NCBI GenBank assembly: GCA_040255825.1
Contig: JBDZVS010000001.1
Span: 2,867 to 66,866, forward strand
Origin: Hyphomicrobiales bacterium
GTDB taxonomy: Bacteria; Pseudomonadota; Alphaproteobacteria; Micropepsales; Micropepsaceae
Reading direction: 5' to 3'
Length of the DNA: 64,000 bases
In this document: positions 1 through 64,000 of the stretch, in pieces
Position numbering within the stretch: the first letter of the stretch is position 1
Layout of the letters: each line of letters opens with the position of its first letter
Program-made: the position numbers and the translations under genes
Notes under the pieces: model-generated
Databases searched by the model: none
What the model was told of the DNA's origin: nothing
What the model saw: only the letters and a program-made list of their open reading frames with translations

Positions 1-177
1 GGGCCCGCCATCGCCCTGACCTGGCTGGCCAACGAGCTTTCCCGCCACGGCGTGACGCTGAAGCGGGATGAGGTCGTCACCACCGGGACCTGCATCAAGC
101 CGCTGGCGATCGCGCCCGGCAATCATGTCGCCGGAGATTTCGGCGTGCTGGGCCGGGTTTCACTGTACATCAGTTGA
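1..177 (+). CDS. 3' end of 2-keto-4-pentenoate hydratase / FAH-family protein (partial, begins before window)
   Basis: Frame 1 reads GPAIALTWLANELSRHGVTLKRDEVVTTGTCIKPLAIAPGNHVAGDFGVLGRVSLYIS*, the typical MhpD-like C-terminus (xxWLAN...VVTTGT...DFGxLG). The ORF track misses it because it has no start. Confidence 0.75.
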   Translation, partial: GPAIALTWLANELSRHGVTLKRDEVVTTGTCIKPLAIAPGNHVAGDFGVLGRVSLYIS

Positions 178-1765
178 AAGCCGAAAGGCGTATACCCAGC
201 GGCGCCAGCCCGTCCGGCGTCGCGCCGCGCGCATACAGGATGCGGTCGCCATTCCTCGCGACTTTTACCGCTCTGTTTCCCAGATTGAACAGGCAGCGGA
301 CACGCTGCTTGCCGAGTATGCGCTCGAATCCCAGAAGCGGTGCTTTGAGCGCAAGCGGCACGAAATCGCCTTGCCGCAGGGCCGGCGTATCACGCCTGAG
401 GGCTATCAGGCGCCGCGCCGCCGCCAGCACGGAATCGGGGTCGGCATTCTGGACCGACACCGCGCGCTGGGCATGGTTCTGTGGAATCGGCAGCCAGGGT
501 TCAGCCGCCGAGAAACCGGCATTCGGCTGGCGGTCGTCCCACGGCATCGGCGTGCGCGCGCCATCGCGGCCCTGTGTCAGCGGCCAGTTGGCGATGGCTT
601 CCGGATCGCGCAACTTCTCGAACGGAATCTGGGCCTGGGCCAGCCCCAGTTCCTCTCCCTGATAAAGGAAAACATTGCCGCGCAGGCTCATCAGCAGCGC
701 GAGCAGCAGGCGGGCCCAATCGTCCTGACGGGAAAGATCGCCCCAGCGGCTGACCACGCGCGGCGCATCATGATTGGAAAAGGCCCAGCTCGGCCAGCCT
801 TCGCCCGTTTCGTGTTTCCATTGGCCCAATGTCTTCAGAATCAATGCCGGCGTCAGCTTGTCCGTAAACAGGAAATCGAATCCATAGGATGTGTGCAGGC
901 GGTCGTTGCCGGCGGTAAACGCCTTCATCTCCTTCAACGCCTGCTCGCCGCCGACTTCCGCGACGGTGAAGCGGTCCTCACCGAAATCGCGGACCACCCG
1001 CGCCAGCTTTTCGATGAATCCGACCAGCGCGGGCTGCGACTGGTTGTGAAGGTGATGTTGAAAGTCAAAAGGCCGCCTCCGCGCCCAGCGCTTCTTGCGG
1101 ACCGGCGGATTGTCGGTCAGCAACGGGTCGTGCATGGCGAAGTTGATGGCGTCCAGCCGGAAGCCGTCCACCCCCCGATCCAGCCAGAACCGTGCCGTGT
1201 CGAACAGCGCCTGCTGCACGGCGGGATTGTGCACATTCAGATTGGGCTGGGAGGGCAGGAAATTATGCAGATAGTATTGTCCCCGCCGTCCGTCCCACGA
1301 CCAGGAGGAGCCGTAGAAAACCGAAAGCCAGTTGTTGGGCGGCGTACCGTCGTCTTTCGGATCGGCCCATACATACCAGTCGGACTTTGCGCCATCGCGT
1401 GACGCCCGGCTTTCACGGAACCAGTCGTGCTGGTCGGAGGTATGTGCATAAACCTGATCGATGATGACTTTCAGCCCCAGCGCATGCGCCCGCTCCAGAA
1501 GAGCGTCGAAATCCGCCAGCGTGCCGAAGAGGGGATCGACCGCCAGATAGTCGGACACGTCATAGCCGAAATCCTTCATCGGAGAGGCAAAGAACGGCGA
1601 CAACCAGATGGCATCGACCCCCAGAGAAGCGACATGGTCCAGCCTGGCGGTTATTCCCGCCAGGTCGCCGACTCCATCGTTGTTGCTGTCGGCGAAACTG
1701 CGCGGATAGATCTGGTAAATAACGGCGCCGCGCCACCAGGGCGTGGGATCGGGCTTCAGGGCCAT
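170..1765 (-). CDS. GH13 alpha-glucosidase (AglA-like)
   Basis: WWRGAVIYQIYPRSFADSN, GYDVSDY, GFRLDAIN (nucleophile Asp), VAEVG and SNHD are conserved GH13 regions. Start taken at MALKPDP (1765). Confidence 0.9.
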   Translation of the reverse strand: MALKPDPTPWWRGAVIYQIYPRSFADSNNDGVGDLAGITARLDHVASLGVDAIWLSPFFASPMKDFGYDVSDYLAVDPLFGTLADFDALLERAHALGLKVIIDQVYAHTSDQHDWFRESRASRDGAKSDWYVWADPKDDGTPPNNWLSVFYGSSWSWDGRRGQYYLHNFLPSQPNLNVHNPAVQQALFDTARFWLDRGVDGFRLDAINFAMHDPLLTDNPPVRKKRWARRRPFDFQHHLHNQSQPALVGFIEKLARVVRDFGEDRFTVAEVGGEQALKEMKAFTAGNDRLHTSYGFDFLFTDKLTPALILKTLGQWKHETGEGWPSWAFSNHDAPRVVSRWGDLSRQDDWARLLLALLMSLRGNVFLYQGEELGLAQAQIPFEKLRDPEAIANWPLTQGRDGARTPMPWDDRQPNAGFSAAEPWLPIPQNHAQRAVSVQNADPDSVLAAARRLIALRRDTPALRQGDFVPLALKAPLLGFERILGKQRVRCLFNLGNRAVKVARNGDRILYARGATPDGLAPLGIRLSAFN

Positions 1766-1901
1766 GGCGCCGGTGTACCCGTATCTGGCCAATTCGACAG
1801 GTGCAAAAGCCTCATAGCTTGCCCAATGGCATTGGACTAAGCTTGCCAAACCGAGCCGGCCTTTGCAAATCCATCACCCGCAAATCCATCCCAGGCATGT
1901 C

Positions 1902-4322
1902 ATGAATCCCCCCGCCGACCTTCCTCCCCTGCGGCCTTTCGCGGAGCGCCTCATAGACAATCTTTTGCACCGGTTGGGAAAGGACGAGCACGCCGCCAAA
2001 CCCTATGACTGGCTGGCCGCCACCATCCTGACCGTGCGCGAGGAGGTGATCGACCGCTGGATCAGCTCCACGCGCGCCATGCATACGGCCGGCGCCAAGC
2101 GCGTCTATTATCTCAGCCTGGAGTTCCTGATCGGGCGGTTGCTGCGCGACGCGCTGTCGAACCTCGGCCTCTCGGACCAGGCGCGCACCGCGCTGGCCGG
2201 TTATGGCGTCGAACTGGACGATATCGAGGAACTGGAGCCGGATGCGGCGCTGGGCAATGGCGGCCTGGGCCGTCTGGCCGCCTGCTTCATGGAAAGCCTG
2301 GCTTCGCTGGACCTGCCCGCCACGGGCTATGGCATCCGTTACATCAACGGCATGTTCCGCCAGCGCATCAAGGATGGCTGGCAGCTGGAGTATCCGGAAA
2401 CCTGGCTGGCTCATGGCAATTCCTGGGAATTCGAGCGGCGGGAAACCGCCTACCTGATCGGATTCGGCGGCGAGGTCGTCGGCAGCGAGACGGGAACCTC
2501 CCATTGGCAGCCGGCCGAGGCGGTGCGCGCGGAAGCCATCGACACGCCTGTAGTCGGTTGGCATGGACGACGGGTGAACACGCTCAGGCTCTGGAATGCC
2601 CGGGCGCTGGATCCGATCCGCCTGGATGCCTTCAACGCTGGCGATCATATCGGCGCCCTGGCGGGGGAAGCGCGCGCCGAAAGCCTGGTACGGGTGCTTT
2701 ATCCTGCGGATTCAACGCCGGCCGGCCAGGAACTGCGCCTCCGGCAGGAATATTTTTTCTCCAGCGCCTCGATCCAGGACATCGTGCGCCGCCATATGCA
2801 GTATTTCGGAGACATTCGCACCTTGCCGCAGAAGGCCGCGATCCAGCTCAACGACACCCATCCGGCCGTGGCGGTGGCCGAGATGATGCGCCTTCTGATC
2901 GATCACCATCGGCTCACTTTCGCCGAGAGTTGGGACATCACCCGCGCCACCTTCGGCTATACCAACCACACGCTGCTGCCTGAGGCGCTGGAAAGCTGGC
3001 CTTTGCCTCTGTTCGAGCGGCTGCTGCCGCGCCATATGCAACTTGTCTACGCCATCAACGGTGAACTGCTGCGCAAGGCGCGCAAGGCGGGAATGGACAA
3101 TGGCGCGGTGGCCGCCATCTCGCTGATCGACGAAGGGGGCGAGCGGCGGGTGCGGATGGCGAACCTGGCCTTTGCGGGATCCCATAGCGTCAACGGCGTG
3201 GCTGCGTTGCACACCCAACTGATGAAGCAGACGGTCTTCGCCGACCTGCACAAGCTGTTCCCCGACCGCATCAACAACAAGACCAACGGCATCACCCCGC
3301 GCCGCTGGCTGGGCGAATGCAATCCCGGCCTGACCGGCCTGATCCGCGAGGCGATCGGCGACGGTTTCCTGGACGACGCCGAAAAGCTGTCCGATCTGGC
3401 GAAATTCGCAGGCGATGCGACCTTCCAGGAAAAATTCGCCGCCATCCGCCACGCCAACAAGGTGGCCTTAGCCGCCTACATGAAAGAACAGTTGGGCCTG
3501 GTGGTCGACCCCAGCGCGATGTTCGATGTCCAGGTCAAGCGCATCCACGAATACAAGCGGCAGCTTCTCAACATCGTCGAGACCGTGGCGCTATACGACC
3601 AGATCCGCAGCCACCCCGACCGGGACTGGTCTCCCCGCGTCAAGCTGTTCGGCGGCAAGGCCGCGCCCACCTATCACAACGCCAAGATGATCATCAAACT
3701 GACCAACGACGTCGCGCGGCGGGTCAATTCCGATCCATCCGTGGCCGGTCTTCTGAAGATCGCCTTTCTTCCAAATTACAATGTCTCGCTGGCCGAGAAG
3801 ATCATGCCGGCCGCCGACCTGTCCGAGCAGATATCCACCGCCGGCATGGAAGCGTCCGGCACGGGAAACATGAAGTTCATGCTCAACGGCGCCCTGACCA
3901 TCGGCACGCTGGACGGGGCCAATATCGAGATAATGGAGCGCGTGGGGCGGGACAATATCGTAATCTTCGGCCTCACCGCCGATGAGGTCGCCAGTCGCCG
4001 CGCCGACGGCTACAACCCCCGTGCCACCATCGAGGGTTCGCGTGAGCTGTCGCAGGCCCTGGCCGCCATCGCCTCCGGCGTTTTTTCTCCCGACGATCCG
4101 AACCGCTATGACGCCCTCATCGGCGGCATCTATGAGCATGACTGGTTCATGGTCGCGGCCGACTTCGACGCCTACGCCGCCGCCCAGCGCCAGATCGACC
4201 GGCGCTGGAACGACAAGCCGGCCTGGCGCACCGCAGCGATCAACAATGTTGCACGCGCCGGATGGTTCTCGTCCGACCGCACCATCCGGGAATATGCAAA
4301 GGACATCTGGAGCCTGATATGA
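1902..4322 (+). CDS. glgP: glycogen/starch phosphorylase
   Basis: YYLSLEFLIGR, LGNGGLGRLAACF, QLNDTHP, QVKRIHEYKRQ and the PLP-lysine motif EASGTGNMKF. First gene of the glg operon. Confidence 0.96.
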   Translation: MNPPADLPPLRPFAERLIDNLLHRLGKDEHAAKPYDWLAATILTVREEVIDRWISSTRAMHTAGAKRVYYLSLEFLIGRLLRDALSNLGLSDQARTALAGYGVELDDIEELEPDAALGNGGLGRLAACFMESLASLDLPATGYGIRYINGMFRQRIKDGWQLEYPETWLAHGNSWEFERRETAYLIGFGGEVVGSETGTSHWQPAEAVRAEAIDTPVVGWHGRRVNTLRLWNARALDPIRLDAFNAGDHIGALAGEARAESLVRVLYPADSTPAGQELRLRQEYFFSSASIQDIVRRHMQYFGDIRTLPQKAAIQLNDTHPAVAVAEMMRLLIDHHRLTFAESWDITRATFGYTNHTLLPEALESWPLPLFERLLPRHMQLVYAINGELLRKARKAGMDNGAVAAISLIDEGGERRVRMANLAFAGSHSVNGVAALHTQLMKQTVFADLHKLFPDRINNKTNGITPRRWLGECNPGLTGLIREAIGDGFLDDAEKLSDLAKFAGDATFQEKFAAIRHANKVALAAYMKEQLGLVVDPSAMFDVQVKRIHEYKRQLLNIVETVALYDQIRSHPDRDWSPRVKLFGGKAAPTYHNAKMIIKLTNDVARRVNSDPSVAGLLKIAFLPNYNVSLAEKIMPAADLSEQISTAGMEASGTGNMKFMLNGALTIGTLDGANIEIMERVGRDNIVIFGLTADEVASRRADGYNPRATIEGSRELSQALAAIASGVFSPDDPNRYDALIGGIYEHDWFMVAADFDAYAAAQRQIDRRWNDKPAWRTAAINNVARAGWFSSDRTIREYAKDIWSLI

Positions 4323-6472
4323 AGCCTCCGCGGCAGGCGGTCGAGGCTCTTCTGCAGGGCCGCCACGCCGATCCCTTTTCCCTCCTTGGCACCCATGCCG
4401 GGCCCCAAGGAACCTTTGCCAGGGCGCTGATCCCCGGGGCCGAGCGGGCGCAGGCACATGATCTTTCCGGGAAACTCCTGGGCGATCTCAAGCTGGTCGA
4501 CGGCCGCGGTCTGTTCGAGGGCACCATTGAGGGCAGGCCGCAGCCGGTGAAATATCGCGCCCAGGGCTACGGGGCCGAATGGTGGATAACCGATCCCTAC
4601 AGCTTCGGGCCGGTCCTGGGGCCCATCGACGATGTTTTGATGGGCGAGGGCACCCATCTGCGTCTTTACGACAAGATGGGCGCTCATCCGATCGAACATG
4701 AAGGCGCCCGCGGCGTGCATTTCGCCGTCTGGGCGCCGAACGCGCGGCGCGTCTCGGTGGTGGGCGACTTCAACGACTGGGACGGCAGGCGCCATGTGAT
4801 GCGCCGGCGCGCCGATGTGGGCGTGTGGGAAATTTTCATTCCCGATATCGCCGAATATCGCGCCTATAAGTTCGAGATCATCGGCGCGGACGGCGCGCTC
4901 CTGCCCCTGAAGGCCGATCCTTTCGCCTTTGCCAGCGAGATCCGGCCCAGAACGGCCTCGCTTATCGCGCCCCGGCCTGCCCATGCCTGGCAGGACGACG
5001 CCCACCGTGCCCACTGGGCCGGCGCTGATCCGCGCCGCCAGCCCGTCAGCATCTATGAGGTCCACGCAGGGTCCTGGCAACGCGACGCCAATGGCTGGTA
5101 CCTGACGTGGGACGCGCTTGCCGAGCGGCTGATCCCGTATGTGGCGGACATGGGCTTCACCCATATCGAGTTCCTGCCCATCAGCGAGCATCCTTACGAT
5201 CCAAGCTGGGGCTATCAGACCACGGGTCTCTATTGCCCGAGCGCGCGCTTCGGCGATGTGGACGGGCTGGCCCGTTTCGTCGACGGCGCCCACAAGGCCG
5301 GCATCGGCGTCCTGGTGGATTGGGTGCCGGCCCATTTTCCCACCGATCCGCATGGCCTGATCCGGTTCGACGGCACCGCCCTCTACGAGCATGAAGACCC
5401 GCGCCTGGGCTACCATCCCGACTGGAACACCGCGATCTATAATTTCGGGCGCCGGGAAGTGTCATCCTTCCTGATCAACAACGCGCTGTTCTGGGCCGAG
5501 CGCTATCACATAGACGGTCTTCGGGTGGATGCGGTGGCCTCCATGCTCTATCGCGACTATTCCCGGCGCGAGGGAGAATGGATACCCAACCGCGAGGGCG
5601 GACGGGAGAACTGGGAGGCGGTGCGCTTCCTCCAGGCCATGAACAAGGCTGTCTATGGCGCCCATCCGGGCTTTTTCACGGTGGCGGAGGAATCCACCTC
5701 CTGGCCCGGCGTTTCCCGGCCGGCCCATGAAGGTGGGTTGGGTTTCGGCTTCAAATGGAACATGGGCTTCATGCACGATACCTTGCGGTATATGGCCCGC
5801 GAGCCCATCCACCGCGCCCACCACCATGAAGACATCACCTTCGGTCTGCTTTATGCCTTCAGCGAGAATTTCGTCCTGCCGCTGAGCCATGACGAAGTGG
5901 TTCACGGCAAGGGCTCGCTCCTGTCCAAGATGTCGGGCGACGACTGGCAGAAATTCGCCAATCTGCGCGCCTATTACACATTGATGTGGGGTTATCCGGG
6001 CAAGAAGCTGCTGTTCATGGGCCAGGAATTCGCGCAGCGGCGCGAATGGCGCCAATCCCACCCCCTGGACTGGGAACTGTTGCGGGCCCCTATGCATGCG
6101 GGCATCCAGCGGCTAGTCCGCGATCTCAACCGGGTTTACCGCCAGACCCCGGCCCTGCACGCCCGGGACTGCGAGGCGGAAGGATTCCAATGGGCGGTTG
6201 TCGATGACAAAGCCAATTCCGTGTTCGCCTGGATACGCCGGGCGCCGGCGGCGCCGCCGGTGGCGGTCATTGCGAATATGACCCCGGTGGTGCGCGAAAA
6301 TTATCATATCCCCTTGCCGGAAAGCGGGCGTTGGCGTGAAATCATCAACAGCGATGCCGGCGTTTATGGCGGCAGTGGCAAGGGCAATCTGGGAGAGGTG
6401 CAAGCCTCTGACGGCAGAGCGTCCCTGACGCTTCCGCCGCTGGCGACCCTGATGCTGGAGTATGTGGGATAG
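4319..6472 (+). CDS. glgB: 1,4-alpha-glucan branching enzyme
   Basis: SIYEVHAGSW, SWGYQ, DWVPAHFP, IDGLRVDAVASMLY, AEESTSWPG and LSHDEVVHGK. ATG overlaps the glgP stop (ATGA). Confidence 0.96.
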   Translation: MKPPRQAVEALLQGRHADPFSLLGTHAGPQGTFARALIPGAERAQAHDLSGKLLGDLKLVDGRGLFEGTIEGRPQPVKYRAQGYGAEWWITDPYSFGPVLGPIDDVLMGEGTHLRLYDKMGAHPIEHEGARGVHFAVWAPNARRVSVVGDFNDWDGRRHVMRRRADVGVWEIFIPDIAEYRAYKFEIIGADGALLPLKADPFAFASEIRPRTASLIAPRPAHAWQDDAHRAHWAGADPRRQPVSIYEVHAGSWQRDANGWYLTWDALAERLIPYVADMGFTHIEFLPISEHPYDPSWGYQTTGLYCPSARFGDVDGLARFVDGAHKAGIGVLVDWVPAHFPTDPHGLIRFDGTALYEHEDPRLGYHPDWNTAIYNFGRREVSSFLINNALFWAERYHIDGLRVDAVASMLYRDYSRREGEWIPNREGGRENWEAVRFLQAMNKAVYGAHPGFFTVAEESTSWPGVSRPAHEGGLGFGFKWNMGFMHDTLRYMAREPIHRAHHHEDITFGLLYAFSENFVLPLSHDEVVHGKGSLLSKMSGDDWQKFANLRAYYTLMWGYPGKKLLFMGQEFAQRREWRQSHPLDWELLRAPMHAGIQRLVRDLNRVYRQTPALHARDCEAEGFQWAVVDDKANSVFAWIRRAPAAPPVAVIANMTPVVRENYHIPLPESGRWREIINSDAGVYGGSGKGNLGEVQASDGRASLTLPPLATLMLEYVG

Positions 6473-6502
6473 CGGGGACCCAGCCCCCGGTGGAGGACGG
6501 CG

Positions 6503-12721
<6,219 letters not shown>

Positions 12722-12733
12722 CCTGAGGCGGCA

Positions 12734-14239
12734 ATGATGGCGTCTGGCGGCGCATGGAATGGGGAAGTGCAGGCAGTGACCAGGATGATTGCGGGCGTGG
12801 GGCCGAAATTCCCGCAGGTCGTCGTGCTGGTGGGGGCAACGGGCGACCTGTCCAAGCGCAAATTGCTCCCGGGCCTCTATCATCTGACCGGGGCGGGTTT
12901 CATTCCCGGCTATCGCGTCATCGGCGTATCGCTGGACGACATCACGCCCGATGCTTTTCGCGCCCAGGCCCGGCAGGCGCTGGACCAGTTCTCCACCCGC
13001 AAGCTGGACGAGGAACGCTGGAGCGCTTTCGCAGGCGCGCTGGACTATGTGCCGCTGACCGCCGGCCCCGGCGCCCTGCGCGCGGCGGTGGAACGGGCCG
13101 AAGCCGACCTTGGGCCCGGCGCCGAGCGCCTGCATTACCTGTCGGTGCCGCCCGGCGCGGCACTGTCCGCCGTGAAGATGCTCGCCGATGCCGGGCTGGT
13201 CGAGCATTCGCGCATCATCATGGAAAAACCCTTCGGCACCGATCTGGCCAGCGCGGTGTCGCTGAACGCGCGCCTGCACGAGGTCTTTTCGGAAGACCAG
13301 ATATTCCGCATCGACCATTTTCTGGGCAAGGAGCCGGCGCAGAACATCCTGGCGTTCCGCTTCGCCAACGGGCTTTTCGAGCCGATCTGGAACCGCAACT
13401 TCATCAACCATGTGCAGATCGACGTGCCAGAAACGCTGGGCCTGGACAAGCGCGCACCGTTCTACGAACAGACCGGCGCCTATCGCGACATGGTGGTGAC
13501 CCACCTGTTCCAGATCCTGGGTTTCATGGCGATGGAGCCGCCCACCGCGCTCGAGCCCGAGCCGATCAGCGAAGAGAAGAACAAGGTGTTCCGCTCCATG
13601 CTGCCGATCGATCCGGCTTTCGTGGTGCGCGGCCAGTATATCGGATACCGCCGCGAGGATGGCGTGGACCCGGAATCGGATACTGAGACCTTTATCGCCC
13701 TGCGCTGCATGATAGACAATTGGCGCTGGGCCGGCGTGCCCTTCTTCCTGCGCACCGGCAAGCGCATGGCGGAAGGCCAGCGCATCATCTCCATCGCCTT
13801 CCGCGAGCCGCCCAAGAGCATGTTTCCCCCCGGCTCCGGCGTTGGCGCACAGGGCCCCGACCATCTGACTTTCGACCTGGCCGATGCGGCCAAGATTTCA
13901 CTGTCCTTCTATGGCAAGCGGCCCGGCCCCGGAATCCGGCTCGACAAGCTGTCGCTGCAATTCGCCATGCACGATACCGGCATGATCGGCGAGGTGCTGG
14001 AAGCGTATGAGCGGCTGATCCTGGATGCGATGCGCGGCGACCATACCCTGTTCACTACGGCCGAAGGCATCGAGCGGTTGTGGGAGGTCTCGCGGCCGTT
14101 GCTGGAGAACCCGCCGCCGGTGCGGCTTTACGAGCCCGGCTCCTGGGGCCCCAAATCGATTCACCAGCTTGTGGCTCCCCACGCCTGGCGCCTGCCGTTC
14201 GAACGGGCCTGGCGCAACCCCAATCCGGCGGGGGCCTGA
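12734..14239 (+). CDS. zwf: glucose-6-phosphate 1-dehydrogenase (start may be slightly downstream)
   Basis: VGATGDLSKRKLLP, IMEKPFG, RIDHFLGKE, RDMVVTHL, WAGVPFFLRTGKRM and AYERLI. Confidence 0.92.
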   Translation: MMASGGAWNGEVQAVTRMIAGVGPKFPQVVVLVGATGDLSKRKLLPGLYHLTGAGFIPGYRVIGVSLDDITPDAFRAQARQALDQFSTRKLDEERWSAFAGALDYVPLTAGPGALRAAVERAEADLGPGAERLHYLSVPPGAALSAVKMLADAGLVEHSRIIMEKPFGTDLASAVSLNARLHEVFSEDQIFRIDHFLGKEPAQNILAFRFANGLFEPIWNRNFINHVQIDVPETLGLDKRAPFYEQTGAYRDMVVTHLFQILGFMAMEPPTALEPEPISEEKNKVFRSMLPIDPAFVVRGQYIGYRREDGVDPESDTETFIALRCMIDNWRWAGVPFFLRTGKRMAEGQRIISIAFREPPKSMFPPGSGVGAQGPDHLTFDLADAAKISLSFYGKRPGPGIRLDKLSLQFAMHDTGMIGEVLEAYERLILDAMRGDHTLFTTAEGIERLWEVSRPLLENPPPVRLYEPGSWGPKSIHQLVAPHAWRLPFERAWRNPNPAGA

Positions 14240-14338
14240 GGATTCGAATCCGGGCGGCGGCGGCCCGGCCTGCGGATCGCCTGAAGCTACCCGTGCGCCC
14301 CCGCCATCAACTGGGCCTGTCTTTTTGCCCCGGTTTTG

Positions 14339-14442
14339 CTAGAGCGCGATCCAAGAACCGCAAAGCGGTTCGCAGGGAATTGCGCGACAAAACAAAAACC
14401 TAGAGCAAATCTCCGATTCAATTTGATCGAATTTTGCTCTAG
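14339..14442. repeat. RIME-like composite palindromic element
   Basis: CTAGAGC-GCGAT..GAACCGC-AAA-GCGGTTC..ATTGCGC-..AAACAAAAAC followed by CTAGAGCAAA...TTTGCTCTAG (14400-14442). The architecture resembles rhizobial intergenic mosaic elements. Confidence 0.6.
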
Positions 14443-14463
14443 GACTGTGGACGGGGAGAGAAT

Positions 14464-15519
14464 ATGGCACGCAAGGCAAGCCGCCGCGGCAGCAGCGGCG
14501 TGACAATCCATGATGTGGCGCGGCATGCGGGGGTTTCGCCCATGACCGTCTCGCGCGTCATCAATGCGGGAGGAAACGTGCGCGAGAGCACGCGCGCCAA
14601 GGTCACCGCCGCGATCAAGGCGTTGCACTACGCGCCCAATCCCGCGGCGCGCACGCTGGCGGGGGCCGAATCCGTCCATATCGGCCTGCTCTATTCCAAC
14701 CCCAGCGCCGCCTATCTCAGCGAATTCCTGCTGGGCAGTCTGGCGCAGTCCAGCCTGTCCGGCTGCCAGCTGGTGGTGGAGCAGTGCAAGGAGACCGAAT
14801 ACGAGGCGATCGGTCGTCTTGCCGCCGGTGGGGCACATGGCGTGGTGCTGCCGCCGCCTCTTTGCGATTCCAGAGGGGCACTGGAGGCGGTAGCCAGGGC
14901 CGGCATTCCTGCGGTGCTGGTGGCGTCCGGGCGCCCCGACGCGGCTTTCAGTGCGGTCTCCATCAACGATTTCGAAGCCGCCCGCGCCATGACCCGGCAC
15001 CTGCTCGGCCTTGGCCACCGGCGGATCGCGTTCATCAACGGTCATCCCAACCAGACCGCCAGCGGGCAGCGCTTCCGCGGCTTTGTCGAAGGCATGACCG
15101 AGGCCGGCCTGTCGGTGGATACCCACCAGATGGCGCAAGGCTATTTCACCTATCGCTCCGGCTTGGAGGCCGCGGAAAAGCTGCTTACGGGCAGTTTCAA
15201 GCCGACCGCCATCTTCGCAAGCAACGACGATATGGCTGCCGCGGTGATGGCGGTGGCCCACAGGAAGGGCATGGATGTCCCTGCCGATCTGGCGGTGGCC
15301 GGGTTCGACGATACTCCTTTGGCGTCCGCGGTCTGGCCGGCCCTGACCACGGTGCGCCAACCCATCGCCGCCATGGCCCGGGAGGCGGTCGTCCTTTTGC
15401 TGGAACAGATACGGGCCCGCCGGACCGGCCGCCAGCCTCAGGTCAGCCACAAGCAGCTCAAATACGCCATGGTGGAACGGGAATCGACCGGGGCGCCCAA
15501 ACTGCCCCGCAAGGCTTGA
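14464..15519 (+). CDS. LacI-family transcriptional regulator (probable XylR)
   Basis: VTIHDVARHAGVSPMTVSRVIN helix-turn-helix, YAPNPAARTL hinge, and a sugar-binding domain with PTAIFASND and LTTVRQP. Lies directly upstream of xylB. Confidence 0.9.
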   Translation: MARKASRRGSSGVTIHDVARHAGVSPMTVSRVINAGGNVRESTRAKVTAAIKALHYAPNPAARTLAGAESVHIGLLYSNPSAAYLSEFLLGSLAQSSLSGCQLVVEQCKETEYEAIGRLAAGGAHGVVLPPPLCDSRGALEAVARAGIPAVLVASGRPDAAFSAVSINDFEAARAMTRHLLGLGHRRIAFINGHPNQTASGQRFRGFVEGMTEAGLSVDTHQMAQGYFTYRSGLEAAEKLLTGSFKPTAIFASNDDMAAAVMAVAHRKGMDVPADLAVAGFDDTPLASAVWPALTTVRQPIAAMAREAVVLLLEQIRARRTGRQPQVSHKQLKYAMVERESTGAPKLPRKA

Positions 15520-15553
15520 CAGCACCCTCGCCCTGCTATTGTTAGCGCAACCA
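15516..15553 (+). promoter_or_regulatory. sigma70-like promoter with XylR-type LacI operator
   Basis: TTGACA (15516-15521), then TATTGT (15537-15542; short 15-nt spacer) overlapping TGTTAGCGCAACCA (15540-15553). This matches the Caulobacter XylR operator TGTTAGCGCTACCA at 13 of 14 positions. Confidence 0.75.
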
Positions 15554-15582
15554 TCGATACCGACTTTGGGCGGAATCCCGGC

Positions 15583-16329
15583 GTGCCGTCAGCCATCTAC
15601 CCCAGCCTCAAGGGCAAGCACGTCGTCGTGACCGGCGGCGGCTCCGGCATTGGCGCCGGCCTGGTCGAGGCCTTCGCCCGCCAGAACGCCCGGGTTTTGT
15701 TCGTCGACATCTTGCAGGCGGAAAGCGCCGCGCTGGCCGCCCGGCTGCAGGCCGAAGGGGCCGATGTCCGGTTCGAACGGCTGGATCTTACCGACCTGAA
15801 GGCGTTGGAAGCCTTTTTCGCGAAGGCCGGTCCGGTCGATGTGCTGGTCAACAATGCCGGCAACGACGATCGCCACAATCTGGAGGACATCACACCCGAA
15901 TACTGGGATGATCGCATGGCGGTGAACCTGCGGCACATGCTTTTCGCGGCGCGCGCCGTGGCGGCGGGCATGAAGGCGAGGGGCGGCGGCGTCATCATCA
16001 ATTTCGGCTCCATTTCCTGGCACCTGGGACTTGCCGGTCTGACGCTGTACGAGACGGCCAAGGCGGGGGTCGAAGGCATGACCAAGGCGCTCGCCCGCGA
16101 GTGGGGCGCCGACAATATCCGCGTCAACTGCGTGGTGCCCGGCAATGTGAAGACCCCGCGCCAGATGAAATGGTACACGCCGCAAGGCGAGGCCGAGATA
16201 CTGGCCCAGCAATGCCTGAAGCAGCGCATCCTGCCGGGCCATGTCGCGGCGCTGGTGCTGTTCCTGGCGTCCGACGACGCGGCCATGTGCACCGGCCATC
16301 CCTTCTGGATCGACGCGGGATGGGCTTGA
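15583..16329 (+). CDS. xylB: NAD-dependent D-xylose 1-dehydrogenase (SDR, Caulobacter XylB type)
   Basis: SAIYPSLKGK..VVTGGGSGIG, VNNAGNDDRH, VNLRHMLF, NFGSISWHLGL..YETAKAG and VVPGNVKTPRQ closely recall Caulobacter XylB. Confidence 0.88.
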   Translation: MPSAIYPSLKGKHVVVTGGGSGIGAGLVEAFARQNARVLFVDILQAESAALAARLQAEGADVRFERLDLTDLKALEAFFAKAGPVDVLVNNAGNDDRHNLEDITPEYWDDRMAVNLRHMLFAARAVAAGMKARGGGVIINFGSISWHLGLAGLTLYETAKAGVEGMTKALAREWGADNIRVNCVVPGNVKTPRQMKWYTPQGEAEILAQQCLKQRILPGHVAALVLFLASDDAAMCTGHPFWIDAGWA

Positions 16330-17204
16330 GCGGCCATTTGCCGCCCGAATGCGTGTGGGCGCTGGGCTGCGAATTGGGCGAAGGCCCGATCTGGTGGCGC
16401 GGCAGGATCTGGTTCACCGACATCAAGGGCTGCCGGGTTCACTGCTTCGATCCGGCCTCAGGCACCGGCAAAAGCTGGGATGCGCCCGCGCCGGTGGGCT
16501 TCCTGGCGCCGCTGGAAAACGGTCATTTCATTGCCGGGGCCAAGACGGGATTGATGACGTTCGATCCGCAGAGCGGCACCTTCTCGCCGCCCGCCGCCGT
16601 CGAGCCGCATCTGCCCGGCAACCGGCTGAATGACGGGGCAGTGGATGGCGCCGGCCGGCTTTGGTTCGGATCGATGGATGACGACGAAGCCGATGCCAGC
16701 GGCGCCCTCTATCGCTTGACCGAGGCCGGCCCGACCGTGATGGACAGCGACATCGTCATCACCAACGGTCCCGCCTTCAGCCCGGACGGGCGCACGCTCT
16801 ATCACACCGATACGCTGGGCAGGACCATCCATGCCTTCGATCTGGCAGATGACGGCACGCTGTCGAACAGGCGGCTGTTCGTGACCATCGAGGACGGCGC
16901 CGGCTGGCCTGATGGTCCGGTGGTGGACAGCGAAGGCTTCGTGTGGACCGGCCTGTTCGGCGGCTGGGCGGCACGCCGCTACGCCCCGGACGGCACGCTG
17001 GTCGATGAGCTGCGCTTTCCCGTCGCCAATGTCACCAAGCTGGCCTTCGGCGGCGGCGATCTGAAGACGGTCTATGCCACCACGGCATGGAAAGGCCTGG
17101 ATCAGGCGCAGCGGGCCGCCCAGCCCTTGGCGGGCGGGCTGTTCCGCTTCCATGCTGATGTGCCCGGCCAGCCCCAACAGGCGGCGAAAATCATTCCCCC
17201 CTGA
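16320..17204 (+). CDS. xylC: xylonolactonase / SMP-30 gluconolactonase family (XylC type); start ATG 16320 or TTG 16326
   Basis: CELGEGPIW, NRLNDG, LWFGSMD, ITNGPAFSPDG, GWPDG and TKLAFGG. Overlaps the xylB stop. Confidence 0.82.
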   Translation: MGLSGHLPPECVWALGCELGEGPIWWRGRIWFTDIKGCRVHCFDPASGTGKSWDAPAPVGFLAPLENGHFIAGAKTGLMTFDPQSGTFSPPAAVEPHLPGNRLNDGAVDGAGRLWFGSMDDDEADASGALYRLTEAGPTVMDSDIVITNGPAFSPDGRTLYHTDTLGRTIHAFDLADDGTLSNRRLFVTIEDGAGWPDGPVVDSEGFVWTGLFGGWAARRYAPDGTLVDELRFPVANVTKLAFGGGDLKTVYATTAWKGLDQAQRAAQPLAGGLFRFHADVPGQPQQAAKIIPP

Positions 17205-18831
17205 ACGGATCGGCCATGAAGCCGCGCTCCTTGTAAGTGAAGTACCGGAAGTCGGCGGGATTGGCCGTGCCCGCCATGTCCTGGCATGCCATGCCGACAA
17301 AGGCGCCGGTGAAGTTTGGCGTGCCGGGCGCCTGTGCCTCGTCCGACAGGATGGAGGCGTCGAAGACCTCCGGCAACCTCTGCCAGGCGCCATCGCCGAC
17401 GCGATACGCGAACAGCAGGCGTTCATCGTCGATCTCGGCCCGTAGGGTGATGGGACCCCCCGGAATGGAAACGGGCGCGGTGAAGGCGTCGGCCATCACC
17501 GAATCGGGCAGCGCCGACATCACCCGCAGGTGCCGCCCATATGTCTCGTCATGGCTGACATGGAGATAGTGGAACTTGCTGCCGTTGTAATAGCAGATCA
17601 GCCCCGCCATCTGCTGGTAATGGGCGGGCGTGAAATCCATCCCGGTCTCGATGCTCGCATGATGGACCCGAAGCCGACGCGCCACCAGGCCCTGGCGGAA
17701 CAGGCTGCCGATGCTTTCGCGGCCATATATGCGCAAGTGGCCGGGCCGCGCCGCCAGGCTGAACAGCTCTGCGGGGAAGGGCGAGCGCAGCCACTGGAAA
17801 TCGATCGGCAGTTCGGGGCCGGTGAAATCGGCGCGCGCCGCCGCCGCCGGGAAAGGGTGCGCGGGCAGGGCCGGGGCCGGCGTGGTCGATGCGGGCATGG
17901 CGTTACCCGTCTCGGTGTAAAGCCAGCCATCGTCGCGCCATGCCATCTTCTGGATCGCGGTCTCGCGCCCCAGGATGCAGCGGCCGCGATTCTTCAGCGG
18001 CCGCCCACACAGATAGACCATGTAGGTGTCGCCTGCTTGCGTCTCCACCAGGTCGGCATGGCCGGCGCGCTGAAACGGCGCGTCCGGCTTGTCGCGCGCC
18101 GTCAGGATATGCGCGTGCGGATGCAGGTCGTATGGCCCGAGCAGGTTTCTCGACCGCGCCAGCGTCACGGCATGACCCCAACCGGTGCCGCCTTCCGCCG
18201 TCAGCAGATAATAATAGCCGCCGCGCCTGTAGAGATGCGGGCCTTCGGTCAGGCCCAGTGGCGTGCCGGCGAAGATGTTGACGCGCGCGCCGATCAGTTT
18301 CCTTTCGGCCAGCGAATATTCCTGCGCCACGATGCCGGCGAAACGGTTCCTGCCGGGGCGATGGTCCCACAGCATGTTGACCAGCCATTTGCGCCCATCA
18401 TCATCGTGGAACAGCGACGGATCGAAGCCGCTGCTGTTCAGGTAAACCGGATCGGACCATTCGCCGTCGATGGCCTGTGCCGTCACCACATAATTATGGA
18501 AGTCGCGCAGCGATGCCCCCGCCGCCCCGCCGACCGACGTGCGGCCATAGCGCTTCACGTCCGTATAGACCAGGTGGAACAGCCGGCCGTCATGGCTCAG
18601 GCACGGCGCCCAGATGCCGCAGGAATCGGGATCGCCCAGCATGTTGAGCTGGCCCGGACGCCTCAGCGGCCGCGTCAGCAGCCGCCAATGCACCAGGTCG
18701 CGGGAATGGTGGATCTGCACGCCGGGGAACCACTCGAAGGTCGAGGTGGCGATGTAATAGTCGTCCCCCACCCGCAGGATCGAGGGGTCGGGATTGAACC
18801 CCGGCAGGATGGGATTGCGTATCTCAGCCAT
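17191..18831 (-). CDS. GH43 beta-xylosidase/alpha-arabinofuranosidase with C-terminal ConA-like domain; no signal peptide
   Basis: RNPILPGFNPDPSI, ATSTFEWFPGV, WAPCLS, GFDPSLF, TEGPHLY, AGHADLV and FTGAFVGM. Confidence 0.9.
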   Translation of the reverse strand: MAEIRNPILPGFNPDPSILRVGDDYYIATSTFEWFPGVQIHHSRDLVHWRLLTRPLRRPGQLNMLGDPDSCGIWAPCLSHDGRLFHLVYTDVKRYGRTSVGGAAGASLRDFHNYVVTAQAIDGEWSDPVYLNSSGFDPSLFHDDDGRKWLVNMLWDHRPGRNRFAGIVAQEYSLAERKLIGARVNIFAGTPLGLTEGPHLYRRGGYYYLLTAEGGTGWGHAVTLARSRNLLGPYDLHPHAHILTARDKPDAPFQRAGHADLVETQAGDTYMVYLCGRPLKNRGRCILGRETAIQKMAWRDDGWLYTETGNAMPASTTPAPALPAHPFPAAAARADFTGPELPIDFQWLRSPFPAELFSLAARPGHLRIYGRESIGSLFRQGLVARRLRVHHASIETGMDFTPAHYQQMAGLICYYNGSKFHYLHVSHDETYGRHLRVMSALPDSVMADAFTAPVSIPGGPITLRAEIDDERLLFAYRVGDGAWQRLPEVFDASILSDEAQAPGTPNFTGAFVGMACQDMAGTANPADFRYFTYKERGFMADPFRGE

Positions 18832-20068
18832 GGGGCTTGCGTATCACGGTCCACGCCACAACGGCAGCCGCCAGGTCCAGCGCCGCCAGCGCGGCGAAGA
18901 ACGGAGCATAGCCGATGCTGTCCACCAGCCCGCCGATCAGCAGCGACGAGATCAGGATGCCCAGATTGGCGCAGGTGCCCGCCATCCCCGCCACCGTGCC
19001 CACTTCGTTCCTGGGGAACAGGTCGGTAGCCATGGTGATCATGGTGACCGACAGGGTCTGGTGGGCGAAGCCGGCCAGCGAGATCAGCGCCACCGCCACC
19101 AGCGCATTCTGCACAACGCCGGTAAAGGCGACGCCAATCATCAGGATCGCGCCCAGCGTGAAGGCGCCGCGCCGCGCGTCGATCAGGTCCAGGCCGCGCC
19201 TTTCCAGGAACAGGACCACCGCCGGCCCGAAAATACAGCCCAGGTCGGCGGCCAGGAACGGCAGCCAGGCGTAAAGCGCGATCTGCTTCAGGTCGAAGCC
19301 GCGCACCGTGGTCAGGTACAGCGGCACCCAGAAGCTCAGCATGCCCCAGGTGGGATCGGTCAGGAAACGGGGCAGGGCGATGCCCCAGAAATTGCGCCGC
19401 CGCATGATGGACAGCACCGGCGGCTTGCGGCCTTCGTCCGCCAGGAACTTCTCCTGTCCGGCTTCGATGTGGCGGCGCTCTTGCTCCGACAGTGCGGGAT
19501 GCTTGGCGACGGGATGATAGAACGCCAGCCACAACGCCACCCACACCATGCTCACCGCGCCGACAATGACGAACGAGGCCTGCCAACTGTAGTTCAGGAT
19601 CGCCCAGGCGATCAGCGGCGGCGCCAGCATCGAGCCGATGGACGGCCCGATATTGTAGAGGCCGCCGGCCAGTCCGCGCTCCTTGGCCGGAAACCATTCC
19701 GACACCACTTTCAGTCCGCCCGGCGAAAAAGCGCCTTCGGCAAAACCCAGGGCGCCGCGCAGCCCCGCCAGCATCTGCCAGTTGGTGGCCAGGCCATGCG
19801 CCATGCAGATCGCCGACCAGGCAAAGGCGAACACGGCAAAGCCCGTCTTCACCCCCAGCACGTCGATGATGTAGCCCACCACCGGCTGCAGCATGATCGT
19901 TCCCTGGAAGGCAGCGGTGATCCAGCCATACTGTTCGGTGCTGATGTGCAGGTCGGCGATCACGGTGGGCGCCGCCACCGACAGGGTTTGGCGCGACAGG
20001 AAGTTGACCATCGCGCCCACCATGATCAGCGCGATCGTCAGCCAGCGAATCCCGAAATAGCGGCGCAT
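18824..20068 (-). CDS. MFS transporter, ExuT/ACS (hexuronate) type
   Basis: About 12 hydrophobic segments. NFLSRQTLSVAAP, EWFPAKERGLAGGLYNIG, RFLTDPTWGMLSFWVP and DLFPRNEVGTV. Confidence 0.85.
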   Translation of the reverse strand: MRRYFGIRWLTIALIMVGAMVNFLSRQTLSVAAPTVIADLHISTEQYGWITAAFQGTIMLQPVVGYIIDVLGVKTGFAVFAFAWSAICMAHGLATNWQMLAGLRGALGFAEGAFSPGGLKVVSEWFPAKERGLAGGLYNIGPSIGSMLAPPLIAWAILNYSWQASFVIVGAVSMVWVALWLAFYHPVAKHPALSEQERRHIEAGQEKFLADEGRKPPVLSIMRRRNFWGIALPRFLTDPTWGMLSFWVPLYLTTVRGFDLKQIALYAWLPFLAADLGCIFGPAVVLFLERRGLDLIDARRGAFTLGAILMIGVAFTGVVQNALVAVALISLAGFAHQTLSVTMITMATDLFPRNEVGTVAGMAGTCANLGILISSLLIGGLVDSIGYAPFFAALAALDLAAAVVAWTVIRKPHG

Positions 20069-20145
20069 CCCAGTCTCCCCTTCCGCCCCGCGGGACGGCC
20101 CCCATTCTTGTTTTCACGCGCCCGGTTGAGCGTCCAGCGCGGAAA

Positions 20146-20159
20146 TGGTAACGGTAACT
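20146..20159. promoter_or_regulatory. second XylR-like LacI operator, in the divergent MFS/aguA gap
   Basis: TGGTAACGGTAACT matches TGGTAGCGCTAACA (the reverse complement of the XylR site) at 11 of 14 positions. Confidence 0.55.
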
Positions 20160-20217
20160 TCAGTTCGCGCCAAGACCAATATGGCAGTGCGGGCTTATTG
20201 TCCCCTCCGAATGAAGG

Positions 20218-22386
20218 ATGGCGCAAGATAGGCGCATGAAGGCACGGCTTGGCATCGTCTTTGGCCTGGCATTGACGCTGATGTGGCTGGTGGCGGCGAG
20301 CGCGCCGGCGCGCGCGGAAAGCGGCTATGATTTGTGGCTGCGCTATCAGCCGGTGGAAGACGATTATGCCGCCGCCAATCCTGTGACGGCGCTGGTCACC
20401 GGCTATCGCTCGCCCACCCTGGATGCGGCGGCGTGGGAGCTGCTGCGCGGACTGACAGGCCTGTTGGGCGAAGTGCCCGCGCGAAGCTCGGCAGTGACGG
20501 CCGACGGAGCGCTGGTGATTGGCACCCCGAAATCGGCGCCGGCGATCGCGGCCCTGAACCTGCCGCTGCAGGCGCTGGGGAATGAGGGCTATCTGATCCG
20601 CAGCGTCACTATCGACGGGCACAGGGCGACGGTGATCGCGGCCAACAGCGATGTCGGTGTGCTCTATGGCGCCTTCGCCTTCCTGCGCCTGATCCAGACG
20701 CGCTCGCCGCTGGCGCACCTGGACATTTCATCCGTGCCCAGGACGAAGCTGCGGGTCCTGGACCACTGGGACAATCTGAACGGCACGGTCGAGCGCGGCT
20801 ATGCCGGCGCCTCGATCTGGGACTGGCCGGCGCTGCCCGAGCATGTCTCGCGCCGCATCATCGACTATGCCCGCGCCAACGCCTCCATCGGCATCAACGG
20901 CACGGTGGTCAACAACGTCAATGCCGATGCCGCCTTCCTGACGACGGAATACATAGAAAAGGAAAAGGCGCTGGCCGACGCCTTGCGCCGCTTCGGCATC
21001 CGGCTCTATCTGTCGGTGCACTGGAGCGCGCCGATCGAGCTGGGCGGCCTGAAGACCGCCGACCCCCTGGACCCGGCGGTGAAGGCCTGGTGGCAGGCCA
21101 AGGCGGACGAAATCTATCGCGCCATTCCCGATTTCGGCGGTTTTCTGGTGAAGGCCAATTCCGAGGGCCAGCCGGGGCCGCAGGATTATCACCGCACCCA
21201 CGCCGACGGCGCCAACATGATCGCCGATGTTCTGGCGCCCCATCACGGCGTGGTGATGTGGCGCGCCTTCGTCTATGCCAACGATCCCAAGGTCGACCGC
21301 GCCACCACCGCCTATCGCGAATTCGTGCCGCTGGACGGCAGGTTCCGCGACAATGTGGTGTTGCAGGTCAAGAACGGCCCGCTGGACTTCCAGCCGCGCG
21401 AGCCTTTTTCGCCGCTGTTCGGGGCGATGCCCAAGACCTCGCTGATGATGGAATTCCAGATCACCAAGGAATATCTGGGCCAGCAGACGCACCTGGCCTA
21501 TCTGGGCACGCTGTATGAGGAAGCCCTGAAATCCGACACCTATGAGCATGGCCCCGGATCGACCGTGGCCCAGGTGATCGACGGCAGCCTGGACCATCAT
21601 CCGATTTCCGGCATCGCGGGCGTGGCCAATATCGGCAACGACGCCGACTGGTGCGGCTCCATCTTCAACCAGGCCAACTGGTATGTCTTCGGCCGTATGG
21701 CCTGGGACCCCGAGATTTCGGCGCGCGCGGTGGCGGACGAATGGGTGCGCCAGACCTTCACCAACGATCCGGCCTTTGTCGCGCCGGTGGTGGACATGAT
21801 GATGAAAAGCCGCGAGGCGGTGGTGGACTACATGACCCCGCTCGGCCTGGCGATGATCATGGCGCATGGCCATCACATGGGACCGGGCCCCTGGGACACG
21901 ATCGGCCCGCGCGAGGACTGGAAGGCGCCCTATTACCATCGCGCCGACGCGGCCGGCATCGGCTTCGACCGCGTCGCCAGCGGCTATGTCGCGCAGTATC
22001 ACTCGCCTTTGAAGGAACAGTTCGCCGACATCGCCACGACGCCGGAAGACCTGCTGCTGTGGTTCCATCACGTCTCCTGGGACTACAGGATGAAGTCCGG
22101 CCGCACCCTGTGGCAGGAGCTGGTCGCGCGCTACCAGCGCGGCGTCGATGCGGTGGCGGCGATGCAGGCAAGCTGGGCGAAGCTGGCCGGGATGGTCGAT
22201 CCCGAACGCTATGCCCAGGTGCGCGACTTCCTGGCCATCCAGCACCGCGAGGCGATCTGGTGGCGCGACGCGTGCCTCGCCTATTTCCAGCAATTCTCCA
22301 AACGGCCCTTCCCGGACGGTTACAGACCGAAATATCCGCTGTCCTATTACGAGAAGATGCCCTACGGCGCCTCGCCCAAGCCGTGA
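20218..22386 (+). CDS. aguA: GH67 alpha-glucuronidase with Sec signal peptide (start 20218 or 20236)
   Basis: AESGYDLWLRY, RVLDHWDNL, YARANASIGING, LVKANSEGQPGP, VMWRAFVY, QVKNGPLDFQPREP and EFQITKEYLGQ. Confidence 0.95.
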   Translation: MAQDRRMKARLGIVFGLALTLMWLVAASAPARAESGYDLWLRYQPVEDDYAAANPVTALVTGYRSPTLDAAAWELLRGLTGLLGEVPARSSAVTADGALVIGTPKSAPAIAALNLPLQALGNEGYLIRSVTIDGHRATVIAANSDVGVLYGAFAFLRLIQTRSPLAHLDISSVPRTKLRVLDHWDNLNGTVERGYAGASIWDWPALPEHVSRRIIDYARANASIGINGTVVNNVNADAAFLTTEYIEKEKALADALRRFGIRLYLSVHWSAPIELGGLKTADPLDPAVKAWWQAKADEIYRAIPDFGGFLVKANSEGQPGPQDYHRTHADGANMIADVLAPHHGVVMWRAFVYANDPKVDRATTAYREFVPLDGRFRDNVVLQVKNGPLDFQPREPFSPLFGAMPKTSLMMEFQITKEYLGQQTHLAYLGTLYEEALKSDTYEHGPGSTVAQVIDGSLDHHPISGIAGVANIGNDADWCGSIFNQANWYVFGRMAWDPEISARAVADEWVRQTFTNDPAFVAPVVDMMMKSREAVVDYMTPLGLAMIMAHGHHMGPGPWDTIGPREDWKAPYYHRADAAGIGFDRVASGYVAQYHSPLKEQFADIATTPEDLLLWFHHVSWDYRMKSGRTLWQELVARYQRGVDAVAAMQASWAKLAGMVDPERYAQVRDFLAIQHREAIWWRDACLAYFQQFSKRPFPDGYRPKYPLSYYEKMPYGASPKP

Positions 22387-22434
22387 CCGTCGTGCCCCCC
22401 ACCGCGCAAGGTGCGGCCGCAGGGTAAACCCCGA

Positions 22435-22521
22435 CAGACTCATGCTTCGGCAGACTCATGCTTCGGCAGGCCCAGCATGAGGGATTTCATTTTCCTCACC
22501 CTGAGCTTGTCGAAGGGTGAG
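22435..22521. repeat. REP-like inverted pair (family A) with a 16-bp tandem duplication
   Basis: CAGACTCATGCTTCGG occurs twice (22435-22466). CTCATGCTTCGGCAGGCCCAGCATGAGG faces CCTCACCCTGAGCTTGTCGAAGGGTGAG. Located between convergent genes. Confidence 0.7.
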
Positions 22522-23361
22522 CTAAATCTGTTTGAGCAGCCAGCGCACCGACCGGCGCTGAATCTCCAGATAGGTGGGATTCCACATGGCATGGATGGTG
22601 TGGCCCACGGCGGTGAAGACCACGCGTCCCTTGCCATAGTCATAGGCCCAGCCCGCCGGCGACCGGGTTCCCAGCTTGCGCCCGCCGGTCTCATAGGTCA
22701 GGCCGTCGCGGTTCTCCGATTCCAGGATCAGGTTGCGCGGGTCCTTGTCGTATTCGACGTAATGCTGCTCGTCATTGACCATGAAGGGCGGCAGGCCCGC
22801 CGTGATCGGGTGGCTGCTCTTGGTCGGATGGACCTCGAAGGGCCGCAAGGGCGGATGGCCGATATAGGCGCCGCCCATGACGTCGCGATAGGCCTTGCAG
22901 GACAGCGAGATGTGGCTGGCATTGTGCAGCGGATAGAAGCCGCCGCCGGCGTTGACGAAATCCTTGATCGCCTGGCCTTGGCTCTCGCGCATCCAGGTGA
23001 TGGGCTTGGGCGCGGGAAAATCGTCCTTGTTTTCCAGGTCGGCTTCATAGGCTGCATAGGCGTCCGGTCCCAGATAGCCGCCCGGCCAGATCATGCCGTC
23101 GCGCAGGATCAGGAAGATCTGATAGGGCCTCAGCAGCGCCGCCGACAGCGCGCCGTAATCCATCGTGTAGTCGATGGCGACGCCCAGCGGGCCGAACATC
23201 TTGTCCAGGCTGACGCGGATATAATCGGGATTGTGATAGCGGTCGCCCACCAGCGCCAGCGCGCGCGGCCGGGTCTGTGCGATCGCAGGCGCGCAGGCAA
23301 GGCCGGCGGCGACCCCGCCGATCACGGCGCGACGCGAAATCCTTTCTGTCTTTCCTGTCAT
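22522..23361 (-). CDS. ThuA-like (class I glutamine amidotransferase fold) protein with Tat signal
   Basis: ISRRAVIGG twin-arginine motif, FVNAGGGFYPLH, MGGAYIGHP, HPITAGLPPFMVNDEQH and YGKGRVVFTAVGH. Confidence 0.8.
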   Translation of the reverse strand: MTGKTERISRRAVIGGVAAGLACAPAIAQTRPRALALVGDRYHNPDYIRVSLDKMFGPLGVAIDYTMDYGALSAALLRPYQIFLILRDGMIWPGGYLGPDAYAAYEADLENKDDFPAPKPITWMRESQGQAIKDFVNAGGGFYPLHNASHISLSCKAYRDVMGGAYIGHPPLRPFEVHPTKSSHPITAGLPPFMVNDEQHYVEYDKDPRNLILESENRDGLTYETGGRKLGTRSPAGWAYDYGKGRVVFTAVGHTIHAMWNPTYLEIQRRSVRWLLKQI

Positions 23362-23408
23362 GTTTTTCCCCTGCCTTGCCCTGACTATAAGCCGCACCGG
23401 GCACAAAG

Positions 23409-23451
23409 CTGTAGACGCCGTGCCATGCGGCAGCCAAGATGATGTATACAA
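23409..23451. promoter_or_regulatory. candidate GntR-family operators
   Basis: CTGTAGAC (23409) and ATGTATACAA (23442-23451) lie in the divergent gap. Similar boxes occur at 26315 (TTGTCTACAG) and 33578 (TAGTATACAA). Confidence 0.45.
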
Positions 23452-23498
23452 AATACAGGCGGGGCCGCGACCGCCGCGCCGCGGAGGACCAGAAACAC

Positions 23499-25454
23499 AT
23501 GGCTTTGATCTCATCCAGGCGGCTCGCCGCACTCGCCGTCATGGCCACGGTTGTGGCCGTCGGCCTTGCCGCCTGCGACCAGAACAAGAGCTACAGCCAC
23601 AAGGGCGGACCGGTGGATGGCTGGCCGGTCTGGGGCCATGGCGCGCAAGGCCAGCGCTACAGCGCCAACACCCAGATCACGCCCGAGAATGTGAAGGACC
23701 TGAAAGTCGCCTGGACCTACCGCACCGGCGACCTGTCGGCTCCGGGCGAGGTGAAGAACCTGGCATTTGAAGCCACGCCCATCCTGGCCAACAACACGCT
23801 CTATCTGTGCAGCCCGCGCAACCGCATCGCCGCGCTCGATCCGCGGACCGGGCGGCAGAAATGGATGCGCGACCTCAAGCCCGACACCAACGGCGCCACC
23901 GTCATCGTCTGTCGCGGCGTCTCTTACTGGAAGGACAGCACCGCTCCCGCCGACGCCTTCTGCGCCCAGCGCATCTTCGCCGGCACCATCGACGGCAGGA
24001 TGTGGGCCCTGGACGCCAACACCGGCAAGCCCTGTCCGGGTTTCGGCACCAATGGCGTGGTCAATCTGCAGGCCGACCTTGGCTATGTGGAAAAGCCGGG
24101 CCTCTATGGAATTTCGTCGGCGCCCACCATCGTGGGCGACAAGGTGATCACCGGCTCCAAGATCATCGACTTCCACAATATCGACATGCCCGGCGGCGTG
24201 GTGCGCGCGCTGGATGCACGCACCGGCGCCCTGGTGTGGGCCTTCACCGCCGCGCCGCCCAGCACGCACCCCGATCCCACCACGAATGTCGCGCCGGACG
24301 AGGGCGGACATTACCCGCGCAGCGCGCCCAATGTGTGGGCGCCCATGTCCGTCGATGCCGAGCACCGGCTGATCTATCTGCCCACCGGCACGCCGCAGAT
24401 CGACGCGGTTCTGGGCAAGGGCGACTGGGACTATTACGGCTCTTCCGTCGTCGCGCTGAACGTCGATACGGGTGCGGTGGTGTGGCACTACCAGTTCGTG
24501 CACAAGGACATCTGGGACTATGACACGCCGGCCCAGCCCTTGCTGTTCGATTACAAGGCGCCCGACGGGAAGGTGATCCCGGCGCTCGCCCAGGCTACCA
24601 AGATGGGCTACATCTTCGTGCTCAACCGCCTGACGGGCGAGCCCATCTTCCCGGTGAAGGAGACGCCGGTCTCCACCGGCGGCCTGCAAAAGGGCCTGTC
24701 GCCCACCCAGCCGATCCCGGTGCTGCCCGAGCATCAGATCACGATCACCAGGATGACCGACAAGGACATGTTCGGTTTCGCGCTGGTCGACAAATGGGAC
24801 TGTCAGCGCCGCTTCAACAAGCTGAAGAATGACGGCATCTTCACGCCCTTCTATGCGCAGTCCAGCGTCGACTATCCGGTCAGCGTGGGCGGCATGGACT
24901 GGGGCGGCCTCACCTTCGATCCCAAGCGCAATATCCTGGTGGTCAATTCCAACAATGTGCTGGGCGCTCATCATCTGGCGCCGCACGCGGGCCCGGACGG
25001 CTATTCGCCGCTGATCGGCACGCCCTATCGGCAGGTCTATGATGACATGATGAGCATGTTCGGCGCGCCCTGCAACGCGCCGCCCTGGGGCAAGCTGGCC
25101 GGCATCGACATCACCACCGGCAAGAAGATCTGGGAGGTGCCGCTGGGCACCACCAGGGACGAGGCGCCCTGGCCGTTGTGGTTTCATCTGGGCGTACCCA
25201 ACCAGGGCGGCGCCATCACCACCGCCTCGGGCCTGACCTTCATCGCCGCCACGACGGATCGCTATTTCAGGGCCTTCTCCACCGAGACGGGCAAGGAGTT
25301 GTGGCGCGTCAGCCTGCCGGCGGCGGGCCAGTCCATGCCGATGACCTACCGGCTGGACAGCGACGGCAAGCAGTATGTGGTGATTGCCGCGGGCGGACAT
25401 TCGGCGTTACACAACAAGCAGGGCGATTACGTGATCGCCTATGCGTTGCCTTGA
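23499..25454 (+). CDS. PQQ-dependent dehydrogenase (glucose/quinate family lacking the N-terminal TM domain), predicted lipoprotein
   Basis: Lipobox VGLAAC. QRYSANTQITPENVKDLKVAW, FEATP, CRGVSYW, PNVWAPMSVD, HKDIWDYD and GGAITTASGLTF, with Trp-docking beta-propeller repeats. Confidence 0.88.
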   Translation: MALISSRRLAALAVMATVVAVGLAACDQNKSYSHKGGPVDGWPVWGHGAQGQRYSANTQITPENVKDLKVAWTYRTGDLSAPGEVKNLAFEATPILANNTLYLCSPRNRIAALDPRTGRQKWMRDLKPDTNGATVIVCRGVSYWKDSTAPADAFCAQRIFAGTIDGRMWALDANTGKPCPGFGTNGVVNLQADLGYVEKPGLYGISSAPTIVGDKVITGSKIIDFHNIDMPGGVVRALDARTGALVWAFTAAPPSTHPDPTTNVAPDEGGHYPRSAPNVWAPMSVDAEHRLIYLPTGTPQIDAVLGKGDWDYYGSSVVALNVDTGAVVWHYQFVHKDIWDYDTPAQPLLFDYKAPDGKVIPALAQATKMGYIFVLNRLTGEPIFPVKETPVSTGGLQKGLSPTQPIPVLPEHQITITRMTDKDMFGFALVDKWDCQRRFNKLKNDGIFTPFYAQSSVDYPVSVGGMDWGGLTFDPKRNILVVNSNNVLGAHHLAPHAGPDGYSPLIGTPYRQVYDDMMSMFGAPCNAPPWGKLAGIDITTGKKIWEVPLGTTRDEAPWPLWFHLGVPNQGGAITTASGLTFIAATTDRYFRAFSTETGKELWRVSLPAAGQSMPMTYRLDSDGKQYVVIAAGGHSALHNKQGDYVIAYALP

Positions 25455-25483
25455 GGGATGCCGTGGAAAGGCCGATCGACCCG

Positions 25484-26194
25484 ATGACGCCAGACGGCGA
25501 CCCACCCCCGGCGGCTCCGCCCACCCTGCGCGCGCATGTGGTCAGGATGCTGCGGGCGGATATTCTGGCGGGCAAGTACAAGCCCGGCGACCGGCTGAAC
25601 GAAAGCCAGATCGCGCGCGAGCTGAACATCAGTCGTATCCCCGTGCGCGAGGCGCTGTCCCAGCTTCAGGAACAGGGGCTGGTGGTCAACCGCGAGCGCC
25701 GCGGCATGTTCGTGATGGACCTGGACGCCGAGGAAGTGCTGCAGATTTCCTCGCTGCGCATCATCCTGGAGACTGAGGCGATCAAGCTGGCGCGCAGCCG
25801 CATGACCCCCGGCATTCTCGCCCAGCTCGAAAAGCTGATGCAGCAGATGGAAGCCTGGAACGGCACCCTGCTGGATGCCGCCGCGCTGGACCTGGAATTC
25901 CATCGCACCATCTGGCGCGCCACCGGCAACCCCTATCTGGAGCGGGCGCTCAACACGCTGATGGTGCCGATGTTCGCGCACAAGACGCTGGAGCATGTCA
26001 GCCAGGAGATACGGCGCTGGCGGCTCAGCCATCACCGCGCGCTGCTGGATGTGGTGGCGGGGATTTCTGACGCCGATCCGCAGGAATCGCTGCTGACGCA
26101 TCTGCGGATGTCCTACACCGAGCCCGAACGGTACTCGACTCTTGCCAAGAATCCCCCGCCGGAAAGCCGCCAGGACGAATCTGACAAAATTTAA
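25484..26194 (+). CDS. GntR-family regulator (FCD/FadR subfamily)
   Basis: LRADILAGKYKPGDRLNESQIARELNISRIPVREALSQL winged helix, followed by an FCD domain with DLEFHRTI. Confidence 0.9.
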   Translation: MTPDGDPPPAAPPTLRAHVVRMLRADILAGKYKPGDRLNESQIARELNISRIPVREALSQLQEQGLVVNRERRGMFVMDLDAEEVLQISSLRIILETEAIKLARSRMTPGILAQLEKLMQQMEAWNGTLLDAAALDLEFHRTIWRATGNPYLERALNTLMVPMFAHKTLEHVSQEIRRWRLSHHRALLDVVAGISDADPQESLLTHLRMSYTEPERYSTLAKNPPPESRQDESDKI

Positions 26195-26377
26195 ATGCGC
26201 TCAAAGTGTCGCCGGATTTCGCCTCTGCAAAAGGAATGATGCGCGCGATGGCATTCAGGGTGGCAACATGTCCGCTGGCAAATGCGCTGGCCGGCTACTA
26301 AGCTGCAACGTATATTGTCTACAGAGACGGGGCATAAAGAACCTGTCGGGACAGTTTCAGGAGAGGGACGCGAACCC

Positions 26378-27265
26378 ATGCATTCGTTCAGGAAATTCCT
26401 GCCGCTGGTCGGCGCCGCCGTCATTGCGCTGGGCGTTTCGGGCGCATCGGCACAGACCGCCGCCGACTATGCCGAATATGCCCAATGGCCGGCGCCGCAT
26501 GCCCAGGGCCAGAACGTCAATGGCATGCACATCTTCCTCTTCGCCGGCCTCAAGAGCCACGGGCCGGGCGCGCATGACTATCCCTACTGGCTCGATACCT
26601 GGTCCAAGCTGCTGACCCAGCACGGCGCTGTGGTGGATGGCGGCCTGTCCTTCCCCAGCCAGGCCCAGCTCGACAAGGCTGATGTCGTGGTCATTTACAA
26701 GGGCGATGCCGGTTACATGACGCCCGAGCAGCGCGCGATGCTGCAGAATTACGTCAAGCGCGGCGGCGGCCTGGTGACGTTGCACGACTCGCTGTGCGGT
26801 CCCGACCCTGCCGACATGGCGACCCTGGTGGGCGCCGGCAAGAAGCACGGCCAGACCAACTACACCTGGACCGCCACGCTCGACTACAATGTGGTCGACA
26901 AGGGCAATCCCATCATCAAGGGCATGCCGATGGAGATCTATGACGAAGCCTTCTACAACATGACCTTCGCCCCCGACATCCATCCCATCCTCACCGTCAC
27001 CATGCCCGACACGCCCGCGGCGCGGCGTGGCGGCGGCGTCGGCAAGACCGTGCCGCAGATGTGGACCTGGGAGCATACCGTGCCGGGCGGCACCGCTCCC
27101 GCGCGCGCCTTCGTCTGGATGCAGGGGCACATGGTCGACAGCCTAGAGGACCCGGCGATCCGCACTGTGCTGATGCGCGGCATCGCCTGGGCCGCCAAGA
27201 AGCCGGAAAACACGCTGACCGATTATGTGCCGCCGCCGCCGCGGCGCACGGCCCAGCGTCCGTAA
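26378..27265 (+). CDS. ThuA-like protein with Sec signal peptide
   Basis: Signal peptide ending ASA-Q. IFLFAGLKSHGPGAHD, YVKRGGGLVTLH, PQMWTWE, RAFVWMQGH and LMRGIAWAA. Confidence 0.78.
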   Translation: MHSFRKFLPLVGAAVIALGVSGASAQTAADYAEYAQWPAPHAQGQNVNGMHIFLFAGLKSHGPGAHDYPYWLDTWSKLLTQHGAVVDGGLSFPSQAQLDKADVVVIYKGDAGYMTPEQRAMLQNYVKRGGGLVTLHDSLCGPDPADMATLVGAGKKHGQTNYTWTATLDYNVVDKGNPIIKGMPMEIYDEAFYNMTFAPDIHPILTVTMPDTPAARRGGGVGKTVPQMWTWEHTVPGGTAPARAFVWMQGHMVDSLEDPAIRTVLMRGIAWAAKKPENTLTDYVPPPPRRTAQRP

Positions 27266-27280
27266 GCCAATCCGTCCGGG

Positions 27281-27313
27281 AAAGGCGGCCGTCGCGGGAC
27301 GATGGCCGCCTTT
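27281..27313 (+). terminator. 14-bp intercistronic hairpin (terminator or mRNA stabiliser)
   Basis: AAAGGCGGCCGTCG-CGGGA-CGATGGCCGCCTTT, between ThuA-2 and PQQ dehydrogenase 2. Confidence 0.55.
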
Positions 27314-27340
27314 GCGTTGAAACTGTTGGGGGAGACAAGC

Positions 27341-29227
27341 GTGATGATGAAATCGGTGTTGAAGCTCGCAAGCTGCGCCGCGGCGTTGGCGATGCTGGCG
27401 GGAGGGGCCTTTGCCGCCGATCCCCTGGAACAGTCGACCGACTGGCAGACCAGCGGCCATGACCTGGGCGGCCAGCGCTATTCGCCGCTGACCCAGATCA
27501 CGCGGCAGAATGTTGCCCGGCTTCAGCCAGCCTGGAGCATCCATTTGACGCCGGAAGGCTATAAGGGCCGCCCGCGCCTGGCCGAGGCGATTCCGATCGT
27601 CGTCGGCAACATGATGTACATCGCCTCACCCTATGGCCAGATCCTGGCGCTGGACGCCACCAGCGGCCAGCGCAAATGGACCTTCGATCTTCCCGACAAG
27701 GACGTCGCCACCCGGCGTGGCGTCGCCTATTGGGGCGGCGGCGAAGGCGCGCCGGCCTCGATAGTCTTCGGCACGCGCCTGGGCCGGCTCTATTCGCTCG
27801 ATGCGGCCACCGGCCAGCTCAATCCGCGGTTCGGCGAGAACGGCGTCGTCAATCTGAAGACGCCGGAAGTGATGCCGGCCGACATGAAAGGATTCTACGA
27901 CCTGCCGTCGCCGCCCATCGTCTACAAGAACCTGATCATCACCGGGGCGGGCAATCCCGACGCCGCGCCCAACCGCGGCCCGCGCGGCGATACGCGCGCC
28001 TGGGACGCGGCCACCGGCAAGCTGGTGTGGACGTTCCATACCGTTCCGCGGCCCGGCGAGCCCGGCTATGACACCTGGGGCAAGGGCAGCGCCGAAAACC
28101 GTTCGGGCGTGAATGTATGGGGCTATATGACGATCGATGCCGACCGCGGCATCCTCTATATGCCACTGGGCGCGCCCAACAATGACCGCGTCGGCGTCGA
28201 CCGGCCCGGCAACAATCTCTATGGCTCCTCGCTGGTCGCTGTGGACGCCAACACCGGCAAGTATCTCTGGCACTTCCAGGTCGTTCATCACGACATCTGG
28301 GATTACGACACCCAGGACCCGCCGGTACTGATGGATGTGCACAAGGATGGCAAAACCATTCCCGCCGTGCTGACCGTCAACAAGAACGCGCTGGCCTTCA
28401 TCCTGAACCGCGTGACCGGCGAGCCGATCTTCGGGGTCGAGGAGCGGCCGGTGCCCAAAAGCAACGTGCCGGGCGAAATCACCTCGCCGACCCAGCCTTT
28501 CCCCGTCAAGCCGGAGCCGCTGTCGCAGAACCACATCTCGCGCGACAATCTCTACAAGGGCGAGCCGTCGCACCAGGCCTATTGCGAGAAGCTGGTGGAC
28601 GACAATCACATGGTCCTGGGCGGGCCGTTCCTGCCGCCGGGCTACAACCAGATCACGGTCTCGCCGCCCGGCACCCAGGGCGGGGTGAACTATTATGGCG
28701 GCAGCTTCGATCCCAAGCTTCGCCTGTTCGTGGCCAATGTGAACAACCTGTTCCAGCCCATGCGGGTGGTGCGCAAGCCGGACGGCACTTTCGCCAATAC
28801 CTATGGCGTGCTTCGCTTCTGGGATCCCGACAAGAAGCTTCCCTGCGGACCCACGCCCTGGGGCCAGTTGGTGGCCGTCAATGTGGATACGGGCGACATT
28901 GCCTGGCGCAAGACGCTCGGCGTCACCGAAAGCTTCCCGGCAGGCCTGCAGGATACCGGCCGGCCTGGCCTGGGCGGCACCATCCTGACCGCCAGCGGCC
29001 TGACCTTTGTCGGCGCGACCGACGATTTCCGCTTCCGGGCCTTCGCAACTGCAACCGGCGACAAGCTTTGGGAGGTCAAGCTGAAAGCGTCGGTCACGGC
29101 CACGCCCGTGACCTATCTGGGGGCCGACGGCCGCCAATTCGTCACAGTGATGAACACCGGTGGTTCCCAGACCGGATCGGTGGTCACCAACGACGAGGTC
29201 ATCGCCTTCGCTTTGCCCAAAAACTAG
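27341..29227 (+). CDS. second PQQ-dependent dehydrogenase (glucose/quinate family, soluble periplasmic type)
   Basis: Sec signal ending AFA-A. GGQRYSPLTQIT, RRGVAYW, GDTRAWDA, HHDIWDYD and GGTILTASGLTFVGA. Confidence 0.88.
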   Translation: MMMKSVLKLASCAAALAMLAGGAFAADPLEQSTDWQTSGHDLGGQRYSPLTQITRQNVARLQPAWSIHLTPEGYKGRPRLAEAIPIVVGNMMYIASPYGQILALDATSGQRKWTFDLPDKDVATRRGVAYWGGGEGAPASIVFGTRLGRLYSLDAATGQLNPRFGENGVVNLKTPEVMPADMKGFYDLPSPPIVYKNLIITGAGNPDAAPNRGPRGDTRAWDAATGKLVWTFHTVPRPGEPGYDTWGKGSAENRSGVNVWGYMTIDADRGILYMPLGAPNNDRVGVDRPGNNLYGSSLVAVDANTGKYLWHFQVVHHDIWDYDTQDPPVLMDVHKDGKTIPAVLTVNKNALAFILNRVTGEPIFGVEERPVPKSNVPGEITSPTQPFPVKPEPLSQNHISRDNLYKGEPSHQAYCEKLVDDNHMVLGGPFLPPGYNQITVSPPGTQGGVNYYGGSFDPKLRLFVANVNNLFQPMRVVRKPDGTFANTYGVLRFWDPDKKLPCGPTPWGQLVAVNVDTGDIAWRKTLGVTESFPAGLQDTGRPGLGGTILTASGLTFVGATDDFRFRAFATATGDKLWEVKLKASVTATPVTYLGADGRQFVTVMNTGGSQTGSVVTNDEVIAFALPKN

Positions 29228-29273
29228 TGTAAGTCACGAGTTCCAGGCGGGGTACAAAAAGAGAGAGTTGAAC

Positions 29274-29669
29274 GTGCGCAAGATTCATCTGGTCGGTTTG
29301 ATTGTAATGGCCTCGGCGACGGCCGCCTGGGCCCAGGACGATTTCCCCAGCCTGCCGCCTGGCCCGGGCCGCGACGTGACAGTGCGGGTCTGCTCGCAGT
29401 GCCACTCGCCGGAAATCGTCGCCAACCAGCGCATGGACAAGGATGGCTGGAAGGCGCTGGTGGACCAGATGGCCAACAATGGCGCCAATGCCACCAGCGA
29501 GGAATTCGACACCATCACCAACTATCTTGCGACGGTTTTCCCCGCCACGCCGGCGCCTGGTGGGGCCGCGCCGGCGGCACCCGGGGCCGCGCCGGCTCCC
29601 GCCAGCCCGGATGCGGGCGCATCGGCCGCCACCAACGACGCGACCGGCACCGTCACGCCGCAACAGTAA
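29274..29669 (+). CDS. small periplasmic monohaem cytochrome c with Ala/Pro-rich tail
   Basis: Signal peptide ending AWA-Q. LPPGPGRD..CSQCH (CxxCH), then W...VDQM..GA and ITNYLA. Directly follows PQQ dehydrogenase 2. Confidence 0.82.
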   Translation: MRKIHLVGLIVMASATAAWAQDDFPSLPPGPGRDVTVRVCSQCHSPEIVANQRMDKDGWKALVDQMANNGANATSEEFDTITNYLATVFPATPAPGGAAPAAPGAAPAPASPDAGASAATNDATGTVTPQQ

Positions 29670-29788
29670 GCCGCGGATATTGCGGGTTTGCGCCTGCGCC
29701 CGGCCGCGCTAAAACCGCGGCGGACAGGCGGGCTTGCGCCTGCTTGTGCCCACCGCCCTATAAAGGCGCCCTTTGAAGGAAAGAAGAC

Positions 29789-30631
29789 ATGAAGCTGCTG
29801 CGCTATGGCCCCAAGGGCCAGGAAAAACCCGGCCTGCTGGACGATGGGGGCGCCATTCGCGACCTGTCCGGCGTGGTGAAGGACATCGACGGCAAGGTAC
29901 TGGCCGATCTGTCGGCCATCCGCGCGGCCAAGATCGACAGCCTGCCGGTGGTGAAAGCCGGCGTGCGCCTGGCCGAGCCGGTCGCCAATGTCGGCAAGTT
30001 CCTTTGCATCGGCCTGAACTATTCCGACCATGCCGCCGAGTCGGGCATGCCCGAGCCCAGCGAGCCGATCATCTTCACGAAGGCGACCAGCGCCATCATA
30101 GGTCCCAACGACGATGTCTATCTGCCGCCCGCCTCCAAGAAAGGCGACTGGGAAGTCGAGCTGGGCATCGTCATCGGCAAGGAAGCCCGCTACGTCTCCA
30201 AGGATAAGGCGCTGGATCATGTCGCCGGCGCCTGCGTGGTGAACGACCTCAGCGAGCGTGAATACCAGCTTGAGCGCCTGGGCACCTGGGACAAGGGCAA
30301 GGGCTGCGACACCTTCGGTCCCTTCGGTCCCTGGCTCGTCACGCTGGATGAGGTGGGCGACCTCAACAATCTGGGTCTGTGGCTGGACCTGAACGGCAAG
30401 CGCATGCAGACCGGCAACACCCGCTCGCTGATCTTCGACGTGCCGACCCTGATCTCTTATGTCAGCCAGTTCATGAGCCTGCAGCCGGGCGACATCATCT
30501 CCACCGGCACCCCGCCGGGCGTCGGCCTGGGCATGAAGCCGCCGCTGTTCCTGAAGGAAGGCGATGTCATGGAACTGGGCATCGACAAGCTGGGCAGCCA
30601 GAAGCAGACGGTCTATCGGACGAAAATCTGA
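29789..30631 (+). CDS. fumarylacetoacetate-hydrolase family protein (2,4-diketo-acid hydrolase type, 280 aa)
   Basis: MKLLRYGPKGQEKPG, KFLCIGLNYSDH, DWEVELG, NDLSER, KGKGCDTFGP and GDIISTGTPPGVG. Confidence 0.88.
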   Translation: MKLLRYGPKGQEKPGLLDDGGAIRDLSGVVKDIDGKVLADLSAIRAAKIDSLPVVKAGVRLAEPVANVGKFLCIGLNYSDHAAESGMPEPSEPIIFTKATSAIIGPNDDVYLPPASKKGDWEVELGIVIGKEARYVSKDKALDHVAGACVVNDLSEREYQLERLGTWDKGKGCDTFGPFGPWLVTLDEVGDLNNLGLWLDLNGKRMQTGNTRSLIFDVPTLISYVSQFMSLQPGDIISTGTPPGVGLGMKPPLFLKEGDVMELGIDKLGSQKQTVYRTKI

Positions 30632-30638
30632 TACCGAT

Positions 30639-30716
30639 CGTCATGGCCCGGTGTGTCCGGGCCATCCAGTTTGTTGAGAGTGAAACTGGATGGCCCGCAT
30701 GAAGCGGGCCATGACG
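30639..30716. repeat. CGTC-tagged REP doublet (family B)
   Basis: CGTCATGGCCCGGTGTGTCCGGGCCATCCAGTTT...AAACTGGATGGCCCGCATGAAGCGGGCCATGACG. Nested inverted repeat between convergent genes. Confidence 0.78.
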
Positions 30717-30736
30717 AATTGGGTAGAGTGGAAAAC

Positions 30737-30769
30737 AAAAACGGCGCCGGAGCGATCCAGCGCCGTTTT
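30737..30769. terminator. bidirectional intrinsic terminator
   Basis: AAAAACGGCGC-loop-GCGCCGTTTT, between the convergent FAH and dehydratase genes. Confidence 0.65.
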
Positions 30770-30785
30770 CTATTATGCATCGCGA

Positions 30786-32597
30786 TCAGTGATTATCCCG
30801 CGGAATCCCGAACGTCTCGTCGATCTTCTGATACTTGACCGCGTTCTCCAGGACCATGCCGGTGCCCATCTGCCCGACATGCTCGCGCTGGATTTCCTGC
30901 CACGGCGTCTGGCTGGCCGGATACTTATAGCCGCCCGCCGCTTCCAGCGCCTTGCGCCGCGCCGCCAGCTCCTCGTCGCCGATCAGCACGTCGCAGGTGG
31001 CTTTTTTCAGGTCGATGCGCACGCGATCGCCCGTCTTCAGCAGCGCCAGCCCCCCCATCACGGCCGCTTCCGGCGAGGCGTTGAGGATCGAGGGCGAACC
31101 GGAGGTGCCCGACTGGCGGCCGTCGCCGACGCAGGGCAGGGCGTTGATGCCCGCCTTCAGCAGCGCTGCCGGCGGACGCATGTTCACCACTTCCGCGGCG
31201 CCGGGATAGCCCACCGGGCCCGCGCCGCGCATCACCAGAATGGAATTTTCGTCGATCCCCAGCGCGGGATCGTCGATGCGGCGGTGATAGTCCTCGGGCC
31301 CGTCGAACACCACGGCGGTGCCTTCAAAGGCCTCGGGATCGGCCGGGTTGGACAAATAGCGCCGGCGGAATTCCTCGCTGATCACGCTGGTTTTCATCAC
31401 CGCGCTCTCGAACAGGTTGCCGCCCATCACGATGAAGCCGGCATCGGTCTTCATCGGCTTGTCGAACGGCCAGATCACATGCGGCAGCAGGACTTCCTTG
31501 CCCTTGCAGTTCTCGCCGATGGTCTTGCCGTTGACGGTCAGGGCCTTCTCGTTGATCAACCCGTGCTGCATCAGGATGTTCACCACCGCCGGGACGCCGC
31601 CGGCATGATGGAAATCCTCGCTCAGATATTCGCCCGCCGGCTGCAGGTTGACCAGCAGCGGCACCTTGTGGCCGACCGTCTGCCAGTCGCTCAGGGGCAC
31701 GTCCACGCCCATGTGGCGGGCGATGGCGCTGATGTGGATGGGCGCGTTGGTCGAGCCGCCGATGGCGGAGTTGACGACGATGGCGTTGTGGAACGCCTCC
31801 CGCGTCATGATCTTGGACGGGCGCAGGTCCTCATGCACCATTTCGACGATGCGCAGGCCCGTGGCATAGGCCATCTGCCCGCGCTCGCGATAGGGCGCCG
31901 GGATCGAGGCCGAGCCGGGAAGCTGCATGCCCAGCGCCTCGGCCAGCGAGTTCATCGTGCTGGCCGTGCCCATGGTGTTGCAATAGCCCACCGACGGCGC
32001 GCTCGACGCCACCAGGTCGACAAAGCCGGGATAGTCCAGCTCGCCGCGCGCCATCATCTCGCGCGCCTTCCACACGATGGTGCCAGAGCCGGTGCGTTCG
32101 CCCCGGTGCCAGCCGTTCAGCATCGGACCGACCGAAAAGGCGATGGCCGGAATGTCCAGCGTCGCCGCCGCCATCAGGCAGGCCGGCGTAGTCTTGTCGC
32201 AGCCGATGGTCAGCACCACGCCGTCGATCGGATAGCCATAGAGGAGTTCGACCAGCCCCATATAGGCCAGGTTGCGGTCCAGCGCCGCGCCCGGGCGCTT
32301 GCCGGTTTCCTGGATGGGATGGACGGGAAACTCCATCACGATGCCGCCGGCCTCGCGGATGCCCTCGCGGATGCGCTTGGCAAGCTCGATGTGGTGGCGG
32401 TTGCAGGGCGAAAGGTCGCTGCCGGTCTGGGCGATGCCGATGATGGGCTTGCCCGACTGCAACTCCTCACGCGTCAGCCCGTAATTCAGGTATCGCTCCA
32501 GATAGAGCGCCGTCATGTCAGGGTTGTCGGGATTGTCGAACCAGGCGCGAGAGCGGAGTTTCTTGCCGGGCTTGCTGGCGGTTTTGGAATCGGACAT
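30786..32597 (-). CDS. IlvD/Edd-family sugar-acid (pentonate/hexonate) dehydratase
   Basis: [55 protein letters not shown] and [10 protein letters not shown], as in XylD/AraD-type enzymes. Confidence 0.9.
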
Positions 32598-32620
32598 CGG
32601 GGTTTTCCTGAAGGAAAGGG

Positions 32621-33445
32621 TCAGCCGGGGAAAAGGCTCATGCCGCCGTCGACGCGCAGCACCTGGCCGGACACAAAGCCGGACTGGCTGGAGGCGAGGA
32701 ACGCCACGGCATTGGCGATCTCGGCAGGCTTGGCGTAGCGCTCCAGCGAGATATTATCAATCATACCGGCGTCGGTTTGCCGGGTGGCCAGGAAACGGGC
32801 GGTCGTGGTGGGGCCGGGGCTGACGGCGTTCACCCGCACGCCGTGGGGGCGCATCTCAAGCGCCAGGCTGCGGGTATAATGCAGGATCGCCGCCTTGGCG
32901 CAGCCATAGACCACTTCGGGCGAAACGCCGATATGGCCGTTGAGCGAGCCGAAATTGATCACCGCGCCCCGTTTGCGCTCGGCCATGCCCGGCACCACGC
33001 GCCGGCACATCAGCATGGTGCCGAAGAAATTGCGGTTCATCACCGCATGGGCATCTTCCAGGCTGATGTTCAGGGCGTCGTTGGGATTGGGCTTGCCGCC
33101 TTTTGCCGCGATGTCGCCGCCGGCGCAGTTGACCAGGATGTCGATGGGCCCCAGCGTGTCCTCCACCCGGCTCACCAGTGCGGCGACATCGTCCTGCCTG
33201 GTAATGTCGCCGGTGACCGCGACCACCTTGCCGGGCCCGCGCAGCGATAATTCCCTGGCCAGAACGGTAAGGCTTTCGCTTTCGCCGTAGGCGGCAGGCG
33301 CCGCCTCGTCGATATCATGCAGCGCGACATTGGCGCCGCCGGCCAGCAGCGTCTCGGCGATCATGCGGCCCAGGCCGCGGCCGGATCCGGTCACCAATGC
33401 GATGGCGCCCCCGAGGGACGGGGGCTGAATTCCTGTAGGGGTCAA
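32621..33445 (-). CDS. short-chain dehydrogenase/reductase (TTG start with upstream GGAG)
   Basis: [18 protein letters not shown], catalytic YGCAK and NAVSPG. Confidence 0.85.
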
Positions 33446-33555
33446 AGGGATACTCCGTAGGCGCTCCTGCGGGGGGCGCGTGGCATCGCGCACGCGCGGG
33501 CCCCGATTGTTATCTGCTTGTCATGCAATCGGGGCCGTGTGGGCGGCCGGGCGCA

Positions 33556-33587
33556 TTGACTTGCCGGTGCCTGAATTTAGTATACAA
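33556..33587 (+). promoter_or_regulatory. sigma70-like promoter overlapped by a GTATAC operator-like box
   Basis: TTGACT, then 16 nt, then TAGTAT. TAGTATACAA overlaps the -10 upstream of the MFS gene. Confidence 0.55.
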
Positions 33588-33718
33588 CTCGAGTGCCGAT
33601 GTGAAGGGCTCCGTCCTTACGGGGCGGGGGCGCTTGCAGCTACCCAAGCCTCTGACGGTGGGCAGGAAGCGGCGATAAAAGCAGCTATACATAGCAGCGA
33701 TACAGGGGCGGGAGAATT

Positions 33719-34978
33719 ATGAAACCAACGCACGCTCGTTATTGGGTTGTCGTGCTGGCGCTGGCGCTGGCGATGATCATGTATATCCAGCGCGTGGCGA
33801 TCAGCCAGGCCATCGTGCCGATCGCGGTCGACCTGAACCTGAACAAGGAACAGACCGGCCTGGTGCTGGGAGCTTTCGGGCTTTCCTATGCGCTGTTCGA
33901 GATTCCGATGGGCCTTCTGGGCGACAAGCTGGGCGTGCGCTGGGTGCTCAGCCAGCTGGTGCTGATCTGGTCGGCCTTTACCGCGCTGACCGGCGCGGCC
34001 TGGAACATGGCGTCGATGTGGGCCGTGCGCTTCCTGTTCGGCGCGGGCGAAGCGGGCTGTTTCCCCAATCTGACGCGCATGCTGTCGGCCTGGCTGCCGC
34101 TGTCCGAGCGCGTGCGCGCGCAGGCCGTGATGTGGGCCTTCGGCCGCTGGGGCGGCGCGCTGGCCCCGCCGGTCGCCTTCTTCGTGATCTATCATTTCGG
34201 CTGGCGCCTGGGCTTCGTGGCGCTGGCGATGCTGGGCGTTGCCTGGGTGGCCTTCTTCCTGCCCTGGTTCCGCAACGACCCGGCCGAGCACAAATCGGTC
34301 AACGCCGCCGAGCTCGAGTTGCTGGAGAGTTCGCGCTCTCTGGTGCTGCACGAGCACGGCGTGCCCTGGTACAAGCTGTTGCTCCAGCGCGACATCGCCT
34401 TCCTGGGGCTGCAGTATTTCGCCTTCTCCTACACCTGGTATTTCTATGTGACCTGGCTGCCCACCTGGCTGCAGCAGGCCCGGGGGCTCGATGCGGGCAT
34501 CGCGGCTGGCTATGCGATGGTGCCGCTGGCGCTGGGCGGCGTCGGCTCGATCGTCTCGGGCTTCCTGCCCATGTCGGTCCCGCGCAAATGGGTGGCCTTC
34601 GCCGGCTTTGCCGGGACCGCGATCCTGATCTTCATCATTCCGCACGTCGAAAGCGTAACCGCGGCGATGGCGCTGATGGGAGTGGCCAGCTTCTGCAGCG
34701 ACCTGACCATGCCGATCTCGTGGAACACCTGTGTGGAGATCGGCAAGCAGTACACCGCCACCGTGGCCTCGACCATGAACATGCTGGGCAATTTCGCCGG
34801 CTTCGTGGCCCCCGTGGTGTTCGGCTTCATCCTGGGCGAAACCGACAACAACTGGACCGTCGTGATGTACACGATGGCCGCGGCGGCGATCGTCTCGGCG
34901 GTCTGCTGGCTGTTCCTGGACCCCGACAATGCCGGTCAGGACAAGCCGCTGCCGCTGGAAGCGGCCCCTGAAATCTGA
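33719..34978 (+). CDS. MFS transporter, ACS (sugar-acid) type
   Basis: YALFEIPMGLLGDKLGVR, RFLFGAGEAGCFP, FYVTWLPTWL and MNMLGNFAG. Confidence 0.87.
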   Translation: MKPTHARYWVVVLALALAMIMYIQRVAISQAIVPIAVDLNLNKEQTGLVLGAFGLSYALFEIPMGLLGDKLGVRWVLSQLVLIWSAFTALTGAAWNMASMWAVRFLFGAGEAGCFPNLTRMLSAWLPLSERVRAQAVMWAFGRWGGALAPPVAFFVIYHFGWRLGFVALAMLGVAWVAFFLPWFRNDPAEHKSVNAAELELLESSRSLVLHEHGVPWYKLLLQRDIAFLGLQYFAFSYTWYFYVTWLPTWLQQARGLDAGIAAGYAMVPLALGGVGSIVSGFLPMSVPRKWVAFAGFAGTAILIFIIPHVESVTAAMALMGVASFCSDLTMPISWNTCVEIGKQYTATVASTMNMLGNFAGFVAPVVFGFILGETDNNWTVVMYTMAAAAIVSAVCWLFLDPDNAGQDKPLPLEAAPEI

Positions 34979-35019
34979 CGTCCCAAATCTGACTCTCCAA
35001 AGCATGAAGGACCATACGC

Positions 35020-35775
35020 GTGAAGATTGATCTGACGGGCAGGACAGCGGTGATCGTGGGCGCCTCGGGCGGGCTGGGCGAAGCGATGGCGCATACGCTG
35101 TCGGACGCCGGCGCGGCCATCGCGCTGGTGGGCCGCAACCAGTCCAAGCTGGACAAGGTGGCGAACGCGCTGAAGGCCAAAGGCGGTAACGCCGCCACCT
35201 TCACTGCCGACATGACCAGCGAAAGCGACGTCGGGCGCCTGGCCGCAGAGGTGAACGCCAAATACCCCAAGCCGCAGATCCTGATCAATTCGGCCGGCAT
35301 CAACAGCCGCAAGTCGGTGACCGAGTTCAACCTGAAGGAATGGTCGGCGGTGGTGGATTCCAGCCTGGTCACCACCTTCCTGGCCTGCAATGCCTTCGTG
35401 CCGGGCATGAAGGGCACCGGCTATGGCCGCATCATCAACCTCTCCTCGATCCTGGGCCATGTCTCGCTGCCCAACCGCACCGCCTATTCCTCGGGCAAGG
35501 CAGGGCTTCTGGGCTTCACCAAGTCGCTGGCGCTGGAACTGGCGTCCGAAGCCATCACCGTCAACGCCATCTCGCCCGGTCCTTTCCATACCGAGATGAA
35601 CCTGCCGGTGATCAACGACCCGGAGGCCAACAAGCTGTTCCTGCAGAAGCTGCCGGTGGGCCGCTGGGGCAAGGTGGAAGAGATCGGCGGCCTGGCCTGC
35701 TATCTCTGCTCCGACCTGGCGGGCTTCATCACCGGCACCGACATCCTGATCGACGGCGGCTGGACCGCCGCCTAG
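35020..35775 (+). CDS. SDR, gluconate 5-dehydrogenase / KduD-like
   Basis: VGASGGLG, INSAGI, YSSGKAG, NAISPGPFHTEMN and PVGRWG. Confidence 0.85.
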   Translation: MKIDLTGRTAVIVGASGGLGEAMAHTLSDAGAAIALVGRNQSKLDKVANALKAKGGNAATFTADMTSESDVGRLAAEVNAKYPKPQILINSAGINSRKSVTEFNLKEWSAVVDSSLVTTFLACNAFVPGMKGTGYGRIINLSSILGHVSLPNRTAYSSGKAGLLGFTKSLALELASEAITVNAISPGPFHTEMNLPVINDPEANKLFLQKLPVGRWGKVEEIGGLACYLCSDLAGFITGTDILIDGGWTAA

Positions 35776-35895
35776 CCGCGATCTTTTGCGTCGTGAGTGC
35801 GTCGCGCCGTCGCTCACAAACGCCGTACGCATCACTCGGCGCTCCTGTCCACGCCGCAATATCTCTGCGGCTGGGTGATGAATGTTGAGGGACGA

Positions 35896-36951
35896 ATGAA
35901 AACGCGGCGTGACGTGATGATGGGTGGGGCGGCGCTGGCCGCCACGTCGGCTTTTCCCGCCCAGGCGGCGGACATGCGGCCGCAGTCTCCATTAGGCGTT
36001 GCCCAGACGGCGCTGGGCCATTACTTCCGCCGCCAGCGCGGTGGCGCGCGTACCCGCGGACCGGCCGATCCTTTCGCGACGGTCGCCTATGTGCGTTCGC
36101 TGGGTGCCGGCGGCGTCCAGATGGCCATTCCTGACGGCACCGATGTGAAGAAACTGCGCGCGGCGCTGGAGAAGAACAATCTGTTCTTCGAGGGCGACAT
36201 CCGCATGATCGCCAAGCCGGGCGACGATACCGCCGCGTTCGAGCGCGGGCTTCGCATGTACAAGGAACTGGGCGCCTCCTGCGTGCGCACGGTGTCCTTT
36301 GTCGGGCGCCGCTACGAGACCTTCAGCACCCTGCAGCAGTACCGGGACTGGAAGACCAACGCCGATGGCGTGCTGGCGGCCTGCGTGCCCATCGCCGACA
36401 AGGTCGGAATCCCGCTGGCGATGGAGAACCACAAGGATCGCGTCGTCGATGAGGAAGTGGAAGTCCTGAAGAAATATTCCAGCGAATATTTTGGCGCCCT
36501 GGTCGATTTCGGCAACAACATCTCGATGTGCGACGATCCGGTGGAGACGATCCGCAAGCTGGCCCCCTATGTGAAGGCCACCCACGTCAAGAACATGGCA
36601 GTGGCCCGCTATGACGAGGGCTTTCTTCTCTCGGAAGTACTGTTCGAGGATGGTTTCCTCGATATTCCCGCCCTTTTCGCCGAGCTGCGGAAGGTCAATC
36701 CCAAGATCCATCCCATGCACGAGCTGATTACCCGCGACCCCCTGAAGGTGCCGGTGCTGACCGACAAATACTGGGTGACCTGGCCCGAGCGCAGCGGGCT
36801 CTACCTGGAGCGCACGCTCAGGCTGGTCGACGCCAATGCCAGCAAGAAGCCCTTGCCCACCGTCAGCGACCTGGACGCGGCGGCACAATTCGCCGTCGAG
36901 GAAAGCAACAACATCAAGTGTTTCGACTGGGCCCGAAAGGCACTCGTCTGA
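35896..36951 (+). CDS. Tat-exported sugar-phosphate isomerase/epimerase-like TIM-barrel protein
   Basis: KTRRDVMMGG twin-arginine motif. Metal-site pattern LAMENHKD...LVDFGN...THVKN..., then GFLDIP and HELI. Confidence 0.8.
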   Translation: MKTRRDVMMGGAALAATSAFPAQAADMRPQSPLGVAQTALGHYFRRQRGGARTRGPADPFATVAYVRSLGAGGVQMAIPDGTDVKKLRAALEKNNLFFEGDIRMIAKPGDDTAAFERGLRMYKELGASCVRTVSFVGRRYETFSTLQQYRDWKTNADGVLAACVPIADKVGIPLAMENHKDRVVDEEVEVLKKYSSEYFGALVDFGNNISMCDDPVETIRKLAPYVKATHVKNMAVARYDEGFLLSEVLFEDGFLDIPALFAELRKVNPKIHPMHELITRDPLKVPVLTDKYWVTWPERSGLYLERTLRLVDANASKKPLPTVSDLDAAAQFAVEESNNIKCFDWARKALV

Positions 36952-36952
36952 T

Positions 36953-37015
36953 CCTCACCCTGAGCCTGCCGACGGGTGAGGGGTGCCTCATTGGTTCGAC
37001 AGGCTCACCATGAGG
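36953..37015. repeat. second copy of REP family A
   Basis: CCTCACCCTGAGCCTGCCGACGGGTGAGG-GGTG-CCTCATTGGTTCGACAGGCTCACCATGAGG, homologous to 22455-22521. Located between convergent genes. Confidence 0.72.
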
Positions 37016-37025
37016 AGCGCGCCGC

Positions 37026-38171
37026 TCACTGCACGGTGAAATGCATCATCGTGGTCGAGGTGAACGTCTCGCCCGGCCGCAGCACCGTGGACGGGAAATC
37101 CGGGTGGTTGGGGCTGTCGGGATAATGCTGCGTCTCCAGCGCCAGCCCATCGGTGGCGCGCAGGGTGGTGCCCGCCGGCGTGACGCCGGTGCCGTTGAGG
37201 TGGTTCGAGGAATAGACCTGCACGCCGGGCTGGGTGGTATAAAGCTCCAGCGTGCGGCCGCTGTCCGGATCGGTCAGCCGCGCCGCCAGCTCCAGCGCGC
37301 CGGGCTTGGATTTGCGCAGCACGAAATTGTGGTCATAGCCCTGGCCGATCAGCATCTGCGGCTCGCTCGAGCGCAGGTCGCGGCCGATCGGCTTGGGGGA
37401 CCGGAAGTCCAGCGCCGTGCCGGCCACGGGCGCGATCTCACCGGTGGGAATCTGGTTCTTGTCGGTGGGCGTATAGCTGTCGGCCATCAGCGTCAGCACC
37501 TGCGGTTCCACCGAGCCCGAGCCGTTGCCCGCCAGGTTGTAATAGGTGTGGTTGGTCAGGTTGACGACGGTGGGCTTGTCGGTGGTCGCCTTATAGTCGA
37601 TGCGGAAATCGGCATCGTCGGTGAGGGTATAGGTGACATCCACCGTCAGCGTGCCGGGAAAGCCCTGGTCGCCGTCCGGGCTGACCAGGCGCAGCGTCAC
37701 GCCCGCCGTACTGGCGGTCTGGAAAGTCTTCACCGTCTGCAGAAGCCGGGTGGAATAGCCGGGACGGCCGCCGTGCAGGGTCACGCCGGCGGGATTGGCC
37801 GCCAGGTCGTAATGCTTGCCGTCCAGCGTGAAGCCGTGCAGCAGCCGGTTGGCATAGCGGCCGGTCAGCGCACTCATCGGCCCGGTGGCCAGGATGTTCG
37901 CCATGTCCTTCTGGCACAGGATCACATTGGCCATCTTGCCGTCGCGGCCGGGCGCCTCCACATCACAGATGATGCCGCCATAATCCAGCACCTGGGCGCG
38001 CATGCCCTTGCTGTTGGTCAATGTGAAGATGTGCACGTCCTGGCCGTCGCGCGTGGTGCCGAAGACCTTCTGCTCGACGGTGCCGGCCCGGGCTGGGCCG
38101 ACCAACGGACCGGCCATCAGGCCGGCCGCCGCCAGGATGGCCGCGGTGGCCGCGGCGCAAGAGCTGTTCAT
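37026..38171 (-). CDS. galM: aldose 1-epimerase (mutarotase) with signal peptide
   Basis: GRYANR, LHGG, GFPGTL, NLTNHTYYNL, GYDHNF, YTTQPGVQVY and LETQHYPDSPN. Hydrophobic N-terminus ending ARA-G. Confidence 0.92.
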   Translation of the reverse strand: MNSSCAAATAAILAAAGLMAGPLVGPARAGTVEQKVFGTTRDGQDVHIFTLTNSKGMRAQVLDYGGIICDVEAPGRDGKMANVILCQKDMANILATGPMSALTGRYANRLLHGFTLDGKHYDLAANPAGVTLHGGRPGYSTRLLQTVKTFQTASTAGVTLRLVSPDGDQGFPGTLTVDVTYTLTDDADFRIDYKATTDKPTVVNLTNHTYYNLAGNGSGSVEPQVLTLMADSYTPTDKNQIPTGEIAPVAGTALDFRSPKPIGRDLRSSEPQMLIGQGYDHNFVLRKSKPGALELAARLTDPDSGRTLELYTTQPGVQVYSSNHLNGTGVTPAGTTLRATDGLALETQHYPDSPNHPDFPSTVLRPGETFTSTTMMHFTVQ

Positions 38172-38372
38172 GCCTGTTTTCCCCTCTTTCATCCCCGTAA
38201 AAGCGCGTCTCATGGTGCGGCAGCCCATGAATTGACTGTGTTTTGCCGCCGGCGACTATAGTATTGCCGTCACAGAACCACAAAGATGTGGGTGCGCCGG
38301 ATCGTTCCGGGGCCGGGAGCAACGCTAAGGGAAGGGGTTGGCGCGGCATTGCTTGCGCCTTTTGGTCCGCAC

Positions 38373-40745
38373 ATGAAATTTTCGACACGTCACGCCATGC
38401 TCGGCGCCGCCGCCGCCATCCTGCTTGCCGGCGCCGGCCTGACCTCGCGAACAAGCCTGGCCCAGCCCGCCGATACGCCCAACAATCCCTTCGCCGGCAA
38501 CACCGCCGCCGTCGCCCAGGGCGAGAAGATCTTCAATTCCACTTGCACGGCCTGTCATGGCGCGGGCGCCAGCGGGGGACGGGGACCGGCGCTCAACACC
38601 GGCACCTTCAGCCATGGCTCGGGCGATTACGATCTCTACCAGACCATCCGCTCGGGCGTGCCGGGTACCCAGATGCCCAGCTTCGCGCGCCTGCCGTCCG
38701 ACGACGTCTGGCGGGTCGTCACCTACATCAAGAGCCTTTCGGGCGGCTCGGCGACCACGGCCGCGCTGCCGGGCGACGCCGCGCGCGGCGAAGCGCTGTT
38801 CTTCGGCGCCGGCAATTGCACCGCCTGCCATGAGGTGAACGGGCGCGGCGCGGCCATCGCCGCCGACCTGTCGGACGAGGGCACCAAGGCGCCGGCGGCG
38901 ATCAGGAACGGCGTGCTGCACAAGCCCCAGCGCCGCTTCCGGGCGCGGCCCCATTTCGCCGATGTGACGATGAAGGACGGCACGCGCAGCAGCGGCTTCG
39001 TCGTCGCCGAGGACAGTTTCGCCATCGCCCTTCAGGCCGGCGGCAAGTTCGTCACCCTGGACAAGGACAAGGTTCAGGCCATGGCCGACCGCGATGCCAC
39101 CCCGCATGACCTCAAGCTGACATCGGCCCAGGTGGACGACCTTGTGGCCTATCTTGCCCAACACAAGAAGCGCGACTTCACCCAGACGGCCAAGGTGACG
39201 CCGGCGCCGGTGCTGACCTATGCGCGCATCGCGGATGCCCGCGCCGAACCGCAGAACTATCCCACCTATTGGGGCGACTATCAGGGCCATCACTTCAGTG
39301 CCCTGGACCAGATCAACAAGACCAATGTCGGCCAGCTTCAGGCCAAATGGGCCGCGCCGCTTCCCGGCCAGTCCGCACTGGAATCGCTGCCGCTGGTGGT
39401 GGACGGGGTGATGTATGTCTCCGGCCCGCCCGGCGACGTCTATGCCTTCGACGCCAAGACCGGCCTGCAGCTGTGGAAATTCCACCGCAAGCAGGACATC
39501 GTCAATCCCTACCAGATCAATCCCTCCAACCGCGGCGTGGCGGTGCTGGACGGGCGCGTCTTCTTCGGCACGCTGGACGATAACCTGATCGCGCTGGATG
39601 CCCATACCGGACGCGAATTGTGGGAAGTGCGCATCGCCGACACGATGGAAGGCTTCACCCTCACCGGCGCGCCGCTGGCGGTGAAGGACAAGATCATCAT
39701 GGGATCGTCGGGCGGCGAGATGGGGCTGCGCGGCTTCCTGGACGCCTATGATCCCGCCACCGGCAAGCGGCTGTGGCGCTTCTATACGACGGCGGCGCCG
39801 GGCGGGCCCAATGGCGGCACCTGGCCGGGCGACACCTGGAAGCTGGGCGGCGGCGGCACCTGGCTGACCGGCAGCTATGACCCGCAGCTCGACACGCTGT
39901 ATTGGAGCGTCGGCAATCCCGCGCCCTCCTTCAACCCGGACGTCCGCAAGGGCGACAATCTCTATACCGACAGCGTGGTGGCGCTCGATCCCGACACCGG
40001 CAAGCTGAAATGGTACTATCAGTTCACCCCCAACGACTCCCATGACTGGGATTCGGAGGAAGACCTGGTGCTGGCCGACCAGATGGTGGACGGCAAGATG
40101 CGCAAGCTCCTGCTGCACACCGACCGCAACGGCGTCTTCTATGCGCTGGACCGCGAGACCGGCAAATTCCTCTGGGCCAAGCCCTTCGTGAAAGTTACCT
40201 GGGTCAAGGGCTGGAACAAGAATGGCCGGCCCATCGTCAATCACGACACCGACGCCACGGCCCAAGGCAGGATCGTCTGGCCGGCCACCGGCGGCACCAA
40301 TTTCCAGGCGCCATCCTATGACCAGGAAAGCACCACGCTCTATGTGCAGACCAACGAGCAGCAGGGCTGGGCCAACAGCGGCCCGGCGGTGTTCGAGCGC
40401 GGCAAGCTCTATACCGCGCGCGGCAGCGTGGTGCCGCCGCCCGGCCCCCCGCCCAAGCCGGCGATCAAGGCGATCGACACCACCAATGGCGACATCAAAT
40501 GGACCGCGCCGGTCGCGGCGCCCAGCCTGTCGGCGGGCGTGCTGGCGACGCGCGGCGGGGTAGTGTTCGTCGCCACCACCGAGGGCCAGTTCATCGCGCT
40601 GGACAGCGCCACCGGCAAGCCGCTGTGGAATTTCCGCACCGGCTCGCGCATGAGCGCATCGCCGGTAAGCTACGCCGTCGACGGCAAACAGTATGTCGCC
40701 ATCGGCGCCGGCAACATGCTTTACACCTTCGCGCTTCCCGGTTGA
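38373..40745 (+). CDS. PQQ-dependent alcohol-dehydrogenase-family quinoprotein with two N-terminal cytochrome c domains
   Basis: Signal peptide and CTACH at 38544 and 38817. The PQQ domain has YWGDYQGHHFSAL, NRGVA, GGEMGLRGFL, GGGTW, GNPAP and TPNDSHDWD. Confidence 0.87.
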   Translation: MKFSTRHAMLGAAAAILLAGAGLTSRTSLAQPADTPNNPFAGNTAAVAQGEKIFNSTCTACHGAGASGGRGPALNTGTFSHGSGDYDLYQTIRSGVPGTQMPSFARLPSDDVWRVVTYIKSLSGGSATTAALPGDAARGEALFFGAGNCTACHEVNGRGAAIAADLSDEGTKAPAAIRNGVLHKPQRRFRARPHFADVTMKDGTRSSGFVVAEDSFAIALQAGGKFVTLDKDKVQAMADRDATPHDLKLTSAQVDDLVAYLAQHKKRDFTQTAKVTPAPVLTYARIADARAEPQNYPTYWGDYQGHHFSALDQINKTNVGQLQAKWAAPLPGQSALESLPLVVDGVMYVSGPPGDVYAFDAKTGLQLWKFHRKQDIVNPYQINPSNRGVAVLDGRVFFGTLDDNLIALDAHTGRELWEVRIADTMEGFTLTGAPLAVKDKIIMGSSGGEMGLRGFLDAYDPATGKRLWRFYTTAAPGGPNGGTWPGDTWKLGGGGTWLTGSYDPQLDTLYWSVGNPAPSFNPDVRKGDNLYTDSVVALDPDTGKLKWYYQFTPNDSHDWDSEEDLVLADQMVDGKMRKLLLHTDRNGVFYALDRETGKFLWAKPFVKVTWVKGWNKNGRPIVNHDTDATAQGRIVWPATGGTNFQAPSYDQESTTLYVQTNEQQGWANSGPAVFERGKLYTARGSVVPPPGPPPKPAIKAIDTTNGDIKWTAPVAAPSLSAGVLATRGGVVFVATTEGQFIALDSATGKPLWNFRTGSRMSASPVSYAVDGKQYVAIGAGNMLYTFALPG

Positions 40746-40749
40746 GGTC

Positions 40750-41319
40750 ATGACCCAGAACGCTTCCGAAGATCTGCCCCTGATCGTGGTGATGGGCGTC
40801 GCCGGCTCCGGCAAGACCACCATCGCCAGCGGCCTGGCCAAGCGGCTGGAGGTCGCCTTCGTCGAGGGCGATGCGCTCCATCCCCATTCCAATGTCGAGA
40901 AGATGGCCGGCGGCATGCCGCTGAGCGACGAGGATCGCTGGCCCTGGCTGCGCGCCATCGGCGTGACGATGGAATCGGAAAGGCGCGCCGGCCGTGGCGT
41001 GGTCGTGTCCTGCTCCGCCCTCAAGCATGCCTATCGCGACTGCATCCGCAGCATGGTCCAGGGACCGGTGCGATTCATCCTGCTCAATGGCCCGCGTGAC
41101 CTGATCGCGCTGCGCATGGCCGGCCGCAAGGGCCACTTCATGCCGCCCGCGCTGCTGGACAGCCAGCTCGCAACACTGGAACCGCCTGGCGAGGATGAAG
41201 ACGCGGTGACCCTCGACATCACCCAGACGATCGAACAGCTGGTCGATAAAGCCTATGCGGCGGCCAAGGCGCCGCCCGGCAAGGCCGGGCGCGGCAGCCA
41301 GACGGAGAAGCACCGATGA
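40750..41319 (+). CDS. gntK: gluconokinase (GntK/IdnK type)
   Basis: MGVAGSGKTT P-loop, EGDALHP..NVEKM..G.PL.DEDRWPWL, CSALK..YRD and HFMPPALLDSQLATLE. Confidence 0.92.
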   Translation: MTQNASEDLPLIVVMGVAGSGKTTIASGLAKRLEVAFVEGDALHPHSNVEKMAGGMPLSDEDRWPWLRAIGVTMESERRAGRGVVVSCSALKHAYRDCIRSMVQGPVRFILLNGPRDLIALRMAGRKGHFMPPALLDSQLATLEPPGEDEDAVTLDITQTIEQLVDKAYAAAKAPPGKAGRGSQTEKHR

Positions 41320-42371
41320 AAGCCACGGCTGTTATCGCGCCGCTTGCCGCCGCGCTTCTGCTGGGCGCGGCACCGACGCAGGCGCAGGATGCGGCGCCAC
41401 AGAAATTCCCCACCCCGCCGCCCAAGGCGACGGAACGGAATAGCATCATCGGCCCTGCCTATGCCAACGCGCCGGAAACCGTGGCCAACCCGGACGCGCC
41501 TCAGGGCCAGGTGTTCGAGTTCGTCATGCATTCGGATGAGAGCCGCATCTATCCGGGCATCGTGCGCATCGCGCGGATGACGCGCGACCAGTTCGGCAAC
41601 TATGTCGTGCCTCCGGGCGGCATCTCCGCGCCCGGTCCTTATGAGCGGCACGTCTATGTCTATATTCCCAAACAGTACCGCCAGGGCACGCCCGCGCCCT
41701 TCATGGTGATCCAGGACGGCCATTCCTATGTAAAGCGCATGGTCGCGATGATGGACAACATGATCGCCGCCAAGCGCCTGCCGGTCATGGTGCTGGTGTT
41801 CGCCGATTCCGGCGGCAGCGACGCCCAGGGTTCGGAGCGCGGCCTGGAATACGATACGCTGTCGGAGCGCTATTCCAACTGGGTGGAACAGGAGCTGCTG
41901 CCGGCGGTAACGAAGAATTACGGCGTGACCTTCACCAGCGATCCCGACGGGCGCGGCACATTGGGCGGAAGCTCGGGCGGCATCGCCGCCTTCACCATGG
42001 CCTGGTTCCATCCCGAGCGCTATCACAAGGTGCTGTCCTATTCGGGCACCTTCGTGAACCAGGCCTGGCCGGTCGATCCCGCCACGCCGCGCGGCGGCTG
42101 GGAATATCACGATCACCTGATCGCCCAGGCGCCGACAAAGCCCATCCGCATCTGGATGGAGGTTGGCGAAAAGGACAATCGCTTCGACGCGCCCGAGGAT
42201 ACCTGGCACAACTGGCCGCTGGCCAACAACCGCATGGCCGCGGTGTTCGCGAAGAAGGGCTATGACTATCGTTATGTCTTCGCGCTCGGTGCCGGGCATG
42301 TCGACAATCGCGTGGTGATGCAGACGCTGCCGGCGGCGATGGAATGGCTGTGGCGGGATTATCCGCGCTGA
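41316..42371 (+). CDS. secreted alpha/beta-hydrolase esterase (Fes/CE1-like), paralog 1
   Basis: Sec signal ending AQA-Q. RHVYVYIP, ERGLEYD, nucleophile elbow GGSSG, GEKD and GH. Confidence 0.85.
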   Translation: MKATAVIAPLAAALLLGAAPTQAQDAAPQKFPTPPPKATERNSIIGPAYANAPETVANPDAPQGQVFEFVMHSDESRIYPGIVRIARMTRDQFGNYVVPPGGISAPGPYERHVYVYIPKQYRQGTPAPFMVIQDGHSYVKRMVAMMDNMIAAKRLPVMVLVFADSGGSDAQGSERGLEYDTLSERYSNWVEQELLPAVTKNYGVTFTSDPDGRGTLGGSSGGIAAFTMAWFHPERYHKVLSYSGTFVNQAWPVDPATPRGGWEYHDHLIAQAPTKPIRIWMEVGEKDNRFDAPEDTWHNWPLANNRMAAVFAKKGYDYRYVFALGAGHVDNRVVMQTLPAAMEWLWRDYPR

Positions 42372-42419
42372 TATTCGCCGTGCCTCTTCGAGGACGGGAC
42401 AATGAGGAACGAGGGCCCC

Positions 42420-43523
42420 ATGATCGATCGCAAGACCTTTATTCTCTCGCTGCTGGCGGGTACCGCGTTGACGGGTGCGGGTTTGGCGGGTGCGGCGCCC
42501 GCCCTGGCCCAGCCACCGGCCGCCAGTCCCGACCTGCCGAAATTTCCCACCCCGCCGCCCCCGGTGACGGCCGAGAACAGCATCATCGGGCCGGACTATG
42601 CCAACGCGCCCGAGACCGCACCCAATCCCAACGTGCCTCAGGGCGACGTGTTCGAGTTCGTGATGTACTCGGATGAAAGCAAGATCTATCCGGGCATCGT
42701 GCGCATCGAGGGCGAATTGTCCGCCAGGCGCGATCCTTACGGCAACCGCATGGCGTTCACGGCCGACCAGCTTTCGAAACCCGGTCCTTATGTGCGCCAC
42801 GTCTATGTCTACATTCCCCGGCAGTACAAGCCCGGCACGGCGGCGCCCTTCATGGTGGTGCAGGACGGGCACTCCTATATCCATCGGCTCGCGCCCACCC
42901 TGGACAATCTGATCGCGGCGGGCAGCGTCCCGGCGATGATCATCGTGGCGCCCGACTCCGGCGGCAGCGACGCCCAGGGCTCCGAGCGCGGCCTGGAATA
43001 CGACACGCTGTCGGATCGCTATTCCAACTGGGTGGAACAGGAACTGCTGCCGGCGGTGGCGAAGAAATACAACGTCACCTTCACCAGCAATCCGGAAGGG
43101 CGCGGCGCAATGGGCGGCTCCTCGGGCGCGATCTGCGCCTGGACCATGGCCTGGTTCCATCCCGAGCGCTATCGCAAGGTGCTGTCCTATTCTGGCACTT
43201 TCGTGAACCAGGCCTCGCCCCAGGACCCTGCCACGCCGCGCGGCGGCTGGGAATACCACGCCACCCTGATCCCCAAATCGCCGAAAAAACCTATCCGCAT
43301 CTGGATGGAGGTTGGCGAAAAGGACCTGCATTTCGACGATCCCGAGAATACCTGGCACAACTGGCCCTTGGCCAACAACCGCATGGCCGCCGCGCTGAAG
43401 AAGAGGGGCTATGACTATAAATATGTCTGGGCCCGCGAGGCGCGCCATGTCGATCCGCGGGTGGTGATGCAGACGCTTCCGGCTGCCCTGGAATGGCTGT
43501 GGCGGGATTATCCCCGAGGCTGA
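42420..43523 (+). CDS. secreted alpha/beta-hydrolase esterase (Fes/CE1-like), paralog 2
   Basis: Long Tat-like leader (IDRKTFILS). Same motifs as paralog 1 (GGSSG, GEKD, RH), with long near-identical DNA stretches shared with it. Confidence 0.85.
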   Translation: MIDRKTFILSLLAGTALTGAGLAGAAPALAQPPAASPDLPKFPTPPPPVTAENSIIGPDYANAPETAPNPNVPQGDVFEFVMYSDESKIYPGIVRIEGELSARRDPYGNRMAFTADQLSKPGPYVRHVYVYIPRQYKPGTAAPFMVVQDGHSYIHRLAPTLDNLIAAGSVPAMIIVAPDSGGSDAQGSERGLEYDTLSDRYSNWVEQELLPAVAKKYNVTFTSNPEGRGAMGGSSGAICAWTMAWFHPERYRKVLSYSGTFVNQASPQDPATPRGGWEYHATLIPKSPKKPIRIWMEVGEKDLHFDDPENTWHNWPLANNRMAAALKKRGYDYKYVWAREARHVDPRVVMQTLPAALEWLWRDYPRG

Positions 43524-43559
43524 TCCGGTTCGATCCGCCTTCCCGGCGATTGAGGGAAG

Positions 43560-44273
43560 ATGAGCCCGCGTTTCGTCCTGTTCGGTCCGCCGCACCTGAC
43601 CGCCATCGCGCTCGCCCTGTTGGTGCCGCTGGCGCTGGCGTTCATCGCGCGCCACGAGCGTCTGGGCCGCAACGCCGACCGGATGACGCGGCTGGGCCTG
43701 GCGCTGTTCCAGGTCGTCGGTTGGGCCGGCTGGTACTGGACAGGTCTCAGCAAGGGTGCGCTGGGGCTGGACAATGGCCTGCCGCTCAACCTGTGCGACT
43801 GGGCCGAGGTGGCCCTGGTCATCGCGCTTCTGACGCGCAACCAGTTCGCCTATGAGCTGGGCTATTTCTGGGGCCTGGGCGGCACCTTGCAAGGTTTGCT
43901 GACGCCGCCGCTCTATTTCGACTGGCCCGACCCGCAGTTCCTCTTCTTTTTCATCCAGCATGGCGGGGTGATCGCTTCGCTGCTCTACCTGACGCTGGGC
44001 ACGCGCCTTCGCCCCACCCTGCGTTCGCTGCCGCGCGTGGTGGCCGCCAGCTTCTTCTATGCGGCTTTCGTGGGTGTCGCGGACTGGCTGCTGGACGTCA
44101 ATTACGGCTTCCTGCGCGCCAAGCCGCATGGCACGAACCTGCTGACCTTCATGTCGCCCTGGCCCTGGTACATTCCCGAACTGGTGGGCGCCGGGCTGGT
44201 CTTCGTGCTGCTGTATTACGCGCCGTTCGCGCTGGCCGATTGGGTCAGGGCGCGGCGACTCACAAAAACGTGA
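43560..44273 (+). CDS. YwaF-like (TIGR02206-type) integral membrane protein
   Basis: LPLNLCD, GTLQGLLTP, FFIQHGG, NYGFLRAKP and PWPWYI; about 6 TM segments. Confidence 0.82.
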   Translation: MSPRFVLFGPPHLTAIALALLVPLALAFIARHERLGRNADRMTRLGLALFQVVGWAGWYWTGLSKGALGLDNGLPLNLCDWAEVALVIALLTRNQFAYELGYFWGLGGTLQGLLTPPLYFDWPDPQFLFFFIQHGGVIASLLYLTLGTRLRPTLRSLPRVVAASFFYAAFVGVADWLLDVNYGFLRAKPHGTNLLTFMSPWPWYIPELVGAGLVFVLLYYAPFALADWVRARRLTKT

Positions 44274-44308
44274 GGCGGCCGGCTGCTTTCGCGCCGTAGC
44301 CGCCTCAC
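44262..44308 (-). terminator. intrinsic terminator on the minus strand
   Basis: 10-bp stem GTGAGGCGGC/GCCGCCTCAC followed on the minus strand by GTTTTTG. Confidence 0.6.
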
Positions 44309-44506
44309 ACTGCCCCCTTCAAACAGGACTTGGACCCAGACCCCATTTCCAGATCCAACAACTGCAGGGTTTCCCCAAACCGTCCATCTGCAGCGCTGCT
44401 ACTGTGCCGTTCTGACATTCGGACGCAACAATTTTGCTTTGCGGCAACGTGCTTTGCGGCAGGAATGTGGATTTTTCGCAACATTGCGGCGCGCGACCGC
44501 CGACGA

Positions 44507-45667
44507 TTAACCAAAATGCTTGGAGAGTTTCAGGCCCTGGCCCTGATAATTCGACCCCAGGCCCGCGCCATATCCTTCCGGCGGCGGATCGGTCAGCCGC
44601 TCGAACACCAGCCGCCCGATGATCTGTCCATGTTCCAGGATGAAGGGCACCTCGCGCGAGCGCACCTCCAGCACGGCGCGCGCGGCGGGTGGTTTGCCGG
44701 GCGCATAGCCGAAGCCCGGATCGAAGAAGCCAGCATAGTGGACGCGGAATTCGCCGACAAGCGGGTTGAAGGGCACCATCTCGGCGGCATGGTCGGGCGG
44801 GATGGCGACGCGCTCGCGCGACACCAGGATGTAGAACTCGTCCGGGTCCAGCACCATGTCACCGCGCGCGTTGGCCAGGATCGGTTCCCAGAAATCGCCG
44901 GCATCGAGCGTGCCCACACGGTCCACGTCGATCAGGCCGGTATGCTTCTTGGCACGGAACCCGATGCGCCCGTCCTGGTCGGCGCCGCCTTTCAGGTCGA
45001 TGGACAGCGCCAGCCCGCCGTCGATGTTGGGCGCGCTGCTGCCGTCCTCTATGGCCACCAGCGGCACCTGTTCGTTGAGGCGCCTGAGGGCGGCGTCGCT
45101 GAACTGGGGCGAGCCGTGACGGATACGAAGCTGGTTCAGGCGGCTGCCTTTGCGCACCAGCACCGGGAAGGTCTGGGGGCATATCTCGGCATAGAGCGGG
45201 CCGTGATAGCCGGCGGCCACCCGGTCAAAGGCCACGGCCTGATCGGTGATCAGCCGGGTGAAGACGTCGATGCGGCCGGTGGAGCTTTTGGGATTGGCGG
45301 TGCCGGAAATGCGGGCGGAGAATTCCGCCCGCTCCAGCAGCGGCACGATATAGACGCAGCCCGCTTCCAGCACCGCCCCTTCGCTGAGATCGACCTCATG
45401 CATGCGCACATGGGCCAGCCGCTCCGCCACCGTGGCGTTGGGGCCGGGCAGGAAGCTGGCCCGCACCCGGTAGGCCACCGGCCCCAGCCGCAGGTCCAGG
45501 CTGGCAGGCTGGACCTGTCCCGGCGCGAAAGGCTCGCGGGCGACGATCTCCCGCCCCTGCGCGAACAGCCGGCTCAGCACATGGCTGGGCAGGATGCCGG
45601 TGGAGAACCGGCCATAACCGCCTTCCTGGCTGTCCGGGGCGTTCGCGATCTCGGAATGAGCGGCCAT
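44507..45667 (-). CDS. dcd: alphaproteobacterial-type (long) dCTP deaminase
   Basis: TGILPS, QPASLDLRLG, RVRASFLP, ANPKSSTGRIDVFTR, EFRVHYAGFFDPGFG and VLEVRS. Confidence 0.9.
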   Translation of the reverse strand: MAAHSEIANAPDSQEGGYGRFSTGILPSHVLSRLFAQGREIVAREPFAPGQVQPASLDLRLGPVAYRVRASFLPGPNATVAERLAHVRMHEVDLSEGAVLEAGCVYIVPLLERAEFSARISGTANPKSSTGRIDVFTRLITDQAVAFDRVAAGYHGPLYAEICPQTFPVLVRKGSRLNQLRIRHGSPQFSDAALRRLNEQVPLVAIEDGSSAPNIDGGLALSIDLKGGADQDGRIGFRAKKHTGLIDVDRVGTLDAGDFWEPILANARGDMVLDPDEFYILVSRERVAIPPDHAAEMVPFNPLVGEFRVHYAGFFDPGFGYAPGKPPAARAVLEVRSREVPFILEHGQIIGRLVFERLTDPPPEGYGAGLGSNYQGQGLKLSKHFG

Positions 45668-45710
45668 CGGGCGGTTATAAGGGGCGCGCGGGGGGCGGTC
45701 ACGGTCCCCC

Positions 45711-45734
45711 GGCGAAATCCGTGTGGATTTCGCC
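45711..45734. terminator. perfect 10-bp hairpin between the DinG helicase and dcd
   Basis: GGCGAAATCC-GTGT-GGATTTCGCC, immediately after the helicase stop. No clear U tract. Confidence 0.45.
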
Positions 45735-45738
45735 TCAT

Positions 45739-48501
45739 CTAAGAAGGCGTGCCCACAAAAGCCCGGATGTCCTGGATCGCCTCGGCCAGGCCGCAGCGCT
45801 TGACCGGCGCCGCTTCGGGAAAGGCGGTCAGCAGGCGGCTGGGTGTGGCGCCTTCCAGGATCACGAAACAGCCCCGGTCCTGATGTCCCCTTATCAGCCG
45901 GCCGAAGGCCTGCTTCAGACGCAGGCGCGTGATCAGATCGTCATAGCCCTTGCCGAAGCGGGCGCGCCGCGCCTTGTGCAGGATGGTCGGCTTGGGCCAG
46001 GGCACCTTGTCGAACACCACCAGGCGCAGCGAGCGGCCGGGCACGTCCACACCGTCGCGCAAGGCGTCGGTGCCCAGCAGGCAGGCATTCTCTTCGGCCC
46101 GGAACAGATCGACCAATGCGCCCGTGTCCAGCCGGTCGATATGCTGGGCGTAAAGGGTCAGTCCCGCCCCGGCCAGCGGCGCGGCAATGCGGCTCGCCGT
46201 CTCGCGCAGGGCGCGCACCGCGGTAAACAGGCCCAGCGCGCCGCCGCCCGAGGCCAGGAACAGTTCGCGATAGGCTGCCGCCAGCGCCTCGGCATCGCGG
46301 CGCGGAACGTCCTTCACGATGAAGATGCGCGCCTGCTCCTCATAGCGGAAGGGAGAGCCGAAGCTGGCGCGGCGCGCCGGCTGGGGCAAGTGGCCGGCGC
46401 CGGTGCGAACCTCGGCGCTGGCCCAGTGCCCGTTTTCATCGTCCGCGCCGCCGACATCGCGCAAGGTGGCCGATGTGATCAGCGCGCCATGCGCCGGCTC
46501 CAGCACCTCGGCGGCCAAAGGCGCCGTGGGATCGACCCAGTGCCGCGCCAGGCCCACATCGGCGTCGCGGCCATCCTCGCGCACGACCTCCAGCCAGTCG
46601 ACGAACTCCGCCGGGACTTCGCCGTTCTCCAGCGTCTCCAGCATGGCGATCCAGGCCGGCAGGACGCCGCGCGCCCGCCGCTCCAGCCCGCGCGCCGCCG
46701 CATCCAGCCTTGCTTTGGTGTGCGGCTCGAGCGCGGCGGTCTTGTCGTTCATCGCCTTGCGCAGATACAGCGCCAGCCGTGTCAGCGGTTCGGCCAGGCG
46801 GCGCAGGCCGCGCGCCAGTCCGCCGACGGCATCGGCCAGTGCTTCGTCCATGGGCTGGGCTTCGGCCTCCAGCGAATAAAAACGCTCGCCGTCCTGGCTG
46901 TGCGCGCGCACATGGCCATAGGCGGCGGACAGGAACATTTCGCCCGCGCCGCGCGGGGCGCTGCCGATGCGCTGCTGCCATCCTTCACCCGCCAGGACCG
47001 ATGCCGCCAACACCGCTTCCTCCAGTGCTTCCTGCGCCGCTTCGTCATCGGCGATCAGGTCCTTGAGCCGTTCCTCGATTCCGCGCATCCGGCTTCGCGC
47101 GCGCCCCTCCGGCCCGCGGATCCAGCGGCGCAGTTCGGCCATCTCGCGGCCCGACAGCCGGGCCGAGAAGCCGCTGTCGGCGGCATCGAACAGGTGGTGG
47201 CCTTCGTCGAAGACATAGCGCAGGCGCCGCTCGCTGGGCGTGTCGGTGGTCTCGTCCTCGCCGATCCAGTCGCGGGCGCCCACGTCCTGCGATGCCAGAT
47301 TTTGAGCGGATTGGGCGATCACCAGCGCGTGGTTGGCCACCACGATGGCGGCATGGCGGGCGCGACGCACGGCATGCTCGATGAAGCAGGTGCGGTAATG
47401 CGGACAGGCGGCATAGATGCATTCGCCGCGCCGGTCGGTGACGGCGCTGAGCGGCATGAAGGAGGCCAGAAACGCCGGAAAGCCCGCGCCCGACAGGTCG
47501 CCGTCGGTGCCCGACTGCACCCAGCGCGCGATCAGCGCCAATGCCACGCTGCGCTGGCCGGGCGCCAGGGCGGTCCGCTTTAACGCCTCCTCGAAGTTCA
47601 GCAGGCAGAGATAGTTTTCGCGCCCCTTGCGCACCACAGCCTTCTGCGCGCGCTCCGCCGGATCGGGCCACAGGCGGGCGATCTCCTGCACGATCTGGCG
47701 CTGCAGGTTGCGGGTATAGGTGCTGATCCAAAGGCCCGGACCGTTCTGCTCGGCCCACAGGCTGGCGGGCGCCAGATAGCCCAGCGTCTTGCCGGTGCCG
47801 GTACCCGCTTCCACCAGCGCCACGCGCGGGCTGCCCGCCTGTTCGCGCGGCCCAAAGGCATAGCTTGCCGCCTCGGCATAGGCCGCCTGCTCCGGCCGCA
47901 TCTCATCGACCAGCCGCGCCAGGCGCGCGCGTGCCTGGCCCGGCTCGACCGGCTGCGAGCCGGGCTTTCCGGGCGGCGGCGCATCTTCCCACTGCTCGAG
48001 GCCGCGCCAGGCTTCCAGCCCGGCGATGGGCGAGCCGTGCGCCGCCTCGCCCGCATGCGCCTTCAGCAGCGGTGCCCAGCGCCAGCCCGCGCGTTCCAGG
48101 GTGCCGATCATGGGGGCCAGGGCCCTGCGTTCCTCTTCGGGCCAGCCGGCGAATTCCGCCAGTAGCGCGTGCGCGACCGTGAACAGGCTGGCGGCGGCGT
48201 CTTCCGGCGCTCGCGGCACGCTCAGGCCCAGGGCGCGGCAAAGGCCCAGGGCGCTTGGCGCGAAAGGCCGGCCCGGCCGCACAAAGGCGAACAGTTCCAG
48301 CACGTCGAACAGCATGGGCCCGGCGCGCAGGCCCAGCCGGCCCGCGACGAAGCCGCCATGGGCCACCAGCACCTCGCCACTCTCGAACAGCGGGCGCGCG
48401 TCGTGAAGGCCGGCGCGCTCGGTGGCGCCGTCGGCGCGCGCGAGCGCGGCGCCGGGCGGCGCGGGCACAAGCGCGGTCAGATCGTCAGGGAATCCGGTCA
48501 T
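45739..48501 (-). CDS. ATP-dependent DNA helicase, DinG/YoaA family
   Basis: EAGTGTGKTLGYL, RKGRENYLC, Fe-S cysteines ECIYAACPHYRTCF, VANHAL, FDEGHH, LITSATL, DGVDVPG and LKQAFGRLIR. Confidence 0.92.
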   Translation of the reverse strand: MTGFPDDLTALVPAPPGAALARADGATERAGLHDARPLFESGEVLVAHGGFVAGRLGLRAGPMLFDVLELFAFVRPGRPFAPSALGLCRALGLSVPRAPEDAAASLFTVAHALLAEFAGWPEEERRALAPMIGTLERAGWRWAPLLKAHAGEAAHGSPIAGLEAWRGLEQWEDAPPPGKPGSQPVEPGQARARLARLVDEMRPEQAAYAEAASYAFGPREQAGSPRVALVEAGTGTGKTLGYLAPASLWAEQNGPGLWISTYTRNLQRQIVQEIARLWPDPAERAQKAVVRKGRENYLCLLNFEEALKRTALAPGQRSVALALIARWVQSGTDGDLSGAGFPAFLASFMPLSAVTDRRGECIYAACPHYRTCFIEHAVRRARHAAIVVANHALVIAQSAQNLASQDVGARDWIGEDETTDTPSERRLRYVFDEGHHLFDAADSGFSARLSGREMAELRRWIRGPEGRARSRMRGIEERLKDLIADDEAAQEALEEAVLAASVLAGEGWQQRIGSAPRGAGEMFLSAAYGHVRAHSQDGERFYSLEAEAQPMDEALADAVGGLARGLRRLAEPLTRLALYLRKAMNDKTAALEPHTKARLDAAARGLERRARGVLPAWIAMLETLENGEVPAEFVDWLEVVREDGRDADVGLARHWVDPTAPLAAEVLEPAHGALITSATLRDVGGADDENGHWASAEVRTGAGHLPQPARRASFGSPFRYEEQARIFIVKDVPRRDAEALAAAYRELFLASGGGALGLFTAVRALRETASRIAAPLAGAGLTLYAQHIDRLDTGALVDLFRAEENACLLGTDALRDGVDVPGRSLRLVVFDKVPWPKPTILHKARRARFGKGYDDLITRLRLKQAFGRLIRGHQDRGCFVILEGATPSRLLTAFPEAAPVKRCGLAEAIQDIRAFVGTPS

Positions 48502-48557
48502 GGGGGCCGCGATCATGCGGCGGCGGCCGGCAAACTGGTAGGATTATCTTTGCAGCG

Positions 48558-50678
48558 CTATGCCACCTCGGGATACAGGTGGACCAGCGCCTGGCGGGCG
48601 CGCATATGCTCGCCGATCACCAGTTGCGCCGCGTTGCGCAGCGCATGGCGATCGACGCCCTCGCGCGCTGCAGCCGCGAATTGCCGCGCCGCCTGCGTGA
48701 TGGCCAGAAGGCCCAACCCGCCCGCCGCGCCGACAATGTCCTGCGCCAGGCGCACGGCATCGTCCCATTTCTCCTCGTTGCACGCATCCGACAGCGCCGT
48801 GATCAGTTCCTCGGCGGTAACGACATAGCATTGCAGGATCTCGACCAGCACCTTTGCGCCGACCGACTTCTCCAGCGTACTGAAGGCGATGGCGTCGATC
48901 GCGGCTGGAACTTCGGGCCCCTGTCCCTGCTCGCCGGCTTGCGAGGCGGCCTGCGAGACATCCTCCAGCGCGAAATAGATCTGGTCGGCCTCCACAGGCC
49001 AGCGCAGCACCTTGTCGGTGGCGGCGGGGGCGCGGTCGCCCCGCAGCAGGACGGCGATCAGCGGCGCCTTGACCCCGGGTGCCGCCGCCAGCATGTCCGC
49101 GTCGCCGCCGCCCGTGATGATGGCGTCGAAATGGCTCCGTCCGGCACGCACGATCGCGTCGGTGATGGTCTCGGCATGGGTTACGCGGTTGCCGAAGGGT
49201 TCCAGCATGCGGGCCAAGGCGGCGCCCACCAGGGGCGCGCGGAGGAACAACAGCACCGACAGGCCGGTCGGCGGCGCATGCTGCGGTATCGATTCCGCTT
49301 CGGGCGGCGCGGCCAGGCCCGAGACCGGCAGGACGAACCAGAATTGCGCGCCTTCGCCGGGTGTGCTGGTAAATCCGATCTCGCCGCCCGCCTGCTCGAT
49401 CACGCGCTTGGCCACTGCCAGCCCCAGGCCCGCGCCCTGTTCCTTGCGCGCATAGGAGGAATCGCCGGGCGAAAAGGGACTGAACAGGACCTGCGCGACC
49501 TCCGGGGCGACGCCGTGGCCCGTATCGGTGACGGTGAAGCGGACGGACTTTCCGTCCTCGCCCATATCCAGGCGGACGTCGACCAGGCCGCGCTCGGTGA
49601 ATTTCAGCGCGTTGTCGGTGAGCTTCAGCAGCACCTGGCGCACCTTGCGCGGATCGGCCGCCACCCGCGGCAGGCCCGAAGCCGCGCTCAACGTCAGATG
49701 CAGGCGCTTTTCCCAGGCGCGCGGCTGCAACAGGCGGGCTACCGCGCGCGCGGCCTGCACGGGATCGCAGTCCTCGTCCTCGAGCCGGTCTTCCTCGTCG
49801 CGGGTCAGGGCGATGACGTCGTCGATCAGGGTCTGAAGGCCCAGGCCCGCCTGCAACATCACCTTCACATGGTCGGCCTGCTGCTTGGGCAGGGCGGCGC
49901 GCTCCAGAAGCTGGGCCATGCCCAGAAGGGCGTTGAGCGGCGTGCGCAGTTCGTGGCTGATGTTGGCGATGAAGGTGGACTTGGCCAGGGCGCTGCTCTC
50001 GGCGGCATCGCGGGCGGCCAGTGCCTCGCGGCTCTCGCGCCTCAGGCGGACCACCAGCTCGCCATTCTCGTTGCGCAGGTGGATGCTTTCATCCAGCAGC
50101 CGCGCCATGCCATGGCAATAGCTGATCAGCACGCCGGCGAAGAGCACGATCAGAACCGCACTCAAATCGGCATAAAGGCCGCCCTGGATCAGTAGAAGCG
50201 CCACCAGTGGCCCCAGCGCGAACAACGTGTGGGCAATATAAGCCGGACGGTGCGCCGAACGGGCGATGAACTCGGTGGCGGTCATGCCCAGAAAGGCCAG
50301 GCTGAGATAGGCCTCGGCCGGGAAGGAATTCCACACGAACCAGAATATGGCGGCCACGCCCCAACTGGCGCCGGCGATGGCCGAGACGAATGTATAGCGC
50401 CGCGCCCAGTAATGGGGATCGGCGCCGGCATCGTTTGAAGGATCGCGCTGGCGATAGGCGGTGGTGAGCTGCTCGGCGGCGATCACCACGGCGATCTGCA
50501 GAACCAGCGGCATCAGCAGGGCCGCGGAAGGCGGATTTCCCCCGATCAGGGTGGCGGGCACGCACAGGACGGCGAAGGGCAACGACAGATAGTGCCGCCC
50601 CAACGCGTAAAGCACGTCGATGCGCCCCGCGAATATCGCGTCCGCATGTCGCGGGCTGGCCGGATTCTCAACGGTCAT
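48558..50678 (-). CDS. membrane hybrid histidine kinase with degenerate receiver and HPt-like domains
   Basis: N-terminal multi-TM region. H-box SHELRTPLN, DNALKF, DTGHG and GAGLGL. The receiver-like segment lacks the Asp and Lys, and the HPt-like segment reads AQDIVG. Confidence 0.85.
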   Translation of the reverse strand: MTVENPASPRHADAIFAGRIDVLYALGRHYLSLPFAVLCVPATLIGGNPPSAALLMPLVLQIAVVIAAEQLTTAYRQRDPSNDAGADPHYWARRYTFVSAIAGASWGVAAIFWFVWNSFPAEAYLSLAFLGMTATEFIARSAHRPAYIAHTLFALGPLVALLLIQGGLYADLSAVLIVLFAGVLISYCHGMARLLDESIHLRNENGELVVRLRRESREALAARDAAESSALAKSTFIANISHELRTPLNALLGMAQLLERAALPKQQADHVKVMLQAGLGLQTLIDDVIALTRDEEDRLEDEDCDPVQAARAVARLLQPRAWEKRLHLTLSAASGLPRVAADPRKVRQVLLKLTDNALKFTERGLVDVRLDMGEDGKSVRFTVTDTGHGVAPEVAQVLFSPFSPGDSSYARKEQGAGLGLAVAKRVIEQAGGEIGFTSTPGEGAQFWFVLPVSGLAAPPEAESIPQHAPPTGLSVLLFLRAPLVGAALARMLEPFGNRVTHAETITDAIVRAGRSHFDAIITGGGDADMLAAAPGVKAPLIAVLLRGDRAPAATDKVLRWPVEADQIYFALEDVSQAASQAGEQGQGPEVPAAIDAIAFSTLEKSVGAKVLVEILQCYVVTAEELITALSDACNEEKWDDAVRLAQDIVGAAGGLGLLAITQAARQFAAAAREGVDRHALRNAAQLVIGEHMRARQALVHLYPEVA

Positions 50679-50767
50679 TGCGCAATTCCCCGTGGAAGAA
50701 TAGCTTTCGCGCCTTTCAAATCGCTTAAAGTTCCGATTGACGGAAAATGAATCCTCCAGTGAAAAAC

Positions 50768-52345
50768 ATGGCCGAACAGGCGCTTGCGGCCAAAGCCTGG
50801 CCGTTTGAGGAGGCCCGCAAGCTTTTGGCGCGCCTGACGCGCCGCCGCGCGCGCGGCGAACGGGTGGACAGGGTCCTGTTCGAGACCGGCTATGGCCCCT
50901 CCGGATTGCCGCACATCGGCACCTTCGGAGAGGTCGCGCGCACGAGCTGGGTGCGCCACGCCTTCGAGACCATCAGCGACATCCCGACCCACCTGATCGC
51001 CTTTTCCGACGACATGGACGGGCTTCGCAAGGTGCCGGACAACCTGCCGCAACAGGAGATGCTGGCCGCCCATCTCGGCAAGCCCCTGACCGCGATTCCC
51101 GATCCCTTCGGCACCCATGCCAGCTTCGGCGATCACATGAATGCGCGGCTGCGCTCCTTCCTGGACAGGTTCGGCTTCCGCTATGAGTTCTATTCCTCCA
51201 CCGCCACCTACAAGTCGGGCCGGTTCGACGCCGCGCTGCTGCGCATCCTGGCCAATTACGACAAGGTGATGGCCGTGATGCTGCCCACGCTGGGTCAGGA
51301 GCGGCAGCAGACCTATTCACCCTTCCTGCCGGTCTCGCCCCGTTCGGGCAGGGTGTTGCTGGCCAGGGTCGTGGGCCGAGACGTGGAGAAGGGCACCATC
51401 ACCTATATCGAGGAGGATGGCAGCGAGGAGACGGTGCCGGTCACCGGCGGCCACTGCAAGCTGCAATGGAAGCCGGATTTCGGCATGCGCTGGGCGGCGC
51501 TGGGCGTGGATTACGAGATGTTCGGCAAGGATCATCTCTCGCAGGCGCCGCTCTATGACGCCATCTGCCGCATTGCCGGTGGCGAGCCGCCGCAGCAGCT
51601 CGTCTACGAGATGTTCCTGGACGACAAGGGCCAGAAGATCTCCAAGTCCAAGGGCAACGGCATCAGCCTGGAGGACTGGCTCACCTATGGGCCGCCCGAA
51701 TCGCTGGCGCTGTTCATGTTCCAGAAGCCGCGCGTCGCCAAGCGGCTCCATTTCGACGTCATCCCCAAGGCGGTGGACGACTATATCGCCTTTCTCGACG
51801 CCTATCACTCCAACGGCACCACCGAGCAGCAGCGGCTGGAAAATCCGGTCTGGCACATCCATGGCGGATGTCCGCCGGACGAGCGCTATCCGGTCAGCTT
51901 CGCGCTGCTGCTCAATCTCGTCTCCGCCTCCCATGCCCACAATCACGACGTGCTTTGGGGATTCATCCGCCGCTATGCGCCGGGCGCGACGCCAAAGGAC
52001 AATCCGGGATTGGAAAAGCTGGTCGGCTATGCCCTGCGCTATTACGAGGATTTCGTGAAGCCGGCCAAGACCTATCGCGTTCCCGATGCGCGCGAGCGGG
52101 CAGCACTGGTGGACCTGGCGGAACGGCTGGAGGCGCTGGGCGCGACCATCGACGGCGCCGAGATCCAGAATGTGGTCTATGAGGTGGGCAAGGCACACGG
52201 TTTCGAGCCGCTGCGCGCCTGGTTCGGCGCGCTTTACGAAGTGCTGCTCGGCCAGACCCAGGGACCGCGCTTCGGGTCTTTTGCCGCGCTGTTCGGCTGC
52301 GCCGAGACCGCCGCGATGATCCGCGCGCGGCTGGCCGCGAACTGA
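50768..52345 (+). CDS. lysS: class I lysyl-tRNA synthetase
   Basis: [53 protein letters not shown] and GPRFGSF. Confidence 0.97.
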
Positions 52346-52372
52346 TCTTTCCGCGAACAGAAGCCCTACTCC

Positions 52373-52690
52373 CCCTTCGGCGCGTGGCGCCTGGAAGGGG
52401 GAGATGTCGCAACGATGGGTCGGCGGAGCCGACCGAGTTGCGACAGATTCAGAAGAAATCCCTTCGGCGCGTGGCGCCTGGAAGGGGGAGATGTCGCAAC
52501 GATGGGTCGGCGGAGCCGACCGAGTTGCGACAGAGGGGGTTCAGCAAGAAATCCCTTCGGCGCGTGGCGCCTGGAAGGGGGAGATGTCGCAACGATGAGT
52601 CGGCGGAGCCGACCGAGTTGCGACAGAGGGGGTTCAGCAAGAAATCCCCTCGGCGCGCGGCGCCTGGACGCGAAGGCCGGAGGGATTTAA
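52373..52690. repeat. tandem array of about 3.5 palindromic units (87, 93 and 93 bp, plus a partial unit)
   Basis: Units start at 52373, 52460, 52553 and 52646. Each has CCCTTC-GGCGCGTGGCGCC-TGGAAGGG and TGTCGCAAC..GGTCGGC-GGA-GCCGACC..GTTGCGACA nested hairpins. Located between convergent lysS and the S24 gene. Confidence 0.92.
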
Positions 52691-52692
52691 TG

Positions 52693-53328
52693 TTATTGAG
52701 ACGCCCAGATGATCCGGTGCACGAAAGCGATCTCGCTGAGCGCGAAGCTGCGATCCTCGAATTGCGGATTGAAGGATCTGAGCTCGATGCGCTGGGCGGT
52801 CATGCGGCCGAGCTGCTTGGCCATCACCTCTCCGCCATGGGTCTTGACCACCACGCGGTCGCCCCGCCGCAGCGACCCGGAGGGCGAGACCACGATGCGG
52901 TCGCCGTCGCGATAGACCGGCAGCATGGAATCGCCGATGATCTCCAGCGCATAACAATGCTCGTCGGCGATGTCGGGAAAGGCGATGTCCTCCCAGCCCG
53001 AGCCTGCGGGAAAGCCGGCATCGTCGAAATAGCCGTCGGTGCCCGCCTGGGCCATGCCGATCAGCGGCACCATGCGGATGCGCCCGGCCCGGCCGGACCC
53101 CTCGCTGACCAGGGCGACGAAATCCTCCAGGCTCGCTCCAGTCGCGGCCAGAACCTTGGCGATGCTCTCGGTCGAGGGCCATCTGAGCTTTCCGGTCGCG
53201 GTGCCGCGCTTGCTCTTGTTAAAAGTGGTGGGATCGAGGCCCGCGATCTTGGCCAGACCGGAAGGCGACATGCCATGCCGGGCGGCAAGGGCGTCGATGG
53301 CGCGCCAGATCTGCGGATGCGTCAGCAT
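52693..53328 (-). CDS. XRE helix-turn-helix / S24 peptidase (CI/LexA-like) regulator
   Basis: LTHPQIWRAIDALA..SPSGLAK.AGLDPTTFNKSKR, RWPSTESIAK, Ala-Gly site QAG, GDSM (Ser) and MAK (Lys). Confidence 0.88.
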   Translation of the reverse strand: MLTHPQIWRAIDALAARHGMSPSGLAKIAGLDPTTFNKSKRGTATGKLRWPSTESIAKVLAATGASLEDFVALVSEGSGRAGRIRMVPLIGMAQAGTDGYFDDAGFPAGSGWEDIAFPDIADEHCYALEIIGDSMLPVYRDGDRIVVSPSGSLRRGDRVVVKTHGGEVMAKQLGRMTAQRIELRSFNPQFEDRSFALSEIAFVHRIIWASQ

Positions 53329-53457
53329 GGAGATTAACAGTTTAGGAATCAAACCGGACTTTACGGCTATTATTCCTATGATAGAAGGGTCGCGGGTGCG
53401 CGTCCAGAGGGTATTGGCGGCCCGCTGCACGCGGACGGATTAAATCGGAGAGGTCTG

Positions 53458-54531
53458 GTGGGAATATTCGAGCTGGGGGCCGATCTGGCGGCAGGGGCCC
53501 TGCGGGGCTTGGAGGCGGAAACCGCCCACCGGGCCACCATCCGGCTGCTGAAGATGGGGGGATCGATGGTTCCGGCCCGGGGACCGGACGATCCCCGCCT
53601 GGCCGTTCAGGCGTTCGGCATGGCGTTCCCCAATCCGGTGGGCCTGGCCGCGGGCTTCGACAAGGATGCCCAGGTGCCGGACACGATGGCCCGCTTTGGC
53701 TTCGGTTTCGTCGAATGCGGCACGGTCACGCCCCGGCCGCAGGCGGGCAATCCCCGCCCGCGCCTGTTCCGGCTGGCCGAGGATCGGGCCGTGATCAACC
53801 GCATGGGCTTCAACAATGGCGGCATGGCGGCCGCCGCCGCGAACCTCAAGGCCCGCCGCGGCCGGGGCATCGTCGGCATCAATATCGGGGCCAACAAGGA
53901 CAGCGCCGACCGCATCGCCGATTACGCCGCCTGCTATGCCGTACTGGCGCCGCTGGCCGATTATGTGACGGTGAATGTCTCCTCGCCGAACACGCCGGGC
54001 CTTCGCGGCCTGCAGAATCGCGAGGAGTTGACGCGCCTGCTGGGCAGCCTGCTGGATTTGCGCGCCAGGACCGTGATGAGGCCGCTGCTGCTGAAGATCG
54101 CGCCCGACCTGGACGGCCATGCGCTGGACGAGATCGCTGAGGTCGTGCGTGGCGGCGCCATCGCCGGCGGTATTGAGGGCCTGATCGTCTCCAACACCAC
54201 TATCGCGCGCCCCGCTCTCCGGTCGGCGCATGCGGGCGAGGCGGGCGGCCTTTCCGGAGCGCCGCTGTTCGAGCCGTCGACCCGCATCCTGGGTGAGATG
54301 TACCAGCGGCTGGGTGGGGCGGTGACCCTGGTCGGGGTGGGCGGCATCGCCAGCGGCGCCGACGCCTATGCCAAGATCCGGGCCGGCGCCTCGCTGGTCC
54401 AGCTTTACAGCGCGCTGGCGCTGGAAGGTCCCGGCCTGGTGGGCCGCATCAAGCGGGACCTGGCGACCCTCCTGGTCCGCGATGGCCATGCCTCGGTAGT
54501 TTCGGCGGTGGGAACCGGCGTCGGATCGTGA
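53458..54531 (+). CDS. pyrD: quinone-dependent dihydroorotate dehydrogenase
   Basis: [59 protein letters not shown] and VQLYSAL. Confidence 0.96.
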
Positions 54532-54567
54532 AATTGACGGTTTGTCACGATCGGCTAAGCTTCCGGC

Positions 54568-55200
54568 ATGGAAGCCGGTTCCAAGCCACCTGACGTCGGG
54601 ACAGAGACTGCCAGGCCGGGCGCAGGCCGCCGCGCGCGCACCAAGACGCAGAATCGCGAAGTCATTCTGGCGGCCGCCCGGCAGGTATTCTCGCAGATGG
54701 GTTTCGCCGCCGCCACGGTGCGCCACGTGATCCGCGCCACGCCGCTGGCCTCAGGAACCTTCTACAACTACTTCAAGTCCAAGGAGGAAGTGTACCAGGC
54801 CCTGCGCGACGAGGTGGCGCTGGCGGTGCGCCCGGGCCTGCGCAGCGCCCGGCGCGCCGCCGCCAACGCGGAGCAGTTCCTTGCCGCCACCTTCGGCGGT
54901 TTCTTTGCCGCCGCGCTGGACCATGGCGGCAGCTTCGCGCCCCGGCCGGCGCGGGGCTTGCGCTTTCGCATGGACACGCCCGAGGTCCTGGCAGGCATCG
55001 CCGAGTTGAAGGAGGACATCGAGGAGGCGATGGCGCGGGGCATCCTGCCGCGCGCCGATGCCGGCCGGCTGGCGGCGGCAATCGTCGGCCTGGGCTTCGA
55101 ACTGTCACAGGACTTGAACGGGCCGCAGGATGCCGCCGCATCCACTGATTTCGCGACCCGCCTGATGCTGGGCGGGCTCGGGGCGCTGGCGCCGGCCTGA
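54568..55200 (+). CDS. TetR/AcrR-family regulator
   Basis: ILAAARQVFSQMGFAAATVRHV..LASGTFYNYFKSKEE. Confidence 0.88.
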   Translation: MEAGSKPPDVGTETARPGAGRRARTKTQNREVILAAARQVFSQMGFAAATVRHVIRATPLASGTFYNYFKSKEEVYQALRDEVALAVRPGLRSARRAAANAEQFLAATFGGFFAAALDHGGSFAPRPARGLRFRMDTPEVLAGIAELKEDIEEAMARGILPRADAGRLAAAIVGLGFELSQDLNGPQDAAASTDFATRLMLGGLGALAPA

Positions 55201-55312
55201 GCCGGTTGTCATCAACCCTGTTGTTATCCGGTGCCTGTCCGCCTCTCCATCGACGCAGACGGGCCAATCAAGGCAACCCCTGCGCCTTCACAGACGGGGA
55301 TGACAAAAGGGA

Positions 55313-55651
55313 TTACCCGATCGCTGCCTGGTATTGCGCCCAGATACGGTCCTTTTCCGCGCCCAGCTTGTGCAGATAGTCCCAGCTGTAAAGACCACTG
55401 TCATGGCCATCGTCGAAGCCGATGCGCACGGCATAGTTGCCCACCGGCTCCAGCGCCGCGATCTTCACATCCTGCTTGCCGGTGACGATCTTCCTGGGGC
55501 CGCCATGGCCGCGCACTTCGGCGCTGGGCGATTCCACGCGCAGATATTCCGCCGGCAGGGTGAAATGCTCGCCGCTGTCGAAACGGATGGTCAGGGCGTC
55601 GCGCGTCGGGGACAGCCGCAATTCGCTGGGCCAGGGGCGCAGGTCCGTCAT
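55313..55651 (-). CDS. DUF971 / gamma-butyrobetaine-hydroxylase N-terminal-like protein
   Basis: [26 protein letters not shown] and [24 protein letters not shown]. Confidence 0.88.
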
Positions 55652-55836
55652 GCCTGTTCCTCCTCGGTCAGCACGCGCGCCTCGTCGGGCAGCATGATCG
55701 GCACCCCGCCCCGGATGGGATAGGCCAGCCCCGCCGCGCGACTGACGAGTTCCTGGCGTTCGCGGTCGTAATGCAGGGTGGTGCGGGTCAAGGGACAGAC
55801 CAGGATTTCCAGCAATTTGGGGTCGGTATTCATCAC
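55648..55836 (-). CDS. Trm112/YcaR family protein
   Basis: [31 protein letters not shown]. Confidence 0.9.
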
Positions 55837-55851
55837 AACGCCAATTCCAGA

Positions 55852-56502
55852 TCAGTTCAACGTCACCGGACCGCTGTCGCAATCCGAAAGCTCCAGCAGC
55901 GCCACCAGGGTGGAAATGCGTTCCGCCAGGGTGGAGGCTTCCAGAAGCGCCTGCTTTCCCGCCGGATCGAAGGGGCACATCATGGCCAGCGCGTTGACCA
56001 GCGCCTCCCCGGGCGCGGAGATCACGCTGTTCCAGTCCGCCTTCATGTCGCGGTTGGTCAGATAGGTGTTCAGCGCCTTCAGCAGCCGCTCGCGGGGGAA
56101 ATCGTCGCTCTCGCCGGGCTCCAGGTCCGCGGCAAAGGGTGCGAAATCGCATGCGCCCGCGCGCCAGGCCGCGCCGCTGTCGGTCTCGCCGGTCAGGCGA
56201 AAACGGCAAACCCCCGCCAGCGTTATCAGATAGCGATTGTCCTCGGTCTCGCGGAACGAAACGATGCGCCCGGCGCAGCCCACCCGCATCAATTTCGGCC
56301 GCAAGACCTCGTCCTCGCTTTCAGCAGGCTGGATCATGCCGATCAGGCGGTTGCTCGCCAGGGCCCGGTCGACCATTTCCAGATAGCGCGGTTCGAACAC
56401 GTTCAGCGGCAGCGCGCCGCGCGGCAGCAGCAGCACGCCGCTCAGGGGAAAGAGCGGCAATGTGCCGGGAAGGTCGGCGAGGCTGTGAAAGCTGTGCGCC
56501 AT
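55852..56502 (-). CDS. LON peptidase substrate-binding (N-terminal) domain protein
   Basis: LPLFPLSGVLLLPRGALPLNVFEPRYLEMV, GCAGRI and CPFDPAGKQALLEA. Confidence 0.9.
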   Translation of the reverse strand: MAHSFHSLADLPGTLPLFPLSGVLLLPRGALPLNVFEPRYLEMVDRALASNRLIGMIQPAESEDEVLRPKLMRVGCAGRIVSFRETEDNRYLITLAGVCRFRLTGETDSGAAWRAGACDFAPFAADLEPGESDDFPRERLLKALNTYLTNRDMKADWNSVISAPGEALVNALAMMCPFDPAGKQALLEASTLAERISTLVALLELSDCDSGPVTLN

Positions 56503-56533
56503 CAGTGTCCGATGTTTCCGGGTCCGGCCTTCT

Positions 56534-57481
56534 TCACGAGAACAGGATGGACGAGAGTTTGCGTCGTCCCTCCACCGTGCGCGGATCGGTCGGCCCCATC
56601 GCCTCGAACAGGGTGACAAGCTGCTTGCGCCCGGCTTCCTCGTTCCATTTGCGGTCCCGCCGCACCAGCTCCAGCAGCCGGTCGATCGCGCCTTCGCGCT
56701 CGCCCGCCGCTTCCAGCGCGTTGGCCAGGTCGAACAGGGTCTGAAGATCGGCCGGGTCGGCCTCGCTCCTGGCGCGCAGCGCGGCGATTTCGCCCGACTG
56801 CGGCGCCGGCGCCTCGCGCAGCTTCAGTTCCGCCTCGACGGCGCGAACGGCTTCGTCCTGGGCCGCATCCGGACGGACCATCTGAAGCGTGGTGCGAGCC
56901 CGCTCGACATCCCCGCCCGCAAGATAGGCCCTGGCCAGACCCGCCACCGCGGCGGGGTTGCCCGGATCGTCCTGCAGCACATGACCATAGGCCTGGGCGG
57001 CCATGGCGATATCGCCGGCCTCCAGCGCCTCGTCCGCTGCCGCCAGCACCTCGGCGGTGTGTTCGGCTCCGCCATGGGCTTGTGCCCCGCCGGCCAGCGC
57101 GGCGACGAACGCCTTCACCTGGCTTTCGGAGATCGCGCCCATGAAGCCGTCCACCGGCTGGCCGTTGCGGAAGGCATAGACGGTGGGAATGGACTGGATG
57201 TGCAGTTGCTGGGCGATCTCCGGGTTTTCGTCGATATTGACCTTGACCATCTTCACCGCCCCGTTTGCGGCGTTGACGGCGGCTTCCAGCATCGGACCCA
57301 GGGTCTTGCAGGGGCCGCACCAGGGCGCCCAGAAATCCACGATCACCGGAACTTCGCGGCTGGCCTCCAGCACGTCGGCGGCAAAGGTGGCCAAGCCCGA
57401 CTCCTTGATGTGGGCACTGGCGGCCGATGCAGGAGCGGGGGCGGAACTAACCGGCCTGCCGCCTGGACCAATCAATGTCAT
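56534..57481 (-). CDS. cnoX: thioredoxin-TPR chaperedoxin CnoX/YbbN
   Basis: VIVDFWAPWCGPCK, IQSIPTVYAF..GQPVDGFMGA and C-terminal TPR ending GRRKLSSILFS. Confidence 0.88.
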   Translation of the reverse strand: MTLIGPGGRPVSSAPAPASAASAHIKESGLATFAADVLEASREVPVIVDFWAPWCGPCKTLGPMLEAAVNAANGAVKMVKVNIDENPEIAQQLHIQSIPTVYAFRNGQPVDGFMGAISESQVKAFVAALAGGAQAHGGAEHTAEVLAAADEALEAGDIAMAAQAYGHVLQDDPGNPAAVAGLARAYLAGGDVERARTTLQMVRPDAAQDEAVRAVEAELKLREAPAPQSGEIAALRARSEADPADLQTLFDLANALEAAGEREGAIDRLLELVRRDRKWNEEAGRKQLVTLFEAMGPTDPRTVEGRRKLSSILFS

Positions 57482-57677
57482 GATGAATTCCCTGTTCGCG
57501 GTCTGGGGTTGCCCCCAGGAGGATGGTCGCTCGGCGCGGCAAAGAAAAGGCCGCCACATTGTTTCCCGCTGCCATCGCCTTTACCGCAGCGTAGTCCCTT
57601 GGTCGCAAGACAGGCAAACGCTTTGCGGCCTGCGCCGCCGTCGGCACGAGGCGGGGAGGTTCCCGGCCAAAAGCCGA

Positions 57678-58592
57678 TCAGGGGACCAGCTTGGCGATCC
57701 AGTTGGGTAGCGCGAAGGCCGCGGCGTGGATCTGCGGATTGTAGTAATCGCACTTCAGCTTCATGCGCCGGTATGCGCGCGCGGCCCTGGCGATTCCGGC
57801 GGCGGTGCCCAACGGCTTGCCGCCCTTGCTGGCCCAGGACAAGGCCATGAAGCCGCCGATATAGGTGGGCACCACCGTCAGATAGAGGCCGGAGCGTGGA
57901 AAGAAGCGCGCCAGCTCCTCAAGCGCCTCGGTGATCTCCCAGGGCTGATAGAAGGGCACGCCAGTCTGAAAGGTGGCATAGCCGCCGCGGCGCAGCGCGC
58001 CCTTCACCCGGTCATAGAAGGTTTCGCCGAACAGCGCCTTGCCAGGCCCCACCGGATCGGGGCGGTCGGCGATGATAAGATCGAAGCGATTCCTGTTCTC
58101 CTTGCGGCCGAGATATTCGAAGGCATCCGCTACCTCGATCGTCATGCGCCGGTCGCGAAAGGCGCGGGCGTTTATCTCGCCGAAATGCTTGCGGCAAAGC
58201 TCGATCACGCGTCCATCGATATCGACCAGCACCACTTCCTTGACGTTTCTGTGCTTGAGCGCTTCGTCCGCGATCGACAGGTCGCCGCCGCCCACGATCA
58301 TCACGCGCTCGACCTTGCCGTGCTCCAGCATGGGCAGGTGGGTGAGCATGTCGGCATAGGCGCTCTCGTCGCGGCTGGTGATCTGGACGATGTCGTCCAG
58401 CGTCATCACCCGGCCATTGGCCTTGGTGTCGAAAATGCGGATGCGCTGGAACTGGCTTTTCTCGTCCGCCAGCGTTCGGGTGACCTCCATCGACTGGGCA
58501 TAACCCTCGTGAAGGCGCTCGGTGACAACCGCCGCCTGAGTGCCTGAGCGGCTGGAGAGCTTGCGGGTCGGCTGCGGCTGGGGACGGGCCAT
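57678..58592 (-). CDS. speE: polyamine aminopropyltransferase (spermidine synthase)
   Basis: SQFQRI, YADMLTH, VMIVGGGD, LVDID, FDLIIADRPDPVGPG and VPTYIGG. Confidence 0.92.
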   Translation of the reverse strand: MARPQPQPTRKLSSRSGTQAAVVTERLHEGYAQSMEVTRTLADEKSQFQRIRIFDTKANGRVMTLDDIVQITSRDESAYADMLTHLPMLEHGKVERVMIVGGGDLSIADEALKHRNVKEVVLVDIDGRVIELCRKHFGEINARAFRDRRMTIEVADAFEYLGRKENRNRFDLIIADRPDPVGPGKALFGETFYDRVKGALRRGGYATFQTGVPFYQPWEITEALEELARFFPRSGLYLTVVPTYIGGFMALSWASKGGKPLGTAAGIARAARAYRRMKLKCDYYNPQIHAAAFALPNWIAKLVP

Positions 58593-59020
58593 AACGGTTC
58601 CTTAAAGATTTTGACGGCCCCCGTGGCCGCCCTTGAGTCGCCCTATAGGGCGCGCCGTCGCGGCTGTCCACCATTCGCGACGGTGCATCCAATGTCGATG
58701 TGGCGGGCCTTTTCTCGTTGTCATGACGTTCGGGCGCGATCGCCCGGCCGCGGCCCGCCACCGTCCGCCATCGCTCCGCGGGGGAAGTCGGGAAGGTGTG
58801 ATGCGCTGATATCTGTGGAGAAAAAATCGCCCGCGGGGCCAAATTTTTTCTTGCAAGAGGGGGAGGTTGGCCTTATCTCCCAACTCGACCCCGCGAGAAG
58901 AAAAGCGGGAAAAAGCGGCGTAGGGCAGCCACCCTCCGTCGCTTTCTTCATTAAGGCGCGTCCGGAAGTCCGTGTAGGCCAAGGCGCAGGTGTCAACTCT
59001 AAGACGGGTAGGTGCTTGAT

Positions 59021-59506
59021 ATGGCTCGACTCAATCTGGTAGCGGCGAACAAGCTTCCGCAAAAGGAAAAGGCTCCCCGCAACCGGGCGACGACTCGCCC
59101 GGTGCATGTCGTCGTTCCCGCTTCGAACGACGACCAGAAGGACCATTTCATCACGCGGGGCGGGCTGCGCTATGCCGGCAGCCACCTGATCATCGACCTT
59201 TGGGAAGCCAAGGGCCTGGACGAGCGCGAGCGCATCGAGAATGCGCTGATCGACGCGGTGACGGCCGCGGGCGCGACCCTGCTGCACATTCACCTCCACA
59301 AGTTCGAGGAGGGCGGCGGCATCTCGGGCGTGGCGGTGCTGGCCGAGAGCCACATCAGCGTCCACACCTGGCCCGAGATGGGCTATGCCGCGTTCGACGT
59401 CTTCATGTGCGGCGACGCCGAGCCGCGCAAGGCGCTGGAGGTCTTCAAAAAGGCTTTCGAGCCCGGCCGCATCGTGGTCGGCGAGCACAAGCGCGGCGTC
59501 GTCTGA
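59021..59506 (+). CDS. speD: S-adenosylmethionine decarboxylase proenzyme
   Basis: GSHLIIDLW and GISGVAVLAESHISVHTWPE (pyruvoyl cleavage site E-S), then AAFDVFMCG. Confidence 0.95.
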   Translation: MARLNLVAANKLPQKEKAPRNRATTRPVHVVVPASNDDQKDHFITRGGLRYAGSHLIIDLWEAKGLDERERIENALIDAVTAAGATLLHIHLHKFEEGGGISGVAVLAESHISVHTWPEMGYAAFDVFMCGDAEPRKALEVFKKAFEPGRIVVGEHKRGVV

Positions 59507-59533
59507 CGCATCGGCGACGATAAGGAATCGGGG

Positions 59534-59567
59534 AAGGCGGGTGCCTGTGGCATCCGCCTTTTTCTTT
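59534..59567 (+). terminator. intrinsic terminator after speD
   Basis: AAGGCGGGTGCC-TGT-GGCATCCGCCTT followed by TTTCTTT. Confidence 0.75.
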
Positions 59568-59598
59568 CCGGTGACGCCGGGTCTAGGGGCGCCGGCAG

Positions 59599-59754
59599 AT
59601 GATCAGGCTCGCCATCTTCAGCTTCATGCTCGGCGTCATATTCAGCGGGGACGTGCATGATTTCGCCGCACGCCAGTCCGCGAACGTCGCAGGCGGACTT
59701 CGAGCAGCCTTGAGCGTCGATGCCTATGGCAAGATCGTCACGGCGCTGAAGTAG
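59599..59754 (+). CDS. unannotated 51-aa small protein with hydrophobic N-terminus
   Basis: MIRLAIFSFMLGVIFSGDVHDFAARQSANVAGGLRAALSVDAYGKIVTALK*. Mostly G/C third positions and a purine-rich AGGGG upstream. Too short for the ORF track. Confidence 0.5.
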   Translation: MIRLAIFSFMLGVIFSGDVHDFAARQSANVAGGLRAALSVDAYGKIVTALK

Positions 59755-59863
59755 CGCCGGACGGGTCGGGCGAAGCTTAAAACGCGCAGACAGGCCTGCA
59801 TCCGGCCGGATAGGCGCTCCCCGACATTGAAACTTCCCCCTGCCCCGTCTAAAGACGAGAGGC

Positions 59864-60568
59864 ATGCGCTTTTCCGGCAAGACCATCGCTGTAACCGGCG
59901 CCGCCTCCGGCCTGGGCCTGGCCATCGCCGCCGCCGCCCAGGCTGAGGGCGCGCGCATCATCGCCCTGGACCGCGGCCGCAGCGATTTCGCTGAGGCGCG
60001 CCTGTGCGACGTCGCCGACGAGGATCAGGTGCGCGACGCGCTTGCCGGGCTGGACCGCATCGACGGCCTGGTGACCAGCGCCGGCATCGCCCGCCGCGCC
60101 AAGGTGGACGAGACGGCGATGGCCGACTATGACGCCGTGATGGCGGTCAATGTGCGTGGCGCCTTCCTGGCCAGCAAATACGCGCTACCGCTGATGCGCG
60201 CCCACGGCGGGTCGGTGCTGCACCTGTCGTCGGGGGTGGCGACCACCGGCACGCGCAACCGCGCCGCCTACAGCGCCAGCAAGGGCGCGATCGTGTCGCT
60301 GACCCTCAACATGGCGGTCGATTACGCGCGCGACAAGGTCCGCGTGAACTGTCTCTGCCCCGGCTTCGTCAACACGCCGCTGCTCTCCAGCATGCCGCCC
60401 GAACGGCGCGCGAAACTGGCGGCGCTTCATCCGCTGGGCCGGCTGGGCGAGCCGGACGACATCGCCCACATGGCGCTTTTCCTTTTGTCCGACCAGGCGG
60501 GCTGGATCACCGGCCAGGCCATCGCGGTGGATGGCGGCTTCAATGTCGGCCATATGGACGACATCTGA
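59864..60568 (+). CDS. short-chain dehydrogenase/reductase
   Basis: VTGAASGLG, VTSAG, YSASKG, NCLCPG and HPLGRLG. Confidence 0.88.
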   Translation: MRFSGKTIAVTGAASGLGLAIAAAAQAEGARIIALDRGRSDFAEARLCDVADEDQVRDALAGLDRIDGLVTSAGIARRAKVDETAMADYDAVMAVNVRGAFLASKYALPLMRAHGGSVLHLSSGVATTGTRNRAAYSASKGAIVSLTLNMAVDYARDKVRVNCLCPGFVNTPLLSSMPPERRAKLAALHPLGRLGEPDDIAHMALFLLSDQAGWITGQAIAVDGGFNVGHMDDI

Positions 60569-60636
60569 CCGCCTGACGCTTGCGGTTCCCGGCGCCTTGG
60601 GCCAAGAGGGACGGCACAGCAACGGAACCGATACAG

Positions 60637-62148
60637 TTGAGCGCATTCATCGACGCCCGCACGCTTCCGTCCGACGCTTCATCCGCGCCCCATCCGGCGC
60701 CGGACCTGGCGATCATCGGCGGCGGCCCGGCCGGCATCGCGCTGGCGATGGCCCTGGCGGACACGAAGCTGAAGATATTGCTGCTGGAATCGGGCGGCAT
60801 GAATTTCGATCCGGCGGTGCAGAAGATGTATGCCGGCAGCCAGACCGGCTATGAGCCGCTGGACGCCGACCGCCTGCGTTATCTGGGCGGCGGCACCAAC
60901 CATTGGGGCGGCTGGTGCCGGCCGATGGATGAAAGCGATTTCGAGGTGCGCGCATGGGTGCCCAGTTCCGGCTGGCCCTTCGGCCGCGCCGCGCTGGAGC
61001 CATATTATCCGCGCGCCCAGTCGCTGGTCGAAGCCGGGGCTTGGGCCTATGACCAGGGCGGCAACGCGCTGGCGGCCGGGCACGGGCCGATGCTGCAGCT
61101 GGGCAAGGGCGGGGTCTACACGACCTGGTTCCAGTTCTCGAAGATGCGCGGCGACGTGCTGCCCACCCAGTTCGGCCACCGCTATGAACAGGACCTGCGC
61201 GCCCAGGCCAACCTGACCGTGTGGCTGAACGCCAATGTCACAGGCATCCGTCTGGCCGCCGACGCGGCCAGCGTCGATCACCTGGACGTTGCGACGCTGA
61301 ACGGCAAGCAATTCGCCGTCAAGCCGCGCTATACCGTGCTGGCCTGCGGCGGGATCGAGAATGCGCGCCTGCTGCTGGCCTCCAACGATGTGATGAAACC
61401 CGGCATCGGCAACATGACCGACCAGGTCGGCCGCTATTTCGCCGACAATCCCGTTCCCCGCGACGTCGCCACCCTGGTGGTGTTCGCCGGCCGACTGGCG
61501 CCCTATTATCGCGACCATGTGGACATGGGCCATGGCGCGATCCTGCGCGCGGCCTTCGCGCCCAGCGACGCCTGGCGCCGCCAGGCGCGCGTCGGCGGCT
61601 CGCTGACCACCGTGGAGCAGCCGGTCGAGCTGGACGAAGTCGGCAAGGCGGCGGTGGCGACCACCGCGGCGGCGCTGGGGGTGGACGCATCCTCCGCCCG
61701 CGCCTTTTCGCTGGGCTGCGGGCTGGAGCTGATCCCCGATCCCGAGCGGCGGGTGATGCTGGCGCCGGAAAAGGACGCGCTGGGCCTGCCCCGGCTGAAA
61801 CTGGCCAATACCATCTCGGACGAGGATTTCGCCCGCTACCGCCGCACCCTGGCCGAGCTGGGCCGCCAGCTTCTGGCGTCGAAGACCGGAATGCTGCACA
61901 TCAACCACACCACCCGCGACGAGTGGATGAAGAACATGGAGTGGGGCCATCACCATCTGGGCACCACCCGGATGCATGACGATCCGCGCCGCGGCGTGGT
62001 CGACGCCAACGCGCGGGTGCATGGCGTGCCCAATCTCTATATCGCCGGCAGCAGCATCTTTCCCAGCTACAGCGCCTCCAATCCGACCATGAACCTGATC
62101 GCGCTGACGCTGCGGCTGGCCGACCACCTCAAGACGGTGATGACATGA
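60637..62148 (+). CDS. GMC-family FAD oxidoreductase (TTG start, no signal peptide)
   Basis: IIGGGPAG, LLESGG, RYLGGGTNHWGG, LACGGIENARLLL, HHLGTTRM, LYIAGSS.FP and NPTM. Confidence 0.88.
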   Translation: MSAFIDARTLPSDASSAPHPAPDLAIIGGGPAGIALAMALADTKLKILLLESGGMNFDPAVQKMYAGSQTGYEPLDADRLRYLGGGTNHWGGWCRPMDESDFEVRAWVPSSGWPFGRAALEPYYPRAQSLVEAGAWAYDQGGNALAAGHGPMLQLGKGGVYTTWFQFSKMRGDVLPTQFGHRYEQDLRAQANLTVWLNANVTGIRLAADAASVDHLDVATLNGKQFAVKPRYTVLACGGIENARLLLASNDVMKPGIGNMTDQVGRYFADNPVPRDVATLVVFAGRLAPYYRDHVDMGHGAILRAAFAPSDAWRRQARVGGSLTTVEQPVELDEVGKAAVATTAAALGVDASSARAFSLGCGLELIPDPERRVMLAPEKDALGLPRLKLANTISDEDFARYRRTLAELGRQLLASKTGMLHINHTTRDEWMKNMEWGHHHLGTTRMHDDPRRGVVDANARVHGVPNLYIAGSSIFPSYSASNPTMNLIALTLRLADHLKTVMT

Positions 62149-62486
62149 GGCGGCGCACCCTCATCGCGGGCGTGGGGGCGGCGGCCGTGGCGGCGGCGGT
62201 GGGGCTGTGGCGCTTCACCGGCTTGATGGGCGGTCATGCGCCGACGCCCTATGACGACCTTTTGGCCCTGCTGGACGACCGCGACCAGGCGGCGCTGCTG
62301 GGAAGGCACGCGGTGGGCATGGCCGACGCCAAGATGATGGCGCAGGAACTGCGCGTTCGCATCGGCAAGGATGGACTGGCAAAAGCGGCGCTGGACGATG
62401 TGCAGAAAGGCCGCACGACCGAAGTGGACGGCTGGATCCTGCCGCAAAGCGTGGCGCAACTGTCGGCGCTGGCGGCGAAAGCCTGA
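62145..62486 (+). CDS. small Tat-signal protein, likely partner subunit of the GMC enzyme
   Basis: MRRRTLIAG twin-arginine leader. ATGA overlap with the GMC stop. C-terminal DDVQKGRTTEVDGWIL. Confidence 0.7.
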   Translation: MRRRTLIAGVGAAAVAAAVGLWRFTGLMGGHAPTPYDDLLALLDDRDQAALLGRHAVGMADAKMMAQELRVRIGKDGLAKAALDDVQKGRTTEVDGWILPQSVAQLSALAAKA

Positions 62487-62547
62487 AGCGAGCACACGCC
62501 TTCTTCCCCGCATGGCGAAGCCATAGGAGGGGCATATGTCCTCTAGC

Positions 62548-63293
62548 TGTGAGCTTTCAATAGGTTGTCCATCCGGCCCGATGCGGGAGAAGTTGAAGGT
62601 GTCAAAGCCACAGTTTCTCAGGAGGGGACGGGATGACGTGCATAAGAATGCCCGGCTGACTGCGTTTGGTCGAGAGCGGATCGTTGGCCAAGTTCTGGGC
62701 GGGGAGACGCCGAAAGCCACAAGCCAAGTCGCAGGCGTCTGCCCACGCACGGTGCGCAAGTGGGTAAAGCGCTACGAGCTTGAGGGCGTTGGCGGCCTGC
62801 AGGACCGCACCTCACGGCCACACCGGCTGTTTCGGCCGACGCACAAGCGGTGGTGGACCAGATCGCGTCGGCGCCAGCGGCTGACCGGCAAGGCGATCGC
62901 TATCACGGTGGGGTATCGCCAGCCACAGCCGGATTTTGAAGCGGCTTGGCCTGAACAAGCTCAGCGCTCTGGAACCTGGCGAAGTGTCATGACCGACAAC
63001 GGTTCCTGCTATCGCTCCAAAGCCTTCGCCAAAGCCTGCAAACGGCTCGGCCTCAAGCATATCCGTACCAGGCCATACACGCCTAAAACCAACGGAAAGG
63101 CCGAGCGCTTCATCCAGACCAAGCTTACGTGAATGGACCTGTGCGCGGGCCTACAGCTCATCTGTGGAGCGTGCCGCCCAACTGCCATTCTGGATGCACC
63201 GATACAATTGGCACCGGCCTCATGGCAGTATCGGATCAAAGCCACCTATCAGCCGCCTCAGGCTGACCGGGAACAACCTGTTGAGGCTCCACA
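62548..63293 (+). mobile_element. degenerate IS481-family element
   Basis: Ends TGTGAGCTTTCAATAGGTTGT and ACAACCTGTTGAGGCTCCACA (imperfect inverted repeats, TGT...ACA). Flanks are TCTAGC and ACCAGC. At 746 bp it is shorter than intact IS481 elements (about 1 kb). Confidence 0.88.
62633..63293 (+). pseudogene. IS481 transposase pseudogene
   Basis: Fragments in shifting frames: VHKNARLT..RKWVKRY..LQDRTSRP, then VMTDNGSCYRSKAF..RPYTPKTNGKAERFIQT, then YNWHRPH..NNLLRLHN. The start is frameshifted and the central region is missing. Confidence 0.85.
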
Positions 63294-63363
63294 ACCAGCC
63301 AAGGGGCGTGATGGCGGCCTCCCATTGCCGCTAAAAGCTGCCACTGGCGCTTGTTCACAAGAC

Positions 63364-64000
63364 TTACCCCTCGTCTGACAGGCCCCAGATGCGATGCGAA
63401 TCGATCAGGAGCTGCAGTACTGCCGAATGGGCCGCGCCACGGGCGTGTGCCTCGGTGCGGCGCATATCATAGTCCTGCCGCCTGGCCAGCAGCAGATCCG
63501 TCAATCCTTGGTCACCCAGGTCATAGGCCTTCTGCATGCGCGCCAGCATGGCGGCGCTGCTCTTGGCGGCCGTCTCGGCCTGGCGCCAGGCTTCAAGGCC
63601 CTGCTGCGCATTGATCACATCGCGCTCGGCGGCGATCTCGACATCGCGCTGGACCTTGTGGGCGGTGACCGCTGCGGCGGCGGCTTCGGCGCTGGCCTGG
63701 TCGGCGCTGGCCTGGCGCAGAGCGCCGCCAATGGGAATGGAAAAGCCGATGCCGATGCCGGTCTCATGGCCGCCGCGCTCATGGAAGGTGCGGAGGTCCA
63801 AAGTGGGGTCGGCGAACCTGTCCATATGTGCGCGCCTGGCCAGCCACTCGCGACGGTCGGCCTCGCTCTCAGCCAGCTTGATCTCGTGATTGTCTTCGAG
63901 CACGGCGGCACGCCATTCCTCCCAGTCGCCGGGCGGCGCGATGGGGTCAGGCATGGCGGGCGCGCGCAGCGGCAGCGTCAAGGTCGGAAATGTCCGCTCC
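63364..64000 (-). CDS. 3' end of a TolC/CzcC-like outer-membrane efflux protein (partial, begins beyond window)
   Basis: The frame is open to the window end. ADPTLDL..GFSIPIG, coiled-coil helices, and KAYDLGDQGLTDLLLARR. Confidence 0.7.
   Translation of the reverse strand, partial: ERTFPTLTLPLRAPAMPDPIAPPGDWEEWRAAVLEDNHEIKLAESEADRREWLARRAHMDRFADPTLDLRTFHERGGHETGIGIGFSIPIGGALRQASADQASAEAAAAAVTAHKVQRDVEIAAERDVINAQQGLEAWRQAETAAKSSAAMLARMQKAYDLGDQGLTDLLLARRQDYDMRRTEAHARGAAHSAVLQLLIDSHRIWGLSDEG

Follow-up and report, generated by a model that had tools for sequence, protein, structure and literature searches.

A candidate GntR-controlled cluster for extracytoplasmic aldose oxidation, in which exported ThuA-like proteins accompany PQQ enzymes

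We interpret the genes at 22522-43523 of a 64-kb window (the whole stretch of DNA analysed), carried by a Rhizomicrobium-like soil alphaproteobacterium, as a GntR-controlled catabolic cluster through which aldoses are used oxidatively and largely outside the cytoplasm, with a probability of roughly 0.55; xylose/arabinose and glucose are the most plausible substrates. Most likely, soluble PQQ enzymes and c-type cytochromes oxidise the sugars outside the cytoplasm, and the acids are imported and degraded by a known route.

Results

Gene calling was based on third-position GC together with Pfam and NCBIfam profiles, and export was assessed by a simple hydrophobicity/charge/AxA check. Ten of the encoded proteins carry export signals (two are ThuA-like, three are PQQ dehydrogenases, and the others are one cytochrome c, one TIM barrel, one mutarotase and two esterases), and the check set these ten and a neighbouring GH67 enzyme apart from the cytoplasmic enzymes. 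All ten had been placed in this interval by a sequence-only reading and were recovered by gene calling and the profiles, as was every other item of its gene list, with identical coordinates. Interspersed among the exported genes are those of cytoplasmic sugar-acid metabolism and that of a GntR/FCD regulator (about 25478-26194, start approximate, plus strand; PF00392 and PF07729), which shares a transcript with PQQ1 and keeps its position in related loci. PQQ biosynthesis genes were not seen within the 64-kb window, a point against our main reading.

PQQ1 (23499-25454, plus strand) is a lipoprotein quinoprotein (lipobox LAAC) that matches TIGR03074 with 691 bits over profile positions 146-783, and PQQ2 (27344-29227, plus strand) is a soluble periplasmic Gcd-like quinoprotein that matches it with 437 bits over positions 150-783. 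The two are 39% identical to each other; identity to E. coli Gcd is 39% for PQQ1 and 32% for PQQ2. Both share with Gcd the invariant residues D466 (the general base), K493 and W404, and PQQ1 also retains D730 and H775; the absence of Gcd H262 from both counts against oxidation of aldoses. Both alignments to TIGR03074 begin at profile position about 146-150, and compared with the membrane glucose dehydrogenase the catalytic propeller is kept but the membrane/ubiquinone domain is missing. Electrons would therefore exit via c-type haem. These anchor-less versions of Gcd, one a lipoprotein and one soluble, appear to be an undescribed type.

A monohaem cytochrome c with a signal peptide and a CSQCH motif is encoded at 29274-29669 (plus strand). 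A small cytochrome c follows each of the PQQ2 homologues that were found, whether in Alphaproteobacteria, Acidobacteria or one Pseudomonadales MAG, and cytochrome c is fused to a PQQ2-type propeller in loci L061, L046, L063, L077 and L039; this fusion occurs in Acidobacteria. Judged by gene arrangement, the monohaem cytochrome appears to be the dedicated acceptor of PQQ2, a pairing that appears undescribed. PQQ3 (38373-40745, plus strand) joins an N-terminal dihaem cytochrome c (two CTACH motifs) to an ADH-type PQQ propeller and scores 529 bits against TIGR03075, exceeding the cut-off of 480. Its top PDB match is 6ZCW (E = 4e-99), with D-W-D retained and Cys-Cys missing. Its nearest structural relatives are alcohol/ethanol dehydrogenases, which counts against sugar oxidation by PQQ3.

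The cytoplasmic and import genes point to sugar acids. FAH (29789-30631, plus strand) is an LRA6-like candidate 2,4-diketo-3-deoxy-aldonate hydrolase of the cytoplasm, which matched the L-2,4-diketo-3-deoxyrhamnonate hydrolase 8GSR with E = 3.5e-98 and reached 420 bits against NF053535, short of the cut-off of 500. The XylD-like IlvD/Edd aldonate dehydratase (30786-32597, minus strand; NF009560, 1044 bits) scored 821 bits to 5OYN, the Caulobacter xylonate dehydratase, and 1069 bits to 7M3K. SDR1 (32621-33445, minus strand; SDR family) holds a constant place in every related locus, next to the dehydratase and FAH, and, by analogy with PMC6336799, is a candidate 2-keto-3-deoxy-aldonate 4-dehydrogenase. 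MFS2 (33719-34978, plus strand) is a sugar-acid transporter of the anion:cation-symporter type (TIGR00893, 206 bits, under the cut-off). SDR2 (35020-35775, plus strand; 1VL8, E = 1.2e-45) is a cytoplasmic sugar-acid oxidoreductase whose nearest kin are gluconate 5-dehydrogenases. In Acidobacteria, SDR2 homologues that are 59-66% identical adjoin ThuA2, and MFS2 accompanies both. The gluconokinase GntK (40750-41319, plus strand; GntK/IdnK type) exceeded the TIGR01313 cut-off of 113.75 with 197 bits, and its stop and the Est1 start overlap within a PQQ3-GntK-Est1-Est2 unit.

Among the remaining exported proteins, the mutarotase (aldose 1-epimerase; 37026-38213, minus strand) has a signal peptide and matched PF01263 with 266 bits and NF008277 with 299 bits, above the cut-off of 240. 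The exported serine esterase Est1 (41316-42371, plus strand) and its tandem paralogue Est2 (42420-43523, plus strand) are 73% identical, each with PF00756 and GGSSG, and the order GntK-Est-Est is kept in loci L171 and L172. The Tat-exported, xylose-isomerase-like TIM barrel (35896-36951, plus strand; PF01261, 51 bits) carries a TRRDVM motif that is kept in 11 homologues, and gave no informative match against PDB and NCBIfam. Its gene follows SDR2 only in Micropepsales and lies outside the cross-phylum core. The combination of a TIM barrel and an esterase pair with MFS, SDR and gluconokinase genes in operons appears undescribed.

ThuA1 (22522-23361, minus strand; PF06283, 87.9 bits) has a signal peptide with the twin-arginine motif SRRAVI, indicating Tat export, and its gene is divergent from PQQ1. 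ThuA2 (26378-27265, plus strand; PF06283, 85.8 bits) has a Sec-type signal and opens the ThuA2-PQQ2-cytochrome c-FAH unit. The two are only 20% identical. The AF2 model of ThuA2 (pLDDT 85.7) has a fold like class-I glutamine-amidotransferase; its best structural match is the ThuA-like 4JQS, of unknown function, and the structure comparison gave no match that informs on function, which also weighs against our main reading. ThuA2 has 3730 homologues. ThuA1 homologues adjoin PQQ genes in loci L088 and L090, in the latter directly after a cytochrome-c-PQQ gene, and one occurs in L089 with the PQQ gene absent. In L104, L109, L131, L164 and L169, PQQ2-family genes are immediately adjoined by a third type of ThuA, distant from the other two. 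Three subfamilies of exported ThuA-like proteins are thereby represented beside such PQQ genes, with instances in Alphaproteobacteria, Acidobacteria and further MAGs. Our search of the literature for a link between ThuA and PQQ found no paper. For product processing or an accessory role, we infer that the leading candidates are the exported ThuA-like proteins, ahead of the paired esterases and the Tat TIM barrel.

Conservation was followed across loci. The order of divergent ThuA1 and PQQ1-GntR-ThuA2-PQQ2-cytochrome c-FAH, followed by IlvD-SDR1 divergent from MFS2-SDR2-TIM barrel, is intact in about 40 Micropepsales loci, and the same ThuA1-to-TIM order also occurs in L088, L103, L171 and L172. 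In other lineages, 17 of 40 loci have a PQQ gene no more than 3.5 kb from the ThuA2 homologue and 20 of 40 have one at up to 10 kb, with a density of 0.77 PQQ genes per 10 kb near the ThuA2 homologues versus 0.12 farther away. PQQ is the top Pfam family at ±2 positions from ThuA2 homologues (14/117), followed by SDR (13), MFS (7), GntR/FCD (4), cytochrome c (4) and epimerase (3). The association is weak in the reverse direction: a ThuA-family gene occurred in 9 of 80 PQQ2-family metagenome loci, and in 7 of the 38 having both flanks. Within Micropepsales, ThuA2-cytochrome c-FAH is found without PQQ2 in five loci, PQQ1 without ThuA1 in about six and ThuA1 without PQQ1 in three; ThuA and PQQ genes are thus separable there, which, like the weak reverse association, weighs against our main reading. 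The co-conservation at issue in the sequence-only reading holds across Micropepsales and, for the core, in other phyla, but does not extend to the TIM barrel outside Micropepsales.

The shared candidate operators that had been proposed were borne out at three promoters. Allowing up to two mismatches, the palindrome TWGTATACWA has only 8 occurrences in the 64 kb, 4 of them within the 5.6 kb of intergenic DNA, and three of these four lie in promoter regions. The ThuA1/PQQ1 region contains the candidate GntR operator ATGTATACAA (23442-23451), kept in 5/29 related loci. Upstream of ThuA2 is a degenerate site, TTGTCTACAG (26315-26324), whose orthologous site reads TTGTATACAG in L024, L026 and L028. 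The best candidate, TAGTATACAA (33578-33587, zero mismatches), lies in the divergent SDR1/MFS2 promoter, overlaps the -10 of a TTGACT-16-TAGTAT promoter match and is kept in 13/20 related loci. The mutarotase/PQQ3 promoter contained no TWGTATACWA site, and mutarotase and PQQ3 form a lineage-specific insertion lacking the operator, which weighs against our main reading. The ThuA2-PQQ2-cytochrome c-FAH genes are separated by short gaps, with a terminator-like hairpin downstream of FAH. From the three shared sites, co-regulation of the cluster is plausible.

To the left, outside the cluster (15583-22386), lie XylB (NF053674, 427 bits, exceeding the equivalog cut-off of 400), an SGL lactonase (PF08450), a cytoplasmic GH43 (PF04616), MFS1 and an exported GH67 alpha-glucuronidase (PF07488). 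They adjoin the cluster solely in the closest relatives (L001, L004-L006 and L012) and belong to its physiological context.

Discussion

In the proposed pathway, the exported mutarotase would equilibrate sugar anomers, and PQQ1, PQQ2 and PQQ3 would oxidise the sugars; the architecture of these enzymes is observed and their substrates are predicted. Electrons would leave through the dihaem domain of PQQ3 and through the small cytochrome c whose gene follows that of PQQ2. Aldonolactone or keto-acid products would be converted to transportable acids and enter via MFS2. Pentonates would then pass through the XylD-like dehydratase, SDR1 as 4-dehydrogenase and the LRA6-like FAH to pyruvate and glycolate (Route III; PMC6336799), for which the enzyme families are evident and the specificities inferred. 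In the gluconate branch, SDR2 would reduce (keto)gluconate and GntK would then add the phosphate, giving 6-phosphogluconate. GH43 may free xylose in the cytoplasm, and XylB and the lactonase may pass it into the same trunk; against our main reading, these two cytoplasmic enzymes alone could supply the IlvD/SDR1/FAH trunk.

Strains of the Pseudomonas putida group oxidise xylose and arabinose with periplasmic PQQ-Gcd and then import the acid (PMC10107873), and imported pentose acids are broken down through the Weimberg pathway and/or Route III (PMC10107873, PMC6336799). The cluster backbone follows the same logic, with a gluconokinase branch alongside. PQQ/cytochrome-c oxidation outside the cytoplasm with acid import, as first proposed from the sequence, fits the gene anatomy and synteny. 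The accompanying claim that no characterised pathway matches the cluster stands in part: the backbone resembles known schemes (Gcd with Weimberg/Route III; FAH like 8GSR, dehydratase like 5OYN), while the recurring association of ThuA, PQQ and cytochrome c and the anchor-less Gcd-like enzymes are undescribed in the literature searched.

Some members of the Gcd/quinate/SldA family oxidise secondary alcohols. The PQQ enzymes might act on glycosides or oligosaccharides within the periplasm, oxidising a secondary hydroxyl (e.g. C3), with the TIM barrel and ThuA eliminating or hydrolysing the keto-glycoside and the fragments being imported. In favour, the cluster encodes exported proteins of the ThuA family and of the xylose-isomerase-like TIM type, GH67 and GH43 are close by, ThuAB produces 3-keto-disaccharides and periplasmic 3-keto pathways are known (PMC8121099). 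However, neither a Gfo/Idh/MocA enzyme nor a DUF1080 hydrolase is encoded in the 64-kb window, whose sole FAD/GMC-type oxidoreductase lies at 60580-62148, about 17 kb beyond the cluster. The TIM barrel is limited to Micropepsales, PQQ1 retains the Gcd catalytic residues including H775, and the conserved partners handle acids (ACS-type MFS, aldonate dehydratase, diketo-acid hydrolase, gluconokinase). The oxidation/elimination glycoside cleavage suggested earlier thus finds little support, and we regard it as very improbable.

It is unlikely that the region is an island of independent operons (xylan/xylose, aldonate Route III, gluconate/ketogluconate and unrelated periplasmic alcohol/polyol dehydrogenases) with a ThuA role unrelated to the quinoproteins. 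The modular gain and loss of ThuA, PQQ1, PQQ2, mutarotase/PQQ3 and GH67/GH43 among close relatives, the missing ThuA neighbour at most PQQ2-family genes, the solitary ThuA1 homologue of L089 and the likeness of PQQ3 to ethanol dehydrogenases would agree with this. Against it, three ThuA subfamilies adjoin PQQ genes in varied gene orders and phyla, FAH shares a transcription unit with ThuA2-PQQ2-cytochrome c, and three promoters have candidate operators in common. The ThuA-like proteins could also be accessory subunits on which cofactor-retaining sugar dehydrogenases depend for activity, stability, maturation or electron transfer, in parallel with the ThuA requirement in ThuB-dependent 3-keto-sugar formation. 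ThuA-family genes stand beside three cofactor classes: ThuB (PMC8121099), GMC, as in the DNJ cluster of P. fulva, where one accompanies a GMC oxidoreductase (PMC11494336), and PQQ here. ThuA2 still adjoins cytochrome c where PQQ2 is absent, and ThuA1 uses the Tat route. However, ThuA has no redox-cofactor motif, its many invariant His/Asp/Cys/Glu/Arg residues resemble a catalytic or metal site, and ThuA and PQQ genes occur apart, which leaves such a role improbable.

For oxidative, largely extracytoplasmic aldose use, the preferred reading, the novelty lies in the exported ThuA-like proteins as recurrent companions of these PQQ enzymes across several phyla.

Gene content and setting of the cluster

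Genes in the window were called by third-position GC (the G+C content was ~65%), and all the elements listed by the sequence-only reading were recovered at 22522-43523. A check of hydrophobicity, charge and AxA motifs set the ten proteins with proposed export signals apart from the cytoplasmic ones. Twin-arginine motifs were present in ThuA1 (SRRAVI; 22522-23361, minus strand), one of two exported ThuA-like proteins, and in the TIM-barrel protein (TRRDVM; 35896-36951), and the PQQ dehydrogenase PQQ1 (23499-25454, plus strand) carried the lipobox LAAC. One CSQCH haem motif was found in the monohaem cytochrome c (29274-29669, plus strand) and two CTACH motifs in the third PQQ dehydrogenase, PQQ3 (38373-40745, plus strand). 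None of the pqqA-E genes was found in the 64-kb window. An identical copy of one window protein is encoded in assembly GCA_044463565.1, close homologues were labelled Rhizomicrobium or Micropepsales, and near-identical DNA was present in rhizosphere metagenomes, the sequencing-run search returning rhizosphere metagenome DNA runs only.

The region to the left of the cluster contains glycogen genes, zwf, a gene for a LacI regulator, XylB (427 bits with NF053674, cut-off 400), an SMP-30/gluconolactonase-like protein, a GH43 xylosidase with no export signal, an MFS transporter and an exported GH67 alpha-glucuronidase; GH67 and GH43 stood next to the cluster in the nearest relatives only. Within the glycogen gene cluster, a single 1025-aa ORF (7770-10847, plus strand) is an apparent GlgA-PGM fusion: residues 1-440 correspond to a glycogen synthase (Glyco_transf_5/GT1) and residues 496-1022 to a complete phosphoglucomutase (PGM_PMM I-IV). 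A compact gene group at 59864-62486, some 17 kb away from the cluster, comprises an SDR (59864-60568), a GMC-type FAD oxidoreductase (60580-62148) and a 113-aa ORF without assignment (62145-62486), and may be a further sugar or alcohol oxidation module.

Quinoproteins and electron route

PQQ1 and PQQ2 (27344-29227, plus strand) were compared with TIGR03074, the model for membrane-bound PQQ dehydrogenases of the glucose/quinate/shikimate family, which includes the N-terminal membrane domain. Matches began at profile positions 146 and 150 and scored 691 and 437 bits respectively, both missing the full-length cut-off of 832.65 bits. Identity to E. coli Gcd was 39% for PQQ1 and 32% for PQQ2, with a signal peptide standing where Gcd has residues 1 to ~150, its membrane domain. 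W404, D466, K493 and D730 of Gcd were invariant in an alignment of Gcd, PQQ1, PQQ2 and three homologues, in which H775 was kept in PQQ1 only and H262 was not kept. Classing PQQ1 and PQQ2 as lanthanide-type enzymes from a 'WDYD' motif was rejected because E. coli Gcd reads WDMD at that place.

Since PQQ1 and PQQ2 are without the quinone-reducing membrane domain, another electron acceptor is needed. A small cytochrome c followed every PQQ2 homologue found. In Acidobacteria the cytochrome c was fused C-terminally to the PQQ2 homologue (motif CSGCH), and a Pseudomonadales MAG had an N-terminal cytochrome part. Fusions were located in the homologous loci L061 (6275-8764), L046 (6447-8825), L063 (7565-9877), L077 (14286-16664) and L039 (10914-13211), and their occurrence in several Acidobacteria provides gene-fusion evidence for the electron route.

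PQQ3 has an alcohol-dehydrogenase-type propeller behind an N-terminal dihaem domain and passed TIGR03075, the methanol/ethanol family of PQQ dehydrogenases (529 bits, cut-off 480). It retains the metal ligands Glu/Asn/Asp, the PQQ ligands and an additional Asp, its D-W-D lining up with D-F-D in 6ZCW, the best PDB match. The vicinal Cys-Cys ring near PQQ, a usual feature of alcohol-dehydrogenase-type quinoproteins, is absent from PQQ3, which reads Y-Q at the C-C of 6ZCW. Based on the missing Cys-Cys and the D-W-D alignment, PQQ3 may be lanthanide-dependent.

Sugar-acid genes and candidate operators

The FAH-family protein (29789-30631) matched L-2,4-diketo-3-deoxyrhamnonate hydrolase 8GSR (E 3.5e-98), and it scored 420 bits against the 500-bit cut-off of the NF053535 equivalog. 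The IlvD/Edd dehydratase (30786-32597, minus strand) scored 1044 bits with NF009560 (cut-off 684) and 821 bits with 5OYN, the Caulobacter xylonate dehydratase. The short-chain dehydrogenase SDR1 (32621-33445, minus strand) matched generic SDR models only and is a candidate KDP/KDR 4-dehydrogenase by its conserved position. Together these proteins would form the dehydratase/4-dehydrogenase/hydrolase trio of Route III, which converts pentonates to pyruvate and glycolate (PMC6336799); the specificities of SDR1 and FAH are predictions. GntK (40750-41319) passed TIGR01313 (GntK/IdnK) with 197 bits against a cut-off of 113.75, and SDR2 (35020-35775) was closest to gluconate 5-dehydrogenases, not specifically so.

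The shared candidate operators that had been proposed proved to be genuine sequence features, with TWGTATACWA at three promoter regions. Allowing up to two mismatches, it occurred eight times in the window. Half of these sites (4/8) were intergenic, three of them in the divergent ThuA1/PQQ1, the ThuA2 (26378-27265, plus strand) and the divergent SDR1/MFS2 promoter regions (the transporter MFS2 lies at 33719-34978). The SDR1/MFS2 site overlaps a -10 box and was kept in 13 of 20 related loci. No site was found upstream of the mutarotase (37026-38213, minus strand) or PQQ3.

Further intergenic elements were observed. A 27-nt palindromic element, CTCACCCTGAGCYTGYCGAMGGGTGAG, which looks like a REP-like intergenic repeat, is present in two copies (22495-22521 and 36954-36980; 0 expected by chance), each between convergent genes, and a short tandem duplication of GACTCATGCTTCGGCA (two units, 22436-22470) adjoins the first copy. 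In the convergent FAH/IlvD spacer (30632-30785), the inverted repeat AAACTGGATGG stands between two long GC-rich hairpins, ATGGCCCGG...CCGGGCCAT and a partner around CATGAAGCGGGCCATG, an arrangement more elaborate than a simple terminator.

Synteny of ThuA with quinoproteins

We fetched 80 genome loci around ThuA2 homologues. About 40 Micropepsales loci keep one order: ThuA1 divergent from PQQ1-GntR-ThuA2-PQQ2-cytochrome c-FAH, then IlvD-SDR1 divergent from MFS2-SDR2-TIM barrel, where GntR is the GntR/FCD regulator at ~25478-26194. The 40 loci of other lineages came from Terriglobia, Sphingomonadales, Verrucomicrobia and one Pseudomonadales MAG. Among these, a PQQ gene lay within 3.5 kb of the ThuA2 homologue in 17/40 and within 10 kb in 20/40, and PQQ gene density was 0.77 per 10 kb near the homologue versus 0.12 further off. 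PQQ was the commonest Pfam family at the two neighbours on either side of ThuA2 homologues (14/117), followed by SDR, MFS, aldo-keto reductase, GntR/FCD, cytochrome c and aldose epimerase. Gene order varied: ThuA2 is convergent with PQQ-MFS2-SDR2 in an Acidobacteriaceae module, the Polymorphobacter order is PQQ2-cytochrome c ... ThuA2 ... FAH-GntR-IlvD, and locus L086 has ThuA2-FAH-SDRs-IlvD-GntR without a PQQ gene. In L088 the ThuA1 homologue belonged to the same cluster; in L090 it came immediately after a cytochrome-c-PQQ gene, and in L089 it had no PQQ neighbour.

In the reverse direction, only 9/80 PQQ2-family loci had a ThuA-family ORF (7/38 of those with both flanks). Micropepsales also showed exceptions to the common order: five loci had ThuA2-cytochrome c-FAH but lacked PQQ2, about six carried PQQ1 and no ThuA1, and three carried ThuA1 and no PQQ1. 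The low reverse count and the separable genes in Micropepsales make ThuA a frequent, not an obligatory, quinoprotein partner. Co-occurrence of PQQ dehydrogenase, ThuA and TIM-barrel genes held for the Micropepsales order, and the ThuA-PQQ pairing extended to other lineages, but the link was weak from the quinoprotein side.

The arrangement GntR-ThuA2-cytochrome c-FAH with no PQQ2 between was seen in Micropepsales loci L031, L032, L036, L037 and L076, and neither L036 nor L076 had a PQQ gene within 10 kb; in some Micropepsales, ThuA2 and the cytochrome have stayed together beyond the loss of the quinoprotein. Separately, a third, distant ThuA type (E 1e-7 to 3e-20 with a joint ThuA1 and ThuA2 profile) adjoins PQQ2-family genes in five soil metagenome contigs (L104, L109, L131, L164 and L169). 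In Sphingomonadales, a ~160-aa SRPBCC gene (PF10604, polyketide-cyclase-like) overlaps the stop of the ThuA2 homologue (L052 10846-11325, L055 4017-4487, L056 10846-11337 and L062 10699-11265), and a similar gene was present in the sugar-acid cluster of L086 (14567-15061).

ThuA, TIM-barrel and esterase proteins

Both ThuA proteins passed the 33.4-bit gathering threshold of Pfam ThuA (PF06283), ThuA1 with 87.9 bits and ThuA2 with 85.8 bits, the matches covering positions 64-208 and 45-209 of the 209-position profile. They shared only 20% identity, and 3730 homologues of ThuA2 and 2334 of ThuA1 were found at E <= 1e-10. ThuA is a large family, abundant in soil Acidobacteria, Verrucomicrobia and Alphaproteobacteria, to which, to our knowledge, no reaction has been assigned. 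The AF2 model of ThuA2 (pLDDT 85.7) showed a class-I amidotransferase-like fold. No PDB entry matched the ThuA2-family sequence profile, and the Foldseek matches of the model were all ThuA-like structural-genomics entries or generic amidotransferase folds, which gave no basis for a functional assignment of ThuA2. The invariance of many His, Asp, Cys, Glu and Arg residues across the ThuA2 family points to a metal or catalytic site. ThuA domains accompany ThuB (PMC8121099), and one stands beside a GMC oxidoreductase in the Pseudomonas fulva iminosugar cluster (PMC11494336). Our literature searches for ThuA with PQQ enzymes, ThuA-like proteins with cytochrome c, and PF06283 found nothing relevant. 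ThuA may be a product-processing enzyme, the periplasmic lactonase step having no other protein assigned to it here, or it may assist cofactor-retaining dehydrogenases as an accessory subunit.

The TIM barrel had no informative relative in PDB or NCBIfam, and its single-sequence AF2 model (pLDDT 46.6) was too low to use. The two esterases (41316-42371 and 42420-43523) are serine hydrolases (GGSSG) with marginal PDB similarity to CE1 and enterochelin esterases. Assigning them as CE1-type xylan esterases, given GH43 and GH67 nearby, was weakened both by these marginal matches and by relatives that have MFS2-SDR2-TIM-GntK-Est-Est without nearby glycosidases. The mutarotase and PQQ3 look like an insertion into this older operon, which places the TIM barrel and esterase pair with the sugar-acid genes and not with xylan deconstruction.

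Comparison with known systems

In the Pseudomonas putida group, xylose and arabinose undergo periplasmic oxidation by PQQ-Gcd, and the imported acid is degraded by the Weimberg pathway and/or Route III (PMC10107873). The cluster shares with this scheme a Gcd-homologous PQQ propeller, extracytoplasmic oxidation, acid import, an IlvD/Edd dehydratase, an SDR and FAH hydrolase that would lead to pyruvate and glycolate, and gluconokinase. However, the lipoprotein PQQ1 and soluble PQQ2 are without the five-helix membrane and ubiquinone domain of Pseudomonas Gcd, electrons would pass to c-type cytochromes, FAD gluconate dehydrogenase and KguK/KguD are absent here, and ThuA-like, TIM-barrel and esterase proteins are added. 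With Route III of Herbaspirillum huttiense (PMC6336799) it shares an aldonate dehydratase, a candidate KDP 4-dehydrogenase (SDR) and a putative FAH-superfamily 2,4-dioxo-acid hydrolase clustered with transporter and regulator, but the dehydratase here is IlvD/Edd (XylD-like) and periplasmic redox genes are physically joined to the operon. Parts of the Weimberg pathway (xylXABCD) are also here, namely XylB above its equivalog cut-off, an SGL lactonase and the XylD-like dehydratase; the set is incomplete, the FAH protein being hydrolase-like where XylX is a dehydratase, and no aldehyde dehydrogenase (XylA) was found in the window. Quinate/shikimate and oxidative uronate systems were considered and set aside, since genes for their downstream steps are missing.

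The ThuA domain above gathering score and the association with sugar dehydrogenases recall ThuAB of Sinorhizobium/Agrobacterium, which forms 3-keto-disaccharides. Unlike in ThuAB, the ThuA proteins are exported, their PF06283 match is partial and their partner is a quinoprotein, and neither ThuB (Gfo/Idh/MocA, PF01408-type) nor a sugar ABC transporter (ThuEFGK) was found among the window genes. Gluconobacter SldAB/ketogluconate recycling relies on a Gcd-family propeller that has no membrane domain of its own, with a gluconate 5-dehydrogenase-like cytoplasmic SDR and gluconokinase. The anchor-less propeller, SDR and gluconokinase here are alike, but no SldB-like anchor gene is present and cytochrome c takes the place of the quinone link. 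PQQ3 resembles type II quinohaemoprotein/PedH/XoxF-type alcohol dehydrogenases in passing TIGR03075 and keeping the Glu/Asn/Asp ligands and extra Asp; it differs in its N-terminal dihaem domain, its missing Cys-Cys and its place in a sugar-acid operon with gluconokinase. Cleavage of glycosides by oxidation and elimination, the other part of the earlier interpretation, was not borne out. Like the loci of periplasmic 3-keto-glycoside pathways (LacABC; Bacteroides BT2156-2160), the cluster is a carbohydrate locus with genes for exported TIM-barrel proteins and oxidoreductases, but the window has no FAD (LacA-type) or Gfo/Idh/MocA C3 oxidase and no DUF1080 hydrolase, only the uncharacterised Tat TIM barrel, and sugar-acid genes make up the conserved context. 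A literature search on periplasmic 3-keto-glycoside/TIM systems found nothing.

Interpretation and significance

We give a probability of roughly 55% to the view that the cluster encodes a variant form of periplasmic PQQ aldose oxidation, soluble or lipoprotein and coupled to cytochrome c, and links it with a Route III/gluconokinase trunk controlled by a GntR repressor. The observation behind the sequence-only reading stands, and its periplasmic PQQ oxidation backbone is retained. That reading had recognised no characterised pathway; given the Pseudomonas and Route III schemes, its backbone is of a known kind, and what is new is the association of ThuA, quinoprotein and cytochrome c.

More tentatively, and in our view less likely than not, exported ThuA-family proteins of at least three subfamilies could serve soluble PQQ quino(haemo)proteins and c-type cytochromes as dedicated partners, catalysing a so-far unknown periplasmic step on the oxidised sugar, e.g. 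lactone or keto-sugar processing. In the strongest form of this proposal, ThuA would act with the Tat TIM barrel and the esterases to cleave glycosides or sugar esters once these have undergone PQQ-dependent oxidation. If ThuA is such a partner, a large family of orphan proteins would gain its first biochemical function, and a 'dehydrogenase plus ThuA' rule, independent of the cofactor, would hold across the ThuB, GMC and PQQ classes.

Soluble PQQ sugar dehydrogenases with natural haem partners could be of use for biosensors and biocatalysis, their sugar substrates here being predicted. The cluster points to soluble, cytochrome-c-coupled periplasmic aldose oxidation in abundant rhizosphere bacteria, which bears on energy harvest from hemicellulose sugars and acidification of the surroundings. 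That ThuA recurs in genomes alongside anchor-less Gcd-like quinoproteins, a cytochrome c dedicated to them and genes of sugar-acid catabolism provides a concrete, testable context for ThuA function.
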